Shown: in pieces, positions 1 to 64,000 of the stretch
How the letters are laid out: each line of letters opens with the position of its first letter
Position numbering within the stretch: the first letter of the stretch is position 1
Assembly (NCBI GenBank): GCA_964590345.1
Contig: CAZPVP010000001.1
Span: 7,937-71,936 of the forward strand
Direction: 5' to 3'
Source: an uncultured Gammaproteobacteria bacterium
GTDB taxonomy: Bacteria; Patescibacteriota; Patescibacteriia; CAIXNZ01
DNA length: 64,000 nt
Made by a program: the position numbers and the translations under genes
The notes under the pieces: generated by a model
Databases searched by the model: none
What the model saw: only the letters and a program-made list of their open reading frames with translations
What the model was told of the DNA's origin: nothing

Positions 1-2167
1 GGCCAATAAACTGATGGGCAATGGTTAAGCAAAGTTTATATTTTCTTGCTTCTGATAAAATTACCTGAATCCCCTCGGTTAAAAAATTCTGAAATTCATC
101 AATATACAAATAAAAATCTTTCCTTTGCTCAACTGGAATGTTTGCCCTACCCAGGGCAGCCATTAAAATTTTACCAACAATTACCATGCCCAATAAATTT
201 GCATTAATATCGCCGATTAGGCCTTTTGACAGCTTAACTAAAATTATTTTTCCTTCATTCATGGCCTTACTAAAATTCAAAGAGCTTTTTTGCTGCGCTA
301 CAATTGGCCGCATAATATCATTGGCAATAAAAGTAGTCAATTTTGAAGTAATATAAGGCACCATATTAGCCAAAGCAGCTTCACCGCCTGCTTTTTCCGC
401 CTCTTTTTCCCAAAAATCTTTAACTACCGGTGTTTTGGCTTTAGAAAGTTTGTATCGCCTAAACTCTTCGTCAGCCAAAACTTTTGAAACTTCCAATAAA
501 GTTGAACCTGATTCTGGATCTTCCATCATCAAAAGCATGGTATTTCTCATGTATTGCTCAAACATTGGCCCGCCAGTAGCTCTTATATCATAAAGCTTGT
601 CAAAAATATTCATCATTTCGTTAATGACAAAAGTTTTTTGCTCAGGCGTGTCAAATTCCAACATATTAAGAGCCAATGGCCTTTCAGTATCAGAAGGATC
701 AAACAAAATCACGTCTTCAGCTCTTTCTTTTGGCACCCAACCTAAAAGTTCATCAACCGCATCACCATGCGGATCTATAAAACAAACCCCCTTCCCACTT
801 CTTATATCTTGTAAAGCCATATTTAACTGGATAACCGATTTACCAGTACCTGTTTGTCCAATGATATAAACATGACGTCGACGGTCATCATCAGTTAATT
901 TTACTTCTTTATGAACACCGCGAAAATTATTATAGCCAACAGTAATACCTTCGGCTGGCAAATCAGTTGGCGGAGCTGACCGCTTAGCTGTTAACCAGAC
1001 AATATTGGGGGTTTCCGTATGACCCAAAGGAAAATGGAAAATTGAAGTAATTTCTTCAGTATTCATTATCATTTTGGCTTTTTCATCAAATTCACGGAAA
1101 ATAAAATCACTGATCAATTTTTCTTTTTTTGTCTTATATCTTTTAAATGCATTGCCATATTCATAAATATTAAACTGGGCAAAACTGTTTATGATATTTT
1201 CTAAATAAGACTTTGCTTTTGGTTCAGTGTCAGCAGAAACTACAATACGAATATTAACGTCCAAACCGCCTTTAGCAGCTTTTTCTTCAATACCTTTAAC
1301 AATTTCCTGTTCTAAGGCTGAAAGCTGATAAGATTTTTCAGATTCTTTTATTTCTTCTCTTTTCTGGCCGCCCCAACCTTCAAAAAACTTAGCGATTTTT
1401 TTCAAAGAAAAACCACTGCCTGCTTCGGCAATTGCTTCACTTATTTTTTTTCCTTGATAAGCAGCTGAAGCGGTTTTTTGGCCCCATTTATGCCATTCTG
1501 GTGTAGCAGATCTGGCAATAAGCTGAATAGCAGCGCCTGAATTTTTATCTAATTTACTTAAGGCATTTGTCAAAGCATTTAATGAATCAGATTCCAATTT
1601 ACGATAAGTTTTTATTGGATAAATATATTCTTTTTTAAATTTAAGCATTGAACCAACAACAATGCCTTTAGGATCAAAGATATTATAATCTTCTACATCC
1701 TCAACCAATGCTTCAGGAAATTGAGCAGTAATCTGATCTTCTATAAAAGCCTTTAAATTTTCCGGCACAACAACATAAAAATAAATCAATCCGTCTTTTA
1801 AAACGATCTCAAAAGACATGTGATCGGTTCGGCCTAAAAAATTATATTTTAATCCCTTTTGGGCTTTTAATCCAGCGATATTAGAAAAAAACGATTCCAT
1901 AATAGCAATTTTCTCAGCTAATTCCTGCTGGCTTTTAGGTTCAGTAATTCTACCGCCTTCTTCAACTTCATATTTGGGCACTAAAACTAACAAAACCGAA
2001 TGCTTAAAACTTGTCAAATTTTTATAAATTTTTCTGGTTATTTTCTTTGATAAGCTATATAAAATCAAAAGCGTAAAAATCGCAATAATTAAAACCAAAC
2101 CCAAAATTACTAATAATCTGGGGCCTGTAATTTCTAAAAATCCCAATTGAATAATTAAATTTTCCAT
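1..2167 (-). CDS. VirB4/TrbE-like (DUF87/AAA-like) ATPase, 5'-partial (runs off window start)
   Basis: Uninterrupted minus-strand reading frame from ATG at 2165-2167 (MENLIIQLGFLEITGPRLLVILGLVLIIAI..., N-terminal TM helix) to beyond position 1. In-frame Walker A YIIGQTGTGKSV at 838-871, about 433 aa from the start, followed by FIDPHGD-like segment, as in VirB4/TraC ATPases. Confidence 0.5.
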   Translation of the reverse strand, partial: MENLIIQLGFLEITGPRLLVILGLVLIIAIFTLLILYSLSKKITRKIYKNLTSFKHSVLLVLVPKYEVEEGGRITEPKSQQELAEKIAIMESFFSNIAGLKAQKGLKYNFLGRTDHMSFEIVLKDGLIYFYVVVPENLKAFIEDQITAQFPEALVEDVEDYNIFDPKGIVVGSMLKFKKEYIYPIKTYRKLESDSLNALTNALSKLDKNSGAAIQLIARSATPEWHKWGQKTASAAYQGKKISEAIAEAGSGFSLKKIAKFFEGWGGQKREEIKESEKSYQLSALEQEIVKGIEEKAAKGGLDVNIRIVVSADTEPKAKSYLENIINSFAQFNIYEYGNAFKRYKTKKEKLISDFIFREFDEKAKMIMNTEEITSIFHFPLGHTETPNIVWLTAKRSAPPTDLPAEGITVGYNNFRGVHKEVKLTDDDRRRHVYIIGQTGTGKSVIQLNMALQDIRSGKGVCFIDPHGDAVDELLGWVPKERAEDVILFDPSDTERPLALNMLEFDTPEQKTFVINEMMNIFDKLYDIRATGGPMFEQYMRNTMLLMMEDPESGSTLLEVSKVLADEEFRRYKLSKAKTPVVKDFWEKEAEKAGGEAALANMVPYITSKLTTFIANDIMRPIVAQQKSSLNFSKAMNEGKIILVKLSKGLIGDINANLLGMVIVGKILMAALGRANIPVEQRKDFYLYIDEFQNFLTEGIQVILSEARKYKLCLTIAHQFIG

Positions 2168-2179
2168 TTTATCCCTTTT

Positions 2180-2719
2180 TTATATTTTGTTTTTGTCTTT
2201 TTCAGAAACAAATGAGTTTTCCTCTTTTATATCCAAAATTTTATCAGTTTTTATTTTGGCTTCCTGTTCTAAAAAAAATTTGTTAATACCAGGAATTATT
2301 TTTAACCAATTCCTGATTAAATCTAAAATTTTCTTTATTTTAACCTTAGCTTCTCTTAAAAGATTTTCTATTTTAGAAGCTGTTTCTTCGCCAGCCTGTT
2401 TAAATTCTGCCTGCTTTTCTGGCGACATTTTAAAATAAACTTTTTCTAAATCTTCTTCCAAAATATCTTCGATTTTTTCTAAAGTTGGGCTCTTAGCCGG
2501 CGCTTCAGCTGGTGCTGTCGGTGCCACGGTTGGCGGAGGAATAACTTCTTCTTTTTCTTTAATTTCTTTGGCTTTTTCAATTTCCGGTGCTTTTTCAACT
2601 TCAACTTTTTTTTCAACTTCAAACTCAGCCGGCTTTTCTTTAATTTGTTCCGGCAGGTTAGCCGCTTCTTGATTTTGCGGCTCTTCTTGTTTTTTACTGA
2701 TATCCTGCATTTTAATCAA
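2180..2719 (-). CDS. hypothetical E/K/P-rich low-complexity (coiled-coil) protein, immediately upstream of and co-directional with the VirB4-like ATPase
   Basis: 179-aa ORF, strongly charged repeats (EKAKEIKEKEE, PPPTVAPTAPAEAP). Confidence 0.4.
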   Translation of the reverse strand: MIKMQDISKKQEEPQNQEAANLPEQIKEKPAEFEVEKKVEVEKAPEIEKAKEIKEKEEVIPPPTVAPTAPAEAPAKSPTLEKIEDILEEDLEKVYFKMSPEKQAEFKQAGEETASKIENLLREAKVKIKKILDLIRNWLKIIPGINKFFLEQEAKIKTDKILDIKEENSFVSEKDKNKI

Positions 2720-2902
2720 TTAAATTTAATTATAATAAATTATACTATATTTAGCTCAAAAATTAAAGCTATTTATAAATCTGAAATAATCACTATTTTC
2801 AACTTCACCTTTCGCAGCCATAACCATTCTTCGTCCTACTTGCATTTTATTCCCAATATTTCAATATTTATGGTATAATAATAAAAAACTTAACTGCAAA
2901 AC

Positions 2903-3829
2903 ATGCCAGAAAAACAAATTATTAAATCTAATAAATTAAGCTGGATCAATATTGTCAATGCTTCTGAAGAAGAAATTTCTTATTTAAAGAAAAAACTTAA
3001 GTTTAATCAGTTAGATTTAAATGATGCTTATTCGCATCGACACGCCCAAAGGCCTAAAATTAATATTAGACCTCATTATCTTTTTATAATCTTGCTCTTT
3101 CCTGTTTATGATAGAAAAAACCGCGAGATAAAACCAGCTGAAATAGATATTTTTATTACTAAAAATCATTTAATCACTCTGCATTATAACCAGCTCAAGC
3201 CACTTAAAGATTTTTTCAAAAACTGCCTTAATGATAAAAATGAGAAGGATCTGTATCTAAATCAAAGTTCAGCCATGCTTTTATATGAAATTTTAGACCG
3301 TCTCTATGTTTCTGTTTTCCCTATGCTGGATCATATCAGCTTGAATCTCAATGCTATTGAAAAGAATTTGTTTCGCGGCAAAGAAAGGCAAATGGTTAAA
3401 GAAATCTTAGTTGTAAAAAGAAATGTTGTTTATTTCAGAAAAATAATGCAAACTCATAAAAATGTACTAAAAAAATTCATTGCTGCAAAACCGCCTTCGC
3501 AAGAAAAAGAAGAAACAATTTTTTATCAGGACATAATTGATTACACCAAAAATATTTGGGATCTTTTAGAAAATTATCAACAGGCTATAAATGCCTTGGA
3601 AGATACTAACAATGCCTTGGTCACATTCAAATTAAATGACATTATGACAACGTTAACTATATTTTCAGTCATAATTTTTCCTTTAACTCTAATGGCCGCT
3701 ATTTTTGGCATGAATGTTATTCATATGCCTATTGTAGGCTCAAATCTTGACTTTTGGAAAATTTTAGGTATAATGCTAATTATCACTATTGGCATGTTTA
3801 CCTATTTTAAACATAAAAAATGGCTTTAA
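2903..3829 (+). CDS. corA: CorA-family Mg2+/Co2+ transporter
   Basis: 308 aa; C-terminal two TM helices with AIFGMNVIHMP (GMN signature motif). Confidence 0.7.
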   Translation: MPEKQIIKSNKLSWINIVNASEEEISYLKKKLKFNQLDLNDAYSHRHAQRPKINIRPHYLFIILLFPVYDRKNREIKPAEIDIFITKNHLITLHYNQLKPLKDFFKNCLNDKNEKDLYLNQSSAMLLYEILDRLYVSVFPMLDHISLNLNAIEKNLFRGKERQMVKEILVVKRNVVYFRKIMQTHKNVLKKFIAAKPPSQEKEETIFYQDIIDYTKNIWDLLENYQQAINALEDTNNALVTFKLNDIMTTLTIFSVIIFPLTLMAAIFGMNVIHMPIVGSNLDFWKILGIMLIITIGMFTYFKHKKWL

Positions 3830-3845
3830 TTAAGGAGGAATAACA

Positions 3846-4049
3846 GTGAAAATCGTTCTTAAATCTAAACAAATAAAAACCTTATCACAAACAAATATTC
3901 GGGTTAATTCTCTTATAAACTGGCTTAGAAATCCGTCAGATGAATATGCCACTATTGAAGAATACCCGGGATATGTTAAAATGTCTGATATTGATGTAAA
4001 AGCTACAGAAAAATTACATCAAAATCACGGCCCCGCACCTAAAAAATAG
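3846..4049 (+). CDS. small hypothetical protein (GTG start)
   Basis: 67-aa ORF with strong SD AAGGAGG 11 nt upstream of GTG; ends inside terminator hairpin. Confidence 0.35.
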   Translation: MKIVLKSKQIKTLSQTNIRVNSLINWLRNPSDEYATIEEYPGYVKMSDIDVKATEKLHQNHGPAPKK

Positions 4050-4067
4050 GTGCGGGATTATTTTTTA
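4031..4067. terminator. bidirectional rho-independent terminator
   Basis: CCCGCACCT-aaaaaat-AGGTGCGGG hairpin followed by ATTATTTTTT; lies between convergent genes (stop codons at 4049 and 4058). Confidence 0.6.
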
Positions 4068-4585
4068 TATTCATAAATAAAAATAGTATTTGCTTTCAGA
4101 TCCGGCTTACTTTCAATCAAAAGATATCTCTGCCAATCTTTAATTTCAAAACAATACGATATGACAATTAATGATTTATTTACCTCATTTACAATTTTTT
4201 GGGCCAATTCATTAACAGGCTTGGTATTGGAAAAAACATAAATATAATCAGCCTGGTTCAAATCTAAAAGCATATAATCATTTAATTTTAGTTTAACATT
4301 TTTATAATTACCCAAAATTTTTCTCAATTGGCAAAACAGAAATAAAAACAAAGAAATTTCAATGCCGACAAATTTAACTTCAGGATATTTTTTAGCTAAA
4401 TAAAAAATGACCCGGCCGTTGCCGCAGCCCAACTCATAAAAAGTTTTATTAGTTTCTAATTTAATTAAACTGTCCAATCTTTTCAAATCTTCTTTAAAAA
4501 TCGGGACCCAGGGCGCTTTATAACGGAAAATCAAAAGGTATAACAGGAATAAAAACGCAATAATTAAAATAATCTGCCACCACAT
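4058..4585 (-). CDS. class I SAM-dependent methyltransferase with N-terminal TM helix
   Basis: Motif I ELGCGNGRV; 175 aa. Confidence 0.55.
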   Translation of the reverse strand: MWWQIILIIAFLFLLYLLIFRYKAPWVPIFKEDLKRLDSLIKLETNKTFYELGCGNGRVIFYLAKKYPEVKFVGIEISLFLFLFCQLRKILGNYKNVKLKLNDYMLLDLNQADYIYVFSNTKPVNELAQKIVNEVNKSLIVISYCFEIKDWQRYLLIESKPDLKANTIFIYEYKK

Positions 4586-4592
4586 AATTTGC

Positions 4593-5090
4593 TTATTTTA
4601 ATTTAGGCAAGTATGTTAGAATATCTTTTAAGCAACTTTCAAGCGGTTTATTTATATCAATTAAAAATCCGCAATCAAATTCAGTGGATTTTTTATATAC
4701 AGCTTCCACAGCATCTTTACCATGAGTTTTTTTGCGCTTTAAATCTCTTGCCAGACAAACTTGCAAAGGAGCTTTTAGGGTAAAGACAAAATGCGGGAAA
4801 TCCAATCTATTAATTAAATCTTCTGCTTGTGATTGCCAATAAAAATTGCCGTCAAAGACTACTGGCCTCTTCTTATTTAAAGACTGCATTGCCAAAGGAG
4901 CAATTATCTCATTTACTCTAATAAAACTTTTTTGTGAGATATATCCATCTTCCCATTCATCTTCTAATTTATTTTCACTCAACACCCGATCAATTTCAAA
5001 ATATTCAGCCCCTAATTTTTCGGCTATTTTTTTCGCAATCGTTGATTTACCGCAACCCAATGGTCCGCGAATAATGATATAAAAACTCAT
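4593..5090 (-). CDS. P-loop NTPase / nucleotide-kinase-like protein
   Basis: Walker A IIRGPLGCGKSTIAKKIAEKLG at N-terminus; 165 aa, size and motif typical of small AAA_33/NMP-kinase-like proteins. Confidence 0.45.
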   Translation of the reverse strand: MSFYIIIRGPLGCGKSTIAKKIAEKLGAEYFEIDRVLSENKLEDEWEDGYISQKSFIRVNEIIAPLAMQSLNKKRPVVFDGNFYWQSQAEDLINRLDFPHFVFTLKAPLQVCLARDLKRKKTHGKDAVEAVYKKSTEFDCGFLIDINKPLESCLKDILTYLPKLK

Positions 5091-5098
5091 AGTTAAAA

Positions 5099-6505
5099 TT
5101 ATTTCTTTTTAATACGTGGCCCTTCAGGCGTATCCTCAATTAAATACCCTTTACTAGCGCTTACACTTCTTAACTCATCGGCCATACTCCAATTCCCTGC
5201 CTTACGCGCTTCTTCCCTTTCCGCAACTAATTTTTCAATTTCTTGCGGTATTTTAACTTTCTCTTTTTTTATTTTAGAAAAATCCAAACCTAAAATTTTA
5301 TCAAAATCTAAAATAGTAGCTAATTTATCTTCTGTTTTTTTCTTGTTATCTTTAATTAATTGCCATGCTAAAGCTAAAGCTGCCGGCATATCCAAATCAT
5401 TGTTAATTTTGCTTAAAAATTTCTCTTGATATTTTTCTAAAATTTTTCCTTTTTTTTCTTTTTGCTGGACCAGTTCTAAAATTTTATTCTGTAGATTTTC
5501 TAAGCCATTTTGTGCGTCCAATAAACTTTCAAAAGTAAAATTCAAAGGCGTGCGGTAATGGGCCTGCAATGTCAAATAACGATAAGCCAAGGGCTTAAAT
5601 CCTTTTTCTTTTAAATCTTTTAAAGTTATAAAAGTGCTGGCGCTTTTTGCCATTTTGCCATGCTTAATCTGCAAAAATGCCACATGCAGCCAATAGCGGA
5701 CGAATTTTTGGCCGGTTGCTGCTTCGCTTTGAGCTATCTCATTAGTATGATGGACTGGAATATGATCTTCCCCACCGCAATGAATATCAATTGTTTTTCC
5801 CAAATATTTCATGCTCATAGCTGAACATTCAATATGCCAGCCAGGAAACCCTTTACCCCAGGGGCTGTCCCAAACCATAACATGATTTTTATATTTACCG
5901 ACCGCCTTAAACCACAAAACAAAATCAGCCGGATTTTTTTTGTCTTCTTTTTCTCCGATTCTGGCACCGCCAATTAACGACTCCAAATCCAATTTGGCTA
6001 ACTTAGTATAATCTTTAAACTTGCTGACATCAAAATAAATTGCTTGTTTTGTTTCATAGGTATAGCCTTTTTTTTCTAATATCTGAATTAACTTGATCAT
6101 TTCCTTGATATGCTCAGTAGCTCTGCACCAAATATCAGGCTCAAGGATATTCAAATCTTTTATATCGCTTTTGAATTCTTTTGTATATTTATCAGCAATT
6201 TTTAACAATGAATCAGCCGTAAGTTTTAATCCTTCGCGCTTTAAAGCTTTCATCATCTTATCCTCACCTTCATCAGCATCAGAAACCAAATGGCCGACAT
6301 CAGTAATATTCATCACATGTTTGACCTTATAACTATTGTAAAACAAAGCTCTTTTTAACACATCTTCAAAAATATAAGCGCGCAAATTGCCAATATGAGC
6401 ATAATCATAAACAGTCGGACCGCAAGTATATAAACTAACCACTTTATCATGAAGTGGCTTAAATTCCTCTTTTTTACGAGTTAATGTGTTATATAGCTTT
6501 AGCAT
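5099..6505 (-). CDS. cysS: cysteine--tRNA ligase
   Basis: 468 aa; class I aaRS HIGN motif ([18 protein letters not shown]), KMAKS (KMSKS-like) motif, Cys-binding CSAMS region. Confidence 0.85.
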
Positions 6506-6523
6506 AATTCAAATTTTTAAATA

Positions 6524-6615
6524 AGGGCGAAAGCACCTCTTTTCTGGAAGGACACACTTTATTGTGTTACTATAACAGACTGAAGTCTGTCCCTCCGTTT
6601 AAGTCATTTTCGCTC
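6524..6615. repeat. about 90-bp palindromic intergenic repeat element (copy 1, degenerate ends)
   Basis: Shares ctggaaggacacactttaNtgtgtta...taacagact....tctgtccNtcc core with reverse-complement of 36316-36407 and a 23-nt exact match at 37299-37321; GGGCGAAAG... left end. Confidence 0.6.
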
Positions 6616-6659
6616 AAAATTTATATTTTTATTTTAACCTAAATTTTCCTAAAAATCAA

Positions 6660-6686
6660 AAAAACCCTTAATTTAAAGGGCTTCAT
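6660..6686 (-). terminator. rho-independent terminator (minus strand)
   Basis: On minus strand: AGCCCTT-taaatta-AAGGGTTTTTT downstream of stop of 6708..7019. Confidence 0.5.
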
Positions 6687-6707
6687 CAGGGTATTAAAAA
6701 ATAAACT

Positions 6708-7019
6708 CTAAGCATTTTCAGCTTTAAGCAATTCTACTTTTTTTTCTAACTCATAAATTCTTTTCTTTAATACTTCAATCTCTTGATAATTGGGTTTAAT
6801 ATCTTCATCGGTTCTTTTATCAATTTTATCAAGCCTCTCTTTTATATCTGCCAGTTCTTCTTCAATCTTATCTAGTCTCAGTATAATTGGAGCCAATTTT
6901 TCATCTAACTTATCATCCATCATTTTTTCCATAGCAGGCAATAATGTCTCTTCAGTAAATTGCGCTAAACCCTCATGGAATTTTTGTTGAGTTAAGGAAT
7001 TTTGATCATTTTCAGGCAT
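6708..7019 (-). CDS. small coiled-coil hypothetical protein
   Basis: 103 aa, heptad-like charged repeats (LDKIEEELADIKERLDKIDKR). Confidence 0.4.
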   Translation of the reverse strand: MPENDQNSLTQQKFHEGLAQFTEETLLPAMEKMMDDKLDEKLAPIILRLDKIEEELADIKERLDKIDKRTDEDIKPNYQEIEVLKKRIYELEKKVELLKAENA

Positions 7020-7058
7020 ATTTTTTTAAATTTATATTAACATTATAGCATATTAAAT

Positions 7059-8552
7059 TTATCTATGCAAAATATATTCGTAAATCAAATGAATAATAGA
7101 GCTTTTCGTTAACAAAGTAATTATCACACCTAATAGCATAAAAGGCGCAAAAGAAAAAGTTTTGTGCAAAATAATATGTTCAACCGGCGGATGTCCTTGG
7201 GCTTTAATTTCTTTATTTCTTTTTCTAATCATCTTTTTGATCTTCTCAGCCTGTTCCCGAGTCAATTTTCCGCGTAGGGATTTTATAAATATCTTAATCT
7301 CATTATTGTCACTTAAAATTAAATTTAACTGGTCTTTTTGTTCATTAGTTAATTTTTTTGTTATTTTATCAATTAAATCCTCCTCTGTTTTTTTATTTTT
7401 TTTATACTGATAAATATCTCTGATTAAAGAAGGCAAAGCATGAGGACTTAATCTTCTAAAAAATGAAATGAATTTATACTGCTTCCTATCCTGACTATCT
7501 TTTTTAGCTTTAATTAACTCCCAAAGGTGATCAAATTCTTCTTCTGGTAAAACATCTTTCACTTGTTTTTTAAATTTAGCAATATCCTTGTCAGTTTTAA
7601 AAATATCATTAAGTTGACTTTTGTTAATATATACTCCCGCCTGTAAATCATTGACTGGAATCATTCTCACTTCAGCTGAATTATAAAAAAATTGACCCAA
7701 CCTTTTACCATATTTAAAAATATAAAAAAATAACATCATAAATATCATTTGCAAAGCAAAAACTTTATGAAAATCTTCTATAATACTTTCATGAAAATAA
7801 ACTATTGTGCCAATAAAATATATTGCTATTAAAATTAAGGCAATAATTATTTTTTTTTGCAAAAATTGACGCAACGGACGAAAAATCAAAAACCCTATGA
7901 AGAAATATATAACATAAAAAAGATTACCTAAAAGTGGATCTAAAAAATTTTTAAACTTAGCTCTTATTAACTGAAATAAAATCAAAATTATTATAAAACT
8001 TAAACTAGTATATATGAATTCTTTAATTTTTATTTTATTTACTTTATGTTTTGATTTATAATTTTGAAAATATTTTTCAATTAATTTTGGTCTAAATAAA
8101 TAACTTACACCTAATTGGACTGGATACAATAACATTTTAATCAACAAATAAATAAAAATCGGCAAAATAATATTAATTAACAAGGTTAATGCAGGAAAAT
8201 ACTTAAAGTAAATAATGCCATAAAAACTAAAAGGAATTAAAAAAGCATAAAGTAAAAATAGCTTAGCATCACCACCTGACCAAAGTTTTAAATACCATAA
8301 GATAAAACCTAAAGCAAAAGCCAAACCAAAATTAGTTAATAAATATAAATAATCTAACCAATTAACTTCATATCTGGCTAATAATAAAATTATTAAAACT
8401 ACTATATTAATAACAGCTCCTAAAAATAAACCAATTTTTATCCATTTATTTTTAATTTTATTATACCTATAATCTTCGTAACAAACAATCAAGCCAATAA
8501 TTAAAACTATTAATATAAAAATATATACGATTACCTTGTTAAACAAAACCAT
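7059..8552 (-). CDS. A24-family prepilin-peptidase-like polytopic membrane protein with long charged C-terminal extension
   Basis: 497 aa; N-terminal multi-TM region containing LWSGGDAKLFLLYAF (GxGDxKL aspartyl-peptidase motif) and upstream YEDYRYNKIKN (first catalytic Asp context); last gene of the radical-SAM operon. Confidence 0.45.
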   Translation of the reverse strand: MVLFNKVIVYIFILIVLIIGLIVCYEDYRYNKIKNKWIKIGLFLGAVINIVVLIILLLARYEVNWLDYLYLLTNFGLAFALGFILWYLKLWSGGDAKLFLLYAFLIPFSFYGIIYFKYFPALTLLINIILPIFIYLLIKMLLYPVQLGVSYLFRPKLIEKYFQNYKSKHKVNKIKIKEFIYTSLSFIIILILFQLIRAKFKNFLDPLLGNLFYVIYFFIGFLIFRPLRQFLQKKIIIALILIAIYFIGTIVYFHESIIEDFHKVFALQMIFMMLFFYIFKYGKRLGQFFYNSAEVRMIPVNDLQAGVYINKSQLNDIFKTDKDIAKFKKQVKDVLPEEEFDHLWELIKAKKDSQDRKQYKFISFFRRLSPHALPSLIRDIYQYKKNKKTEEDLIDKITKKLTNEQKDQLNLILSDNNEIKIFIKSLRGKLTREQAEKIKKMIRKRNKEIKAQGHPPVEHIILHKTFSFAPFMLLGVIITLLTKSSIIHLIYEYILHR

Positions 8553-8556
8553 ACAA

Positions 8557-9441
8557 TTAAAATTTAACTGGTTTAATTATTTTTAAAACTGAATTATCAG
8601 AATCAACTTCAACAACATCGCCTTCAAAAAAATACTTATAAAAATTAATATTACTATAGATTAAAGGTTTTTTAATTTCTCGAAAAATCACTGCAACATG
8701 AGATGTATAACTATTTACTGGAGCAATAGTTGCCTTTACATTAATAAAATAAGGTAACAAATCCAAAGTTACTTTATTAATTAATAAAATATGATTCTTG
8801 AGTACTGCATCCTCTTTGTCAAACAGAAACTTAATTTCGCCAATCAAATTAGTATTTAAATTCATAATCTTTACAGGAATTTGCTTTTTAATATTCCTAC
8901 TATCATTAATCTCAGATAAAACTCTTAACATTTTTTCATCTTTATTTAATTTCGCAGATTCTAATATCTTTTTAATAACTCCTATATAACTTCCATAATA
9001 ATATGTTTTTCTTTGATAAGTAAAATTCCATTCATTTTTTATTTGTTGATATATATTTAATTGTTGAAATAATACATTTTTTATATTAATTAAATCACAT
9101 TCTTTTCTATATATATCAAATTTATCAGCAGGCAAAGAATAAATTTCAATTCGAGCATACTTTTTGACAAATTTCGCATATTCTTTAAAAAATTCAGAAC
9201 CATATGGAGGAATTAACTGCTCTTGATTTACAAATTCAACTTCCCAAGGAATTTTTGAATCTTTAATTAATATTTGGAATTGATTAAATTTATTATTTTT
9301 TAAAAAATAATAATCTTTAAAAAATAAACGGTTTTCAATAATCCAATCCTGATAACCAACCCCCCAACTATTAAGCATCTTATTCAAGCTTAATAATATT
9401 ACTTTAGTTTTATTTTCATTGTTTAAACTATTTAAAATCAT
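8557..9441 (-). CDS. hypothetical protein with C-terminal PEP-utilizing-enzyme mobile (phosphohistidine) domain-like segment
   Basis: C-terminal 60 aa VKATIAPVNSYTSHVAVIFREIKKPLIYSNINFYKYFFEGDVVEVDSDNSVLKI resembles PF00391 consensus (TSHAAIIARE..P....G..V.VDG). Confidence 0.35.
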   Translation of the reverse strand: MILNSLNNENKTKVILLSLNKMLNSWGVGYQDWIIENRLFFKDYYFLKNNKFNQFQILIKDSKIPWEVEFVNQEQLIPPYGSEFFKEYAKFVKKYARIEIYSLPADKFDIYRKECDLINIKNVLFQQLNIYQQIKNEWNFTYQRKTYYYGSYIGVIKKILESAKLNKDEKMLRVLSEINDSRNIKKQIPVKIMNLNTNLIGEIKFLFDKEDAVLKNHILLINKVTLDLLPYFINVKATIAPVNSYTSHVAVIFREIKKPLIYSNINFYKYFFEGDVVEVDSDNSVLKIIKPVKF

Positions 9442-9445
9442 AATT

Positions 9446-19905: not shown

Positions 19906-20086
19906 ATTTATTAAACAATAAACGCAAATTTTTTTTGAATATCCTTAAATATAAAACATCTACAATAATATATTCTTTTGCCAAATATGCCTTTAATTGT
20001 GAAATTCCCATGGGCAAAAAAGATCTATTATTGTCTATTAGATATTTAAATCCACCATTATAAATTAAATTTATTTTATTTTTCAT
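19829..20086 (-). CDS. small hypothetical protein between radical SAM genes
   Basis: 85-aa K/N-rich ORF, no Cys/His core; sits exactly in the gap between the two rSAM genes if the downstream paralog starts at about 19827. Confidence 0.3.
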   Translation of the reverse strand: MKNKINLIYNGGFKYLIDNNRSFLPMGISQLKAYLAKEYIIVDVLYLRIFKKNLRLLFNKFEMCKYYNIKNRFSWLLFKKNKNKN

Positions 20087-20088
20087 TG

Positions 20089-21171
20089 CTAATCTAAATT
20101 ATACAATTTTTTAAAAATAGTATTATTTTTTAATTTTTTAAAATAATTGAATAATATTTTATTAAAACTATATCGTAATTTTACTTGACTAGAATAAAAT
20201 CTCATAAAATTCAGGTTGTTATCCTGACAATAGATATATAAATCTATAGGACAAAATGGGACATTATTAAGATTAATTTTATTATTTAATTGTTTGATTT
20301 TCCTTTGCAAAAAATCAGCTTTATTAATCTCAATATTATCAGTTTTATTCAATTTATATTTTTCAAATAAACTCTTGTTGAACAAGCAACTTTGGCAAAG
20401 AAAAACATTTCCGTCATAATTAATTCTATATTTTTCACAATTTAATAATCTATGATTCTCATTATTTATTAATGATTCTAAATTAGTAATCTTAATGATT
20501 TTTTTATTTTTATTATCAACAAATAAACCAAAATAATCTTGCATTAAATTTTTAAAAAACCGTAAGCATTCTTTAATTTCATGATCCGACCAAAACTTAT
20601 AATTTTCAATGCCCAAATCAACGGCTTTAAATCCCATTTTATTAAAAAATAAAATATCTTTAGTTAATGAATTAAGATTATTGGGAGAAACAACTTTTGA
20701 AATAAATATTTTGGGAAAAATTGAAAAATCATTAAAATTTTTCAAATGTTGGGTAACCTGATCAAAGACTGATTTATTATTATTTTTAAATTTACGATTT
20801 TTATCATTTGTTTCCCTCTGTCCATCCAAACTTAAAATTATATTTAGATTTTCTTGAAGTAAATAATTCAAAATTTCATTATTAAACAAAGTACCATTAG
20901 TAATTAAACTGATTTCGTAATCAAAACCGACTTCGCTTTGCTTTTCTTTTATAAAAGAAACTAATTCCTGCAATTCTTTAAAAGAAAGTAAGGGTTCTCC
21001 GCCAGTAAAAGTAATAAATAAAAAGCTATTTTTATTTAAAAAATAGCTTAAATTTTCTTTTATTTTTTTTAGATTTATCTTATTGTTTTCTTGTTTTTTT
21101 ACATAACAATAATGGCAAGCCAAGTTGCACTTTGAATTTAAATGTATATATAAACTTAATTCTTTTTCCAT
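20089..21171 (-). CDS. radical SAM enzyme (HxsC-like position), with C-terminal Cys cluster
   Basis: 360 aa; CNLACHYCYV (Cx3Cx2C); FTGGEPLL; C-terminal CEKYRINYDGNVFLCQSC. Confidence 0.65.
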   Translation of the reverse strand: MEKELSLYIHLNSKCNLACHYCYVKKQENNKINLKKIKENLSYFLNKNSFLFITFTGGEPLLSFKELQELVSFIKEKQSEVGFDYEISLITNGTLFNNEILNYLLQENLNIILSLDGQRETNDKNRKFKNNNKSVFDQVTQHLKNFNDFSIFPKIFISKVVSPNNLNSLTKDILFFNKMGFKAVDLGIENYKFWSDHEIKECLRFFKNLMQDYFGLFVDNKNKKIIKITNLESLINNENHRLLNCEKYRINYDGNVFLCQSCLFNKSLFEKYKLNKTDNIEINKADFLQRKIKQLNNKINLNNVPFCPIDLYIYCQDNNLNFMRFYSSQVKLRYSFNKILFNYFKKLKNNTIFKKLYNLD

Positions 21172-21210
21172 ACATATCTTTTTCTAATTACCCCAAAATT
21201 AATTTTTCTT

Positions 21211-22101
21211 TTATTCCTCTTTTAAATATATAATATCAGTAGCATATTGACTATCAGTAAAACCTTCATAACAACATTGATTTAATTTATATTTTTCAAT
21301 AAATTGATTAATTTTTCTTGATTCAACTGCATTTTTAATATCCTTGCATATTTCATTATTACCATTTAAGTCCAAACATACAAATCTAGTTAAATCATCT
21401 TCAATCAAAGAACAATCGCTTAAATTTTCAATTAAATATAATGATAAATTATTCTTACAACTTTGGCTTGTCAAATCTTCTAATCTTGCTTCTTTTAAAT
21501 TAATAACCTTGGAACACCTTTCTTTTTCATCCTCTGAAGTTATAGCGAAACATGTATCATCCTGTACATTATCACAATATGATTCAGCAGCATAAATACC
21601 ACTTAACCATAAATCTTCACAATCTGGAGTTTTGGGTTGAACAACTTTATTTTCTTCACATATTTCTAAAAATCTATCCTTGTCATTTTTCTTCATAAAA
21701 TTCATGGCCGCAAAAACACCGACTTTCTTTTGACAATAACGTCTATTAGTACTACCTGGAAAATGATTATTAAAAACACTATTACATTCATCTAAAATAG
21801 CATTAGTATTATTTTTAATATTACAAAAAACATACAATTCCATTAAATAATAATAAGCTGCATAAGGCAGTTCAAGATTCTTAATATCCTGTAAATATTT
21901 ATTTTTTTCTTCAGTCTCTTGACGTGCTTTTTCTTCTTCTGTCAAAGGTGGCTGATTAATATTAGTTGGTTCTTTAGGTTGGTTAATTATTACTTCTGGC
22001 TCTAACTCAGCTGGAATTTTAATAAAAAAATATACTATTATGCCAACTAAAAGTATTAATATAATAATTATTAATATTAAGACAAAGATTGTTTTTTTCA
22101 T
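21211..22101 (-). CDS. membrane-anchored Cys-rich extracytoplasmic protein
   Basis: 296 aa; N-terminal TM (IFVLILIIIILILLVGIIVYFFI), Pro/Glu-rich linker, then about 20 Cys spread over about 200 aa. Confidence 0.5.
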   Translation of the reverse strand: MKKTIFVLILIIIILILLVGIIVYFFIKIPAELEPEVIINQPKEPTNINQPPLTEEEKARQETEEKNKYLQDIKNLELPYAAYYYLMELYVFCNIKNNTNAILDECNSVFNNHFPGSTNRRYCQKKVGVFAAMNFMKKNDKDRFLEICEENKVVQPKTPDCEDLWLSGIYAAESYCDNVQDDTCFAITSEDEKERCSKVINLKEARLEDLTSQSCKNNLSLYLIENLSDCSLIEDDLTRFVCLDLNGNNEICKDIKNAVESRKINQFIEKYKLNQCCYEGFTDSQYATDIIYLKEE

Positions 22102-22119
22102 AAAATCATTTATTAAAAA

Positions 22120-22524
22120 TTAGCACAATCCGACACCACTACTATGATGTCCATGAGAGCCATGAGAGCCATGAGAGCCATGAGAGCCATGAGAGCCATG
22201 AGAACCATGTGAACAATGTGAACCAACATTACCGTCATTATGAACAAAATTATTATGGCCATGCTGTCCCGTGTTCATTGGATTATTCCCAGCCTTCGTA
22301 CAATCACCATCTCCTGCTACATTTCTACAGCCAGGAATATTATTGGTTCCGTTTGTACCTCCTGAATCACAAGCCGGGACTGCTGCTTCTGCTTCTTCAG
22401 CTAAAATCCCTAAAGCAGTCACGCCAATACCAAGCATAATAATATCTTTTTTAGTTATTTTGCCCTCTTCATCATTTAAAAATTCATTAAATTTTTTCTT
22501 TAATTTCGGTAATTTATTTTTCAT
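22120..22524 (-). CDS. His-Xaa-Ser repeat protein, candidate RiPP precursor (HxsA-like)
   Basis: 134 aa; charged N-terminus, hydrophobic segment IIMLGIGVTALGILA, Gly/Asn/Cys-rich middle, C-terminal HCS-(HGS)x6-HGHHSSGVGLC. Immediately downstream of the SPASM rSAM gene. Confidence 0.6.
   Translation of the reverse strand: MKNKLPKLKKKFNEFLNDEEGKITKKDIIMLGIGVTALGILAEEAEAAVPACDSGGTNGTNNIPGCRNVAGDGDCTKAGNNPMNTGQHGHNNFVHNDGNVGSHCSHGSHGSHGSHGSHGSHGSHGHHSSGVGLC
22136..22205. repeat. perfect 9-bp tandem repeat (CCATGAGAG)n, about 6 copies plus 2 degenerate, coding the HGS repeats
   Basis: catgagagccatgagagccatgagagccatgagagccatgagagccatgagaaccatgtgaac read directly. Confidence 0.85.
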
Positions 22525-22551
22525 AAGTATTTGATTTTATATTAATTTATT

Positions 22552-24054
22552 TTATTTTTTAAATTCTTGAGTTCTAGATTTTCTTACCCATTCAGTAAAT
22601 ATATCTTTATTTTTACGATTTTTAAGCTTTTTAAACAAATATTCCACAATTGCCTCATCTATCTTATATTTTACATTATTTTTGGCTGCAGGGAAAATAT
22701 TATTATAAACAGAATAATTATAAACCGGGCAAATTCCTAAATATGGCTGATAAACATTTTGCTCATAAGCTGGCTGGCCATTAGAGCAAGAGGCTAGACA
22801 AATTGATTTGCATAAATCATTATTAATTAATTGCTCAAGATTATTTTCATTAATATTGCCAAGCTTAAACATGTCATCACCCATTCTGGCAATCATCCTG
22901 CCTTCATCACAAGTATAAACATCGCCATTATAATTATAAGCTAGCTGGCCAATACCAGCCCCGCAGGGAGAGCGCATATCCAAATTATTATAATCCTTAT
23001 TAAATAAAATTTTTGTTAAATAAGTTATTGCTGTAGCTTCAGAAAATAATCTGCCCTTATAATTTTTTTCCAATATATAATCAAGTGATTTTTTATAAAA
23101 ATTAATATATTCTTTTGGCGTATACCAAATTTTTTCTTTTGCTTTAACAGCAAAACCATAAGGATTTAAATAACGCAAATAAATATTTTTAAAGCCCAGT
23201 TTAATATAAGCATCTATTACTTTTTTATAATTTTCAAAAGTCTTTTTTGTGATTGTAATCAATGCGCCCACTCTGTAATAATTTCTTTTTTTGCCTTTAT
23301 ATTTTTCCTTATAAGCCTGATTAATCTTTTTTATCCATTTGGCTGTCTGCTGCCAGCTATTGCCGTGCAAAAAAACACGGTTGTAATTATGAGTTTCTTC
23401 GTCGCCATCCAAAGATGTGCAGAAATTAACTTCATTATCCATTAAAAATTTCATTTTCTTTTCATCAAGCAAACTAAAATTGGAAACCAACCTGATTTGC
23501 AAATCTTTTTTTTCTAATTTATTTTTCTCCCTTGAATAATCAACAATAAATTTAACTATGGGCCAGTTTAATAATGGCTCGCCGCCCTGAAATTCAATGG
23601 CAACCGCATTATTATTGGTTTTAAAAATAGTGTCAACTATTTTCTTGGCAGTAGCCATGTCCATATCCAAACTGTTGTCTTGTGCCTCGCCAGCGCTGGC
23701 ATGGCAGTAAATGCACTTATGATTGCAGCGCAAAGTTACCACAATAATATGAAGTGACGGGCCAAATTTTAAAAAATCATTTTTTTGCCTAAAGCCCTCA
23801 ATCAATTGATTTTGATAATTTTCATCTTTAATGAACAGATTATCTTTTAATTCCTGATATGTCTTATTTTTTTTTGTTAATTTGCCGGTTATGAATTTTT
23901 TAAAATCTTTTTCATCAATAAAAACATATTTGCCAACATCATTGGTTAATAAATAAGTATTTTTATCAAACTTTTTAAAGCGGAAAAATCCGACTTTTTT
24001 GGTATCTAACTTGTTGATGGTTTTTAGGTCTAGCATATTATCGCAAATGGCCAA
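22552..24054 (-). CDS. radical SAM/SPASM-domain peptide-modifying enzyme (HxsB-like / anaerobic-sulfatase-maturase-like)
   Basis: 500 aa; about 100-aa N-terminal extension, then CNHKCIYCHA (Cx3Cx2C), FQGGEPLL, C-terminal SPASM Cys pattern (CGAGIGQLAYNYNGDVYTCDEG ... CKSICLASCSNGQPAY...GICPV). Confidence 0.7.
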   Translation of the reverse strand: MAICDNMLDLKTINKLDTKKVGFFRFKKFDKNTYLLTNDVGKYVFIDEKDFKKFITGKLTKKNKTYQELKDNLFIKDENYQNQLIEGFRQKNDFLKFGPSLHIIVVTLRCNHKCIYCHASAGEAQDNSLDMDMATAKKIVDTIFKTNNNAVAIEFQGGEPLLNWPIVKFIVDYSREKNKLEKKDLQIRLVSNFSLLDEKKMKFLMDNEVNFCTSLDGDEETHNYNRVFLHGNSWQQTAKWIKKINQAYKEKYKGKKRNYYRVGALITITKKTFENYKKVIDAYIKLGFKNIYLRYLNPYGFAVKAKEKIWYTPKEYINFYKKSLDYILEKNYKGRLFSEATAITYLTKILFNKDYNNLDMRSPCGAGIGQLAYNYNGDVYTCDEGRMIARMGDDMFKLGNINENNLEQLINNDLCKSICLASCSNGQPAYEQNVYQPYLGICPVYNYSVYNNIFPAAKNNVKYKIDEAIVEYLFKKLKNRKNKDIFTEWVRKSRTQEFKK

Positions 24055-24077
24055 TGGCTTATGGCAAATGGTTATAA

Positions 24078-24431
24078 CTAATTTAAAATTGATTTTTTAA
24101 AAGCTTTAATCTTTTTTATTAAAATTTCAGCATTTATATACATGTTATCTTTTTCTGACTCACAAATATATCCTTTTATCTTCGCGAATATTAAAATATT
24201 AATTGTTTCATAAATTGAATTAATTGCAATATTCAAATATCTGCAGAATATTTTATTTGAATCAGAACCGCTACCTTCAACAATATTATTTGCTATTGAA
24301 ATAGCTGATCGTCTTAATTGATTCGCCAAAGCGAATAATTCATAATCAGGAAATTGTTTAGCTAAGTCATAACAATTATTAGCGTAATTTATAGATAATT
24401 TCCAAATTTCTAAATCTTCAAATCTAAACAT
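24078..24431 (-). CDS. four-helix-bundle protein (23S rRNA intervening-sequence protein family)
   Basis: MFRFEDLEIWKLS...FPDYE..LANQLRRSAISIANNIVEGSG matches the TIGR02436-type signature. Confidence 0.7.
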   Translation of the reverse strand: MFRFEDLEIWKLSINYANNCYDLAKQFPDYELFALANQLRRSAISIANNIVEGSGSDSNKIFCRYLNIAINSIYETINILIFAKIKGYICESEKDNMYINAEILIKKIKAFKKSILN

Positions 24432-24456
24432 ACTATTTGCTATAGGCTATTTGCCA

Positions 24457-24657
24457 TTAGCTAAGTAAGCCAAGCACATAATTGGCAAACTCGTCATCCA
24501 AAATATCTTTCACTTCCTTGTCAATTTTATTCATTTTAACCTCTATATAACCGTTTGTTTCTTTTACTTTAAAATCAGCTAAATTTTTAAATTCTTCAAC
24601 TGCTTGTTTCACAGCTTCTATATTATATATCTTTTTATTGAATTTGATAATGTCCAT
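24457..24657 (-). CDS. small hypothetical protein
   Basis: 66-aa ORF. Confidence 0.3.
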   Translation of the reverse strand: MDIIKFNKKIYNIEAVKQAVEEFKNLADFKVKETNGYIEVKMNKIDKEVKDILDDEFANYVLGLLS

Positions 24658-24756
24658 TGTTTGTTATTTGAAATTTAAAGGTTGAAATTTACTTGTAATT
24701 TGCCTTTGCAAACCACAGTTTGCTATGGCAAACAAAGGTTTGTAATTTGATATTTG

Positions 24757-25236
24757 TTATTTTTTCTTTTTATTCTTTTTTTTGCTCTTTTTATTCTCGT
24801 CAGCCAAATTTTGTTCTTCCCAGGTCTTGGCAATGCCCAAAGGATCTTCCTGCCAATCCTCTTCTTCTACTTCTTTTAAAAGCTCGGCAACTTCATTTGG
24901 CACTGCGCTGTAAAGCGCCTGTGAAACAATATATTCTCTTATTTTGGCATTGGTTTGGCTGATTTTTTCGCGCAACAATTGATTTAAAAGTTCATTATAA
25001 AACTCGCCGGCTATTTTTTCCAGTTCTTCTTTCCTTTTTTCCTCTTTTTGCCCTTCTTTCCTTTTCATAATTACCTTAATCTCTTTTTTCGGATCACCAT
25101 CAAGAAAAACATATACTTTATCCAAAAACAAATAAGCGGCTTGGTAAATAGCTGTTAACGGATATATTTTGGTATTTATTTTAAATTCTATTTTTTTATC
25201 TCTTATTTTAAAATTAAAATCTTTATTTTGTGACAT
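24757..25236 (-). CDS. hypothetical protein with lysine-rich C-terminal tail
   Basis: 159-aa ORF. Confidence 0.35.
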   Translation of the reverse strand: MSQNKDFNFKIRDKKIEFKINTKIYPLTAIYQAAYLFLDKVYVFLDGDPKKEIKVIMKRKEGQKEEKRKEELEKIAGEFYNELLNQLLREKISQTNAKIREYIVSQALYSAVPNEVAELLKEVEEEDWQEDPLGIAKTWEEQNLADENKKSKKKNKKKK

Positions 25237-25306
25237 TATATTATCAATTATTTATTATCTATTAACTAATGCCTATTGCCCTGCCTGTCGGCAGGCAGGC
25301 TAATGC

Positions 25307-26206
25307 CTAATTTTCTTCTTTTGCCTTGCAGCAAACCATGCTCGCTTCTGTACCGTCACCATAAACATCAAGATCAAAAACAAAATATCCATCGGGGCAA
25401 CAAGATAGCTGATCACCGCCACAAGCAATTTCTGCTTGATCACTGCTTCTTTTATTGGTTTTTGCATTAGCAATATCATCAGTAATATCCCAAGTTTCTA
25501 CTGTGCAAAACTTATTACCATCTAAAGTAATAAGTTCTTCAACATTAGCTGTGCCGCCTGAAGTAATTGTAAATTGATTATCACCGCCAACAACTAATTC
25601 TGTCTCGCCTGAAAACAAATTAAAACTATCAGCCAAAACTTTGTCCACATAAATAGTATTGGGGGAAGGATTAGGAAAATTATTCATAAAAATTAAGCCC
25701 GCATCATTAACTATAAAATTTTTCTTCATGATTATTTTATCACTCTTTAATTCCAAAGCCCCAAACTTAGCTGAAATTCTAAAATCACTAAATGGACTTG
25801 TCACAGTAATAGTATTAGTCTTTAAAAAACTCTCGCCTGACAGCTGGTGGACAGCCATTTGCCTTGTTGGATTACTTTCATCAGTTGTAAAAATTCCGGC
25901 GGGATCTAAAAATATCAAATTATTGGAAACAGCGAAAAAAGCAGTGCTTTCACTACCCTCATCGCCTTTTAAAGCTTCGTGCCAGACGCTGTTAGCTGTT
26001 TCACAATCGTTTTGGTTAATATAAGAGGGATCTTCACAATAGCCGGACAAAGCATCGCCAACCAAAATATAATCGCCGTCTGTTTTTAAAGTTGAATCAA
26101 TTAAAAAACTATTATATCTTGAATCATAATTAAAACTTGCCCAAGCCACTGACGCTGAAAGCATAAAAACAGCCATAATTAAACAAATTTTGTAAATTTT
26201 GCTCAT
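25307..26206 (-). CDS. secreted hypothetical protein (paralog family A), C-terminal Cys-rich motif
   Basis: Signal peptide MSKIYKICLIMAVFMLSASVAWA; C-terminal CGGDQLSCCPDGY...MVCC. Confidence 0.45.
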   Translation of the reverse strand: MSKIYKICLIMAVFMLSASVAWASFNYDSRYNSFLIDSTLKTDGDYILVGDALSGYCEDPSYINQNDCETANSVWHEALKGDEGSESTAFFAVSNNLIFLDPAGIFTTDESNPTRQMAVHQLSGESFLKTNTITVTSPFSDFRISAKFGALELKSDKIIMKKNFIVNDAGLIFMNNFPNPSPNTIYVDKVLADSFNLFSGETELVVGGDNQFTITSGGTANVEELITLDGNKFCTVETWDITDDIANAKTNKRSSDQAEIACGGDQLSCCPDGYFVFDLDVYGDGTEASMVCCKAKEEN

Positions 26207-26260
26207 TTTTCTTAAATTAAAATCATAAAAAAGTAAAAAACATCAATTTACTAAAATCAG

Positions 26261-27136
26261 CTAAGGAATAGCGGGGCAATTTTCATTATTAAAACCATCA
26301 ACACACAAATAACAACAAATGGTCGTCGCCCCTGTCCCTTTCAAGCCATCCCAATTCCAATCAATTTCTCCGTCAAGACTCTCATATTCTTTTTGGGCAT
26401 AGAAATCCTTACCGCCATTTGCCTCACCGCATTTACCATCAATAGATCTCCAGCATAAATTCTGATTAGCTAAAGCATCATCTTCCGTACCCAAATCTAT
26501 TTCTTCAAAAGTCAAATGTGACGGCTCAAATTCAATTTCATTTTCATCTAAACTCGTTAAACTCGTTAAATATAATTTTTCTGTTTTTAAATTAGCTGGC
26601 TCAGGACAATTTTCAGTGCCGTCATTAACAAAACAACCGTCTATTCTTGTTTTTGCCACTCTCACTGGATCATTAGTGATTATTTCTTGGCCTGATGACA
26701 ATTTTATTGTTGGTGTCTCGGTTGCGGTTGCTATTATTTTTTCAACCCTTAATTCATATAAATCATAAGTCTCAGTAGTAATTGCTTTTAAACCTAAATC
26801 AGACTCCGGATACCAGATAAGCACCTTGTTTTCACAATCTGTGTTTTTAGGCAAATTTGTCTGCGGATATCTTTCATCTTTGCAAAAATAAAATTTTGAA
26901 TCTTTATCCAAAACAAATTTTTCTTCCACTAAAACATCACCGAATAAAGCATTGAGGTTTTCTGAAAAAGACTCTTCTACAATCAGATATCCATTAATAT
27001 ATAAACTGTCCAGAATAAAAAACTCATTATCTTTTTCTATAAAATAACCTTTGCCCTGAGCCAAAACAAAATCACCGATTACTAAAGTTAAAGCAATCAA
27101 ACAAAGCAAAAAGGAAATTTTATAAACTTTTGTCAT
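26261..27136 (-). CDS. secreted hypothetical protein (paralog family A)
   Basis: Signal peptide MTKVYKISFLLCLIALTLVIGDFVLA; C-terminal ICCYLCVDGFNNENC; internal 10-bp duplication coding LTSLTSL. Confidence 0.45.
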   Translation of the reverse strand: MTKVYKISFLLCLIALTLVIGDFVLAQGKGYFIEKDNEFFILDSLYINGYLIVEESFSENLNALFGDVLVEEKFVLDKDSKFYFCKDERYPQTNLPKNTDCENKVLIWYPESDLGLKAITTETYDLYELRVEKIIATATETPTIKLSSGQEIITNDPVRVAKTRIDGCFVNDGTENCPEPANLKTEKLYLTSLTSLDENEIEFEPSHLTFEEIDLGTEDDALANQNLCWRSIDGKCGEANGGKDFYAQKEYESLDGEIDWNWDGLKGTGATTICCYLCVDGFNNENCPAIP

Positions 27137-27137
27137 T

Positions 27138-27821
27138 TTATTCTATTTTGGATTTATCAATATAAATTATTCTTTGAGGATTAAAAATCGCTCCCTCACT
27201 AAATCTTAATTTAGGCAAATATAAGCTATCATCTCTGTCCGGATTATTTGTCACGAGATTAACTCTTAAAGAATTAACAAAAACACTGTCACTATCTTCT
27301 TCATCTGTAACCAGATCAGAAACCACCAAATTATTGCTTTCTGCATCAATGCCAGTACAAGTTTCAGTATTGATATCCGGGCTTGACGGACATAAAATTA
27401 ATGAATTAGTATCCAAAATAACAGGATCGCCATTTAAATCAATATTGGTTGTTTCTGAAATAAGATTAATAGAATCACCCTCAACATTATCTATCTCTAA
27501 AAAAGTATTTCCGCCTATATCACCTATAACTGCCTGGCAATTAAATTCTTGGGGATAATTAGGGCAATTAAAACCCATCAAGTGTCGTACATAAAGGTCT
27601 TTGTCCATAACTTTAATGATTCCATGCTCAACTGTCTCTGTATCATTAATACCAAACTCAGATATTTTTAAACCACTGCCTGTCTTTCTTACATTATCCC
27701 AAATTATAACTTTATTATTATCTTCAAAACTAATAAAACCGGCTGCCTGAACAAGCAAAACACTGCCAACTAATAAGATGGCTGAAAATAAACAAATTTT
27801 AAAAACCTGATTTAATTTCAT
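27138..27821 (-). CDS. secreted hypothetical protein (paralog family A)
   Basis: Signal peptide MKLNQVFKICLFSAILLVGSVLLVQA. Confidence 0.45.
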   Translation of the reverse strand: MKLNQVFKICLFSAILLVGSVLLVQAAGFISFEDNNKVIIWDNVRKTGSGLKISEFGINDTETVEHGIIKVMDKDLYVRHLMGFNCPNYPQEFNCQAVIGDIGGNTFLEIDNVEGDSINLISETTNIDLNGDPVILDTNSLILCPSSPDINTETCTGIDAESNNLVVSDLVTDEEDSDSVFVNSLRVNLVTNNPDRDDSLYLPKLRFSEGAIFNPQRIIYIDKSKIE

Positions 27822-27906
27822 AATAATATAGCAAATGGCTTATGGCGAATAACAAATAGCCAATATTTAAATTCAAATCTCAAATTTCAGATCTCAGATT
27901 TAAAAT

Positions 27907-28431
27907 TTATTCTTCCTCTTTTTTCTTCTTGCGGATCAATACCATAACCACAATTGGCGTAACCAGCCAAAAAAATCTAGCCGGATCAGAAACGAATATG
28001 TTCTTCATTGCCACAGAAAGATTATTTTCCAACATTTCATTTGGCAAATATGACATTAAAATACTTAAAATTAAACCAACATGAAAAAAACTAAAAACGA
28101 TTGACTGCCACCAAGCGCCGTCGCTGTCTTTGCTGGCAATTGTTCTTAATAATGCTCCGCGGGACAGCAAAAAAAATAAAATCACAAAAATACCGACAAA
28201 AACAGTGAATTTGAAAATTGAAGCATTATTATAACTGATTTCAGCAGAAAAATTATTTAAATAAGGCGCAGTATTCACAATGGCCAAAGCCATATAAATA
28301 CTGACCAAAATAACAATTATGCGATTACGGCCCAAAGACAAGCCATACAAAAATGCAGCCACGACAAAAAACAAGATTATAAACAAATCCCAAGTAGGTG
28401 TTGCCCAATTTAAATTAAAGAGAAAATCCAT
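27907..28431 (-). CDS. polytopic membrane protein, hypothetical
   Basis: 174 aa, 4-5 predicted TM helices. Confidence 0.4.
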   Translation of the reverse strand: MDFLFNLNWATPTWDLFIILFFVVAAFLYGLSLGRNRIIVILVSIYMALAIVNTAPYLNNFSAEISYNNASIFKFTVFVGIFVILFFLLSRGALLRTIASKDSDGAWWQSIVFSFFHVGLILSILMSYLPNEMLENNLSVAMKNIFVSDPARFFWLVTPIVVMVLIRKKKKEEE

Positions 28432-28543
28432 GCCTGTGGATATTTATTTTCTTATTCATATTATACCATAAAATCCTTTGTCAAACAAAATCCAGCTCTT
28501 CGCGACGGGCTGGATTATTATCAAAAATATTAAAATTAAAAAA

Positions 28544-28789
28544 TCATGTAGTTAATTCAATATCTACTTTTTTGGCAATTTTTGTTATCCATTCCTCAAG
28601 CCGATTCACTTTAGACCTTAAAGCAGCCAATTCCTGAAAATAAGTATCAGCTTTTTTAGCGTAATTATCTACTGATGTTTGCAATACATCAAATTTCTGA
28701 TTCAGCTCTTCTAAATCCTTTTTTGTTGCAATTTCTTCTCTAGTTGCAAATACATCTATTAATTTTTGAATATCTTGCTCTTCAAGCAT
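28544..28789 (-). CDS. small coiled-coil hypothetical protein
   Basis: 81-aa ORF. Confidence 0.35.
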   Translation of the reverse strand: MLEEQDIQKLIDVFATREEIATKKDLEELNQKFDVLQTSVDNYAKKADTYFQELAALRSKVNRLEEWITKIAKKVDIELTT

Positions 28790-28923
28790 AAAATATTATT
28801 TATTGATTATATTTTTATTATACTTTAATTTTTATAAAAGTCAAACAAAAAACGACCTAATTTACCCACAATTAAGGCGGAGTTTGCAAATTGCGCCTTC
28901 GGCTGTTATTTATTTAACAAATC

Positions 28924-29015
28924 CAGCCGCCGCAGGGATAAAAATGTAGAGACGCGCCCATGGCACGTCTCTACAAAATATTTAAATACATAATTTTTTC
29001 GCCCTGCGGCGGCTG
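28924..29015. repeat. palindromic intergenic element (copy with CAGCCGCCGCAGGG terminal inverted repeats and tgtagagac/gtctctaca core hairpin)
   Basis: cagccgccgcaggg...tgtagagacgcgcccatggcacgtctctaca...ccctgcggcggctg; core hairpin shared with 31748-31777. Confidence 0.55.
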
Positions 29016-29018
29016 TCA

Positions 29019-30134
29019 TTATATCCCCTCATCCCTCAATTCCTCTAACAATTTCTTCTGCTTTTTATTCAAATTTTCCGGAGTTTTAACATCAATTTCC
29101 ACTAAATGGTCGCCGCGTCCATAGCGCTGGAATTTTGGCACGCCTTTGCCCTTTAAAACCAATATCTTGCCTGACTGGGTGCCGGCCGGGATTTTCAAAT
29201 TTACTTCCCCGTCAACTGTTTTTATCGGAATTTTATCGCCTAAAGCTGCCTGAGAAAAATTAATTGAAGCTTTTGTTATAATATTATCGCCCTCACGTTT
29301 AAAATCAGGATCTGGTTTAACCTGAATATGAATATACAAATCTCCTGCCTTATTGCCTTTAATTCCGGCTTCTCCCTCACCGCTCATTCTTAAAGTCATA
29401 TTATTATCAATGCCAGCCGGAACTTTGACGGGAATTTGCACCTTTTGCTTGATCCGCCCCTGGCCAGAACATTTTGAACAAGGCGTTTCATATGTTTTGC
29501 CCTCGCCTTGGCAATCAGGACAAACAGTGACGGCCTGAATATTGCCTAAAATTGTTCGCTGAACACGCTGAACTTGGCCTTGGCCGTTGCAGGTTTTACA
29601 TTCAGTAATTTTAGTGCCTGGTTCAGCACCATTTCCTTTGCATTTATCGCAAATAACTAATTTTTCCAGTTCAATTGTTTTTTCTGTACCAAAAACAGCC
29701 TCCTTAAAATCTAAAGCCAAAGAAACTTCAATATCACGGCCACTGCTTCTGGTCTTAGCTCTTGTTCTTGAGCCACCAAAGCCAAAACCACTGCCAAACA
29801 AATCGCCTAAAATATCGCCCAAGTCGCCAAAATCAAAATCAACATTGCTGTAAGTTGCGCCGCCTTGCCGAGCATATTTCATAAAATCATCCCAGTTCAT
29901 ACCGCCGCCAAAACCGCCCTGATCTTCAAATGTAGAGCCAAACTGGTCATATTGCTTTTTCTTCTCATCATTACCCAAAACTTGATAAGCTTCATTAACC
30001 TCTTTAAACTTTTTTTCATCGCCGTCTTTTTTATCAGGATGATATTTATGTGCTTTTTCTCTGAAAGCTTTTTTGATTTGTTCTTTGGTAGAGTTTTTAT
30101 CTACGCCTAAAATTTTGTAATAATCTTTTCCCAT
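29019..30134 (-). CDS. dnaJ: molecular chaperone DnaJ
   Basis: J-domain with HPD (KAHKYHPDKK), G/F-rich region, four CxxCxGxG zinc-finger repeats. Confidence 0.9.
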   Translation of the reverse strand: MGKDYYKILGVDKNSTKEQIKKAFREKAHKYHPDKKDGDEKKFKEVNEAYQVLGNDEKKKQYDQFGSTFEDQGGFGGGMNWDDFMKYARQGGATYSNVDFDFGDLGDILGDLFGSGFGFGGSRTRAKTRSSGRDIEVSLALDFKEAVFGTEKTIELEKLVICDKCKGNGAEPGTKITECKTCNGQGQVQRVQRTILGNIQAVTVCPDCQGEGKTYETPCSKCSGQGRIKQKVQIPVKVPAGIDNNMTLRMSGEGEAGIKGNKAGDLYIHIQVKPDPDFKREGDNIITKASINFSQAALGDKIPIKTVDGEVNLKIPAGTQSGKILVLKGKGVPKFQRYGRGDHLVEIDVKTPENLNKKQKKLLEELRDEGI

Positions 30135-30177
30135 AATATATTGAACGCTGAATCACTAATCAATTACCACGAATAAA

Positions 30178-30560
30178 TTAATTAACGATTCTGCGGTATT
30201 TAATTCCTTTTTTATTGAAAATTATTAATATCCCTAATTTCAAATTTTTTGCTTTTAAGTATCCCAAAACTTGTTTTATGTCTCGCGTATAAAATCCGTT
30301 CGCTATTTTTAATTCAACAATAAGCTTATCTTCAACAACAAAATCTAAAAAGTATTTGCCAATTATTTTTTCATTATAAATAAGTTTTACTGGACATTCT
30401 ATTTTATAAGCAATTTTCTCTTTTTTTAAACTCTTCAGCCAATGCTCGCTGATAAATCTTTTCACGATAACCAAATCCTAATTCATTAAATGATTTATAA
30501 ACACAACCAATTATCTTATAACTTAAATCTTTATAAATCAATTCCCCCATAAAAATTAGT
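30178..30560 (-). pseudogene. GxxExxY-family protein gene disrupted by a frameshift in a poly-A(7) tract
   Basis: N-terminal part (ATG at 30558-30560: MGELIYKDLSYKIIGCVYKSFNELGFGYREKIYQRALAEEFKK, contains GYREKIY) is in a different frame from 30178..30474 (…KEKIAYKIECPVKLIYNEKIIGKYFLDFVVEDKLIVELK). Junction is the T7 run at 30421-30427. Intact paralog at 45347..45745. Confidence 0.6.
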
Positions 30561-30600
30561 GTTATTAGTGGTTAAAAATTCGTGGTTCTGACCTCAATTA

Positions 30601-31704
30601 TTACCGTTTCTCCTTGAAATATTTCTCCAAATCAGCCATAAACTCCTTATTTTCAGTCAATTCAGTATTTTGTAAAATTTCTTTTATAACATTAACAATC
30701 ACTTTAACATCAAAACAATTTTCCGGACCGCCCGGCAATTTATCATGCCTTTGCCATTTTTTATAATTACCAAAAATCTTATCATGATCAACTGGTACGC
30801 TAATTAAAACCAAATCATCAACTTCATGGGGATTTTTAAGCGCCCGCGCCACTTGCCTTTGTTTTTTCTTAAAATCTTCTGATTTAGCGCTTTTCAAAGT
30901 AAATTGGATACCCAAGGTTTCTTCCTCACCTTTTGTTTCTTCAATTTCTTCAATACCCACCCCGCGATTTTTCTTGTGTTTAATTATAAAATCAATTTTT
31001 TGTTCTACGTCTTCAATTACTGTGGCTTTTTCAACTTTAATTCCCCATTTCTGCAAATCAATTGCCGTTTTGGCCAATAAATTATGGATCATTTTTTCAA
31101 AAAGCAAACCAGCTGATTCTGCACCGCCTTTTTCCATGGCTTGGCTGACTTTTTTATAAGTTTCAGCCAAATATTCGTCAATCTGCTCTTTTTCCAATTC
31201 TGTCCGCTGAATAATTAATTGCTGATTATATAATTTATCCGCTTCTGACTGATAAACTGCTTCAATATATTGTTTTTTAAAATCTTCAGGAACTTCCTCG
31301 TCCAATTGATAGTAAAGTTCCCAATTAATATCAGTCAGTAAATCACCCCGGCTAACTTTTTGGCTAAAACCTTTTTCGGTCGGAAATTCAAACTGCTTTT
31401 GCGCCGGATCATACTCAATTGCCCGCTGGTCAACTTTTAATTTAATTTCATTCTCTCTAATGGCTTCTTCTTTTTCTAATGCTACTCTTTGTTTTTGCAA
31501 TTCCAAATCAAAAATCCTGCGCTTAGGCTGTTCACCGCTGCCATATAATTCTTTGATTTTTTTCTTAACATGAGATCGTTGCTGTTTTTCTTCAGGGTTG
31601 ATAGCACCCTCCAGAGCTAATCTTTGGCGCGCTAAATCAGCGGCTTCTTCGTAATCAAAGCTTAATTTTGGTTGTTCTTCCCAATATTTTTCAAATTTAG
31701 GCAT
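30601..31704 (-). CDS. hypothetical protein
   Basis: 367-aa ORF, no recognizable motif. Confidence 0.4.
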   Translation of the reverse strand: MPKFEKYWEEQPKLSFDYEEAADLARQRLALEGAINPEEKQQRSHVKKKIKELYGSGEQPKRRIFDLELQKQRVALEKEEAIRENEIKLKVDQRAIEYDPAQKQFEFPTEKGFSQKVSRGDLLTDINWELYYQLDEEVPEDFKKQYIEAVYQSEADKLYNQQLIIQRTELEKEQIDEYLAETYKKVSQAMEKGGAESAGLLFEKMIHNLLAKTAIDLQKWGIKVEKATVIEDVEQKIDFIIKHKKNRGVGIEEIEETKGEEETLGIQFTLKSAKSEDFKKKQRQVARALKNPHEVDDLVLISVPVDHDKIFGNYKKWQRHDKLPGGPENCFDVKVIVNVIKEILQNTELTENKEFMADLEKYFKEKR

Positions 31705-31725
31705 AAAATTATAAATTATTTAATT

Positions 31726-31813
31726 GGGCGAAAACGCCCTGTGAAATTGTAGAGACATGGTTAACCGTGTCTCTACGGTAATTTACTTCCCAAATCCAGG
31801 GCGTTTTCGCCCT
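31726..31813. repeat. palindromic intergenic element (GGGCGAAAACGCCC / GGGCGTTTTCGCCC terminal hairpins, tgtagagac core)
   Basis: gggcgaaaacgccctgtgaaattgtagagacatggttaaccgtgtctctacggtaatttacttcccaaatccagggcgttttcgccc. Confidence 0.6.
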
Positions 31814-31859
31814 CATATTTAAACATAAGTTATTGCCAAATTAATTATTTATTGTTAAG

Positions 31860-32062
31860 TTATAAATTAAGAAGGGTATGCTATGGTGCTATTCAAACCA
31901 CCCTAACACCCTTACCTGTCCCACGGGTAGCGGCTATACTAAACCCTTAAACTTAATAGCCAAATTCCTCTCTCCCGCGGAAAATCCTGTGTTTAGGTTA
32001 GTAAGTATAGTGGGTTAGCCACCCATTTTAAAACGATTCAATCCTTTCGCTCGCACGAGAGG
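31860..32062 (+). ncRNA. candidate structured small RNA of unknown class, plus strand, ending at an intrinsic terminator
   Basis: No ORF on either strand. sigma70-like TTGCCA..TATAAAT upstream at about 31834-31858. GC-enriched, self-complementary segments (ccaccctaacaccc / gggttagccaccc). Terminator AATCCT-ttcgctcgcacgag-AGGATTTTTT at 32032-32062. Confidence 0.25.
32032..32062 (+). terminator. rho-independent terminator
   Basis: Stem AATCCT(tt)CGCTCG-ca-CGAGAGGATT followed by TTTTTT. Confidence 0.5.
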
Positions 32063-32111
32063 ATTTTTTATTCATGTTTATTCGTGAATAAAAATTCGTG
32101 GTTCAGCCATC

Positions 32112-32453
32112 CTATATACTCGGAAATGGAATTCCTTTTGGCGGCTCTGATTCTTCAATTTCTCCAAATTGCTGTTCATACTTATTCAAATTATCCTGCA
32201 ATGCTTTAATAATTCTTTTCAAATGCCCTGGACTGGTAATAATCCTGGCATTTAAAATTCCCTGCGGCGGAACAACATTAGCAAAATCCAAAATAAACTC
32301 TTCCTTAGTATGCGCTACCTGCATCATGTTAGCATAACGTCCAGCTAAAACCTCATCAGTAATTTTGATGTTGATTTGTTTCTTTTGTGGTTGGTTTTGT
32401 TGATTTTCCATAAATATTTTATTATCCCCGTAGGTGAAACGCCAGCGTTTCAA
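32112..32453 (-). CDS. DUF3467-family protein
   Basis: MENQQN...INIKITDEVLAGRYANMMQVAHTKEEFILDF...ARIITSPGHLKRIIKALQDNLNKYE matches the DUF3467 pattern; real start likely the internal Met (MENQQNQ). Confidence 0.5.
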   Translation of the reverse strand: MKRWRFTYGDNKIFMENQQNQPQKKQINIKITDEVLAGRYANMMQVAHTKEEFILDFANVVPPQGILNARIITSPGHLKRIIKALQDNLNKYEQQFGEIEESEPPKGIPFPSI

Positions 32454-32474
32454 CTACGGGAGCAAGATGATTAA

Positions 32475-34499
<2,025 letters not shown>

Positions 34500-34582
34500 T
34501 TAATAATTTAGCTTAGGGCTAAGGGCCCTGAGCTTAGAGCAAAGCCCTAAGCTTCAAGCCCACAGCTCGAAGCCAAATCTTA

Positions 34583-34611
34583 TTGACAATACATTTTAAA
34601 ATTGTTATGAT
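34583..34611 (+). promoter_or_regulatory. consensus sigma70-type promoter
   Basis: TTGACA (34583-34588), 17-nt spacer, TATGAT (34606-34611); SD AGGAGG at 34651-34656. Confidence 0.55.
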
Positions 34612-34661
34612 ATCAGCGTCGTTCCCCTAAACTTTAACCTAAAAAAACAAAGGAGGGAAAT

Positions 34662-34985
34662 TTGAATATGCCTGAAGTTAATGGAGCGGGCCAAAATCAA
34701 GTAAAATTAATTGAAGTTTCAAAACCTGGGAGCAATAGCCAAATAAAGTACATGACTATAAAAGTCGCTGAAGAACTTTTGCAAGGGGGAGAAAAAAAAC
34801 CAGAATCAAGAGCAAAATTCCTACTTCGTCAAATGCCTGATCATCTATTTTTGATAAGTGAAGGAGAAATCGCTAAGGTCAAATTCGGCGATCAAGAAGC
34901 AAAACTTTTTAGCGACGGAAATGGAGTGAGAATAATCGTCCCCTGGCATATGGAATTGCCGCATGAAAAACAAACAAATAACTAA
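34662..34985 (+). CDS. small hypothetical protein (probable ATG start at 34668)
   Basis: 107-aa ORF with its own promoter, strong SD and terminator, antisense to the surrounding heat-shock genes. Confidence 0.5.
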   Translation: MNMPEVNGAGQNQVKLIEVSKPGSNSQIKYMTIKVAEELLQGGEKKPESRAKFLLRQMPDHLFLISEGEIAKVKFGDQEAKLFSDGNGVRIIVPWHMELPHEKQTNN

Positions 34986-35017
34986 AATTTAATAATCCTC
35001 AATGGGGGGACGTCTAA

Positions 35018-35047
35018 GCCGGTTAATCTTGACCGGCTTTTTTTATC
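35018..35047 (+). terminator. rho-independent terminator
   Basis: AAGCCGGTtaatcttgACCGGCTTTTTTT. Confidence 0.6.
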
Positions 35048-35156
35048 ACGTCACTCGCGAGTGACGTGATTTTATTTAATTTTCAAATTTCTCCCAGATA
35101 AATCAATCAAATTTTGCCTAACTTATCTGGAAGGCCCTAATCAGGGCGCTTCTCAT

Positions 35157-35648
35157 TTATTTCTTTTTCTTCTCAGTAGTTTTCTTCTTTTTAGTAGCAA
35201 CTTTTTTAGCTTTGTTTTTTTTAACACTAGTTTTAACTTTCTTACCTTTAGCTTCTTTTTCCATTGGCACTGTAATTGTCAAAATACCGTCTTTATATTC
35301 TGATTTAGCCTTGTCTTGCTGTACTTCGGCTGGCAACAAAATTGATCTTTGAAAGCTGCCATGTTTAATTTCTTTCCGATAATAATCTTTTTCATCAATT
35401 TCTGATTTTTTCTCGGTCTTACCTTTTACAGTCAAAACATTGTCTTTGATTTTAATATCAATATTCTTTGGATCAAAATTGGAAATCGGTGCTTTGACTA
35501 CCAAATTACCTTTTTCCTTGTAAACATCCATGGCTGGTATAAAAATTTTTTCTGTTGAAGGTTGAAATTCACGCAATGCTTTTTCAAAATCATCCCATGG
35601 TTCAAAAAAAGGTGACCATTTTATTATTGGCATAAAATATACCCCCAA
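35157..35648 (-). CDS. Hsp20/alpha-crystallin small heat-shock protein
   Basis: PAMDVYKEKGNLVVKAPISNFDPKNIDIKIKDNVLTVKGK...GILTITVPM alpha-crystallin domain. Confidence 0.8.
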   Translation of the reverse strand: MGVYFMPIIKWSPFFEPWDDFEKALREFQPSTEKIFIPAMDVYKEKGNLVVKAPISNFDPKNIDIKIKDNVLTVKGKTEKKSEIDEKDYYRKEIKHGSFQRSILLPAEVQQDKAKSEYKDGILTITVPMEKEAKGKKVKTSVKKNKAKKVATKKKKTTEKKKK

Positions 35649-35826
35649 TCTGCTAAAAGCTAAGTAATAGCAGAATTAATTATATTTAATAACCAAATTC
35701 CAAATTCTAAACTTATTTTGGTTATTTGAATTTAGAATTTATAATTTATTTGTTGTTTGGCCTTCGCCAACCAAAGTTGGCTTCGGCCAACTAAGGTTGG
35801 AATTTAATATTTGTAATTTTAAATGT

Positions 35827-36333
35827 TTATTCCCCTACAATAACTTTCGCAGGTATTATCACTTTTCCATTTAATTTGTATCCTGAATTTACTTCTTTAA
35901 GAATTATATCTTTCTCGCCTTGCTCTTTACCGACTGCTTCATGCAAATTATGATCAAATTTCTCGCCTATTGTTTTTATTTTCTCCAAGCCATTTCGCGC
36001 TAAAAAATCCTCTAATTGTTTTTTAATATGAAAAACGCCTTTTACCCAATCTTTATTCTCTTGATCCTCAGGCACATGATTTACTGCTTTAGTAAAATTA
36101 TCTAAAATTGGCACTAACTCACTTAAAAAATCTGCTTTGGCTAAATTAACTAACTCGCTCATTTTTTTTTCAGTTTCTTTTCTTAAATTCTCATAATCAG
36201 CTTTAGCCCGCTGCCAGCCGGATAAATATTCATTACATTTTTCCTTTAATTCTTCTATCTCTTTTTGGGTTTTTAAATTTTTATCTTTCATAAATGATAT
36301 TAAAGAATAAAGTCTGGCGAAAAACGCCCTCAA
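35827..36333 (-). CDS. grpE: nucleotide exchange factor GrpE (annotated start lies inside a repeat element; real start probably Met at about 36291, MKDKNLK)
   Basis: FDHNLHEAVG, coiled-coil N-terminus, C-terminal beta domain (GYKLNGKVIIPAKV). Confidence 0.85.
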   Translation of the reverse strand: MRAFFARLYSLISFMKDKNLKTQKEIEELKEKCNEYLSGWQRAKADYENLRKETEKKMSELVNLAKADFLSELVPILDNFTKAVNHVPEDQENKDWVKGVFHIKKQLEDFLARNGLEKIKTIGEKFDHNLHEAVGKEQGEKDIILKEVNSGYKLNGKVIIPAKVIVGE

Positions 36334-36407
36334 TTGGATGGACAGAGTTTAGTCTGTTACATTAACACACTAAAGTGTGTCCTTCCAGACAAAGGGCGTT
36401 TCGCCCT
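36316..36407. repeat. palindromic intergenic element (GGCGAAAAACGCCC / GGGCGTTTCGCCC ends; inverted copy of the 6524-6615 element)
   Basis: Reverse complement aligns at about 85% to 6524-6615 (ctggaaggacacactttaGtgtgttaatgtaacagactaaactctgtccatcc). Fills the grpE-hrcA junction and overlaps both annotated ORF ends. Confidence 0.65.
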
Positions 36408-37095
36408 AAACTCTTACTAATGAATCCTTTATATATTCAACCAAGGCCAAATTCTTATTATAATCCATTCTTTTGGGACCCAAAATAATAAACAAACCTG
36501 ACTTCTTATCTTTAAGCTGATATTTACCAATCACTGAAGAACAATCATCGCCAAAAGGATTTTTTGAGCCGATTAAAATTTCCACCTTATTTATCTTATC
36601 AAAAATTTTATTAATCTTGTCATCCAGATGATCGATTACCTGAGAAAAATTGCAGATTAAATTCTGTTCGGCAAATTCGGGTTTTTTAAACAAATTCGTC
36701 AAGCCGGTATAATAAATATTATTTTTATCAAAAGCCACGATCACTGTTTCATCAGCGAAATCAACGACTGTTTTGGCCAAATTTTTCAAAACTAAATCTT
36801 TATCAATTTTATTTTTTAAAACTTTTTCAAAAGACTGCCGCCAATTAGCTTGGATTTCCCGCTTTTCAACAAAATTATCCACGTAAAACTGATAACCTTT
36901 TTCAGTCGGTACCCGGCCGGCAGAGGTATACGGCTGATAAATAAAGCCTTGTTTTTCTAAATCAAACATTTCGTTTCTGATGGTCGCCGGTGAAACATTT
37001 TCTCGCGAACTCAAAAGCTTACTACCGACAGGAGCGGCCGTTTTTATGTGTTCAGAAATAATTAAATTTAATAAATTTTTCTGACGGTTTTTCAT
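36406..37095 (-). CDS. hrcA: heat-inducible transcriptional repressor HrcA (short form)
   Basis: N-terminal wHTH APVGSKLLS...VSPATIRNEMFDLEKQGFIYQPYTSAGRVPTEKGYQFYVD. Confidence 0.8.
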   Translation of the reverse strand: MKNRQKNLLNLIISEHIKTAAPVGSKLLSSRENVSPATIRNEMFDLEKQGFIYQPYTSAGRVPTEKGYQFYVDNFVEKREIQANWRQSFEKVLKNKIDKDLVLKNLAKTVVDFADETVIVAFDKNNIYYTGLTNLFKKPEFAEQNLICNFSQVIDHLDDKINKIFDKINKVEILIGSKNPFGDDCSSVIGKYQLKDKKSGLFIILGPKRMDYNKNLALVEYIKDSLVRV

Positions 37096-37217
37096 AAAAC
37101 TAATTAAATTCTAAAAAGTTTAATTCATTTAAATTTAGAATTTAACATTTAAAATTTACAGCTGCGGTAGATTTAAAAACTCAAATATTGCCCTTTTTTT
37201 ATATTATACTGCAGCTA

Positions 37218-37244
37218 TTAGCACTCGTCAAGAGTGAGTGCTAA
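37218..37244. promoter_or_regulatory. CIRCE operator (HrcA binding site)
   Basis: TTAGCACTC-gtcaagagt-GAGTGCTAA, perfect 9-N9-9 inverted repeat, about 120 nt upstream of hrcA start. Confidence 0.85.
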
Positions 37245-37378
37245 ATTGAATATGAATTTACGAATAAGCTACGGATACTACAAATTTTCCCCCTTTGCGG
37301 AAGGACACACTTTATTGTGTTGCCTCCCCCTCAATAAAAAATCCCCACCCAGATATTTATCTAGACAGGGATACCAAT

Positions 37379-37765
37379 TTATTTATCGTTTTTTTCATCG
37401 AAATTTTGTTTAAATCTGAGGGGAGTTGAAAAAAAACCAGTAAAAATTATTTGCATAATATGTAATTCCAAATAATTACTCACACACCCTCCGCAATCAC
37501 CAATCACCTCATTAAATTCGTGGAAAAGTTCTTGTACTTTAAAAAAAACGGAGGATTCCTTAAGATCTTCATCTTTTATATTATCATTATCATCATAATC
37601 TACCGCAGACATAGAATTATCTACGATTTTTTTAATTTCGCTAATAACTAACTGCAAAAGTTCAATACTTTCAATTTCCAAAAAAATTAAAGCTTGGCGA
37701 AAACCAATATTTCCTTGCCAACCATCATCGCTCCCATAAGCGTGAATTAAAAGACCGACTTGCAT
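37379..37765 (-). CDS. hypothetical protein
   Basis: 128-aa ORF. Confidence 0.35.
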   Translation of the reverse strand: MQVGLLIHAYGSDDGWQGNIGFRQALIFLEIESIELLQLVISEIKKIVDNSMSAVDYDDNDNIKDEDLKESSVFFKVQELFHEFNEVIGDCGGCVSNYLELHIMQIIFTGFFSTPLRFKQNFDEKNDK

Positions 37766-37869
37766 TAGATATCCTCCTTACTTTTTAAAATTACGATACT
37801 TCATCGTATCACACAAAAAAATCAAGGGATAAAAAATCAGCACAAAATAAAATTTTGTGCTGATTTTTT

Positions 37870-39192
37870 TTATTCCTTTCTCAATGCCACGATCGGATCC
37901 AAATCAGCTGCCTGACGGGCAGGATATAAGCCAGCTATTAAACCGACTAAAATTGACATGCCGGTTGCCAAAACAATATTGAAAATTGAAAAATAAAACT
38001 GCCAGCCAAAACCAAGATAATTAGTCGCTATAAAGCTGATTAACCAAGTGATTGCTATACCCAAAATAATACCGATAACACCGCCAATAAAAGTAATAAT
38101 TACTGCTTCAGTTAAAAATTGATTTAAAATATTATCGTATTTAGCTCCCAACGCTTTACGCAACCCAATTTCAAATGTTCTTTCAGCGACTGAAACATAC
38201 ATAACATTCATTATCCCGACTCCCCCGACAATCAAAGAAATCAAGGCAATGGCAAATAAAAGTATTTTTATTGAGCCTGTTACAGTGTCTAAAATTTCCA
38301 ATGCTTCCTGCGCACTGGTTGCATGAAAATCATCACGATTTGGATCACTAATATTGTGCAAATCGCGCATTATTAAAGTAATATCATCAGCGGTTTGTTT
38401 GGCAATTGAAGTATCATAAATACGGTTAAAAATAAAAGTAATATGATCAATGCCCAAAATTCTCTTCTGCATTGTCCGGGCAGGGATAAAAACAACATCA
38501 TCCATAGAAAAAATGCCAGCGCTACCTCTTTCTTCCATTACACCCATCACGTCATAATTCTGCTTATTTATTTTTATCCGCTCACCAATAGCATTTCTCT
38601 GACCAAATAAAGTATCTTTAATGCCAGAACCTAAAACTGCTACTTTTGCCAAACCTTTATCTTCTGATTCCGTATAAAAACGTCCTCGAGCAAGTTCCCC
38701 TGGATCTATATCAATAAAACCGGGGGTCACTCCAAAAATCATGGTCAGTTTATTTTTATCAGCATAACTGACGACTTCCTGACCGGCATTGCCCGCATAA
38801 TAATCTCTCACATTTGGATGCTCCTGAATTTCTTCAGCGTCTGAAAGCTTTAAAGTGGTAATAGTAACGCCTTGAGCAATACCAGCAGCATTTTCAAATG
38901 AAGTTTTACCAGCTGAAGGCACTTTTATTTCAACTTCAACCCAATCAGTTCCGAATTGAGTTACCTGGCCGGTTATAAAATCTTCAATTGCCTGGCCGGC
39001 TGAAAGTACTACAATAACTACAGTAATACCTACTGTTATACCTAAAATAGTCAAAACGCTTCTTAATTTATGGCGCAAAAGTGAACCGCAAGCCACCTCA
39101 CACAAAATTTTAAACTTTTTTCTAAATCTATTCATAACGTAAGGCCTCAATTGGATTAAGTTTAGAAGCTTTCCAAGCCGGATATAAACCAA
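37870..39192 (-). CDS. ABC transporter permease, FtsX/MacB-like
   Basis: N-terminal TM, large extracytoplasmic domain, C-terminal FtsX 3-TM bundle (GGVGIMNVMYVSVAERTFEIGLRKALGA). Confidence 0.75.
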   Translation of the reverse strand: MVYIRLGKLLNLIQLRPYVMNRFRKKFKILCEVACGSLLRHKLRSVLTILGITVGITVVIVVLSAGQAIEDFITGQVTQFGTDWVEVEIKVPSAGKTSFENAAGIAQGVTITTLKLSDAEEIQEHPNVRDYYAGNAGQEVVSYADKNKLTMIFGVTPGFIDIDPGELARGRFYTESEDKGLAKVAVLGSGIKDTLFGQRNAIGERIKINKQNYDVMGVMEERGSAGIFSMDDVVFIPARTMQKRILGIDHITFIFNRIYDTSIAKQTADDITLIMRDLHNISDPNRDDFHATSAQEALEILDTVTGSIKILLFAIALISLIVGGVGIMNVMYVSVAERTFEIGLRKALGAKYDNILNQFLTEAVIITFIGGVIGIILGIAITWLISFIATNYLGFGWQFYFSIFNIVLATGMSILVGLIAGLYPARQAADLDPIVALRKE

Positions 39193-40369
39193 AAATAATG
39201 CCGACTATAATTGCAATGGTTGTTGATAATAAAATTGATAAAAACGAAACAATAAAATCCCAGTCAAATCCTAAATACTGGGCAATATAAGCAACCAGCC
39301 AAGAAACAAAAATCCCAAAAATTATACCGATTACACCTCCGCTCAAAGTTACAACTACCGACTCTAATAAAAATTGATTTAATATATTTTTATTTTTTGC
39401 TCCGACTGCTTTACGTAAACCTATTTCTTTCGTCCTCTCGGTCACACTAATCAACATAATATTCATGATGCCAATTCCTCCAACTAATAATGAAATTGCC
39501 GCAATGGCCGCCAAAAAATAAGTCAATGAATCGGTTATGGCTGAAAAAATTTCAATAGCTTGAATTTGAGATCTGACTGAAAAATCACTGGCTTCACCTT
39601 CCCTTAATTTGTGCCTTTCTCTTAAAACCATGGTTATATCTTCAACCGTTCTCTCAATATTATCAGGCGAATCCACCTTAACACGAGCTAAAGTCACATA
39701 ATCAATCCCTTGCATTATTTTTTGACCGGTCGTAATAGGAATAAAAACCAAATTATCCTGATTTTGAAAACCCTCTACGCCTCTTGGTTTCATTACACCA
39801 ATTACTTTAAAGCGATGCCGACCTATTTTTATTGTTTCACCAAGGGGATCCAAATTGCCAAACAATTCTTCTTTAACATTACTGCCTAAAACAACCGCCC
39901 TAGCTAAACTTTCTTCTTCTTCTTCGGTTATAAACCTGCCTTCTGCTGGTATTTCATCATGAACTTCCAAATAAGAAGCAGTTGTGGCAATATAAGTTCC
40001 GTCAAATTGATTGTTTTCCCATCTAAAAATTTCAGCGCCCTGAATATAATAAGTTGCGGCTACTGCGTGAGGCACTTTTTTAGGGGCCAATAAATCCTCT
40101 ATATCTTCATTTTTTAAATCAGTGTTAACTGTACCAAAAACCGTTGGCGGCGGGCCTTCTTCTTCCGAAGCCCCCGGAAAAACAGAAATCAAATTACTGC
40201 CAAATCCCCTAATTTGATTCAAAATTAAACTCTGCGCGCCAGCTCCGACTGATAAAATAATTATCACCGAAGCAATACCAACAATAATCCCGAGCATCGT
40301 TAAAAATGTTCGGGTCTTTTTAGACTTTAAACCAATAACGGCTATCCTAATAGAATTAGCCACATCCAT
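39128..40369 (-). CDS. ABC transporter permease, FtsX/MacB-like (second copy)
   Basis: GGIGIMNIMLISVTERTKEIGLRKAVGA. Confidence 0.75.
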   Translation of the reverse strand: MDVANSIRIAVIGLKSKKTRTFLTMLGIIVGIASVIIILSVGAGAQSLILNQIRGFGSNLISVFPGASEEEGPPPTVFGTVNTDLKNEDIEDLLAPKKVPHAVAATYYIQGAEIFRWENNQFDGTYIATTASYLEVHDEIPAEGRFITEEEEESLARAVVLGSNVKEELFGNLDPLGETIKIGRHRFKVIGVMKPRGVEGFQNQDNLVFIPITTGQKIMQGIDYVTLARVKVDSPDNIERTVEDITMVLRERHKLREGEASDFSVRSQIQAIEIFSAITDSLTYFLAAIAAISLLVGGIGIMNIMLISVTERTKEIGLRKAVGAKNKNILNQFLLESVVVTLSGGVIGIIFGIFVSWLVAYIAQYLGFDWDFIVSFLSILLSTTIAIIVGIIFGLYPAWKASKLNPIEALRYE

Positions 40370-40371
40370 AA

Positions 40372-41097
40372 TTATTTAGTTAAATATTTTTCACTTTTAG
40401 CTATCAAACGCTTTTTGACTGAATAATCATCAATAATTTTACCGTCAATTATACTAACTATTCGGCGGGCATGTTCAGCTGTATATTTTTCATGAGTAAC
40501 CAAAATAACCGTATTGCCTTTTTCATTAAGATCTTGCAAAATTTCCATTATTTGCTTACCTGTTTTAGAATCCAAATTACCAGTCGGTTCATCAGCAAAA
40601 ATAATTTCCGGCTGATTAACCAAAGCCCTGGCAATTGCTACTCTTTGCTTTTCACCGCCTGAAAGCTGATTTGACAAATTATCTTTACGATGGTACAAAC
40701 CGACTGATTTAATTGCCTGGATAACTTCTTTATCACCGATTTTTTTATCCGAATAAGTCAAAGGCAAATTAACATTATCATAAACACTGGTTCGCTGTAA
40801 TAAATTAAAGGTCTGAAAAACAAAACCGACTTCCTGATTGCGTATCTCAGCCAGCTTGTCTTCTTCAAAATTACTGACTTTTTTGCCTTTATAATAATAA
40901 ACTCCGGAAGTCGGCTTATCCAAAAAACCCATTATATGCATTAAAGTTGATTTGCCGGAACCAGACGGTCCCATAATGGCAACAAATTCACCCCTATTGA
41001 CTTCTAAATTTATATCATAAAGCACCTTGGTAACAACTTCCTCATTTTCATACTGCTTGCATATATTAATCAATTTTATTAATTTTTTATCAGCCAT
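40372..41097 (-). CDS. ABC transporter ATP-binding protein (MacB/LolD-type)
   Basis: Walker A GPSGSGKST, signature LSGGEKQRVAIARAL, Walker B IIFADEPTGNLD. Confidence 0.85.
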   Translation of the reverse strand: MADKKLIKLINICKQYENEEVVTKVLYDINLEVNRGEFVAIMGPSGSGKSTLMHIMGFLDKPTSGVYYYKGKKVSNFEEDKLAEIRNQEVGFVFQTFNLLQRTSVYDNVNLPLTYSDKKIGDKEVIQAIKSVGLYHRKDNLSNQLSGGEKQRVAIARALVNQPEIIFADEPTGNLDSKTGKQIMEILQDLNEKGNTVILVTHEKYTAEHARRIVSIIDGKIIDDYSVKKRLIAKSEKYLTK

Positions 41098-41098
41098 A

Positions 41099-42928
41099 TT
41101 ATTTCTCCCTTTTATAAGTAATGACTTCTTGCCCTTCTGACAATCCGCTAATAATCTCTATTCCCTGATCGCCGCGCAAACCAGTTTTTACTTCAACTTT
41201 TTTAGGACCGCCAAAACTTAAAATTTCAACATATTTATTGCCTTCATTATCTTCTTTTACTGCTCTAATTGGCACATACAAAACATCCTGCTTCTCTTTG
41301 GTCAAAATATCAACATTAGCTGTCATGCCTGACTTGATTTCTTTATCAGTCGGCTCCAAATTAACCGCAACTTTATAATAGATCACGTCTTGAATATTTG
41401 TTTCTGCCAAATCAACAAAAACAACATTGCCGGCAAATTTCACTTCATCACTATATGCATCTAAAGTAATCATAGCTGGATTGCCGATATTGATTTTAAC
41501 AATTTCAGATTCTGGCACATCAACTTCAATTTCAAAATCCCCTTTGCCTAAAATGGTAATCACTGGTTTTGTTTCTGCTGTCGTCAAGCCGACACCAAAC
41601 TGTTCTCCTACGTTATAATTAACAAAAACAACTTTGCCGTCAGTGGGAGCTCTGATAATGTAATCTTCTAAATTGACCAAAGCCAAGTCTAAGGCAGCCT
41701 GAGCCTGATTAACCTGCGCCTGATAATACTCAATATCAACCTGCCGCGCCGGCGCTTTTTTCAGATCCAACTGAGCTTTTGCTAAATTGTAAGAGCCCAA
41801 AGCGCTATCAAGTGATGATTTTGCCGAAGCAATTTGAGACTCTTTGTTAGCTAAAGCCGCGGATAGTTTGGCCTCTGCCGAATCTAAATTTCCCTGAACA
41901 GTATCTGTTTGGCTATCGTAATTCAATTGAGCTGTTTTATAGGCCTGTTCTGCATTTTGCAAAGCTGATAAATTCGCGCTATTAGTTGTTTGTTCGCTTT
42001 TTACCGCAACTTTATAATTATCAATCAAAGTTTGGGAATAACGCGCGTCAACTATTGTTGAACTAATAGTTTTGAAAAGGCTATCCAAGCTGACATTAAT
42101 ATCTTCCAGCATGCCGATCGCCAAATCAGAAATTTGTTCGAGCTCTTTTTCTGTTATTGCTGAATCTGATTGATTAAGCAAATTTTCTAATTCTGTCTGT
42201 TTTTCTCTGGCATATTCATAATATGTCCAAGTATTTATCTTGGCCTGATAATTGCTAACATTGCCTAAATTATCATATTGATAATCAATAAAATCCAAAG
42301 AGGTATTGGCATAATTTGCCTTGCTTCTTATTGTAGTAATTAAATTCTGTCTGGCATCAGCTAAATTTTGAGAATAAGTATTTTCAGCATTGGCTAAAGC
42401 TTTTTTAGCTGCCTCAACCGCCTGTTCATAAGTATCTATATTAGCCTCAATTTCCTCTAACAAAATTTCATAATCTCTTTTGGCATTTTCATAAGCGATC
42501 TTAGCATTATTGACTGATTCTTCGCTTACCTGAATATCTTCAGTGCTGGCTCCGGCTAATAAACGGTTTAAATTCGCCCTGGCAATATCCAAATTAGCCT
42601 GCGCCTGACGAATCTGAATTTCCGCATCACCAGCATCCAATCGCGCCAGAATGTCTCCTTCTTTAACCTCGTCACCTTCAGTTACATTAACTTCAATAAT
42701 AGTGCCATTGCCTTTAAAATTCAAAGCGATTTCTGTAGCAGCCCGCACCGAACCAGTCTCCGAAACAGTCTGAGTCAAAGTGGCCTTTTCTACCTTTTCA
42801 GTAATATACTCTGCTTCTTTATCGCCTCGCGAAACCAAAACAACAACAATAATAATTATTATTATTAAAATAAACCAAAAAAGCTTGCTTTTGGCTAATC
42901 TTTTAATAAAATTCCAAAGCCATTTCAT
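41099..42928 (-). CDS. HlyD/MacA-family periplasmic adaptor (membrane-fusion) protein with very long coiled coil
   Basis: N-terminal TM, beta-barrel/lipoyl segments flanking about 300 aa of coiled coil. Confidence 0.65.
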   Translation of the reverse strand: MKWLWNFIKRLAKSKLFWFILIIIIIIVVVLVSRGDKEAEYITEKVEKATLTQTVSETGSVRAATEIALNFKGNGTIIEVNVTEGDEVKEGDILARLDAGDAEIQIRQAQANLDIARANLNRLLAGASTEDIQVSEESVNNAKIAYENAKRDYEILLEEIEANIDTYEQAVEAAKKALANAENTYSQNLADARQNLITTIRSKANYANTSLDFIDYQYDNLGNVSNYQAKINTWTYYEYAREKQTELENLLNQSDSAITEKELEQISDLAIGMLEDINVSLDSLFKTISSTIVDARYSQTLIDNYKVAVKSEQTTNSANLSALQNAEQAYKTAQLNYDSQTDTVQGNLDSAEAKLSAALANKESQIASAKSSLDSALGSYNLAKAQLDLKKAPARQVDIEYYQAQVNQAQAALDLALVNLEDYIIRAPTDGKVVFVNYNVGEQFGVGLTTAETKPVITILGKGDFEIEVDVPESEIVKINIGNPAMITLDAYSDEVKFAGNVVFVDLAETNIQDVIYYKVAVNLEPTDKEIKSGMTANVDILTKEKQDVLYVPIRAVKEDNEGNKYVEILSFGGPKKVEVKTGLRGDQGIEIISGLSEGQEVITYKREK

Positions 42929-42940
42929 ATTTTATATAAA

Positions 42941-43180
42941 TTATTTTTTTATTGATTTTAAACTTTTCAATTGGTTAACAAACTTATCAATAAGTTTATC
43001 AAAATTTTCAGGCTTTATAAAGGAAATCAAAGCATCAGCTCTAGAAAAAACCAAAAATTTATCACCGGGCTTTATTCCCATTTTATCTCTGATTTCTTTG
43101 GGAATGACAATCTGGCCACGTTCCCCCAATGTTGCCATGCCATAATTTTTTATTTCAAACATATTATTAATTTTCGCCAT
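42941..43180 (-). CDS. AbrB/MazE/SpoVT-family DNA-binding protein
   Basis: LGERGQIVIPKEIRDKMGIKPGDKFLVF swapped-hairpin motif. Confidence 0.65.
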   Translation of the reverse strand: MAKINNMFEIKNYGMATLGERGQIVIPKEIRDKMGIKPGDKFLVFSRADALISFIKPENFDKLIDKFVNQLKSLKSIKK

Positions 43181-43611
43181 AAAATCATTTGATTAATAAT
43201 TAAGTATGAAAAATCATATTTTTCATATTATAACTTATTTCATTCTTTTTAACAAATTAAAAAAATTAAATAGGGATACTAAGTAAGTATCCCTATAAAA
43301 AAGATGGTGATAATGGCTATGAAAAACATAACCGCAACTGCAAGTGCCTTGATCGATGTCACCGGAGTAATACTGCCCGCATTTTGGGCATTTGCGCCAG
43401 ACAACCATTTTTACCTCCTTAATGTTGGAATAAAAATTAAAAGTACTGTGGAAAACTCTTTATTTAATTATACCATAAATTTGACAAAAATATAATAAAC
43501 AAGCCATACCTGTGTATAACTTGACAAATTAAAAAAATCGTACAAAAATGCACGATTTCCCGCACCGCCTAATAGAAAAACCAATGTTTTCTAAATAATA
43601 CAGAATTATAA

Positions 43612-43694
43612 ATAGCACACCCAAGGGGAATTGAACCCCTATTTTCAGGATGCCCGCCAGAAGCGGATCCGCCTTCGGCGGAAAGACTTTTTCT
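43612..43694 (-). other. tRNA-like 3' fragment (T-arm plus acceptor 3' strand without matching 5' acceptor strand); pseudo-tRNA or att-site remnant
   Basis: Minus-strand ...AGGGGTTCAATTCCCCTTGGGTGTG has a canonical T-stem-loop. The required 5' partner (ACACCCA-like) is absent in the 81 nt upstream; two hairpins precede it instead. Confidence 0.3.
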
Positions 43695-43695
43695 G

Positions 43696-43770
43696 TAGCC
43701 CTAACGGGATTTGAACCCGTGTCTTCAGCGTGAGAAGCTGATGTCCTAGACCAGGCTAGACGATAGGGCC
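43696..43770 (-). tRNA. tRNA-Glu (anticodon CUC)
   Basis: GGCCCTATCGTCTAGCCTGGTCTAGGACATCAGCTTCTCACGCTGAAGACACGGGTTCAAATCCCGTTAGGGCTA folds as cloverleaf; anticodon loop TTCTCAC; G1-U72 wobble. Confidence 0.75.
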
Positions 43771-43865
43771 ATATTTAAACCACTTGATTTATCCTAAACT
43801 GAATGAACGAAAAGAGTTCTAATTCAGGACAATGGGAAGCAAAAATAATAATAAAAAAATTATAC

Positions 43866-43892
43866 CCGGCTTTAGCCGGCTTTTTAGCCTAC
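43866..43892. terminator. hairpin terminator downstream of murF
   Basis: CCGGCTttaGCCGG followed by CTTTTT on plus strand; on minus strand GCCGGCtaaaGCCGGG followed by tataattttttt. Confidence 0.4.
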
Positions 43893-43982
43893 TAAAGTGG
43901 ATATAAATTTATTTTTACCATAAAAATTCAAAAGCTTCAACAATTAGATATAATAAATTACTTCTAAAGTTTAATTTTAAAT

Positions 43983-45299
43983 TTATTTATTCTCCCATTC
44001 TCCTGTCTGCCTGACTAAAAGTTTTTTTGCTTTCAACGGCTCAGCCATAATTTCTTTGACAATCTTTTCCATTCTCATGCCTTGCGAACCTTTAATTAAA
44101 ATCAAATCACCGGTTTCAATTAAATTCTGAACAAAGATACCGGCTTTTGCATGATCTTCAAAACTGACAATATATTCATCTGAAAGCCCTGCTTCTTTGG
44201 CTGCCTTAGCTGTTTCCTCTGATTCTTTGCCAACCGTAACCAAAAAATCAATCCCAGCTTCAACGACTTTAAAACCGATTTCACGATGTGCCTCGGCAGA
44301 TTTATCACCTAATTCCAACATATCCCCCAAAACAGCTATTTTCCTCTTCGCTTCTGGCAATTCAATCATTTTCATTACTTCCAAAGCTGCCTTGGCTGCA
44401 ACAGGCGAAGAATTATAAGTATCATCAATAATCAAAGTATATTTAATACCGGCAATTAAATTCATACGTCCTTTAGGAGGTCGATATTTCCTTAAAGCCT
44501 CAGAAATGTCAACCAAATTCATTTTATAAGCCACGCCAACAGCAATAGCTGCCAAAGCGGCATAAGCATGTTGTTTGCCAAAACAATGGGGTAAAAAAAC
44601 AGGCACAGTTGAACCGTTATAAGTTACTTTAAAATTAGTACCCCAGATTTTACATTCCCACTGATATTGAGTCTCGCAAAAATCCTGCTCTAAACCGGAA
44701 AAAATTATTTCACGGCCTTTTACCTCAGCCTCTTCATCAAAACCATAAGTTATAATTTTAGCTTTTAACCTGTCTTTTAAACTCACAACCTTATCGTCAT
44801 CTTGATTTAAAACAGCAAATCCTTCACCGGGTAATTTTGTAACAATTTTTTCTTTTTCTTTTAAAACTCCTGTTAAATTCTTAAAAGCATGCAAATGCGT
44901 TTCTGCCACTGCTGTCAAAACACCGATTTTAAGCGGAGCAATTTTTATTAAATATTCAATATCACCCGCTTTGTCAGCCCCCATTTCCAAAACTAAAATT
45001 TCCGGATAATTATCATCTTTAAAAATTAATAATTTTAAAGCCCGACAAAAAACTTTTAACCATTTAAAAACCGAGCTACCGCCCGTCTTAGCATTAATAA
45101 TAGTCAGAGGCACGCCTATTTCATTATTATAGCTTTTTATATTGCATCGCACATTATATTCATAGGACAAAACAGCAAAAATAGCCTCTTTAACAGAAGT
45201 TTTACCCACACTGCCAGTAATGCCTACTATTTCCGGCTTGTATTTTTTTAATATTTTTTTGGCAAAAAACGCCAATAATTTTTCTAAAATTTGTTTCAT
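43983..45299 (-). CDS. murF: UDP-N-acetylmuramoyl-tripeptide--D-alanyl-D-alanine ligase
   Basis: Mur ligase P-loop GITGSVGKTSVKE; C-terminal GDMLELGDKSAEAHREIG typical of MurF. Confidence 0.7.
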   Translation of the reverse strand: MKQILEKLLAFFAKKILKKYKPEIVGITGSVGKTSVKEAIFAVLSYEYNVRCNIKSYNNEIGVPLTIINAKTGGSSVFKWLKVFCRALKLLIFKDDNYPEILVLEMGADKAGDIEYLIKIAPLKIGVLTAVAETHLHAFKNLTGVLKEKEKIVTKLPGEGFAVLNQDDDKVVSLKDRLKAKIITYGFDEEAEVKGREIIFSGLEQDFCETQYQWECKIWGTNFKVTYNGSTVPVFLPHCFGKQHAYAALAAIAVGVAYKMNLVDISEALRKYRPPKGRMNLIAGIKYTLIIDDTYNSSPVAAKAALEVMKMIELPEAKRKIAVLGDMLELGDKSAEAHREIGFKVVEAGIDFLVTVGKESEETAKAAKEAGLSDEYIVSFEDHAKAGIFVQNLIETGDLILIKGSQGMRMEKIVKEIMAEPLKAKKLLVRQTGEWENK

Positions 45300-45346
45300 A
45301 TCTTTTTCTCTGACTAAAATACGAATATATAACTAATATACGAATT

Positions 45347-45745
45347 TTATGGATATAAATTAAGAATTCTTTTTGTTCTAACTCCTGAACCTGTAAATTG
45401 GGCTAAAATCCCTAAACCTAAATCTGTAGCCACCAAATATTGATAAACCTGTTCAATGTTTGTTTTTCTAAAATAATCACCCTTTTTTATCTCTAATACA
45501 ATCTTATTATCAATTAAAAAATCCAAATAATACTTACCTACTTTCACTCCTTTATATCTTACAGGAATATATAATTCTTTTTCTATCTTAAAATTATTTT
45601 GTATTAAAGCCTCATAAACTGCTGTTTGATAATATTTTTCTTTATGGCCAGGCCATAATTCATTATAAACATCAAAAAGTATACCATTTATTTTATAACT
45701 TAATTCTGGATAAATCAAATCATTTCGTTTATTCTTTATATTCAT
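45347..45745 (-). CDS. GxxExxY-family protein
   Basis: GHKEKYY motif, YYLDFLIDNKIVLEIK and C-terminal GLGILAQF match the family; intact paralog of the 30178-30560 pseudogene. Confidence 0.65.
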   Translation of the reverse strand: MNIKNKRNDLIYPELSYKINGILFDVYNELWPGHKEKYYQTAVYEALIQNNFKIEKELYIPVRYKGVKVGKYYLDFLIDNKIVLEIKKGDYFRKTNIEQVYQYLVATDLGLGILAQFTGSGVRTKRILNLYP

Positions 45746-45791
45746 AGCATCTTTTCATTAGTATATTCGTAATGATTAGTAATTTTGTAAG

Positions 45792-47585
45792 TTATAAAGC
45801 GTCTGGAACCACATGATAATAATCCAAAATAAATTTAGCCAAACGGCTGAATAAAGGCGCAGTAGTCACTGAAGAAAAGTTGCCTTTTTTCGGATTTTCA
45901 AATTTTAAAATCATAACAAAAGCCGGATCCTTGACTGGTCCAAAGCCAATAAATGAATGATTAGTTTTATTAGAATATTCACCACCTTCAGCAATTTGAG
46001 CCGTACCAGTTTTACCAGCAATATAATAACCGGGCACACCAGCTTTTTGCGCCTGTCCATTTTTAACTACTGAAACTAACATACCGCTTAAAAGCGTAGA
46101 AGTTTTTGAAGAAATAATTTGCTTTGGTTTTGGCCTGTTAGTTTTTCTAACCGTACCATCAAATTCCCTGATTTCCTCAACAATATAAGGCTTAACTAAT
46201 TTGCCGCCATTAACAATAGCAGAAAATGCTTGCGCCATTTGTAAAGGAGTAGCAGTAATACCCTGGCCAAATGAAGCTGTTGCTTCATAAATTTCACTTC
46301 TTTTACTTAAAGAGCTAATATCACCAGCTACTTCCGTATCAAGCTGAATGCCAGTTTTTTCACCAAAACCAAATTTTTCAACGTATCTGCGAAAATTTCT
46401 TTTACCAATCTGTCTGACAGCAAAAATTGCACCGGTATTTAAAGACTTTTCCAAAACTTGAGTCATTGTCATCTTGCCATGAGCTTCTAAATCAGCGTTT
46501 CTTATAGTAAAATCGTCTATTTTAACAAATCCATCGTCAAAATAGGTTGTTTCAGGAGTAATTGCGCCTAAATCTAAAGCTGCTGCCATTGTAATAGGCT
46601 TAAAAATTGAGCCTACTTCATATGCCTCAAAAATTGACCGATTATTATAAGCGCTAAGATTCTCTACCTGATTATATTGATTAGGATCAAAATCCGGATA
46701 AGAACACATGGCCAAAATAGCGCCAGTTTCAGGATCCATAACTATCGCTGCCGCACTTTTTGCTTCTATTATTTCAGCATGTTGATTTAATTGACTGCAG
46801 ACTTCGTATTGAACTGTTTTATCTAAAGTTAAAACAATATCAGCTCCGTCTTTTGCCCTTTCAAAACTTTTTTCCCCTACCGAAATAAAGCGTCCAGAAA
46901 TATCAGTCTCTGACAAAATTTCTCCTTGTTGGCCAGCCAATTCTTCATTAAAATAACCTTCAACACCATAAAGCCCTTTTTTCATGCCGTCTTCGCCAAA
47001 ACCGACAAAACCCAAGACATTGGCGCCAATATTTTTTTCGGGATAGAATCTGAAAGTTTCTTTGCTGGATTTTATCCCGGTAATCTCCAAATTTTTAATC
47101 ATTGCAACATGGCTGTCTTCAACTTTATGCTTTAAAGGCTCATATGGATCATCTTTTTTTGAAAGCTTAGCAATTAATCCTTTTTTAAATCCTTCTTGCT
47201 TTTCTTCATCCGGTTCTAAAATTGGCAATAATAATTCAGCAATTTCTTCCGGATTTTTATCAATAAATTTAGGCTGCGCATAAACTAAATTATAATCCTT
47301 ATTAATCGCCAAAGGATACAGGCTTTCTTGTTTGCTTAAAGCTGAAAGAGTCTGGTCTTTTAAATAAATTGAACCGCGATTAGGAAAAATTTTTTGATAA
47401 ATTTCGTGCTGATCAGAGGCCAGAGCATAATAAAAATCAAATTTTAAAACTTGAAAATCAAAAAGCTTAACAATTATTAACAAAGCAAAAATCAAAAAAA
47501 GATAAGCCATAAATTTCACTCTCGGTTCAAATTGTTTTTCCGGTGAAAATTTCTTTTTCTTTTTATAACGAGTTAAATCCCACAT
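45792..47585 (-). CDS. class B penicillin-binding protein (FtsI/PBP2-type transpeptidase)
   Basis: N-terminal TM anchor; SxxK (GSIFKP), SxN (KSLNTG), KTGT (AGKTGTAQ). Confidence 0.8.
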   Translation of the reverse strand: MWDLTRYKKKKKFSPEKQFEPRVKFMAYLFLIFALLIIVKLFDFQVLKFDFYYALASDQHEIYQKIFPNRGSIYLKDQTLSALSKQESLYPLAINKDYNLVYAQPKFIDKNPEEIAELLLPILEPDEEKQEGFKKGLIAKLSKKDDPYEPLKHKVEDSHVAMIKNLEITGIKSSKETFRFYPEKNIGANVLGFVGFGEDGMKKGLYGVEGYFNEELAGQQGEILSETDISGRFISVGEKSFERAKDGADIVLTLDKTVQYEVCSQLNQHAEIIEAKSAAAIVMDPETGAILAMCSYPDFDPNQYNQVENLSAYNNRSIFEAYEVGSIFKPITMAAALDLGAITPETTYFDDGFVKIDDFTIRNADLEAHGKMTMTQVLEKSLNTGAIFAVRQIGKRNFRRYVEKFGFGEKTGIQLDTEVAGDISSLSKRSEIYEATASFGQGITATPLQMAQAFSAIVNGGKLVKPYIVEEIREFDGTVRKTNRPKPKQIISSKTSTLLSGMLVSVVKNGQAQKAGVPGYYIAGKTGTAQIAEGGEYSNKTNHSFIGFGPVKDPAFVMILKFENPKKGNFSSVTTAPLFSRLAKFILDYYHVVPDAL

Positions 47586-47666
47586 GTCTCAATTTTAACA
47601 AAAATTAAACTAAATAAAAATCCCTTCAGCGGAATTTTTTTTAAACTATCTTATTCTTTAAATTAT

Positions 47667-47999
47667 TTAAATCAAAAGAATAATCAAGAGTACCACAATA
47701 AAACCAATCAATATTGTTAAAAGAGTGGCTAATAAAGTCCAAAATGCCGGCTTATACTTTTTTTGCAAAGCCAAATAAGCTGGATAACCAAATACTAAAA
47801 CACCAGAAACAGCCACGCTAAAAACAAACAAAAGTAAGCCAAATAAAAATCCCAAAAGCTCATTAGGCTCAGGTAAAAATTCACCTAAATAATTGATAGC
47901 TAAAACAACAAATATGACATAAATAATTTCAGCTACACCGCCAGCGATGCCCCATTTACAAATTTCTTTTTTGTCATTTTTTTTAAATAAACCAAACAT
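47667..47999 (-). CDS. small membrane protein
   Basis: 110 aa, 3 TM helices. Confidence 0.35.
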   Translation of the reverse strand: MFGLFKKNDKKEICKWGIAGGVAEIIYVIFVVLAINYLGEFLPEPNELLGFLFGLLLFVFSVAVSGVLVFGYPAYLALQKKYKPAFWTLLATLLTILIGFIVVLLIILLI

Positions 48000-48035
48000 A
48001 AATTTTAAAATTTAAGATTAAAAATTTAATTAAAT

Positions 48036-48416
48036 TTACTGAAAAGCTACTGAATCAATCTCAATCCAATTCTCACTAGCTTCATCCCATTTAAACGCAA
48101 AAAAAGTATGAACTTTTTCTGTATCTGAGGTCACATAATCAACTTTGGTTTCTTGCCCGGCACGTTTTGAGTAAATAGTTTTTTTATCCAAAACTAACGG
48201 TTTAGTCACAAATTCTAATTTCATTTTGCCCAACGGGCCATTAAAAATTAAACTTTCTTTTGTGCCTCCTCCCTGCTCTTTGGGTAAATCGGTTACAATA
48301 TTCTCCAAAACTTCAAAATTTTTTTTGGTTGTTTCTTTAATTTGTTCCCAGCGTTCTTCGGTCATAGGATTATAATGATTAGTGTTTAAATATTCCTTGA
48401 AAAAAGACAGCCGCAA
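48036..48416 (-). CDS. hypothetical protein
   Basis: 126-aa ORF. Confidence 0.35.
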   Translation of the reverse strand: MRLSFFKEYLNTNHYNPMTEERWEQIKETTKKNFEVLENIVTDLPKEQGGGTKESLIFNGPLGKMKLEFVTKPLVLDKKTIYSKRAGQETKVDYVTSDTEKVHTFFAFKWDEASENWIEIDSVAFQ

Positions 48417-48931
48417 TAATCCTGCTTATACAAATCCATCTGCTTAGCCAGCCAATCCGAAATCTGCGTGCCAAAATTCTTTTTAAAATCTTCTGCCCAA
48501 AATTTGACTCGACATCTATCTTCGACCTTACGGCCAACTTCCAAAACCTTAAAAGATTGCTTTTGCCTGCCCATGGTTAAAGTAGTTGAAAACCAGTCAA
48601 AATTATTATTTTTAGCAAATTCAGCTGTTTTTGATAAGCGGTACAAAAAACATAATTCGCAACGAAACCCTCTTTCTGCTTCAGCTTCATAACCATCAAC
48701 AAATTTGAACCAAATTTTTTGAGAGTAATCAGCCTCAATATAATTCATATTGCGGCTTGTACAAAAATTTTTAACTTCAGCTAAACGCTCTAAATATTCT
48801 TCCTCTGGAAAAATATTTGGATTAAAAAAATAAACAGTCAAGTCAAAACTATCCAAAAGCCGATTAATGACATAAATACTGCATGGGGCGCAACAAACGT
48901 GCAATAATAATTTTTCTTTTATCAAACTCAT
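48386..48931 (-). CDS. queH: epoxyqueuosine reductase QueH (DUF208)
   Basis: LLLHVCCAPCS N-terminal motif and C-terminal CGCLFS. Confidence 0.75.
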   Translation of the reverse strand: MSLIKEKLLLHVCCAPCSIYVINRLLDSFDLTVYFFNPNIFPEEEYLERLAEVKNFCTSRNMNYIEADYSQKIWFKFVDGYEAEAERGFRCELCFLYRLSKTAEFAKNNNFDWFSTTLTMGRQKQSFKVLEVGRKVEDRCRVKFWAEDFKKNFGTQISDWLAKQMDLYKQDYCGCLFSRNI

Positions 48932-48955
48932 AATTCAACAATTCAGATCTCAGAA

Positions 48956-49294
48956 TTATTTTTTTAGAAGCCAGTTGGTTAGCCAAGAAACCACCCACAT
49001 AATTAAAGCGCCATAAAAAGCTGCCTTAAAATCAGCCACTACAAATCCTTCAACAATAGTGCTGGCAAACCAAAATAAAAAAGCATTTATAATCAAAGTA
49101 AAAAGTCCTAGTGTTAAAATATTAACTGGTAAAGTCAAAATAATCAAAATCGGCCTGAGCAAAGCATTAATAATACCCAAAATTAAAGCCGCGATTAAAG
49201 CTGCATAAATACCAGCCACACCAACACCAGGCAAAAAATAAGCAATGCCCAAAATTGCCAAAGCATTGATCAGCCAGCGCAATAATAAATACAT
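48956..49294 (-). CDS. small polytopic membrane protein (DUF360/holin-4_2-like)
   Basis: 112 aa, 4 TM helices, Gly/Ala-rich. Confidence 0.35.
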   Translation of the reverse strand: MYLLLRWLINALAILGIAYFLPGVGVAGIYAALIAALILGIINALLRPILIILTLPVNILTLGLFTLIINAFLFWFASTIVEGFVVADFKAAFYGALIMWVVSWLTNWLLKK

Positions 49295-49356
49295 AAATTT
49301 AAAATTTAATATTTAATATATCTGAATTTATTTTAGCAAAAAATGAACAAAAGAAA

Positions 49357-49385
49357 AAGCGCTCCTTTTGAGAGCGCTTTTTGAA
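49357..49385. terminator. bidirectional hairpin terminator
   Basis: AAAAAGCGCTCcttttgaGAGCGCTTTTT. Confidence 0.55.
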
Positions 49386-49436
49386 GGACAAGTCTTTTGG
49401 ACTTATTTTTTTTTAAACCGGCATTTGACGAACGAC

Positions 49437-49781
49437 TTAAAGGCGACGTCTTGAGAATCGGCGATTCGTTGGCGACTTTTGCGGGTTCAGCGCCAGAAAA
49501 ACCTCGCCGCGAATTTCGTCCGGGAGATCATCCAGCTTATTCTCATCAGCCGCAATCCGAGCCAGCATTTGCATGAGCCGCTGCCCGGCTTCATCGGTCT
49601 CGCAGACGATCTGGTCTCGATGCCGCTTATAAAGCGGGACATCTACCGAATCATGACCCAAACGCGCTGGATCAGCATGCTTGATAGTCAGCCGACCGTT
49701 TGTCTGAAATCTCTTGCCGGTTGGTGTAATTAAAACCAAATGTCCATTTTTCTTTACGATTTTGTCAATCAAAAATACCAT
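49437..49781 (-). CDS. hypothetical protein encoded in a GC-rich island (about 50-55% GC vs about 30% surroundings)
   Basis: 114-aa ORF; first about 25 codons AT-rich, remainder GC-rich with Arg/Ala/Asp-rich composition. Confidence 0.45.
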   Translation of the reverse strand: MVFLIDKIVKKNGHLVLITPTGKRFQTNGRLTIKHADPARLGHDSVDVPLYKRHRDQIVCETDEAGQRLMQMLARIAADENKLDDLPDEIRGEVFLALNPQKSPTNRRFSRRRL

Positions 49782-49992
49782 CCTTTCCCTCCTTTGCTTG
49801 AATTTTGTTAAAAGTTACAATTTATTTTAATTTTTAATAATATCATAAAACCTTATCTTTGTCAAGGGTTGAATTAGGCAAACACAAAAAAAATAGCTAA
49901 AATTAGCTATTTTAATAAAAAAAACCGTCTTACCTACATTAAATTTTTACTGTAGGAAACAGTCTAAACAGTTCCCTACGATAAAACGGTTT

Positions 49993-51768
49993 TTATTTTT
50001 TAAACCACTTTAATAATTTCCCCAATTCCCAAGAATTAATTATATCTCCTTTTGTTGCCCAGCCACGACGTGCCGTGGCAATACCATATTTAATCAAATC
50101 AAAATGATCTAAGGCGTGCGCATCTGAATTTACGGCAAATTTACAGCCATAGTCCAAGGCATCCTTAATTAAAGTATCTTTTAAATCCAAACGCTCAGGG
50201 AAAGAATTTACTTCCAAGGCCACATTATATTTAGCACAAGCTTTAAAAATCTCATCCCATTCAACATCATAAGCTGGCCTATAACCGATTAAACGCCCGG
50301 AAGGATGGCCGATAATTTTAATTCCGCTTTTAATTGCTGAAATAATTCTTTTAGTCATTACTGATTCATCCTGATTAAAGGCAGAATGGATTGAACCAAT
50401 GCCATAATCAAGCTTATTTAAAATTGATTTTTTAATATCAATTTGACCATTTGCTTTTATATTAATTTCAGCACTAGCCAAAAGCTTAATATTTTTATAT
50501 TTTTTATTTACTTTAATAATTTCTGCCCGATGCTTTAAAAGTTCTTTATTGTTTAAACCAGAGGCCACACCCAAACCAGAAGTGTGATCTGAAATGCCCA
50601 GATATTGATATTTCATCTCCAAAGCTTTTTCAGCTAATTCATTAATTGTATTTGAACCGTCACTTTTATTAGTATGACAATGCAAATCACCCTGCAAATT
50701 ATTGTAACCGATTATCTTAGGCAACTTATAATCTAAAGCTGCTTCTATTTCGCCTCTGTCTTCCCTCAACTCTGGCTCAATATATTGCATGCCTAAAAAT
50801 TTAAAAAAACTTTTTTCATCGGCAAAATGGTGCAATTTTTTCTTTTTTAAGTCTTCAATACCGTATTCTGATATTTTTAATTTATGCTTTACTGCCCAAG
50901 TACGCAAATGAACATTATGCTCCTTGGATCCAGTAAAATGGTGAAGCAAAGAACCATAGTCTTTAACAGGCAAAATTTCTAAATCTATCCTTATTCCTTT
51001 TTTATGAGTAGCTGAAATTTTAGTATTTCCTTTAGCCAAAACGTCTTTTAAAAAAGGTGCCTGAGCAAAATATTTGATCACTTCTTTAGCTTTATCAGTA
51101 GCAATCACAATATCAATATCACCGATTGTCTCTTTCATTCTGCGCAAAGAGCCGACCGCATCAGCTTTTTTGACCGCCTTCTTCTTTTTAATATAAGCTA
51201 AAATTTCATCGGCAATAGGGCCGGCCGTGGTTAAAACCATGCGATTACGCTCTTTTGTCCGGATTTTAAACTGCTTAATAGCTTGTAAAATATTTTTTTC
51301 GGATTGCTCTTTGAAATGCGGCAATTTTTTGATTTTTCCTGTTTTAGCTGCTTTTTCTAATTTTTTAATACTGTCAACTCCTAATTCCTTATATAAAGTG
51401 TAAGCTGTTTTTGCCCCTATACCAGAAACATCAGTTAAGGCTAAAACGCCTTTGGGAAATTCCTTTATTAATCTTTGATAATCTTTAATTTTGCCGGTTT
51501 TTATATATTCTTCTATTTTTTCCGCAATACTTTGGCCAATACCAGGCACTTCCTTTAAAGCTTTAAGTCCGCCTTCTTTATAAATATCGTCTAAATCTTT
51601 AGTTAAGCTGGTAATAATCTCAGCGGCACGATCATAAGCAATCACACGAAATTTACTAGCGCCTTTAATTTCTAAAATAGTAGAAATATTTTGAAAAATT
51701 TTAGCCAATTCTTGATTAATCATACATCTTAATCTTAACAAGTTTCTTGCAAATAAAAAAGCCCGCAT
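49993..51768 (-). CDS. polX: DNA polymerase X family protein with C-terminal PHP phosphoesterase domain
   Basis: N-terminal HhH/Pol-beta-like region; PHP motif HCHTNKSDGSNTINELAEKALEMKYQYLGISDH; probable start at internal Met (MINQELAKIF). Confidence 0.75.
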   Translation of the reverse strand: MRAFLFARNLLRLRCMINQELAKIFQNISTILEIKGASKFRVIAYDRAAEIITSLTKDLDDIYKEGGLKALKEVPGIGQSIAEKIEEYIKTGKIKDYQRLIKEFPKGVLALTDVSGIGAKTAYTLYKELGVDSIKKLEKAAKTGKIKKLPHFKEQSEKNILQAIKQFKIRTKERNRMVLTTAGPIADEILAYIKKKKAVKKADAVGSLRRMKETIGDIDIVIATDKAKEVIKYFAQAPFLKDVLAKGNTKISATHKKGIRIDLEILPVKDYGSLLHHFTGSKEHNVHLRTWAVKHKLKISEYGIEDLKKKKLHHFADEKSFFKFLGMQYIEPELREDRGEIEAALDYKLPKIIGYNNLQGDLHCHTNKSDGSNTINELAEKALEMKYQYLGISDHTSGLGVASGLNNKELLKHRAEIIKVNKKYKNIKLLASAEINIKANGQIDIKKSILNKLDYGIGSIHSAFNQDESVMTKRIISAIKSGIKIIGHPSGRLIGYRPAYDVEWDEIFKACAKYNVALEVNSFPERLDLKDTLIKDALDYGCKFAVNSDAHALDHFDLIKYGIATARRGWATKGDIINSWELGKLLKWFKK

Positions 51769-51792
51769 TAAATACGGGCCTTAAAATTCAAT

Positions 51793-53469
51793 TTATTTTT
51801 TTCTTTTGCGTCTCCTTTTCTGAAAAAGAATTGTAAGTTCGTACATGTCAGTCAGAGCCAAGGCCGATGCCAAAATTACATTTTCCGAAATGGCAAAAAA
51901 TTCATAATAGCCGTAAGGAGTATCGGCTAAAATTTCAACCCGGACTTTTGAAGCAGTACCCTGGCCATTACCCTTTAACACCCGAACATTGTAATCCACC
52001 AGCCTAATCTCGTGAATTATCGGATAAGCACTTGCCAGAACATGTTTGACTACCGAATCAATCGCATCTACCTGTCCTGATTCCGCCTTTTTGTAAACTT
52101 CTACCGAAACAGTTGCATTAGCGTTATCAGGCAGTTCAATTTCCAAAGATGCTCTTGATACGTGAGAATATTTGTGCTTGCCACGATTGACAAAAAGAGA
52201 ATAAGGTTCTATTTCCTTGATCACAAAAGGTGCTTTATAATCGGGAAAGCGACGCAAAGCCAAAAGAGCAAAACTGCCTTTGGCCGAACCAATATGAATG
52301 CCTTTAGCGTCCATTTTCTTGACCTTATCATGCACTTTTTTGATTAAGGGATTGTCCTTTTTTAAATGAATACCAACCTCTTTAAGCGCTTCCCTGATCC
52401 CTCGTGGACCAAGTAAGGCGGAAATCTGCCTAAATCTTGTATTACCGACTTTCTCCGGAACAACATGTTCTTGCAAGCGAGGATTTCTTAAGTGCGTACC
52501 AGCCTTATGGCCGTATGCTGCGGAACCAACATATGGCAAACCCGTGCCAAGCCTCTCGCCCAAAAAGGCCGCTGATATTTTGGCAAACTCGGTTAAATTA
52601 TCCAATTTCTCAATTCCCAAACACCTATAACGCTTTTTCAAAATCAGAGTCGGCACCAAGTCAGTCAGCCTGGGCATACCAATCCGCTCGCCATGCCCCA
52701 AGGTCGTCACTTGAGGGAAATTCGCTCCCAAATCAATAGCCATTAAAGTATTGGCCTTAGCCAAGCCTTCATCGTCATGGAAATGCACGCCCCAGGGCAA
52801 GCCGTTCAGCAAAGGAACTGCCTGTTCAAGAATTTCCCTGGCTTCATCAATTAAAGTCCCGCCATTAGTATCGCAAAAAACAATAACATCGGCACCGGCT
52901 TTTACTGCAGCCAGCATGACTTTGACAGCATAATTTTGGCTTAAACTTTTCTTCCGGTCATATTTAAAACCGTCAAAAAAATGCTCTAAGTCAAAAAAAA
53001 CTTTGCCGCCTCTTGACTTTAAAAACTTGACTGATTTTTCAACCATCTGCAAATTGTTGCCAAGCGATGTTTTTAAAACACCGTGCACCTGTTCTGCCCA
53101 GGATTTGCCAAAGATGCAAAAATTATTCAAGCCGGTGGCCGCTAAATTTTGGATCACTGGACTTTCCTTTGCCTGGCTGACGTTCTTGTCCATCGTTGAA
53201 CCGAATGCGACAATTTTTCTCTTCAATTCAGGGTTTTCTGCTTGCAAAAGACGGTAAAATTCTTGAGCTTTCTCAAACTGAAGCAAACCGCCCTCCTCTT
53301 CGGCTTTCCTTTGCGGTACTGGCCATGGACCCTCAATCCAAGGTATGCCGAATTCGTGCAAATGTCTGACAAATTTAATAATACCTTCTGCTGTCATTAC
53401 ACCGCTTAACAAACTGGTTTGTTCGGTTTCTCTGACTGAATCATAGATTTCCACAATCCTCTTTCTCAT
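51793..53469 (-). CDS. 2-isopropylmalate/citramalate synthase family protein (DRE-TIM metallolyase)
   Basis: YDSVRETEQ (like DTTLRDGEQ), HFHDDEGLAKANTLMAIDLGA, GHGERIGMPRLTDLV; C-terminal LeuA-dimer-like region; GC moderately raised (about 42%). Confidence 0.6.
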   Translation of the reverse strand: MRKRIVEIYDSVRETEQTSLLSGVMTAEGIIKFVRHLHEFGIPWIEGPWPVPQRKAEEEGGLLQFEKAQEFYRLLQAENPELKRKIVAFGSTMDKNVSQAKESPVIQNLAATGLNNFCIFGKSWAEQVHGVLKTSLGNNLQMVEKSVKFLKSRGGKVFFDLEHFFDGFKYDRKKSLSQNYAVKVMLAAVKAGADVIVFCDTNGGTLIDEAREILEQAVPLLNGLPWGVHFHDDEGLAKANTLMAIDLGANFPQVTTLGHGERIGMPRLTDLVPTLILKKRYRCLGIEKLDNLTEFAKISAAFLGERLGTGLPYVGSAAYGHKAGTHLRNPRLQEHVVPEKVGNTRFRQISALLGPRGIREALKEVGIHLKKDNPLIKKVHDKVKKMDAKGIHIGSAKGSFALLALRRFPDYKAPFVIKEIEPYSLFVNRGKHKYSHVSRASLEIELPDNANATVSVEVYKKAESGQVDAIDSVVKHVLASAYPIIHEIRLVDYNVRVLKGNGQGTASKVRVEILADTPYGYYEFFAISENVILASALALTDMYELTILFQKRRRKRKK

Positions 53470-53759
53470 TTTGGTTTTCCCTCCTTTAGTCCTCCGGAGC
53501 TTTCTTGCTAGCCGAAGCCTTATGCGAAGGCTAGAGCGAAGGAGGACTTTTCGTTTTAAAGTTCTAAAAAAACTCTTATTTAAAAATCCAGCCCCTTTTT
53601 GGAAGGCCGGATTTATTTAACTAATTGGACGTAACTTAACAAATACTAAAGCCTTCCATACGAGCTGGAATAATAATTGTAATGATAATATTGTGGAAAG
53701 CTTTTTTCATATACTAAAAACTTAACAAATTGCTTCACTTTTGTCAACTTTTTAAACAT

Positions 53760-54002
53760 TTACAAACCCAATGCCTTATCAATTTTTTCTTTATCAAAAC
53801 CAACAATAATTTCCCCTTCAATATCCAAAACAGGAACGCCCATTTGTCCTGATTTATCAATCATTTCCTGGGCTTTATCTGAATCCACTGAAACATCTAC
53901 TTCTTTATACTTAATATCCTTTTCTGACAAATAATCCTTAACCTGTTTGCAATAAGGGCAAGTTGGCGTAGTGTAAATTATAATTTCTTTTTGTTCGGCC
54001 AT
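53760..54002 (-). CDS. glutaredoxin-family protein
   Basis: IIIYTTPTCPYCKQVKDYL (CPYC), 80 aa. Confidence 0.8.
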   Translation of the reverse strand: MAEQKEIIIYTTPTCPYCKQVKDYLSEKDIKYKEVDVSVDSDKAQEMIDKSGQMGVPVLDIEGEIIVGFDKEKIDKALGL

Positions 54003-54076
54003 AAATTTTTAATTACTTTAACCACAAATCACAGATATTAGTGTTATTAGTGGTTACGTATATTTATTATTTATTA

Positions 54077-54757
54077 TTATTTACCAAACCTTCTTTGCCT
54101 TTGCTCGTAAATACTAATAATATTTTTCAAGTCGCGCTGAGAAAAAGCTGGCCAATGTTTTTTTATAAAAATCAATTCTGAATAAACAGACTGCCAAGTT
54201 AAAAAATTAGAAAGCCTTTGCTCTCCAGAGGTTCTGACTATAACATCTGGATCTGGCAAATCATGAAACAAATATTGCCTGAAAAATTTTTCATTAATTT
54301 TATCAACCGGAACTTTATCTTTAATTAATTTCTTGATCCCTTCTAAAATTTCCCTTCTGCCGCTGTAATTAAAACAAATATTAACAATCAGCTTATTATT
54401 TTCTTCAGTTTCTTGCTGAGCTTTGGCAAGAATCTCAATCAATGTTTTATCCAATTTATCCTCAACACCGCTAACTAAAATTTTTACACCTTTAGCTTGA
54501 AAATCTTTTAAATGTTTTTTGAAAATTAATTTGGCCAAATGCATCAGATAATCAACTTCTTTTTTTGAACGCTGCCAATTCTCTGTTGAAAAAGCATAAA
54601 GGCTGACAATTTTAATTTTTTCTTCAATTAACCAGTCAACTAGATCTAAAACCTTTAAATAACCCCGATAATGCCCTTTTTGGGCTGATAAACCTCTTGA
54701 TTTTGCCCAGCGCCGGTTGCCATCCATAATAATTGCCAAATGATTTAATTCTTTCAT
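54077..54757 (-). CDS. uppS: isoprenyl transferase (undecaprenyl-diphosphate synthase)
   Basis: HLAIIMDGNRRWA and GHYRGY motifs. Confidence 0.85.
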   Translation of the reverse strand: MKELNHLAIIMDGNRRWAKSRGLSAQKGHYRGYLKVLDLVDWLIEEKIKIVSLYAFSTENWQRSKKEVDYLMHLAKLIFKKHLKDFQAKGVKILVSGVEDKLDKTLIEILAKAQQETEENNKLIVNICFNYSGRREILEGIKKLIKDKVPVDKINEKFFRQYLFHDLPDPDVIVRTSGEQRLSNFLTWQSVYSELIFIKKHWPAFSQRDLKNIISIYEQRQRRFGK

Positions 54758-54764
54758 AAAAAAA

Positions 54765-55034
54765 TTACTTTTTCTTTTTTACTGTCTTTTTCTTTTTTGG
54801 AAACAGCAAAAGAACTTTATCAAAGTTTGTTTTAATATGATTAATTTTTATAGCTATTAAAAAAGCCATAAAAGCCATAACAAAAAATGACAAAACAAAT
54901 AAAAATGTCAAAACCTGCGGATAAAATAAAATTGCAACTGCCAAAACAAAAAATAACAGGCCAATAATAATTAAATAACTAATCACTGAACGTAATTTGC
55001 CGCTTATTAATTGTAAAACCTCTTTAGTAATCAT
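54765..55034 (-). CDS. small membrane protein
   Basis: 89 aa, 2 TM. Confidence 0.3.
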   Translation of the reverse strand: MITKEVLQLISGKLRSVISYLIIIGLLFFVLAVAILFYPQVLTFLFVLSFFVMAFMAFLIAIKINHIKTNFDKVLLLFPKKKKTVKKKK

Positions 55035-55052
55035 AATTTTATTTTTTATTAT

Positions 55053-55430
55053 TTAAACCAAGCCACTTTCTTCTTCGGTCTGACCAGCCCGGCGCTCTTC
55101 ACGCCATTGCCGCAATTGTGCTTCTTTTTTAATTTTATTCATCTGTTCTTTAGTAAAAACTTTACTGGGTTGGCTTTTTGTTTTTTTTATTGTTTCTTTA
55201 CGTTGCGATCCCCTTCGCCCTAAAATTTTAGCCACTTTTTCCCTTAAAATCTTGTCTTTTTCGCCACCCATTGTACCTATTGAATTCAAAACCAAATCAA
55301 AAGCTTCGTTAAAGTTTTTATTCTCTTTCATTAATGCTGCGACTTTTTCCACAACATTATTCTTTTCCATTACTTTCATAATATATTGCTCATGCTTGTC
55401 TACTTTTGAAGATAACGATTCAAAATCCAT
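55053..55430 (-). CDS. hypothetical protein
   Basis: 125-aa charged ORF. Confidence 0.35.
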   Translation of the reverse strand: MDFESLSSKVDKHEQYIMKVMEKNNVVEKVAALMKENKNFNEAFDLVLNSIGTMGGEKDKILREKVAKILGRRGSQRKETIKKTKSQPSKVFTKEQMNKIKKEAQLRQWREERRAGQTEEESGLV

Positions 55431-55444
55431 AATATTTATTTAAA

Positions 55445-57025
55445 TTAGTATAAATCCTCTTTTTTTTCTTTAAAAAAGGCCAGCCATTCTTCTACCGCCT
55501 GCAAAATTATTTTTAATGGCGCTTCAATAATAAAATCTAAAATAAAAATAAAAATATTAATGCGGGAAAAATTAAAAGAAAGCCAGCGACCCAATCTAAT
55601 AAAAGGTAAAGTGATAAAATCAAAAAGCTCGCCGATAATGTTTTCTTTTTTCTTTATCACCACCAATTCACGGGCTGAATTTCTAATCCTAACGCCAAAA
55701 AAACTTACTATGCTTAAAAAAACCAAAAACAACAAAATACTTAAATAACTAAAACCTATCTTGTCCAAAAAATAAACAATAAAAACAAAAGGCACCAAGA
55801 AAGTAATCAAGTAAATCAAATTAAACAAAATCCAAGTAAACCAGCCTCTTTTTTTCGGTTCTTTGATATATTTAACTTCACCGATTTTGCCGGTTAAAAT
55901 TTCGTAAATTCCCTTTATCATGGCCTGAGTATTCTTTTCACTTGGCGTTCTGATAGTGCTGGCAATAAAAATCATCAATAAGGGCGGGAAAGCGATATTA
56001 ATGCCGATAGCTAACCAGTTAAAACTTTGCAAAATATAATAATCAAACGGTATTTCAATAACCAAGGCCAAAAGCATTTTTGTTAGAAAAATATAAACAA
56101 TGGCACGCCAAATATGGGTTTTTAAACGTTTTTTAGTCTCTTGATATTTATGATGACAAACTTCTCTGATTTTGTTTTCCAAAAGCGGAATATCATTAAC
56201 CAATTCCCTCCCGGCTTTAAAATCCTGACAAATAACTTCTTGCAAAATTATCATCATAGTGGAATAAGAACGGCAGAATTTTAATAAACGATTGGCCATC
56301 TTATGATTAATTGCTTTATCAATTTCTTCCTTAATTGTTTCTATTTCATCAATAAATTTCGGCAAAAATAATTTGTAATTATTTTTCCATTCCGGATACC
56401 AAAGCTTTAGAATTAAATATTCAAGCATTGGTTTGTCAGACTTAATTAAACTGCGATTAACCGCCAAAAAAATCTGCATATTTTTTTCTTCTTCAGTCAT
56501 ATCCTGACTGGCAATTTCTGCTCTTGCTTGAATTTCATCGTACATAAAACGAACAAAAATTTTTTCTTTATTAGCTGGCAGCAAGACCCTTTCAATCTCA
56601 ACAGCCGCTAGACCTATTATCCAATCATAAAGCTTCAGAGCTCTTTTTAAGCCTTTTTGTTCCTCAACGCCATTATAAAGAAAATCATATTTTTCAATAA
56701 CTTGGGCGACTTCAATTATCTTAGTTTCGGGAATCTTGTTGTTTTCTAAATATTTGGCACCTATTAATTCTTTAATTAAATTTTCAGCCATTTTATAACA
56801 ATCTGTGCTTTCCAAAAACCGTCGTTTCAAAATTCTAAAAATAGCACTTTTCCGCAATAAGTGCTCCTCTTTATAATCAACAATAGTCCTCACTTTCTCG
56901 TACATAAAGGATATCGCGCTGGTCATGACATTAACCTTGATTAATTCCTCGCCTTCCTTTTTAACAACCTTATCTTTCTGATTGGCAGTATTTAATTTTT
57001 CCAATAAACTAGCTAATTTCTGCAT
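55445..57025 (-). CDS. hypothetical membrane protein
   Basis: 526 aa, cytoplasmic N-domain plus several C-terminal TM helices. Confidence 0.4.
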   Translation of the reverse strand: MQKLASLLEKLNTANQKDKVVKKEGEELIKVNVMTSAISFMYEKVRTIVDYKEEHLLRKSAIFRILKRRFLESTDCYKMAENLIKELIGAKYLENNKIPETKIIEVAQVIEKYDFLYNGVEEQKGLKRALKLYDWIIGLAAVEIERVLLPANKEKIFVRFMYDEIQARAEIASQDMTEEEKNMQIFLAVNRSLIKSDKPMLEYLILKLWYPEWKNNYKLFLPKFIDEIETIKEEIDKAINHKMANRLLKFCRSYSTMMIILQEVICQDFKAGRELVNDIPLLENKIREVCHHKYQETKKRLKTHIWRAIVYIFLTKMLLALVIEIPFDYYILQSFNWLAIGINIAFPPLLMIFIASTIRTPSEKNTQAMIKGIYEILTGKIGEVKYIKEPKKRGWFTWILFNLIYLITFLVPFVFIVYFLDKIGFSYLSILLFLVFLSIVSFFGVRIRNSARELVVIKKKENIIGELFDFITLPFIRLGRWLSFNFSRINIFIFILDFIIEAPLKIILQAVEEWLAFFKEKKEDLY

Positions 57026-57159
57026 TTTAATACGAATTTACGAACAAATACGAATATTGCAACTTTAATAATATTTGTATATTCGCAAAAATATTTATTT
57101 TATAAATATATTCATTATACAATAAGCTTAGCAAAAATAAATGAAAATTAAAAGGGCGT

Positions 57160-57186
57160 TATTTTACGCCCTTTTTAGCCTATTTT
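57160..57186. terminator. hairpin terminator
   Basis: AAAGGGCGttattttaCGCCCTTTTT. Confidence 0.55.
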
Positions 57187-57233
57187 ATTTTGACTGCTTT
57201 TGCTCATTTTAAACTTTTCCAGCCAATCAATAA

Positions 57234-58598
57234 TTAATATTGCAAAACTGTCTTCATTGTCTTTGTTTCTTCAACTTTATGGGATATGACTTTCTGAATA
57301 TTATAAGTGCCGAATTTAGGCGCTTCCATAAAACCTTCCATAGCCGCTTCAGCAAACCAACCCGAATCAAGCCAATCATACAACCACTGATTGGTATACT
57401 GGACATCTTCCTGATCAACGCCGGAAGCTATTGTCCTTAGCCATTTTCTGTTAAATTCTTCTTGCGAACCGATTGGCGGCGACATTATTATTGGCAAACC
57501 CAAAGCCGTATAAAAAGACAATTCACTTGGTTTTGTCCATAAAATATCTGTAGTTCTTAAAGCATCATTAAATACTTTAAAATATTTTTGTTTATTCGGC
57601 GCGTGAATGACTTGAATATTTTTGTCCAAATAATTGGCTAATCCCATATTTTTGAGCTTATCTCTGAAAAATTGATTTATTTCTTTATGAGTTCCGGCTA
57701 TTAAATTTATTCTGACTTCGTTTCTTTTAATTTTACGCCTCAAGCTTTTAATAATATTAATGCCTATATCTCTTTGCGCGCCAGCACCACCAACCGCGAA
57801 GGCAATGGTTAAAATGTGATGTTTTTTATTGGGCATATTTTTTTTACCTAATTGTTCGCATATTGTTTCATCATAATTGCTAATGTATTTGCGCTTGGGA
57901 TCCAAATTATACAAACGGCGGCCTAAATCTTTCTTTAATGTATCCAAATTTGGTCCGCCTATATTTTCTAAAGGCAAAGGAAAGCCAGTTAAAAAAATGC
58001 GATCAGAACTTACGCCGTACAATTTTAAACGTTGTTCAACCCGGTAATTTGGCGCAAAATAATTAATTTTACTGGTTATCGGACTCAAAGGCACCCAAGT
58101 ACGGCTAATATCAGTATCAGTCACCAAACAATAAATCTCTTGGCTATATTTAAAATATTCAGCCATAAAAGCAGTGACAAAAAAAGTAGTAATTAAAGGC
58201 AATGGTTTTTTTTCTAATTTTTTTATCAGATGTTTGCCCCAATTTTTTTTCTTAATTAAATACATAAAATACTTAAGCTGCATATTCGGATCTGAGAGAT
58301 CGCGCTTAGGATAAAATTCAGGAATTTTTTGAAAATGATCAAATACGTTCCAAACGTATTCGCCGACAAAAGGGGTTTTCTTAAATAAAGAAATCCATTC
58401 ATAAAATCGCCTACTGTCATGCCATATTTCTTTATCGGATTTTGGGATCCCCTTATAATCATTGGCATTTATAATCTTGCCCTTATAAGCAAAAACGTGC
58501 AAAGGCTGAGCCGCCCGCTGATGCCCATATCCCATATCAACTGCTATAACATAGGCTTTTTGTTCCTTGCTAAAATTAATTTTTTTATTTCTAGCCAT
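57234..58598 (-). CDS. putative GT-B glycosyltransferase (MGDG-synthase/MurG-like)
   Basis: N-terminal VIAVDMGYGHQRAAQPL resembles G-loop of GT28-type enzymes; 454 aa. Confidence 0.35.
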   Translation of the reverse strand: MARNKKINFSKEQKAYVIAVDMGYGHQRAAQPLHVFAYKGKIINANDYKGIPKSDKEIWHDSRRFYEWISLFKKTPFVGEYVWNVFDHFQKIPEFYPKRDLSDPNMQLKYFMYLIKKKNWGKHLIKKLEKKPLPLITTFFVTAFMAEYFKYSQEIYCLVTDTDISRTWVPLSPITSKINYFAPNYRVEQRLKLYGVSSDRIFLTGFPLPLENIGGPNLDTLKKDLGRRLYNLDPKRKYISNYDETICEQLGKKNMPNKKHHILTIAFAVGGAGAQRDIGINIIKSLRRKIKRNEVRINLIAGTHKEINQFFRDKLKNMGLANYLDKNIQVIHAPNKQKYFKVFNDALRTTDILWTKPSELSFYTALGLPIIMSPPIGSQEEFNRKWLRTIASGVDQEDVQYTNQWLYDWLDSGWFAEAAMEGFMEAPKFGTYNIQKVISHKVEETKTMKTVLQY

Positions 58599-58657
58599 AT
58601 TTTTAGATTAAAATTATCTTGATATTATTATATCAAAAATAAGCCCGAAAAACGAGC

Positions 58658-59167
58658 TTATTTCTGTGTATAATCCATAAATGGCTTAATAATTTCCAAA
58701 GGATAAATCTTTCCCGCCAAATAATCGTCAATTTCATTAATTATATCTGCATCCCTTAATTTATCACCTAAGTCTTTTATTTCTTCTATAGCAAACCACT
58801 TAACATTAAGCAATTCATCCGGATCAAATTTTATATCATTACTTAAAGGTTTAGCTGCGAATATAAACTTAACAGCATGAACAAAGCCCTGTTTTACATA
58901 TTTTTTATCAATTGGCTTAATTAAATTATAAACGCCCAATAAGCCAATAAATTTTATATCTAAACCTGTTTCTTCTTTTATTTCCCTTTTTGCCCCTTCA
59001 ATAATTCCTTCTTTTAAATCTAACCAACCGGCCGGCTGATTCCACTTACCTGCCTCTACTCTACCTTCTTGGACCAATAGAAATTTATTGTCTTTTTCTA
59101 TAATCGCACCAACAACAACAAAAGGCTGGCTAAATTTTTTTTCTTTAATCGGTATTACTCCCGGCAT
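58658..59167 (-). CDS. NUDIX hydrolase
   Basis: Nudix box GWLDLKEGIIEGAKREIKEETGL. Confidence 0.8.
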   Translation of the reverse strand: MPGVIPIKEKKFSQPFVVVGAIIEKDNKFLLVQEGRVEAGKWNQPAGWLDLKEGIIEGAKREIKEETGLDIKFIGLLGVYNLIKPIDKKYVKQGFVHAVKFIFAAKPLSNDIKFDPDELLNVKWFAIEEIKDLGDKLRDADIINEIDDYLAGKIYPLEIIKPFMDYTQK

Positions 59168-59169
59168 AA

Positions 59170-64000: not shown

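Follow-up and report, generated by a model that had tools for sequence, protein, structure and literature searches.

Small hairpin-forming intergenic repeats, possibly of REP/REPIN or MITE kind, in Parcubacteria genomes

Mobile palindromic repeats are known from the small, gene-dense genome of a host-dependent bacterium as the Rickettsia palindromic elements, which often insert in frame within genes, and a GTAG-type foot is a feature of the REPs of E. coli. REP/REPIN systems number tens to hundreds of copies in a genome, which form a population there, and have one cognate RAYT (Y1/HUH transposase) gene, as a rule with REPs on its flanks; MITE copies are bordered by target-site duplications of fixed length. 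REP and REPIN sequences are characterised (PMC3337134, PMC3116915) as short imperfect palindromes that are strictly extragenic and occur as inverted doublets forming a larger hairpin. The bacterial MITE and stem-loop families Correia/NEMIS (Neisseria), ERIC, RUP and bcr1 are surveyed in PMC2267715. Our literature search found no report of REP- or MITE-like repeats in CPR/Patescibacteria genomes, which are small and gene-dense.

We describe several families of 70–110-nt palindromic elements, gained or lost between the same genes in related genomes, starting from one 64-kb stretch of an uncultivated Parcubacteria (CPR) genome (the window, analysed over its whole length). With moderate confidence we regard them as small non-coding hairpin-forming repeats that Parcubacteria carry and that resemble REP/REPIN sequences or MITEs in kind. 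As in the REPs and REPINs of E. coli and Pseudomonas with their RAYT tyrosine (HUH) transposases, an inverted palindrome doublet makes up a larger hairpin, the elements are extragenic and non-coding, often directly after stop codons inside operons, and it is the hairpin units rather than the termini that are conserved. They differ from REP/REPIN in having no conserved GTAG-type foot, an extra outer stem around the doublet, conserved C.C and G.G mismatches that prevent unit-unit pairing, a patchy rather than lineage-faithful distribution between genomes, a copy density in the window far below the hundreds per genome typical of REPINs, and no RAYT gene found within the 64-kb window. With bacterial MITEs they have in common a size of about 90 bp, terminal inverted repeats, dispersed non-coding intergenic copies, probable co-transcription with neighbours as stable RNA hairpins, and different interiors combined with one terminal repeat; they depart from MITEs in having an interior that is better conserved than the ends and is also combined with unrelated ends; target duplications were not consistent among copies, and the window yielded no parent insertion sequence sharing the ends. 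Like the Rickettsia elements they are palindromic, apparently mobile repeats persisting in reduced genomes, but all those examined here are intergenic (15/15).

Two full-length elements of the window belong to a first type. E1 (6525–6615, plus strand; core, hairpin A followed by B, at 6546–6596) has degenerate arms, GGGCGAAAG and TTTTCGCTC, whose sole pairing partners are one another, and a G-to-T change has broken the pair that closes its hairpin A. Read in the direction of cysS, E1 lies 20 nt upstream of the start codon (6505, minus strand) and is thus antisense to its flanking genes. E2 (36316–36406, minus strand; core 36336–36386) is intact, with arms GGGCGAAACGCCC and GGGCGTTTTTCGCC in minus-strand reading, and fills the hrcA-grpE spacer. 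The first-pass annotation had it overlapping both ORF ends, which holds for hrcA, whose stop codon is overlapped by 1 nt, but for grpE depends on choosing the longest ORF, which begins with TTG; the likely grpE start is the ATG at 36291, 24 nt beyond E2. Such elements are a source of annotation error, the grpE start being mis-extended into E2 and the hrcA stop codon being common to gene and element. The proposal that E1 and E2 are inverted copies of a common internal module is borne out by 81% complementarity over 73 nt and 88% identity over a 51-nt core, and a covariance model recovers both with E ~1e-21.

An exact 23-nt fragment reported at 37299–37321 was likewise recovered: the 23-mer GGAAGGACACACTTTANTGTGTT occurs three times in the window (6546; 36364, minus strand; 37299), where shuffled sequences give an expectation of 0. 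It belongs to a truncated type-1 copy (37297–37330, plus strand; covariance-model match at 37295–37335, E = 8e-5) that keeps the outer stem and hairpin A and has lost hairpin B and the linker, and that lies between an ORF at 37379–37765 and the CIRCE/promoter region of hrcA. Positions 37299–37321 are identical to E1 including its private G-to-T change, which indicates that this copy derived from an E1-like copy within the same genome.

The first-pass grouping of three copies into a single family is sound for E1 and E2 but does not extend to E3 (31726–31812, plus strand; arms GGGCGAAAACGCCC and GGGCGTTTTCGCCC), which has only arms of the form GGGCGAAAA/TTTTCGCCC in common with them and whose interior is a distinct hairpin, GTAGAGACA..TGTCTCTAC. 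Its core hairpin, TGTAGAGACA-loop-TGTCTCTACGG, is followed by a 20-nt unpaired 3' tail, and the element lies 21 nt upstream of the start of a minus-strand gene for 367 aa (30601–31704). A second element of this type, E4 (28924–29015, plus strand), had been missed at first pass; it lies 3 nt after the dnaJ stop codon, carries the core GTAGAGAC..GTCTCTAC as in E3 with an 18-nt 3' tail, and has arms CAGCCGCCGCAGGGATAAAAA and TTTTTCGCCCTGCGGCGGCTG that contain the GGGCGAAAA unit. The type-2 core is a single GTAGAGAC..GTCTCTAC hairpin followed by a tail of 18–21 nt.

Folding, proposed at first pass as a check, sets these sequences apart: the most stable 110-nt folds of the whole window are those of E2, E3 and E4 (−47, −54 and −54.5 kcal/mol; background −13.3 ± 6.4), E2 and E3 being copies already listed. 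Each element is ordered as an outer stem, a short unconserved internal loop and a conserved core. The outer stem of 9–21 bp is complementary in every full copy, and its recurrent form, G(G/C)GCGAAAA ... TTTTCGC(C/G)C, is found in six genomes. Local terminal hairpins, thought at first to bound the elements, are present in a subset of copies and absent from others: E1 has no GGGCG-AAAA-CGCCC hairpins, and E4 and L014 have no local hairpin at all. Across copies the arms, which read GCGAAAATGCC/GGCATTTTCGC in L002 and GGCGAAAACGGCC/GGCCGTTTTCGCC in L007, are defined by their mutual pairing. An apparent arm polarity (A-run left, T-run right) was dropped as a feature, because any inverted repeat reads alike on both strands.

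The type-1 core (E1, E2 and the fragment) has a 7-bp stem, GGAAGGA/TCCNTCC, with one conserved mismatch. Within it lie two 19-nt hairpin units in inverted orientation, CACAC-TTTA-GTGTG and CAGAC-TAAA-GTCTG, with TTA-NNN-TAA between them; these units, hairpins A and B, match AACAGACTNAANTCTGTCC on opposite strands. Pairing as two local tetraloop hairpins (CAC-TTTA-GTG and GAC-TAAA-GTC) is 94.9% complete with four double-sided changes, and none of 500 shuffles did as well. A single fully extended hairpin was rejected, since its 81% pairing is at shuffle level and it contains invariant C.C and G.G mismatches. The four compensatory changes thus support a core of two local tetraloop hairpins. By column, 7 of 13 unpaired positions vary against 8 of 38 paired ones (p = 0.037), a pattern more suggestive of constraint acting on each copy than of neutral decay. 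Conservation is higher in the core than in the arms, whereas a typical MITE shows the opposite, and this is a point against reading the elements as mobile repeats.

Every copy lies 1–30 nt from a stop or start codon, in mixed orientation relative to the flanking genes, and the elements (85–107 nt) contain no ORF. The window holds five or six of them, four of the five clear ones in the hrcA-grpE-dnaK-dnaJ region; type-1 copies amount to about one per 25 kb. Beyond the window the type-1 core was found in at least five further Parcubacteria contigs, always intergenic and in either orientation, with copies in L001 (two), L002, L003/L012, L004 and L005 (two) and a miniature version at 2406–2445 of L012; local clustering is seen in L005 (two copies in 2.2 kb) and L001 (two in 8 kb). 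The flanking genes are functionally unrelated (cysS, hrcA/grpE, thrS/miaB, prfB/GT2, pyrH-like). The first-pass description of about 90-bp palindromic MITE/REP-like repeats is upheld insofar as these are small palindromic non-coding intergenic repeats with further copies in Parcubacteria contigs.

Related genomes differ in which spacers are occupied. The closest relatives (HrcA 80–87% identical) yielded no type-1 copy over about 75 kb of syntenic sequence, and their hrcA-grpE spacers, of 1–79 nt, do not contain it. A type-2 copy lies between the gene for a 365-aa protein and dnaJ in L007, the same spacer is 12–13 nt in L006 and L010, and the type-2 copies of the window occupy other spacers than that of L007. 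Another palindrome family precedes dnaK in the window, whereas in L010 it occupies the spacer between hrcA and grpE. The elements are thus present or absent at syntenic spacers and common to otherwise well diverged genomes, type-1 cores being 88–98% identical even though the GT2 orthologues of the genomes compared share only 68% identity. These families are patchily distributed among CPR genomes and are an ordinary kind of bacterial repeat DNA. Core pairs within a genome (88%, 82% and 92% identical) are no closer than pairs between genomes, which, together with the concentration of variation at unpaired positions, speaks against a mobile-repeat reading. The suggestion that the elements mark recent genome plasticity is doubtful, because E1 and E2, at only 88% identity, resemble each other no more than copies taken from separate genomes do.

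Searches for known families returned little. At the gathering threshold, Rfam 15 identified only two tRNAs in the window and matched no element; under permissive settings the best matches of E2 and E3 were generic microRNA-hairpin models far below threshold, and type-3 loci gave none. No transposase, integrase or RAYT domain was detected in the 65 window ORFs tested or among the called genes of L012. A candidate target-site duplication, AGAGTTTA/AGACTTTA (7/8 matching), accompanies E2 alone, and none was consistent among nine other copies, whose flanks are AT-rich; a clean empty site could not be aligned because spacers are unalignable at ~80–90% protein identity. The lack of a detected transposase and of a consistent target duplication, with the modest density, counts against the elements being mobile repeats. 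Blastn against plasmids and phages gave no match, and a viral collection gave nothing or one chance match (L011) to the hairpin-B palindrome alone. Three further candidates were rejected: a self-cleaving ribozyme (a hammerhead-like three-way junction), which on inspection agrees neither with the junction strands (0, 9 and 0 nt) nor with the invariant bases and finds no Rfam support; a DNA-uptake sequence, the 51-nt core being too long and the density too low; and an integron attC site, which requires terminal R''/R' boxes (RYYYAAC ... GTTRRRY) in a one-orientation array beside an integrase, the ends here being, by inspection, GGGCGAAAA/TTTTCGCCC, the orientation mixed and no integrase found in the window.

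We posit that an enzyme whose gene lies elsewhere moves or copies these elements in trans. Such an enzyme would recognise folded hairpins and not terminal repeats only, most simply on single-stranded DNA, as RAYT/HUH enzymes do with REPs. Once inserted, elements would be co-transcribed with flanking cistrons to give predicted RNA hairpins of −33 to −54 kcal/mol. The hairpins of the tight intercistronic copies E1, E2 and E3 are more plausibly neutral, an obstacle to mRNA decay or a site of processing than efficient terminators; an influence on operon mRNA stability is plausible.

An unlikely alternative is that the cores are a host-maintained structured RNA motif, a double-tetraloop three-way junction on any closing stem that acts as a functional signal in polycistronic mRNAs, for example one bound by a factor for processing or stability, or as a small RNA, and that is kept by selection at each site rather than by selfish spread. 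A conserved apical core on a variable complementary closing stem is the usual signature of structured RNA, and the compensatory changes in the local hairpins, the concentration of variation in loops and the placement of every copy where transcription is expected all accord with it. As judged from the sequences, the loop order is UUUA then UAAA on either strand, so that mixed orientation does not exclude an RNA function. Against this stand the unrelated functions of the flanking genes, the absence of the motif from the same spacers of the closest relatives, folding energies that show no consistent preference between the two RNA strands, the existence of truncated or degenerate copies (E1, 37297–37330 and 53587–53669), and the occurrence of several unrelated cores at the same kind of site. 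We also entertain, tentatively and with low expectation, the idea that the cores, above all the type-1 C-UUUA-G / C-UAAA-G three-way junction, are exchangeable functional modules read by a dedicated Parcubacteria protein, be it on RNA or on single-stranded DNA. Generic closing stems would enclose them, and selection would maintain them in the intercistronic spacers of compact operons. If so, they would be a previously undescribed class of cis-acting signal and not merely selfish DNA, serving mRNA processing or stability or a domesticated hairpin-recognising enzyme.

Cores and arms assort independently. Type-1 cores are enclosed either by GCGAAAA arms or by terminator-like AAAAATCCGC/GCGGATTTTT arms, the type-3 core occurs in GGCGCGAAAAA arms and in GGGAAAAAAGGCCTCC arms, and GCGAAAA arms enclose three unrelated cores. 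For repeats of the REP/REPIN or MITE kind this demands something further, for instance that elements nest or recombine with one another. It also fits a reading in which the core alone is mobile and inserts into the loops of pre-existing hairpins, either terminators or an older GGGCGAAAA..TTTTCGCCC palindrome, in which case the arms would be target DNA and not part of the element. Terminator-like positions 1–8 nt after stop codons also agree with this. We nevertheless find it distinctly improbable: no empty GGGCGAAAA..TTTTCGCCC hairpin is present in the window or the loci, where GGCG-W-CGCC is seen only as element arms, and the arm-core spacers are unconserved and carry no duplication.

Ordinary intrinsic (bidirectional) terminators, or unrelated hairpins alike by chance or convergence, are already disfavoured and hardly credible. 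The copies in L001 and L003/L012 do have the A-run, GC stem and T-run of bidirectional terminators, elements follow stop codons as terminators do, and at the position behind dnaJ that E4 takes in the window, relatives have canonical terminators. Convergence, however, cannot yield 51-nt cores 88–98% identical in different genomes, an interior that has no termination role. The window copies lack a T-run (U-tract) after the stem, and with the next start codon 20–24 nt away E1, E2 and E3 leave no room for a promoter; the terminator role put forward at first pass is, by the same two observations, unlikely to be an efficient one for these copies. Double-stranded DNA operators, in which a dimeric regulator or nucleoid protein binds two 14-bp palindromes (CACAC-N4-GTGTG and CAGAC-N4-GTCTG) 23 bp apart, are very improbable, for although each hairpin is also a perfect dyad whose symmetry survives the changes in L001 and the miniature copy, the neighbouring genes form no common regulon, the positions are intra-operonic, beside stop codons and not at promoters, the long complementary outer arms are unneeded for a regulator site, and half-site changes on both sides are more simply explained by base-pair maintenance.

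Whichever reading holds, the elements can serve as markers for strain typing and assembly checking, and a practical way towards the enzyme that would recognise them is opened by the covariation-supported hairpins and by the fact that cores assort independently of arms. A possible decayed type-1 relative lies at 53587–53669, with no strand assigned, as nested inverted repeats TCCAGC..GCTGGA and TGGAAGGC..GCCTTCCA; it scores 13 bits under the covariance model and 34–37 in local alignment against E1 and E2, where shuffles reach 19.4 ± 3.5.

The palindromic repeat elements are a real feature of the window, which has a G+C content of 32% and carries nearly all of its genes on the minus strand. Judging from its HrcA (85% identical to an annotated Candidatus Buchananbacteria protein) and from the sole match in a species-representative genome collection, a Candidatus Parcubacteria MAG, the organism is an uncultivated Parcubacteria/Patescibacteria (CPR) bacterium. 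Consistent with the first-pass annotation, the elements at 6525–6615 (E1) and 36316–36406 (E2), here called type-1, are inverted copies (6531–6603 against 36329–36401, 73 nt, 81% complementarity), and the exact 23-nt fragment reported there recurs as GGAAGGACACACTTTANTGTGTT at 6546, 36364 (minus strand) and 37299, with 0 occurrences expected in shuffles. The inclusion of 31726–31812 (E3) in the same family did not hold, as its interior is unrelated and consists of a GTAGAGACA..TGTCTCTAC hairpin; a local inverted-repeat scan recovered an extra element with this second, type-2 core at 28924–29015 (E4). The folding check bore out the structured nature of the elements, E4, E3 and E2 being the three stablest 110-nt folds in the whole window (−54.5, −53.7 and −47.1 kcal/mol, respectively, against a background of −13.3 ± 6.4 for 110-nt folds). 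The proposed common end motif is exact at both ends of E3 (GGGCGWWWWCGCCC) and bounds E2 in looser form (GGCGAAAAACGCC / GGGCGTTTCGCCC), but the ends of E1 differ: GGGCGAAAG and TTTTCGCTC pair mutually and form no local hairpins, contrary to the terminal hairpins ascribed to them. E2 was also said to overlap the ends of both hrcA and grpE, of which the grpE overlap falls away if the likely ATG at 36291 is used as start. The longest grpE ORF (35827–36333) begins at a TTG inside E2, and the ATG agrees with the MKDK N-termini found in relatives; automatic annotation would thus over-extend grpE into the repeat.

The type-1 core reads GGAAGGA-CACAC-TTTA-GTGTG-TTA-NNN-TAA-CAGAC-TAAA-GTCTG-TCCNTCC, its halves being inverted copies of a single 19-nt hairpin unit, and the type-2 core is one hairpin, GTAGAGAC-loop-GTCTCTAC, plus a one-sided tail of 18–21 nt that is kept between the window and its close relative L007. 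In both types an outer stem surrounds the core, recurrently of the form G(G/C)GCGAAAA ... TTTTCGC(C/G)C, which is present in E1–E4, in L007 and in the comparison loci L002, L004, L005 (both copies) and L014; the motif GGCG-W-CGCC on its own occurs neither in the window nor in the loci. Because the core halves are inverted, the TTTA-loop hairpin precedes the TAAA-loop hairpin on either strand, and mixed orientation alone therefore does not exclude a role at the RNA level. RNA folding energy does not consistently prefer either strand.

Scanning by pattern and with a covariance model of the type-1 core (R1) located two copies each in L001 (G+C 42%) and L005 (39%) and one each in L002 (35%), L003/L012 (36.5%) and L004 (37%). 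A miniature core of 40 nt (L012 2406–2445, equivalent to L013 877–916), with the hairpins CCCAC-TTTA-GTGGG and CTGAC-TAAA-GTCAG and a different outer stem, occupies the spacer that separates a signal-peptide-peptidase gene from an archease gene. All 15 of the 15 elements examined are intergenic, many filling the entire spacer from −1 to 8 nt past a stop codon to 11–24 nt before the next start, in mixed orientation to the flanking genes. A third core (..GTTTACAGTGAGC..CGAACTGAA..), without Rfam matches, is nested in two different long stems, one with GGCGCGAAAAA arms; its copies lie in the thrS–miaB spacer (L014 9144–9250, L015 2705–2811) and after a DUF2304 gene (L019, about 11150–11300). Of the window's five clear elements, four (E2, E3, E4 and a shortened type-1 copy at 37297–37330) fall in the hrcA-grpE-hsp20-dnaK-dnaJ region at 28900–37330 (~8.4 kb, 13% of the window), a clustering spotted post hoc. 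The type-2 copy of L007 sits in the same hrcA–dnaJ cluster.

A comparison of 10 sequences favoured two local hairpins, A and B, over one extended hairpin, with 94.9% versus 81.3% of cells paired, four versus one pairs altered on both sides, and a covariation score equalled or bettered by 0 versus 313 of 500 shuffles. The extended hairpin also has C.C and G.G mismatches that never vary. Of the four double-sided changes, three fall within hairpins A and B, namely A-U to U-A (A, L001b), C-G to U-A (B, L001a) and A-U to C-G (A, miniature copy), and the one in the outer stem depends on the miniature copy, where the alignment is less certain. An A-U to U-A change in hairpin B of the miniature copy was seen by eye, its columns being misplaced by the automatic alignment. 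Variable columns are concentrated in loops (variation in 7 of 13 unpaired columns and in 8 of the 38 that pair, p = 0.037), a bias that speaks for an RNA signal maintained by the host.

Cores and arms assort independently. GCGAAAA arms surround type-1, type-2 and type-3 cores, and the type-1 core is also found within terminator-like AAAAATCCGC/GCGGATTTTT arms (L001, L012), as is the type-3 core within GGGAAAAAAGGCCTCC arms (L019); arm hairpins devoid of a core were not seen in the window or loci. This modularity fits either recombination and nesting among elements or core insertion into pre-existing hairpins.

Type-1 cores share 80–98% identity across all pairs, and the GT2 orthologue of L005 is 68% identical to that on the contig taken as the window's source. 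The element is thus far better conserved than the surrounding housekeeping proteins, which implies transfer between genomes or else strong constraint. Two copies from one genome (88%, 82% and 92%) are no more alike than copies from different genomes, a lack of extra similarity that also favours a host-maintained signal. The shortened copy at 37297–37330 carries a private G-to-T change of E1, so duplication or conversion must have happened at least once inside the window genome.

No type-1 core was detected in the closest relatives (L006–L010; HrcA 80–87% identical, about 75 kb), whose hrcA–grpE spacers measure 1–79 nt and in some cases contain other, unrelated palindromes. L007 has a type-2 element between a 365-aa gene and dnaJ where L006 and L010 have 12–13 nt; in the window, a PDDEXK_3 gene lies at this position, and the type-2 copies sit in other spacers. 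Similarly, the thrS–miaB spacer holds type-1 in L012 and type-3 in the 84%-identical relatives L014 and L015, and the prfB–GT2 spacer holds type-1 in L005 and a 23S_rRNA_IVP gene in the 90% relatives L017 (1077–1436) and L018. A fourth palindrome family (GCTTAGGGC..GAGCTTAGAG..GCCCTAAGC) links the window upstream of dnaK (about 34503–34580) to the hrcA–grpE spacer hairpin of L010 (10691–10769; alignment score 54 versus 16.5 ± 3 for shuffles) and also occurs in L006 (10691–10732). These spacers thus turn over, and palindromic elements come and go.

The small PDDEXK_3 (GxxExxY-type) gene (30178–30474) is flanked by a 9-bp inverted repeat, ACCACGAAT (30166–30174, 30578–30586), and resembles an insertion, as relatives have just 12–13 nt at that spacer. 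Its upstream end recurs over 16 nt without mismatch, as GAACCACGAATTTTTA, directly past the DUF3467 stop (32089–32104). Beside E3, about 300 non-coding nt (31813–32111) separate the DUF3467 and 367-aa genes, a spacer of 17 nt in L010; they include a terminator-like hairpin (32040–32065) and a G+C-richer, possibly structured stretch, and an Rfam search of 31660–31990 gave no match. Small genes of the 23S_rRNA_IVP and PDDEXK_3 types also lie dispersed in intergenic positions (24078–24431, 45347–45745).

The elements are repeated, structured, intergenic and variably present. REPINs consist of a pair of REP palindromes in inverted orientation that RAYTs mobilise (PMC3337134, PMC3116915), and the elements here are likewise extragenic, with an inverted doublet in the type-1 core. 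They share terminal repeats, size and dispersal with MITEs but differ in that conservation is stronger in the core than at the ends, and a candidate target duplication, an 8-bp flanking repeat, is seen at E2 only. No Rfam family matches the elements, no account of such repeats in CPR bacteria was found in the literature, and none of the 65 window ORFs tested encodes a transposase, integrase or RAYT domain. We lean slightly towards REP/REPIN- or MITE-like elements that would be mobilised in trans through recognition of their folded hairpins and, after insertion, co-transcribed as stable hairpins that may be neutral or may affect mRNA decay or processing. The main rival, a host-maintained RNA signal, draws on the loop-biased variation and the lack of extra similarity within genomes, but is rather improbable, since the elements adjoin unrelated genes, are missing from close relatives and include decayed copies. 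Efficient termination cannot apply to E1, E2 and E3, which would have to be read through since they lie 20–24 nt before the next start codon and have no T-run, although the L001 and L012 variants look like bidirectional terminators.

Upstream of hrcA lies a canonical CIRCE operator, TTAGCACTC-N9-GAGTGCTAA (37218–37244), which overlaps a near-consensus promoter, TTGACG-17-TATAAT (37203–37231), in the same arrangement as in relatives. Elsewhere, about eleven radical-SAM genes form a run at 9446–24054, one HD-fused and one with a SPASM domain, adjoined by a small ORF (22120–22524) in which a 9-nt tandem repeat (22135–22233) encodes Gly-Ser-His repeats. Together, the run and this ORF bear a possible resemblance to a His-Xaa-Ser-type peptide-modification cluster.

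What the first reader, a model, noticed from the sequence alone, without database searches (positions are those of the whole stretch)
7059..24054. About 17 kb single-direction operon: His-Xaa-Ser-like repeat peptide plus eleven radical-SAM enzymes
Fifteen tightly packed minus-strand genes, several with overlapping stop/start codons, run from 24054 to 7059. Order: SPASM rSAM (500 aa), HGS-repeat small protein, Cys-rich membrane-anchored protein, rSAM (360 aa), 85-aa ORF, seven short tandem rSAM paralogs interrupted by a GT1-like glycosyltransferase, rSAM-HD-kinase-like fusion (889 aa), PEP-utilizer-domain protein, A24 peptidase-like protein. Eleven Cx3Cx2C proteins in 15 kb is extraordinary. 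The front end resembles the His-Xaa-Ser (HxsA/HxsB/HxsC) system defined bioinformatically in TIGRFAMs and never characterized biochemically. The downstream expansion with HD/kinase/PEP-utilizer and glycosyltransferase domains has no described counterpart that I know of. This is the best candidate for an undescribed RiPP-like or protein-maturation system in the window.
Basis: partly seen in the sequence, partly recalled or inferred. Interest (0 to 1): 0.9.

Follow-up and report, generated by a model that had tools for sequence, protein, structure and literature searches.

The report
Expanded His-Xaa-Ser radical-SAM maturation operon
A candidate-phyla (Patescibacteria) bacterium carries a much enlarged version of the recently characterised HXS anti-phage system, in which one small membrane-anchored His-Gly-Ser repeat protein sits in an operon with ten radical-SAM enzymes, a prepilin-type peptidase and phosphoryl- and glycosyl-transfer-like proteins; the chemistry of this enlarged form is unknown.

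Summary
The system also starts further upstream than the finding says, at HxsD (24757-25236) and an HxsD-like gene (24457-24657).

The front end is a true His-Xaa-Ser system. HxsB, HxsD and HxsD-like pass NCBIfam's curated cut-offs. The 134-aa protein has seven consecutive HxS repeats.

"Never characterised" is out of date. HXS was shown in 2026 to be an E. coli anti-phage system that matures a periplasmic HxsA.

The eight short radical-SAM (rSAM) enzymes are HxsC-like. They share the core and the auxiliary-cluster motifs but fail the HxsC cut-off and lack its N-terminal domain. They are only 24-36% identical to each other.

The enlargement is not unique to this window. HxsB loci from Patescibacteria, Elusimicrobia, Omnitrophota and Myxococcota carry 0-8 further rSAM genes in the 10 kb downstream of HxsB, up to 13 per 21-kb locus. 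I found no paper describing this.

Close relatives hold differently composed arrays in the same chromosomal slot, between DnaJ and CysS. A C7-C2-C3-A24 cassette also occurs on its own.

Most likely the locus produces a heavily modified, membrane-anchored HxsA. I class it as a new variant of a known kind.

The parts
24757..25236 (-). HxsD (159 aa).
   Evidence: TIGR03976 scores 64.5 bits against a cut-off of 50. Orthologues of 65-76% identity sit in the same position in L001-L005 and L114.
24457..24657 (-). HxsD-like small protein (66 aa).
   Evidence: NF038315 HxsD_rel scores 76 bits against a cut-off of 41. It is present next to HxsB in 32 of 56 loci.
24078..24431 (-). Four-helix-bundle protein (23S rRNA IVS type). 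Probably an inserted passenger gene, not a functional part of the system.
   Evidence: TIGR02436 scores 95.6 bits. It is present at the same spot in L001 but absent in L002 and L114.
22552..24054 (-). HxsB, an rSAM/SPASM maturase. The likely true start is the ATG at 24036.
   Evidence: TIGR03978 scores 499.8 bits against a cut-off of 370. Pfam finds Radical_SAM plus SPASM. It is 37% identical over its full length to the Aeromonas HxsB. M7 is invariant in alignment A1.
22120..22524 (-). HxsA-like precursor (134 aa): conserved leader ...KKKFNEFLNDEEG, one hydrophobic helix (residues 26-45), a Cys-containing linker, HCS plus six HGS repeats (103-123), and the tail HGHHSSGVGLC.
   Evidence: HxsA3 scores 39.2 (cut-off 65) and HxsA4 42.3 (cut-off 55), both below cut-off. 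The leader is conserved across phyla.
21211..22101 (-). Cys-rich protein with an N-terminal membrane anchor (296 aa, 14 Cys). Function unknown.
   Evidence: No family hit. Orthologues of 25-29% identity follow HxsA in L001, L003 and L114.
20089..21171 (-). Second peptide-maturase-type rSAM enzyme (360 aa). It carries a partial SPASM/twitch motif, CX9GX4C...CX2C.
   Evidence: Best hit is PapB at 127.5 bits, below its cut-off of 340. Pfam finds Radical_SAM. The motif was read from the sequence. Relatives lie next to HxsA in about 22 of the 82 HxsB-centred loci annotated.
19829..20086 (-). 85-aa ORF, conserved, function unknown.
   Evidence: 60% identity in L001 and 45% in L003, at the same position. 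No family hit.
18967..19827 (-). C1, an HxsC-like rSAM enzyme (286 aa counted from the internal ATG; the ORF extends to 19905).
   Evidence: Best hit is HxsC at 78.3 bits against a cut-off of 267.9. Pfam Radical_SAM scores 70.5. It has Cx3Cx2C plus a C-terminal CxxCx6C.
17829..18974 (-). C2, an HxsC-like rSAM enzyme (381 aa). It is a member of the cassette that recurs across phyla.
   Evidence: HxsC scores 100.4 bits. Orthologues of 36-61% identity occur in many loci and are usually followed by C3.
16892..17827 (-). C3, an HxsC-like rSAM enzyme (311 aa). Cassette member.
   Evidence: HxsC scores 92.7 bits. Orthologues of 42-75% identity occur across phyla.
16018..16899 (-). C4, an HxsC-like rSAM enzyme (293 aa).
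   Evidence: HxsC4 scores 86.2 bits. Orthologues of 46-63% identity occur in close relatives only.
15104..16021 (-). C5, an HxsC-like rSAM enzyme (305 aa).
   Evidence: HxsC4 scores 128.5 bits. Orthologues of 50-68% identity occur in close relatives.
14243..15100 (-). C6, an HxsC-like rSAM enzyme (285 aa).
   Evidence: HxsC scores 87.3 bits. Orthologues of 37-48% identity occur in L087 and L114.
12996..14246 (-). Possible GT-B glycosyltransferase (416 aa). The assignment is weak.
   Evidence: Pfam Glycos_transf_1 scores 20.8 bits, below the gathering score of 26.4. No PDB sequence hit. The AF2 model has pLDDT 38 and is unusable. Relatives carry other glycosyltransferases: GT9 in L090 and PMT_2 in L113.
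12122..13009 (-). C7, the most widely conserved HxsC-like rSAM enzyme (295 aa).
   Evidence: HxsC4 scores 153.1 bits against a cut-off of 500. Orthologues of 46-73% identity occur in 23 of 56 HxsB loci. In close relatives it is fused to an APH-like domain.
9446..12115 (-). C8 fusion (889 aa): an HxsC-like rSAM core (about residues 1-200, without the C-terminal Cys motif), a middle region plus HD domain (about 250-560), and an APH/kinase-like domain (about 613-861) whose catalytic motifs look degenerate.
   Evidence: Pfam finds Radical_SAM and HD. PDB entry 2pq7, an HD hydrolase, matches. Only one protein (P0122) among 1.84 billion representatives covers residues 244-888. hhalign links it to the C-terminal domain of relatives' C7 fusions (97.4%, E 1.3e-11), and that domain in turn matches the APH protein of L090 (81%). 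The direct comparison with APH is not significant.
8557..9441 (-). Protein with a PEP-utilising mobile (phospho-histidine swivel) domain (294 aa). The N-terminal 200 aa are unassigned.
   Evidence: PF00391 scores 27.9 bits against a gathering score of 23.1. The TSH motif is present (sequence). Orthologues of 27-34% identity occur in L004, L087 and L118.
7059..8552 (-). A24-family aspartyl peptidase-like membrane protein (497 aa): about 8 hydrophobic segments, a soluble region (282-463) and a final hydrophobic segment.
   Evidence: PF01478 scores 27.9 bits against 26.5. D27 and the GGD95 motif are conserved (85% or more of sequences) in the window protein and homologues from 11 other Hxs loci. 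About 30 Patescibacteria orthologues of 45-56% identity exist, and the five traced to a locus (L087, L089, L090, L114, P0122 contig) all close the array.
6661..7019 (-). 103-aa coiled-coil ORF (6708-7019) and a terminator-like hairpin (6661-6684), which is the probable end of the operon.
   Evidence: The pattern scan is weak evidence.
25307..28431 (-). Four conserved upstream genes: three secreted proteins (299, 291 and 227 aa) and one multi-pass membrane protein (174 aa). Whether they belong to the system is uncertain.
   Evidence: No family hits. They lie next to HxsD in L001-L005, with a different upstream context in L001. They are not detected in more distant loci.

Best explanation
The locus is an expanded, Patescibacteria-type His-Xaa-Ser (HXS) protein-maturation operon. 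It is built from three layers.

1. Canonical front end: HxsD, an HxsD-like protein, HxsB (an rSAM/SPASM enzyme) and the precursor HxsA.
2. A separable cassette that recurs across phyla: HxsC-like rSAM enzymes (C7, C2, C3) with an A24 aspartyl peptidase.
3. Lineage-specific additions: the Cys-rich membrane protein, a second SPASM-like rSAM enzyme, C1, C4, C5, C6, the rSAM-HD-APH-like fusion, the PEP-utiliser swivel protein and a possible glycosyltransferase.

Proposed course of events (inferred):
- HxsA is made with a conserved N-terminal leader (..KKxxxFLxxEEG).
- In the cytoplasm HxsB, the second SPASM-like enzyme and the HxsC-like paralogues install radical modifications on the His-Gly-Ser repeats and the neighbouring Cys. 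HxsD and the HxsD-like protein act as partner proteins, as HxsD does for HxsC in E. coli.
- The phosphoryl-transfer proteins and the glycosyltransferase-like protein tailor Ser residues or supply a group that is attached to the protein.
- The hydrophobic helix inserts into the membrane.
- The A24 peptidase removes the leader at the conserved Gly on the cytoplasmic face.
- The end product is a heavily modified His-rich peptide anchored on the cell surface.

By analogy with E. coli HXS, this product would act at the envelope, for example against phage DNA entry.

What is shown: the identity of the parts, their conservation and the modular build. What is inferred: the substrates, the order of steps, the cleavage and the biological role.
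For: - HxsB, HxsD and HxsD-like pass curated cut-offs.
- HxsA has seven HxS repeats.
- C1-C8 always hit HxsC or HxsC4 best.
- C1 and C3-C7 share with the canonical HxsC the motifs Cx3Cx2C, GGE, TNG, PxC and the C-terminal CxxCx5-6CxG.
- In E. coli, HxsB, HxsC and HxsD are all needed for HxsA processing and a +8 Da modification, and HxsC binds HxsD (PMC13128918).
- The genes are packed tightly on one strand with overlapping stop and start codons.
- Five relatives end the array with the A24-like gene: L002+L087, L001+L089, L005+L090 and L114, where the gene after it is or appears to be CysS, and the P0122 contig, which ends about 180 nt after it. In L002+L087 and L005+L090 the array also follows the DnaJ block; in L001 it follows ribosomal-protein genes.
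- The HxsA tail type changes together with the array content.
- The A24 catalytic Asp residues are conserved in homologues from 11 other Hxs loci in several phyla.
- Among 46 HxsA leaders, the position before the hydrophobic helix is Gly in all but three: two have Ala and one (L063) has no leader.
- Many proteins fuse 2-3 HxsC-like rSAM domains, which argues that the paralogues work together.
- Kinase and glycosyltransferase genes recur: APH plus GT9 in L090 and PMT_2 in L113.
- Myxococcota HxsA proteins carry Tat-like signals, which fits modification before export.
Against: - No C paralogue reaches the HxsC cut-off. All lack the roughly 105-aa N-terminal domain of the canonical HxsC.
- Of 19 C7-centred metagenome loci with a full 10 kb on each side, only 7 have HxsB and 5 have an HxS ORF nearby. 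A stand-alone rSAM-C7-C2-C3-A24 cassette exists.
- L113 holds ten or more rSAM domains with no HxsA or HxsB in 22.7 kb.
- The number of repeats does not track the number of rSAM genes (Spearman -0.16, p 0.31).
- Outside the Hxs families, the HxsC-like enzymes most resemble small-molecule enzymes such as MoaA, NirJ, AhbD, BlsE and viperin.
- The HxsA leader matches no pilin or Flp model.
- The window's repeats (HGS) lack the Arg residues of the E. coli effector, and there is no peptidoglycan-binding domain, so the DNA-binding model may not carry over.
- No experiment exists for any Patescibacteria system.
Confidence: 0.55

Rival explanations
1. Hybrid or small-molecule pathway. Only the front end (HxsB, HxsD, perhaps the 360-aa rSAM enzyme) acts on HxsA. 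The HxsC-like array, with the HD, APH-like, PEP-utiliser and glycosyltransferase proteins, builds or tailors a small molecule (nucleotide, sugar-phosphate or lipid-linked). That molecule is then either attached to HxsA or used on its own at the membrane.
For: - The C7-C2-C3-A24 cassette and large rSAM arrays occur without HxsA or HxsB within 10 kb.
- C7 is repeatedly tied to phosphoryl-transfer domains: fused to an APH-like domain in relatives, followed by an HD protein in L190, and followed by the HD/APH-like fusion in the window.
- Other arrays carry aminotransferases, a pyruvoyl arginine decarboxylase and PMT-type glycosyltransferases.
- The nearest non-Hxs families are MoaA, NirJ, BlsE and viperin.
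- The C paralogues have no N-terminal peptide-binding domain.
Against: - A C7 orthologue lies within 10 kb of HxsB in 23 of 56 loci across phyla.
- The canonical HxsC, which shares the same core and auxiliary-cluster motifs, is genetically required for HxsA maturation.
- In the window the genes sit in one translationally coupled operon with HxsA.
- Contigs limited to 10 kb of flank cannot exclude an HxsA gene elsewhere in the genome.
Confidence: 0.22
2. The locus is a conventional RiPP gene cluster. Its product is released as a diffusible peptide, such as a bacteriocin or a metal-chelating peptide.
For: - It has a leader-like conserved N-terminus, a repeat core, SPASM-type maturases related to PapB, SCIFF and QhpD enzymes, and a peptidase in the operon.
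- The His-rich and Cys-containing core would bind Ni, Zn or Cu.
Against: - A hydrophobic helix lies between the leader and the core, so it would stay on the product after cleavage at the conserved Gly.
- The operon has no ABC exporter or C39 peptidase.
- The characterised homologue is an anchored protein effector, not a released peptide.
Confidence: 0.08
3. The maturation chemistry is as in the best explanation, but the role is not defence. The modified His-rich surface peptide would serve metal capture, redox chemistry or attachment to the host cell on which these episymbionts live.
For: - The HGS repeats have no Arg or Lys, unlike the E. coli effector.
- One related locus lies next to a type IV pilus gene cluster.
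- The array sits in a conserved housekeeping slot, not in a mobile defence island.
- Conserved secreted proteins lie upstream.
Against: - The only experimental datum for the family is anti-phage defence.
- Variation in array content at a fixed locus fits an arms race.
Confidence: 0.12
4. The short rSAM enzymes are ordinary cofactor-biosynthesis enzymes (MoaA, QueE, PflA, NirJ) that happen to be clustered.
For: Weak secondary hits to MoaA, NirJ, AhbD and QueE.
Against: - Every such hit is far below its curated cut-off, for example MoaA at 81 bits or less against 231-325. HxsC or HxsC4 is always the best hit.
- The partner genes of those pathways are absent.
- The same paralogue sets recur next to HxsB and HxsA in many phyla.
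Confidence: 0.02

Closest known systems
HXS anti-phage system of E. coli (hxsD-hxsB-hxsC-hxsA; Li et al., Nat Commun 2026, PMC13128918; defined in silico as TIGR03976-03979)
   Same: - HxsB and HxsD are true family members.
- The substrate carries tandem His-Xaa-Ser repeats and is exported and anchored at the envelope.
- HxsC-type rSAM enzymes have the same core and the same auxiliary-cluster Cys motifs.
- The gene order starts with HxsD then HxsB.
   Different: - 10 rSAM enzymes here instead of 2.
- No HxsC equivalog.
- HxsA has a conserved cytoplasmic leader, a membrane helix and HGS repeats. The E. coli protein has a Sec signal, basic HRS/HSS repeats and a peptidoglycan-binding domain.
- Extra parts here: an HxsD-like protein, an A24 peptidase, HD, APH-like and PEP-utiliser proteins, a glycosyltransferase-like protein and a Cys-rich protein.
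- The host is a Patescibacteria bacterium, probably without an outer membrane (my own knowledge of the phylum, not tested here).
NCBIfam variant Hxs families (HxsD_rel NF038315, HxsA3 NF038309, HxsA4 NF038313, HxsC4 NF038332). These are curated models, and I found no publication describing them.
   Same: - HxsD_rel is met.
- The HxsA N-terminal leader aligns to positions 2-42 of the HxsA3 model.
- C7 and C5 are closest to HxsC4.
   Different: - HxsA3, HxsA4 and HxsC4 all score below their cut-offs.
- These models describe single proteins, not the multi-rSAM array.
rSAM/SPASM peptide maturation systems (ranthipeptide PapB, SCIFF, QhpD)
   Same: - HxsB and the 360-aa enzyme are of this type.
- A conserved Cys sits at the start of the repeat block (HCS), where a thioether link could form.
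   Different: - Scores are far below those families' cut-offs.
- The canonical HxsA has no Cys in its repeats.
- Those systems use one or two rSAM enzymes.
Peptide-derived cofactor pathways (mycofactocin MftA-F, PQQ). This comparison is from my own knowledge.
   Same: A small precursor, an rSAM enzyme with a small partner protein, a peptidase and a glycosyltransferase. Many HxsA proteins end in Gly-x-Trp or Gly-x-Tyr.
   Different: - The window's HxsA ends in Cys.
- It keeps a membrane anchor.
- No family of those pathways is matched above its cut-off (mycofactocin rSAM 50 bits or less against 265).
Prepilin / Flp-TadV processing by A24 peptidases. The motif resemblance is from memory.
   Same: - An A24 enzyme with both catalytic Asp residues is present.
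- The substrate has a charged leader ending in Gly (rarely Ala) ahead of a hydrophobic helix.
- The motif FLxxEEG resembles the FLKDESG of Caulobacter PilA.
   Different: - No Flp_Fap or N_methyl HMM hit on 30 leaders.
- Six charged residues lie between the Gly and the helix.
- The operon has no pilus assembly genes.
- The peptidase is about 500 aa, with an extra soluble domain.

Membership tests
HXS / His-Xaa-Ser system (TIGR03976-03979) | HxsB rSAM/SPASM maturase | tested here: met
   TIGR03978 scores 499.8 bits against a cut-off of 370, covering the full profile. The SPASM domain scores 26.4 against 21.5.
HXS / His-Xaa-Ser system (TIGR03976-03979) | HxsD small protein | tested here: met
   TIGR03976 scores 64.5 bits against a cut-off of 50 for 24757-25236.
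HXS / His-Xaa-Ser system (TIGR03976-03979) | HxsC rSAM equivalog | tested here: not met
   The best score among C1-C8 is 100.4 bits (C2) against a cut-off of 267.9. The Aeromonas HxsC control scores 395.9. The roughly 105-aa N-terminal domain is absent and identity is 19-24%. The core and auxiliary Cys motifs are shared.
HXS / His-Xaa-Ser system (TIGR03976-03979) | Substrate with tandem His-Xaa-Ser repeats | tested here: met
   Seven consecutive repeats, HCS plus six HGS, at residues 103-123.
HXS / His-Xaa-Ser system (TIGR03976-03979) | HxsA family model (Sec signal, peptidoglycan-binding domain) | tested here: not met
   TIGR03979 gives no hit at E of 0.01 or better, while the Aeromonas control scores 230.6. 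No peptidoglycan-binding domain is found.
HXS / His-Xaa-Ser system (TIGR03976-03979) | Four-gene operon in the order D-B-C-A | tested here: not met
   The order here is D, D-like, (4HB), B, A, followed by 14 more genes. The paper reports four genes in more than 99.8% of systems.
HXS / His-Xaa-Ser system (TIGR03976-03979) | Anti-phage activity; rSAM-dependent cleavage and +8 Da modification of HxsA | not testable with these tools
   Known only from E. coli experiments.
NCBIfam Hxs variants | HxsD-like protein (NF038315) | tested here: met
   76 bits against a cut-off of 41 for 24457-24657.
NCBIfam Hxs variants | HxsA3 (NF038309) or HxsA4 (NF038313) | tested here: not met
   HxsA3 scores 39.2 against 65 and HxsA4 42.3 against 55. 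The leader aligns to HxsA3 positions 2-42.
NCBIfam Hxs variants | HxsC4 (NF038332) | tested here: not met
   The best score is C7 at 153.1 bits against a cut-off of 500.
Radical SAM superfamily | Cx3Cx2C motif plus an HMM match | tested here: met
   The motif is present in 10 proteins. PF04055 scores above its gathering score for HxsB, the 360-aa enzyme, C1, C2, C7 and C8. C3-C6 have many rSAM family hits.
Peptidase A24 (prepilin peptidase, TadV, FlaK) | Family HMM and two catalytic Asp residues | tested here: met
   PF01478 scores 27.9 bits against 26.5. D27 and the GGD95 motif are conserved in the 12-sequence alignment (85% or more of sequences).
Peptidase A24 (prepilin peptidase, TadV, FlaK) | Substrate with a class III (pilin or Flp) signal peptide | tested here: inconclusive
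   A conserved Gly or Ala lies ahead of a hydrophobic helix in 45 of the 46 leaders retrieved. However, no Flp_Fap or N_methyl hit is found and no PDB match.
PEP-utilising enzymes (phospho-histidine swivel domain) | Mobile-domain HMM and the TSH phospho-histidine motif | tested here: met
   PF00391 scores 27.9 bits against 23.1. The sequence SYTSHVAVIFRE is present. No partner ATP-grasp or PPDK N-terminal domain was found.
APH / protein-kinase-like fold | Family HMM and the catalytic HxDxxxxN...D motifs in C8 residues 613-861 | tested here: inconclusive
   No Pfam hit. The direct hhalign comparison gives 0.5% probability. The top Foldseek hit is APH(9) at E 0.13, on a model with pLDDT 49. A transitive link exists: C8 to relatives' C7-fusion domain at 97.4%, and that domain to the L090 APH protein at 81%. 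The motifs in the window look degenerate (AFKGLQIVN, GTEH).
GT1 / GT-B glycosyltransferase | Family HMM above its cut-off | tested here: inconclusive
   20.8 bits against 26.4, E 3e-4. No PDB hit. The model is unusable.

The most novel reading that the evidence does not exclude
Uncultivated bacteria, especially Patescibacteria, use combinatorial sets of up to about a dozen divergent HxsC-like radical-SAM enzymes as a modular modification line. This line writes lineage-specific chemistry onto one membrane-anchored His-Gly-Ser repeat protein. A dedicated A24 peptidase then processes that protein in the manner of a pilin. The result would be a hypervariable envelope layer, used for defence or host interaction, whose diversity is encoded after translation. 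This would be a new way of diversifying a cell surface and a source of several unknown radical reactions on His, Gly and Ser.
Probability: 0.3. Interest if true: 0.85.

Novelty: new variant of a known kind. Interest (0 to 1): 0.68.

Why it matters
- The chemistry of HXS is unsolved even in E. coli, where the only lead is a +8 Da change. These enlarged loci offer eight or more divergent HxsC-type enzymes, and natural fusions between them, as handles on that chemistry.
- A bacterium of this reduced-genome phylum spends about 18 kb on one 134-aa protein. If the genome is near 1 Mb, which I infer from the phylum and did not measure, that is roughly 2% of it. This implies a function of high value at the cell surface.
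- Arrays of different content in the same chromosomal slot of close relatives point to fast diversification, as in an arms race.
- The 2026 survey placed 99.7% of HXS systems in Pseudomonadota with four genes. The metagenomic picture here is very different.

Tried and rejected
- Looking up the window's own proteins on public contigs failed three times, so the source organism is inferred only from homologues.
- A genome scan with C3 alone found nothing. I replaced it with an HxsB alignment.
- The AF2 models of the C8 C-terminal domain (pLDDT 49) and of the glycosyltransferase-like protein (pLDDT 38) were too poor to use. The Foldseek result is not significant.
- The promoter scan is uninformative in this AT-rich DNA: 165 sites against 138 +/- 12 expected.
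- Rfam found no RNA element in or near the operon.
- PADLOC gave only generic viperin-like rSAM hits and has no HXS model, since its database dates from 2023.
- 'One rSAM enzyme per repeat' is rejected: repeat number and rSAM number are uncorrelated.
- 'Recent tandem duplication' is rejected: the paralogues are only 24-36% identical, and several have orthologues in other phyla.
- Flp or pilin homology of the HxsA leader is not detectable by HMM.
- The window's glycosyltransferase-like protein is not related to the GT9 of L090.
- A phage origin is unlikely: the HxsB genes on viral contigs are all of the distant canonical type, 26-38% identical.

Full report
**Observation**

The region 7059-24054 holds 16 minus-strand ORFs. 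Gaps between them run from -14 to +39 nt, and five pairs overlap. Ten of the proteins carry Cx3Cx2C, not eleven:
- HxsB;
- a 360-aa enzyme;
- seven short enzymes, which I call C1-C7;
- the N-terminus of an 889-aa fusion, which I call C8.

C1 probably starts at the internal ATG at 19827. HxsB probably starts at 24036. GC content is 25% inside the array against 32-35% in the flanks. The same dip is seen in relatives.

**Identity of the parts**

HxsB scores 499.8 bits on TIGR03978 against a cut-off of 370, and has Radical_SAM and SPASM domains.

24457-24657 is the NCBIfam 'HxsD-like protein' (76 bits against 41). A four-helix-bundle (23S IVS-type) gene lies between the HxsD-like gene and HxsB. 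It is present in L001 and absent in L002 and L114, so it looks like a passenger.

The 134-aa protein has four regions:
- a charged leader;
- one hydrophobic helix (residues 26-45);
- a linker with three Cys;
- HCS plus six HGS repeats, then a tail ending in Cys.

It scores below the cut-offs of HxsA3 and HxsA4 and does not hit the canonical HxsA model.

C1-C8 always hit HxsC or HxsC4 best, at 58-153 bits. The cut-offs are 268 and 500, and a canonical Aeromonas HxsC control scores 396. They lack the roughly 105-aa N-terminal domain of HxsC. C1 and C3-C7 share its Cx3Cx2C, GGE, TNG, PxC and C-terminal CxxCx5-6CxG motifs. The paralogues are only 24-36% identical to each other, so they are old.

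The 360-aa enzyme is of the PapB/SCIFF type and has a partial SPASM motif.

The 889-aa protein has three parts:
- an rSAM core;
- an HD domain, which matches PDB 2pq7;
- a C-terminal domain with no direct Pfam hit. That domain is homologous to the C-terminal domain fused to C7 in relatives (hhalign 97.4%), and the relatives' domain in turn matches an APH kinase (81%). Its catalytic motifs look degenerate.

The 294-aa protein has a PEP-utiliser swivel domain with the TSH motif. The 497-aa protein is an A24 peptidase with both catalytic Asp residues. The GT1 assignment is below threshold.

**What is already known**

HXS is no longer uncharacterised. Li et al. (Nat Commun 2026, PMC13128918) showed the following:
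- E. coli hxsD-B-C-A blocks phage DNA entry.
- HxsC binds HxsD.
- Mature HxsA is periplasmic and bound to peptidoglycan.

They report that more than 99.8% of systems have four genes and that 99.7% are in Pseudomonadota. That paper does not mention Patescibacteria or a peptidase. None of my five searches on Hxs names or on radical SAM in these phyla, over the held library, returned a paper that describes multi-rSAM arrays.

**Relatives**

HxsB has 5,408 homologues at E below 1e-30. The closest, at 62-82% identity, are nearly all labelled Patescibacteria (Uhrbacteria, Falkowbacteria, Buchananbacteria, Parcubacteria), so the window is from that phylum.

I fetched eighty GTDB loci centred on HxsB. 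Together with two loci fetched earlier, I annotated them against the window's proteins. The usual pattern is HxsD, HxsD-like, HxsB, HxsA, then several rSAM genes. Of the 56 loci with at least 9 kb downstream:
- the first 10 kb hold 0-8 further rSAM genes (mode 6);
- 23 have a C7 orthologue;
- 18 have C2;
- 15 have C3;
- 10 have an A24 homologue.

One Saccharibacteria locus (L071) has 13 rSAM ORFs, an A24 gene and an HxsA with 51 repeats. So the window is at the upper end of the range but is not unique.

**The chromosomal slot**

A24 orthologues of 45-56% identity occur in about 30 Patescibacteria contigs, several of which are the contigs that carry the HxsB homologues. I joined the HxsB-centred and A24-centred loci to get complete arrays for three relatives. 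A fourth (L114) came from the metagenome scan.

In all four the array ends with the A24 gene. CysS follows in the three joined arrays, and a 458-aa ORF of CysS size follows in L114. The window has the same end, with a 103-aa ORF in between. Upstream, L002+L087 and L005+L090 follow the DnaJ block as the window does, L001+L089 follows ribosomal-protein genes, and L114 was not seen upstream of HxsD.

The content differs:
- L114: HxsD, HxsD-like, HxsB, HxsA, Cys-rich protein, C2, a 188-aa ORF with no match in the window, C3, C4, C5, C6, C7 and A24 only.
- L002+L087: 12 rSAM enzymes, including a B12-binding one, a U32 peptidase and a PEP-utiliser protein.
- L005+L090: a GT9 glycosyltransferase and an APH kinase just before the A24 gene.

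The window adds the 360-aa enzyme, the 85-aa ORF, C1, the glycosyltransferase-like protein, the C8 fusion and the PEP-utiliser protein.

The HxsA tail changes with array content. HHSSGxxC goes with the Cys-rich protein, the 360-aa enzyme, the 85-aa ORF, C1 and C2. GQW or GSY goes with the other sets.

The C8 fusion is almost unique. Among 1.84 billion representatives only one protein covers residues 244-888, and its gene too is followed by an A24-like gene. The same search found many proteins of 600-1,678 aa made of 2-3 HxsC-like rSAM domains.

**HxsA outside Proteobacteria**

Forty-six leaders retrieved from these loci share a common form:
- a leader of the form (l/i)PkiKKdiKxFLxSEEGK;
- a hydrophobic helix;
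- a short linker, often ending in Cys;
- (H[GAS]S)n repeats;
- a tail such as GQW, GSW, GGWC or SSY.

The residue before the charged spacer is Gly in all but three: two have Ala and one (L063) has no leader at all. Two Myxococcota versions have a Tat-like RRDFL signal instead. The leader recalls Flp prepilins, which is a resemblance from memory. It matches no Flp or pilin model.

**A reverse test**

Eighty metagenome loci centred on C7 show that the distal part is a separable module. Of the 19 loci with a full 10 kb on each side:
- only 7 have HxsB;
- only 5 have an HxS ORF;
- 8 have an A24 gene.

A five-gene cassette (rSAM, C7, C2, C3, A24) stands alone in L168, L174, L178 and L193. L113 holds ten or more rSAM domains and a PMT-type glycosyltransferase with no HxsA or HxsB in 22.7 kb. 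In L190 an HD protein follows C7.

**Interpretation**

The best-supported reading is an enlarged HXS maturation operon built from three layers: a canonical front end, a recurrent rSAM/A24 cassette, and lineage-specific tailoring genes. Its product would be a heavily modified, membrane-anchored HxsA.

The identities, the conservation and the modular build are shown. The following are inferred:
- that every enzyme acts on HxsA;
- that the A24 enzyme removes the leader at Gly21;
- that the phosphoryl-transfer and glycosyltransferase-like proteins tailor Ser residues;
- that the role is defence at the envelope.

The main rival is that the distal array makes or tailors a small molecule, whether or not it ends up on HxsA. 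The stand-alone cassettes, the repeated tie between C7 and HD or kinase-like domains, and the small-molecule flavour of the nearest non-Hxs families all keep it alive.

**Verdict**

This is a new variant of a known kind. The system belongs to the HXS family through HxsB, HxsD and the repeat substrate. It fails the HxsC, HxsA-model and four-gene criteria, and it adds parts with no described counterpart.

Interest is fairly high for three reasons. The chemistry is unknown. The investment is large for a bacterium of this reduced-genome phylum. The class is widespread yet undescribed in the literature I could search.

Noticed in passing
window 24078-24431: A four-helix-bundle (TIGR02436, 23S rRNA IVS-type) gene sits between the HxsD-like gene and HxsB. 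L001 has one at the same spot and also a PDDEXK_3 gene inserted between HxsB and HxsA. L002 and L114 have neither. These look like small mobile passenger genes that land in this operon.
   Followed up: partly
window 25307-28431: Three secreted proteins (299, 291 and 227 aa, with Cys-rich C-termini) and a five-helix membrane protein (174 aa) have no family hit. They lie next to HxsD in L001-L005, even though L001 has ribosomal-protein genes upstream of the block, not DnaK/DnaJ. They may belong to the system.
   Followed up: partly
window 7059-22101, and L087, L089, L090: The array has 6-8 points lower GC than its flanks (25% against 32-35%) in the window and in three relatives. The lineage-specific genes are the lowest: the 85-aa ORF at 17%, the 360-aa enzyme at 21% and the PEP-utiliser protein at 22%.
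   Followed up: partly
L168, L174, L178, L193 (for example L174 8902-14439): A stand-alone five-gene cassette (rSAM, C7-like, C2-like, C3-like, A24-like) occurs with no HxsB or HxsA within 10 kb. In L174 it sits between a PMT-like TPR membrane protein and ClpP. Its substrate is unknown.
   Followed up: partly
proteins P0126-P0264; L084 10001-13270; L113 10001-13213: Many proteins of 600-1,678 aa consist of two or three HxsC-like rSAM domains fused in tandem. This suggests that these paralogues act as physical complexes.
   Followed up: partly
L084 / L085: Another Patescibacteria Hxs locus lies directly downstream of a type IV pilus gene cluster (PilB/T, PilC, pilins, PilD). Its array contains aminotransferases and a pyruvoyl-dependent arginine decarboxylase.
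   Followed up: no
L075 11550-11894; L082 12986-13384: HxsA proteins from Myxococcota replace the FLxSEEG leader and helix with a twin-arginine-like signal (TRRDFLSSSS...). This implies export of an already modified protein.
   Followed up: no
L003 (CAZHFK010000007.1): The closest GTDB relative (HxsB 78% identical, same synteny with DnaJ and the upstream block) is titled 'uncultured Gammaproteobacteria bacterium'. That label is probably wrong for a Patescibacteria genome bin.
   Followed up: no
window 1-64000: Nearly every ORF of 120 aa or more in the 64-kb window is on the minus strand, and GC skew is negative throughout. The window seems to lie within one replichore with strong gene-strand bias.
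   Followed up: no
L091-L112 (IMG/VR): Twenty-two viral contigs carry HxsB-like genes, all 26-38% identical to the window's (the top nineteen cover most of the protein), which marks them as the distant canonical type. This fits the report that part of the E. coli HXS operons lie in prophages. None is of the Patescibacteria type.
   Followed up: no
window 19829-20086: The conserved 85-aa ORF (17% GC) has an N-terminus (INLIYNGGF...LPMGISQLKAYL) that recalls the start of a B12-binding-domain rSAM enzyme. It may be a remnant of such a gene, like the 878-aa one in L002.
   Followed up: no

What the first reader, a model, noticed from the sequence alone, without database searches (positions are those of the whole stretch)
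22120..22524. Candidate precursor: (HGS)x6-8 C-terminal repeats encoded by perfect 9-bp DNA microsatellite
The 134-aa protein ends ...SHCSHGSHGSHGSHGSHGSHGSHGHHSSGVGLC and is encoded by (CCATGAGAG)n at 22136-22205. His-Xaa-Ser periodicity matches the HxsA concept. There are about 7 intact HGS units and 7 short tandem rSAM paralogs downstream, an intriguing numerical coincidence. The in-frame 9-bp repeat is also a natural substrate for slipped-strand copy-number variation, which would give repeat-number heterogeneity without frameshift. The upstream part has six Cys and a Gly/Asn-rich segment (PACDSGGTNGTNNIPGCRNVAGDGDCTKAGNNPMNTGQHGHNNFVHNDGNVGSHC) that could hold additional modification sites.
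Basis: partly seen in the sequence, partly recalled or inferred. Interest (0 to 1): 0.8.

Follow-up and report, generated by a model that had tools for sequence, protein, structure and literature searches.

The report
His-Gly-Ser repeat precursor, expanded HXS cluster
This small gene really does encode a His-Gly-Ser repeat protein that is the likely substrate of a radical-SAM "His-Xaa-Ser" maturation system, here in an undescribed enlarged form with ten radical-SAM enzymes and its own membrane protease in a tiny candidate-phyla-radiation bacterium.

Summary
The 134-aa ORF at 22120-22524 (-) is real. It ends in HCS-(HGS)6-HGH-HSS-GVGLC. The 9-bp repeat lies at 22151-22209, not 22136-22205, and is perfect for 53 nt.

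The ORF sits directly downstream of a bona fide HxsB and two HxsD-family genes. It belongs to a family of about 1,170 cluster representatives of short proteins. These share a strongly conserved basic leader, a signal-like hydrophobic helix, and a C-terminal HxS tract.

It is an HxsA analogue, not a canonical HxsA. TIGR03979 gives no hit, the HxsA2/3/4 models score below cutoff, and there is no peptidoglycan-binding domain.

The cluster spans 7059-25236. It holds ten radical-SAM domains: HxsB, one SPASM-like enzyme, seven divergent short HxsC-like paralogs, and one rSAM-HD fusion. It also holds a FlaK-like GxGD protease, which recurs in related clusters across phyla.

Two close relatives carry 7 and 9 HGS units encoded with mixed codons. 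The window has five identical codon triplets, so a recent slippage event is supported.

The "7 repeats / 7 enzymes" link is not supported. Repeat number and rSAM number do not correlate across 36 loci.

Function is inferred: an exported, rSAM-modified His-rich envelope protein. Whether it acts in antiphage defence, like the E. coli HXS system, is unproven.

The parts
22120..22524 (-). Precursor: 134-aa HxsA-like His-Xaa-Ser repeat protein
   Evidence: ORF. Sub-threshold HxsA4 and HxsA3 hits. 230 homologues. Orthologues at the same position in L007 and L008.
22384..22524 (-). Bipartite leader, aa 1-47: a conserved basic helix (PKLKKKFNEFLNDEEGKITKK), then a 15-residue hydrophobic segment and an Ala-rich AEAA end
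   Evidence: The motif is present in 156 of 171 precursors, with F 100%, E 99%, L 96% and KK 87-96% conserved. The AF2 model has helices at 6-17 and 25-47 and the rest disordered. The region matches the N-terminal part of NF038309 HxsA3.
22138..22218 (-). HxS tract, aa 103-129: HCS-(HGS)6-HGH-HSS
   Evidence: Read directly from the sequence. The homologous tract is conserved across the family.
22151..22209 (.). 9-bp microsatellite, CCATGAGAG on + (CAT GGC TCT on -)
   Evidence: TRF gives 6.6 copies at 98% matches. Base-by-base reading. Probability of five identical triplets from codon usage is about 1e-5.
22552..24054 (-). HxsB, radical SAM/SPASM maturase
   Evidence: TIGR03978 scores 499.8 bits against a cutoff of 370. 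Pfam Radical_SAM and SPASM hits. The CX3CX2C motif is at residue 110.
24457..24657 (-). HxsD-like small protein
   Evidence: NF038315 scores 76 bits against a cutoff of 41.
24757..25236 (-). HxsD
   Evidence: TIGR03976 scores 64.5 bits against a cutoff of 50. It contains ELLNQLLRE, which resembles the LLNDYxLRE motif quoted in PMC13128918.
21211..22101 (-). Single-pass membrane protein with a 14-Cys extracytoplasmic region, a positional partner of the precursor
   Evidence: No family hit. The only detectable homologue is in L007. A TM plus Cys-rich protein of 263-346 aa lies next to the precursor in L001-L005.
20089..21171 (-). 360-aa radical SAM enzyme with a SPASM/twitch-like Cys-rich C-terminus (best match PapB-type)
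   Evidence: NF047865 scores 127 bits, below its cutoff of 340. CX3CX2C motif at residue 15. Orthologue in L007.
19829..20086 (-). Remnant of the N-terminus of a B12-binding radical SAM gene
   Evidence: It matches L007:14001-15407, a 468-aa protein with B12-binding and Radical_SAM domains.
14243..19905 (-). Six contiguous short HxsC-like radical SAM paralogs: 18967-19905, 17829-18974, 16892-17827, 16018-16899, 15104-16021 and 14243-15100
   Evidence: Best hits are TIGR03977 HxsC (59-100 bits, cutoff 268) and HxsC4 (up to 128 bits, cutoff 500). All keep CX3CX2C and a C-terminal CxxCx5C. They are 24-34% identical to each other.
12996..14246 (-). 416-aa glycosyltransferase-like protein
   Evidence: Weak Glycos_transf_1 hit, 20.8 bits against a cutoff of 26.4. 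A GT9 gene sits in a similar place in L088.
12122..13009 (-). Seventh HxsC-like radical SAM paralog, the most widely conserved type
   Evidence: HxsC4 scores 153 bits and HxsC 90 bits, both below cutoff. It is 57% identical to L002:15303-16214. Clear orthologues occur in 30 loci.
9446..12115 (-). 889-aa fusion: HxsC-like radical SAM domain, HD domain and an uncharacterised C-terminal region
   Evidence: Pfam Radical_SAM and HD hits. HxsC4 and HxsC hits cover residues 16-179. PDB 2pq7 HD hydrolase matches.
8557..9441 (-). 294-aa protein with a PEP-utilising-enzyme mobile domain
   Evidence: PF00391 scores 27.9 bits against a cutoff of 23.1.
7059..8552 (-). 497-aa FlaK-like GxGD aspartyl intramembrane protease (peptidase A24 family), candidate leader peptidase

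Best explanation
The ORF encodes the substrate (an HxsA analogue) of an enlarged His-Xaa-Ser type maturation system. The host is a Parcubacteria/Buchananbacteria-like candidate-phyla-radiation bacterium.

Proposed mechanism:
1. The 47-residue N-terminus is a bipartite leader. A strongly conserved basic helix probably docks the cytoplasmic maturases (HxsB with HxsD and HxsD-like). A signal-peptide-like hydrophobic helix with an Ala-rich end directs export.
2. In the cytoplasm, HxsB, a SPASM-like rSAM and seven old, mutually divergent short HxsC-like rSAM enzymes modify the disordered core. The rSAM-HD fusion also takes part. Their main target is the HCS-(HGS)6-HGH-HSS tail. The enzymes perform different chemistries or successive steps rather than one enzyme per repeat.
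3. The leader is then removed. The agent is the cluster's FlaK-like GxGD protease and/or signal peptidase I. A His-rich, modified product of about 87 residues ends up at the cell envelope or outside.
4. The 9-bp microsatellite is a recent slipped-strand event. It changes tract length in frame, and tract length is evolutionarily plastic in this family.

Shown:
- gene identities;
- family membership of HxsB and HxsD;
- conservation of the leader;
- repeat-number differences between relatives;
- recurrence of the protease in the clusters.

Inferred:
- that the peptide is modified, and where;
- export;
- who cleaves the leader;
- biological role. By analogy with E. coli HXS this could be an envelope barrier against phage, at roughly 30%. 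Metal binding or a surface or host-contact role are equally open.
For: - HxsB and HxsD score above their curated cutoffs, and the precursor lies 27 nt downstream of hxsB.
- The precursor family has 230 word-indexed hits and 1,168 representatives at E<=1e-3 (186 at E<=1e-10).
- 228 of 249 family members carry the leader motif and 224 of 249 carry tandem HxS.
- The same gene order occurs in Patescibacteria, Omnitrophota and Elusimicrobiota: HxsD, small HxsD-like, HxsB, precursor, a TM/Cys-rich protein, then many rSAM genes. A Woesearchaeota locus has a partly similar cluster.
- One member is already named HxsA4 by NCBI.
- All nine non-HxsB rSAM domains keep CX3CX2C. The seven short ones also keep a C-terminal CxxCx5C.
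- Paralogs C7, C3 and C2 have separate orthologues in 30, 18 and 16 loci.
- AF2 models the precursor as two N-terminal helices plus a disordered core.
- HGS unit counts are 6 (window), 7 (L007) and 9 (L008). HxsB is 78% and 73% identical in those two relatives. Their units use mixed codons, whereas the window has five identical triplets.
- In canonical HXS, the rSAM enzymes and HxsD are needed for N-terminal processing, a +8 Da modification inside an HxS repeat, and export (PMC13128918).
Against: - No biochemical data exist for this variant.
- The precursor scores below the cutoffs of every HxsA model and does not hit TIGR03979.
- None of the seven paralogs reaches the HxsC or HxsC4 cutoffs. 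They also lack the roughly 105-residue N-terminal domain of canonical HxsC.
- The HGS repeats carry no Arg or Lys. The mature part has 1 K, 1 R and 4 D. The electrostatic DNA-binding model proposed for E. coli HxsA therefore does not transfer directly.
- There is no peptidoglycan-binding domain.
- The cluster lies among housekeeping genes (CysS, DnaJ), not in a recognisable defence island.
- An archaeal class III signal motif, as I recall it, is found in only 14 of 229 leaders and not at the expected boundary. Cleavage by the FlaK-like enzyme is therefore unproven.
- A24-like genes were seen in only 14 of 45 leader-type loci. Most loci are cut off 10 kb downstream, so this is a lower bound.
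Confidence: 0.75

Rival explanations
1. One enzyme per repeat. Each of the seven short rSAM paralogs modifies one particular HGS unit, so the matching count of about seven is functional.
For: The window has seven short HxsC-like paralogs and 6-8 HxS units.
Against: - Across 36 loci with at least 9 kb visible downstream, repeat number and rSAM number do not correlate (rho -0.26, p=0.13). Counts are equal in 3 of 36.
- L008 plus L088 (the same contig) has 9 HGS units and eight non-HxsB rSAM genes. L007 has 7 HGS units, orthologues of the window's paralogs, and extra rSAM genes.
- Identical HGS units offer no local sequence by which an enzyme could tell them apart.
- The paralogs are ancient, at 24-34% identity, while the repeat count changed recently.
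Confidence: 0.03
2. The mature product is mainly a metal-binding peptide or protein (for Ni, Zn, Cu or Fe capture or buffering at the surface), not a phage barrier. The rSAM modifications tune or rigidify the His ligands.
For: - The mature part has 13 His in 87 residues, strict H-x-x periodicity, and several Cys including a C-terminal one.
- L007's version of the cluster contains a DUF364 "putative heavy-metal chelation" protein.
- The repeats have no basic residues for DNA binding.
- The cluster sits in a housekeeping neighbourhood.
Against: - The only experimental datum for any HXS system points to antiphage defence (PMC13128918).
- No metal transporter or metal regulator was seen inside the cluster.
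- DUF364 is absent from the window.
Confidence: 0.25
3. The precursor is a pilin- or archaellin-like protein with a class III-type signal. The FlaK-like protease cuts between the basic leader and the hydrophobic helix. The helix is kept as a membrane anchor or filament core, and the modified HxS tail is displayed.
For: - A FlaK-fold GxGD protease with invariant catalytic Asp residues recurs inside these clusters.
- The leader is basic and is followed by a hydrophobic helix.
- The residue at the leader/helix boundary (offset +17) is G, A or S in 97% of members. K or R sits two positions earlier in 64%.
Against: - The hydrophobic stretch is only about 15 residues and is followed by an Ala-rich, AxA-like stretch typical of signal peptidase I sites.
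- A class III motif with a charged residue at -2 is not met, with 14 of 229 matching and those at other offsets.
- No pilus-assembly ATPase or platform gene was noted inside the cluster.
Confidence: 0.2
4. The ORF is a low-complexity artefact, or the real gene is on the other strand.
For: The + strand frame through the repeat reads (HES)5. The exact 134-aa sequence is absent from the 15-billion-protein collection, although two neighbouring proteins tested (the downstream TM protein and the C7 paralog) are present.
Against: - No + strand ORF of 60 aa or more covers the repeat.
- Hundreds of homologues share a non-repetitive conserved leader.
- Position next to hxsB is conserved.
- In relatives the HGS units differ by synonymous changes only.
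Confidence: 0.01

Closest known systems
Canonical HXS (His-Xaa-Ser) system hxsD-hxsB-hxsC-hxsA of Pseudomonadota (TIGR03976-03979). Predicted in silico by Haft and Basu (as cited in PMC9062424). Shown to be an antiphage system that blocks DNA entry (Li et al. 2026, PMC13128918).
   Same: - HxsB and HxsD are true family members.
- The substrate carries tandem H-x-S repeats and an N-terminal export-type signal.
- HxsC-like rSAM enzymes with a C-terminal auxiliary Cys motif are present.
- In the canonical system the rSAM enzymes and HxsD are needed for N-terminal processing, modification inside an HxS repeat, and export.
   Different: - The substrate is 134 aa. It has no peptidoglycan-binding domain and no similarity to Aeromonas HxsA outside the H-x-S motif. 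Its repeats are HGS, not basic HRS/HSS. They lie at the C-terminus.
- It has a 28-residue conserved basic leader that is absent from the Aeromonas HxsA examined.
- The gene order is D, D-like, B, A, then the rest, rather than D-B-C-A.
- Instead of one 400-aa HxsC, there are seven short paralogs lacking its N-terminal domain. There is also a SPASM-like rSAM and an rSAM-HD fusion.
- The cluster has a second HxsD-like protein, a TM/Cys-rich partner and a FlaK-like protease.
- The hosts are Patescibacteria, Omnitrophota, Elusimicrobiota, Myxococcota and DPANN archaea. The paper reports 99.7% of HXS systems in Pseudomonadota.
NCBIfam variant models HxsA3 (NF038309), HxsA4 (NF038313), HxsA2 (NF038296), HxsC4 (NF038332) and HxsD_rel (NF038315). 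These are curated but, as far as the searchable literature shows, unpublished.
   Same: - The leader matches the N-terminal part of HxsA3, and the tail matches HxsA4.
- HxsD_rel is met above its cutoff.
- An Omnitrophota homologue of the precursor is annotated HxsA4.
- The paralogs' best hits are HxsC and HxsC4.
   Different: The window's precursor scores below all three HxsA-variant cutoffs: 42.3 against 55, 39.2 against 65, and 14.1 against 48. Every paralog is far below the HxsC4 cutoff, the best being 153 against 500.
Radical SAM/SPASM RiPP pathways with leader-dependent maturases (for example PapB ranthipeptides and SCIFF)
   Same: - The organisation is a leader plus a disordered core.
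- A SPASM maturase lies next to the precursor.
- HxsB and the 360-aa rSAM give their next-best matches to PapB, Nif11 and SCIFF maturases.
   Different: - The core is protein-sized (about 87 aa) and dominated by H-x-S repeats, not Cys motifs.
- The number of rSAM enzymes (ten domains) is far above that of typical RiPP clusters.
- No ABC/C39 exporter was seen. A signal-like leader and a GxGD protease are present instead.
FlaK/PilD (peptidase A24) with class III signal peptide substrates
   Same: A FlaK-fold GxGD protease with both catalytic Asp residues is encoded in the cluster. The substrate has a basic leader followed by a hydrophobic helix.
   Different: - The leader is long (28 aa) and highly conserved.
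- The boundary motif does not fit the class III consensus.
- The protease carries a roughly 330-residue extension that FlaK lacks.

Membership tests
His-Xaa-Ser (HXS) system | HxsB radical SAM/SPASM maturase (TIGR03978) present and adjacent to the substrate gene | tested here: met
   22552-24054 (-) scores 499.8 bits against a cutoff of 370. It ends 27 nt upstream of the precursor's start codon.
His-Xaa-Ser (HXS) system | HxsD (TIGR03976) present | tested here: met
   24757-25236 (-) scores 64.5 bits against a cutoff of 50. An HxsD-like protein (NF038315) scores 76 against 41.
His-Xaa-Ser (HXS) system | HxsC radical SAM maturase (TIGR03977), or its variant HxsC4 (NF038332), above the curated cutoff | tested here: not met
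   The best paralog scores are 100.4 bits (cutoff 267.9) for HxsC and 153.1 bits (cutoff 500) for HxsC4. The paralogs are 23% identical to Aeromonas HxsC and lack its N-terminal domain of about 105 aa.
His-Xaa-Ser (HXS) system | HxsA (TIGR03979), or a variant HxsA2/3/4 model, above the curated cutoff | tested here: not met
   TIGR03979 gives no hit at E<=10. HxsA4 scores 42.3 against 55, HxsA3 39.2 against 65, and HxsA2 14.1 against 48. BLASTP against Aeromonas HxsA finds nothing.
His-Xaa-Ser (HXS) system | Substrate carries tandem His-Xaa-Ser repeats | tested here: met
   The tract is HCS, 6 x HGS, HGH, HSS in register.
His-Xaa-Ser (HXS) system | [quoted passage not shown] | tested here: not met
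   The order is D, D-like, an inserted four-helix-bundle gene, B, A, then a TM protein and the rSAM array. Pfam finds no domain in the precursor except a weak collagen-repeat artefact.
His-Xaa-Ser (HXS) system | rSAM-dependent covalent modification of an HxS repeat, and an antiphage phenotype | not testable with these tools
   This needs mass spectrometry and phage assays. It is known only for the E. coli system.
Leader-bearing short HxS precursor family (the HxsA3/HxsA4 type) | Conserved N-terminal motif [LFI]-P-K-[IL]-K-K-x-[IL]-x-x-F-L-x-S-E-E-G-K-I-x-K-K, followed by a hydrophobic segment | tested here: met
   The window reads LPKLKKKFNEFLNDEEGKITKK, then IIMLGIGVTALGILA. The motif occurs in 156 of 171 and 228 of 249 family members.
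Leader-bearing short HxS precursor family (the HxsA3/HxsA4 type) | C-terminal HxS tract ending in an aromatic residue or in GWC | tested here: inconclusive
   The tract is present. The C-terminus is GVGLC, which resembles the GGWC class (26 of 249 members end in GWC) but has Leu in place of Trp. 47% of members end in W.
Class III (prepilin/prearchaellin) signal peptide | Charged residue at -2, Gly or Ala at -1, then a hydrophobic helix. The consensus is recalled from Szabo et al. 2007 and was not checked against the paper. | tested here: not met
   The pattern occurs in 14 of 229 leaders and at other offsets. The boundary residue is G, A or S in 97%, but the charged residue sits at -3.
Peptidase A24 (GxGD aspartyl intramembrane protease), for ORF 7059-8552 | Two catalytic Asp motifs and a FlaK/PilD fold | tested here: met

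The most novel reading that the evidence does not exclude
The enlarged HXS cluster makes a new class of protein-sized, multiply rSAM-modified, surface-displayed His-rich product in ultra-small bacteria and archaea (CPR, DPANN, Omnitrophota). The product is released or anchored by a dedicated FlaK-like GxGD protease. The length of its HxS array is tuned in frame by microsatellite slippage. This would make it a length-variable envelope component used against phage or in contact with the host cell. It would also be mechanistically distinct from the electrostatic DNA-trap proposed for E. coli HxsA.
Probability: 0.25. Interest if true: 0.8.

Novelty: new variant of a known kind. Interest (0 to 1): 0.6.

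Why it matters
- The HXS system was predicted in 2011. Its first function was reported in 2026, and only for the four-gene proteobacterial form.
- This window holds a much larger form, with ten radical-SAM domains in about 18 kb. The host genome type usually has very little spare coding capacity.
- The same design recurs in Patescibacteria, Omnitrophota, Elusimicrobiota, Myxococcota and DPANN archaea.
- It offers a simple, repetitive, easily synthesised substrate, (HGS)n, for working out what HxsB and HxsC-type enzymes do chemically. That chemistry is still unknown.
- It also shows that the published picture does not cover the family. That picture is 99.7% Pseudomonadota, four genes, a basic DNA-binding effector and a peptidoglycan anchor.
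- The FlaK-like protease gives a testable candidate for the unexplained "non-canonical" N-terminal processing of HxsA-type proteins.

Tried and rejected
- **Locating the source record.** Exact-sequence look-ups of the window's HxsB, TM protein and A24 protease gave no contig. The proteins exist in the collection on one 214,542-bp NCBI contig, but without name or accession. The precursor itself, and two alternative-start versions (one of the precursor, one of HxsB), are not in the collection.
- **Strain variants with other repeat numbers.** A metagenome scan used both flanks with a variable gap of 36-66 nt. It gave 0 hits, so population-level heterogeneity could not be tested.
- **Homology of the TM/Cys-rich partner to its positional equivalents.** phmmer, an iterated HMM and the 5.8-billion-protein search found only L007 and the protein itself.
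- **Diversity-generating retroelement idea.** This was prompted by the Avd-like four-helix-bundle gene between hxsD-like and hxsB. No template/variable repeat pair was found, so it was rejected.
- **PADLOC scan.** It gave only generic radical-SAM similarity to viperins, which is not informative.
- **Promoter and terminator scan.** It is uninformative in this 32% GC sequence.
- **Accessory genes compared with L088.** Pairwise comparisons of the rSAM-HD fusion and the GT-like gene with the APH and GT9 genes of L088 found no similarity. The accessory genes are not the same in the two clusters.
- **Literature search for HxsA2/3/4 and HxsC4.** It gave 0 papers.
Full report
**Observation.** The minus-strand ORF 22120-22524 starts with ATG and encodes 134 residues. 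It ends in ...NVGSHCS-(HGS)6-HGHHSSGVGLC.
- Tandem Repeats Finder reports a period-9 array at 22151-22209, with 6.6 copies, 98% matches and score 111.
- Read base by base, CCATGAGAG (+ strand; CAT GGC TCT on the coding strand) is perfect for five full copies plus 8 nt, at 22151-22203. A sixth copy has one mismatch.
- There are six HGS units rather than seven, and five Cys rather than six.
- With the codon usage of 31 ORFs of the window (His CAT 0.80, Gly GGC 0.38, Ser TCT 0.23), five identical HGS triplets in a row have probability about 1e-5. The DNA identity is therefore not a by-product of codon bias.

**The reading frame is real.**
- The + strand frame through the repeat would read (HES)5, but no + strand ORF of 60 aa or more covers the repeat.
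- The minus-strand protein has 230 homologues at E<=1e-3 in the word-indexed search.
- A profile of 33 members finds 1,168 cluster representatives at E<=1e-3, and 186 at E<=1e-10, among 1.84 billion proteins.
- The homologues are 80-180 aa proteins built the same way.

**Neighbourhood.** All the following genes are on the minus strand.
- 24757-25236 is HxsD (TIGR03976, 64.5 bits, cutoff 50).
- 24457-24657 is an HxsD-like protein (NF038315, 76 bits, cutoff 41).
- 24078-24431 is an inserted four-helix-bundle gene.
- 22552-24054 is HxsB (TIGR03978, 499.8 bits, cutoff 370).
- The precursor follows, 27 nt downstream of hxsB.
- 21211-22101 is a single-pass membrane protein with 14 Cys and no family.
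- 20089-21171 is a SPASM-like rSAM whose best match is PapB-type.
- Six contiguous short rSAM genes occupy 14243-19905.
- 12996-14246 is a GT-like gene.
- 12122-13009 is a seventh short rSAM.
- 9446-12115 is an 889-aa rSAM-HD fusion.
- 8557-9441 is a PEP-utilizer mobile-domain protein.
- 7059-8552 is a peptidase A24-like membrane protein.
- CysS and other housekeeping genes follow.

The short rSAMs hit HxsC or HxsC4 best, but far below cutoff: at most 100 bits against 268, and at most 153 against 500. All keep CX3CX2C and a C-terminal CxxCx5C. They are only 24-34% identical to one another. The cluster therefore has ten rSAM domains.

**Origin.** The window is 32% GC.
- The closest HxsB relatives are a MAG contig labelled Gammaproteobacteria (L007, 78% identity) and a Candidatus Buchananbacteria contig (L008, 73%).
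- Buchananbacteria belong to the Parcubacteria group of Patescibacteria.
- L008 together with L088 covers the whole Buchananbacteria cluster. It ends, as here, with the A24-like gene followed by CysS and a methyltransferase.

**The family and its leader.** An anchored alignment of 156 precursors gives the following consensus:

KKx[LFI]-P-K-[IL]-K-K-x-[IL]-x-x-F-L-x-S-E-E-G-K-I-x-K-K-D-x-x-K-[IL]-G-x-G-L-x-x-L-G

- Conservation is F 100%, E 99%, L 96%, P 90% and KK 87-96%. An Ala/Ser-rich stretch follows.
- AlphaFold2 with the family alignment models helices at residues 6-17 and 25-47. The rest is disordered (mean pLDDT 56).
- Of 249 family members, 228 carry the leader motif and 224 have tandem HxS. 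The median in-register run is 5 and the maximum 29. 47% of members end in Trp, and 26 end in GWC.
- The window's GVGLC end resembles the GGWC class.

I read the first 47 residues as a bipartite leader. The first part is a recognition helix for the maturases. The second is a signal-peptide-like h-region with an AxA-type end. Both functional roles are inference from sequence conservation and from the canonical system. There, the signal peptide, N-terminal processing and export all depend on HxsB, HxsC and HxsD (PMC13128918).

**Conserved architecture.** The same arrangement is found in Patescibacteria (L001, L002), Omnitrophota (L003) and Elusimicrobiales (L005, L006). It consists of HxsD, a small HxsD-like gene, HxsB, the precursor, a TM/Cys-rich protein beside it, and five to nine further rSAM genes. 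A Woesearchaeota locus (L004) holds a related cluster with two precursor copies, but no HxsB or HxsD was seen in the region fetched.
- Among the best 80 of at least 585 HxsB-positive genome loci, most have a leader-type precursor directly after hxsB.
- Some Myxococcota versions lack the leader but keep HCS-(HGS)n-W.
- Three of the window's paralogs have their own orthologues elsewhere, defined as a best hit of at least 120 bits with a margin of at least 30 bits over the other paralogs. The C7 type occurs in 30 loci, the C3 type in 18, and the C2 type in 16.
- The paralogs are therefore old and specialised.

**The numerical coincidence.** I counted HxS units and non-HxsB rSAM domains in 36 loci with at least 9 kb visible downstream of hxsB.
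- Spearman rho is -0.26 (p=0.13), and counts are equal in 3 of 36.
- L008/L088 has 9 HGS units and eight non-HxsB rSAM genes.
- L007 has 7 HGS units, orthologues of the window's paralogs, and additional rSAM genes.
- The counts come from windows cut off 10 kb downstream, so they are lower bounds.
- Nothing supports one enzyme per repeat. Identical units also give an enzyme no local handle to tell them apart.

**Slippage.** The three close relatives share the flanks HNN[FY][IV]HN..G[ST]HCS, and in two of them also HGHHSSG. They differ in unit number: 6, 7 and 9.
- In L007 and L008 the units use mixed synonymous codons (CAT/CAC, GGT/GGC, TCG/TCC/TCT/TCA). The protein repeat is therefore old and maintained by selection.
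- The window's five identical triplets point to a recent duplication by slippage in this lineage.
- Other members show recent higher-order duplications, for example a 36-nt unit repeated three times in L003.
- Direct read-level heterogeneity could not be tested. A metagenome scan for the two flanks with a variable gap found nothing.

**The protease.** ORF 7059-8552 passes the Pfam A24 threshold (27.9 against 26.5).
- It has the two catalytic Asp motifs, EDYRYNKIKN and SGGDAKLF.
- Both are invariant in the 19 full-length of 21 cluster-linked homologues (two are truncated before the second motif) and in 23 database homologues.
- Its AF2 model has pLDDT 73 overall and 80-90 over the first 110 residues.
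- Homologues lie on the same strand, inside or at the end of the rSAM arrays, in 20 loci from Patescibacteria, Omnitrophota, Elusimicrobiota and others.
- L001 has a Pfam A24 gene next to its array, though on the opposite strand.

This makes the protease a candidate for leader removal, but the assignment is inference only. The boundary residue before the hydrophobic helix is G, A or S in 97% of members. However, the class III consensus as I recall it is not met. An AxA-type signal peptidase I site is an equally good reading.

**Comparison with the known system.** Li et al. (PMC13128918) report the following for E. coli hxsD-B-C-A:
- It blocks phage DNA entry.
- HxsA (214 aa) has a signal peptide, five basic HxS repeats and a peptidoglycan-binding domain.
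- HxsB, HxsC and HxsD are needed for N-terminal processing, a +8 Da change on SHRSS, and export.
- 99.7% of systems are in Pseudomonadota, and more than 99.8% have exactly four genes.

An Aeromonas plasmid example (L087) confirms this layout. The window differs in four ways.
- Its precursor has no similarity to that HxsA beyond the H-x-S motif.
- It has no peptidoglycan-binding domain.
- Its mature part has only one K and one R.
- Its HxsC-like enzymes lack the roughly 105-residue N-terminal domain of HxsC.

The electrostatic DNA-trap model therefore does not carry over as such. NCBIfam already holds models for variant components (HxsA2, HxsA3, HxsA4, HxsC4, HxsD_rel), and one Omnitrophota homologue is annotated HxsA4. 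No paper in the searchable library mentions these variants. The window's precursor and paralogs all score below those cutoffs.

**Verdict.** The slippage idea is supported by comparison with relatives. The repeat-to-enzyme count is coincidence.

What is there is a member of a widespread, curated but unpublished and uncharacterised, enlarged variant of the HXS system. The chemistry installed by the ten rSAM domains, the cleavage site and the biological role remain unknown. Candidate roles are a phage barrier, metal binding, or surface or host contact.

I rate the identity and general mechanism at about 0.75. An antiphage role I put at about 0.3.

Noticed in passing
window 24078-24431 (-): A four-helix-bundle protein (TIGR02436, 95.6 bits; the Avd / 23S-rRNA-IVS protein family) is inserted between the hxsD-like gene and hxsB. 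It is absent from that spot in L007 and L008. No template/variable repeat pair exists in the window, so it is not part of a diversity-generating retroelement here.
   Followed up: partly
window 19829-20086 (-), compared with L007:14001-20736: An 85-aa ORF is the N-terminal remnant of a B12-binding radical SAM gene that is intact (468 aa) in L007. Relative to L007 the window also lacks a DUF364 "heavy-metal chelation" gene, a PLP-dependent decarboxylase and a 458-aa rSAM. The cluster has apparently been trimmed in this lineage.
   Followed up: partly
window 25307-27821 (-): Three consecutive genes encode proteins of 299, 291 and 227 aa with signal-peptide-like N-termini and no family hit. They lie just upstream of hxsD and are conserved in the same position in L007 and L008 (E 1e-44 to 1e-53). 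They may or may not belong to the system.
   Followed up: partly
window 8557-12115 (-): A PEP-utilizer mobile-domain protein (294 aa) lies next to an 889-aa rSAM-HD fusion whose C-terminal 350 residues are uncharacterised. In the Buchananbacteria cluster (L088) the equivalent region holds a 596-aa rSAM, a GT9 glycosyltransferase and an APH-type kinase. This hints at phosphorylation or glycosylation steps, but the genes are not homologous between the two clusters.
   Followed up: partly
L001 (GCA_020631575.1) and proteins P0004, P0005, P0011, P0013, P0018, P0020, P0033: These precursors come from organisms that read UGA as a sense codon. Table 11 gives in-frame stops in L001. The many Trp residues in the database translations (for example SHWSHGSHGSHWS) are probably Gly, which would restore regular SHG repeats.
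   Followed up: no
L004 8594-11217 (Woesearchaeota, GCA_019322485.1): The precursor and its 263-aa TM/Cys-rich neighbour are duplicated in tandem as a pair. This argues that the two genes work together.
   Followed up: no
L067 20256-20975: A 239-aa family member carries 51 in-register HxS units. This is the longest tract seen.
   Followed up: no
window 22120-22524, database look-up: The exact 134-aa precursor sequence is absent from the 15-billion-protein collection, although two neighbouring proteins from the same 214,542-bp NCBI contig (the downstream TM protein and the C7 paralog) are present. The gene may have been left uncalled in the source annotation.
   Followed up: partly
window 30178-30474 (-): A 98-aa ORF looks by eye like a GxxExxY-type small protein. 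With the four-helix-bundle gene, it would be a second member of the gene families often found as inserts in CPR genomes. It was not scanned.
   Followed up: no
phage collection hits H9 (MT837156.1) and H10 (KF114877.1, Leptospira phage LE1): HxsB homologues (37% and 32% identity) occur on a human-gut phage fragment and on a Leptospira phage/plasmid. This is odd for a system reported as antiphage.
   Followed up: no
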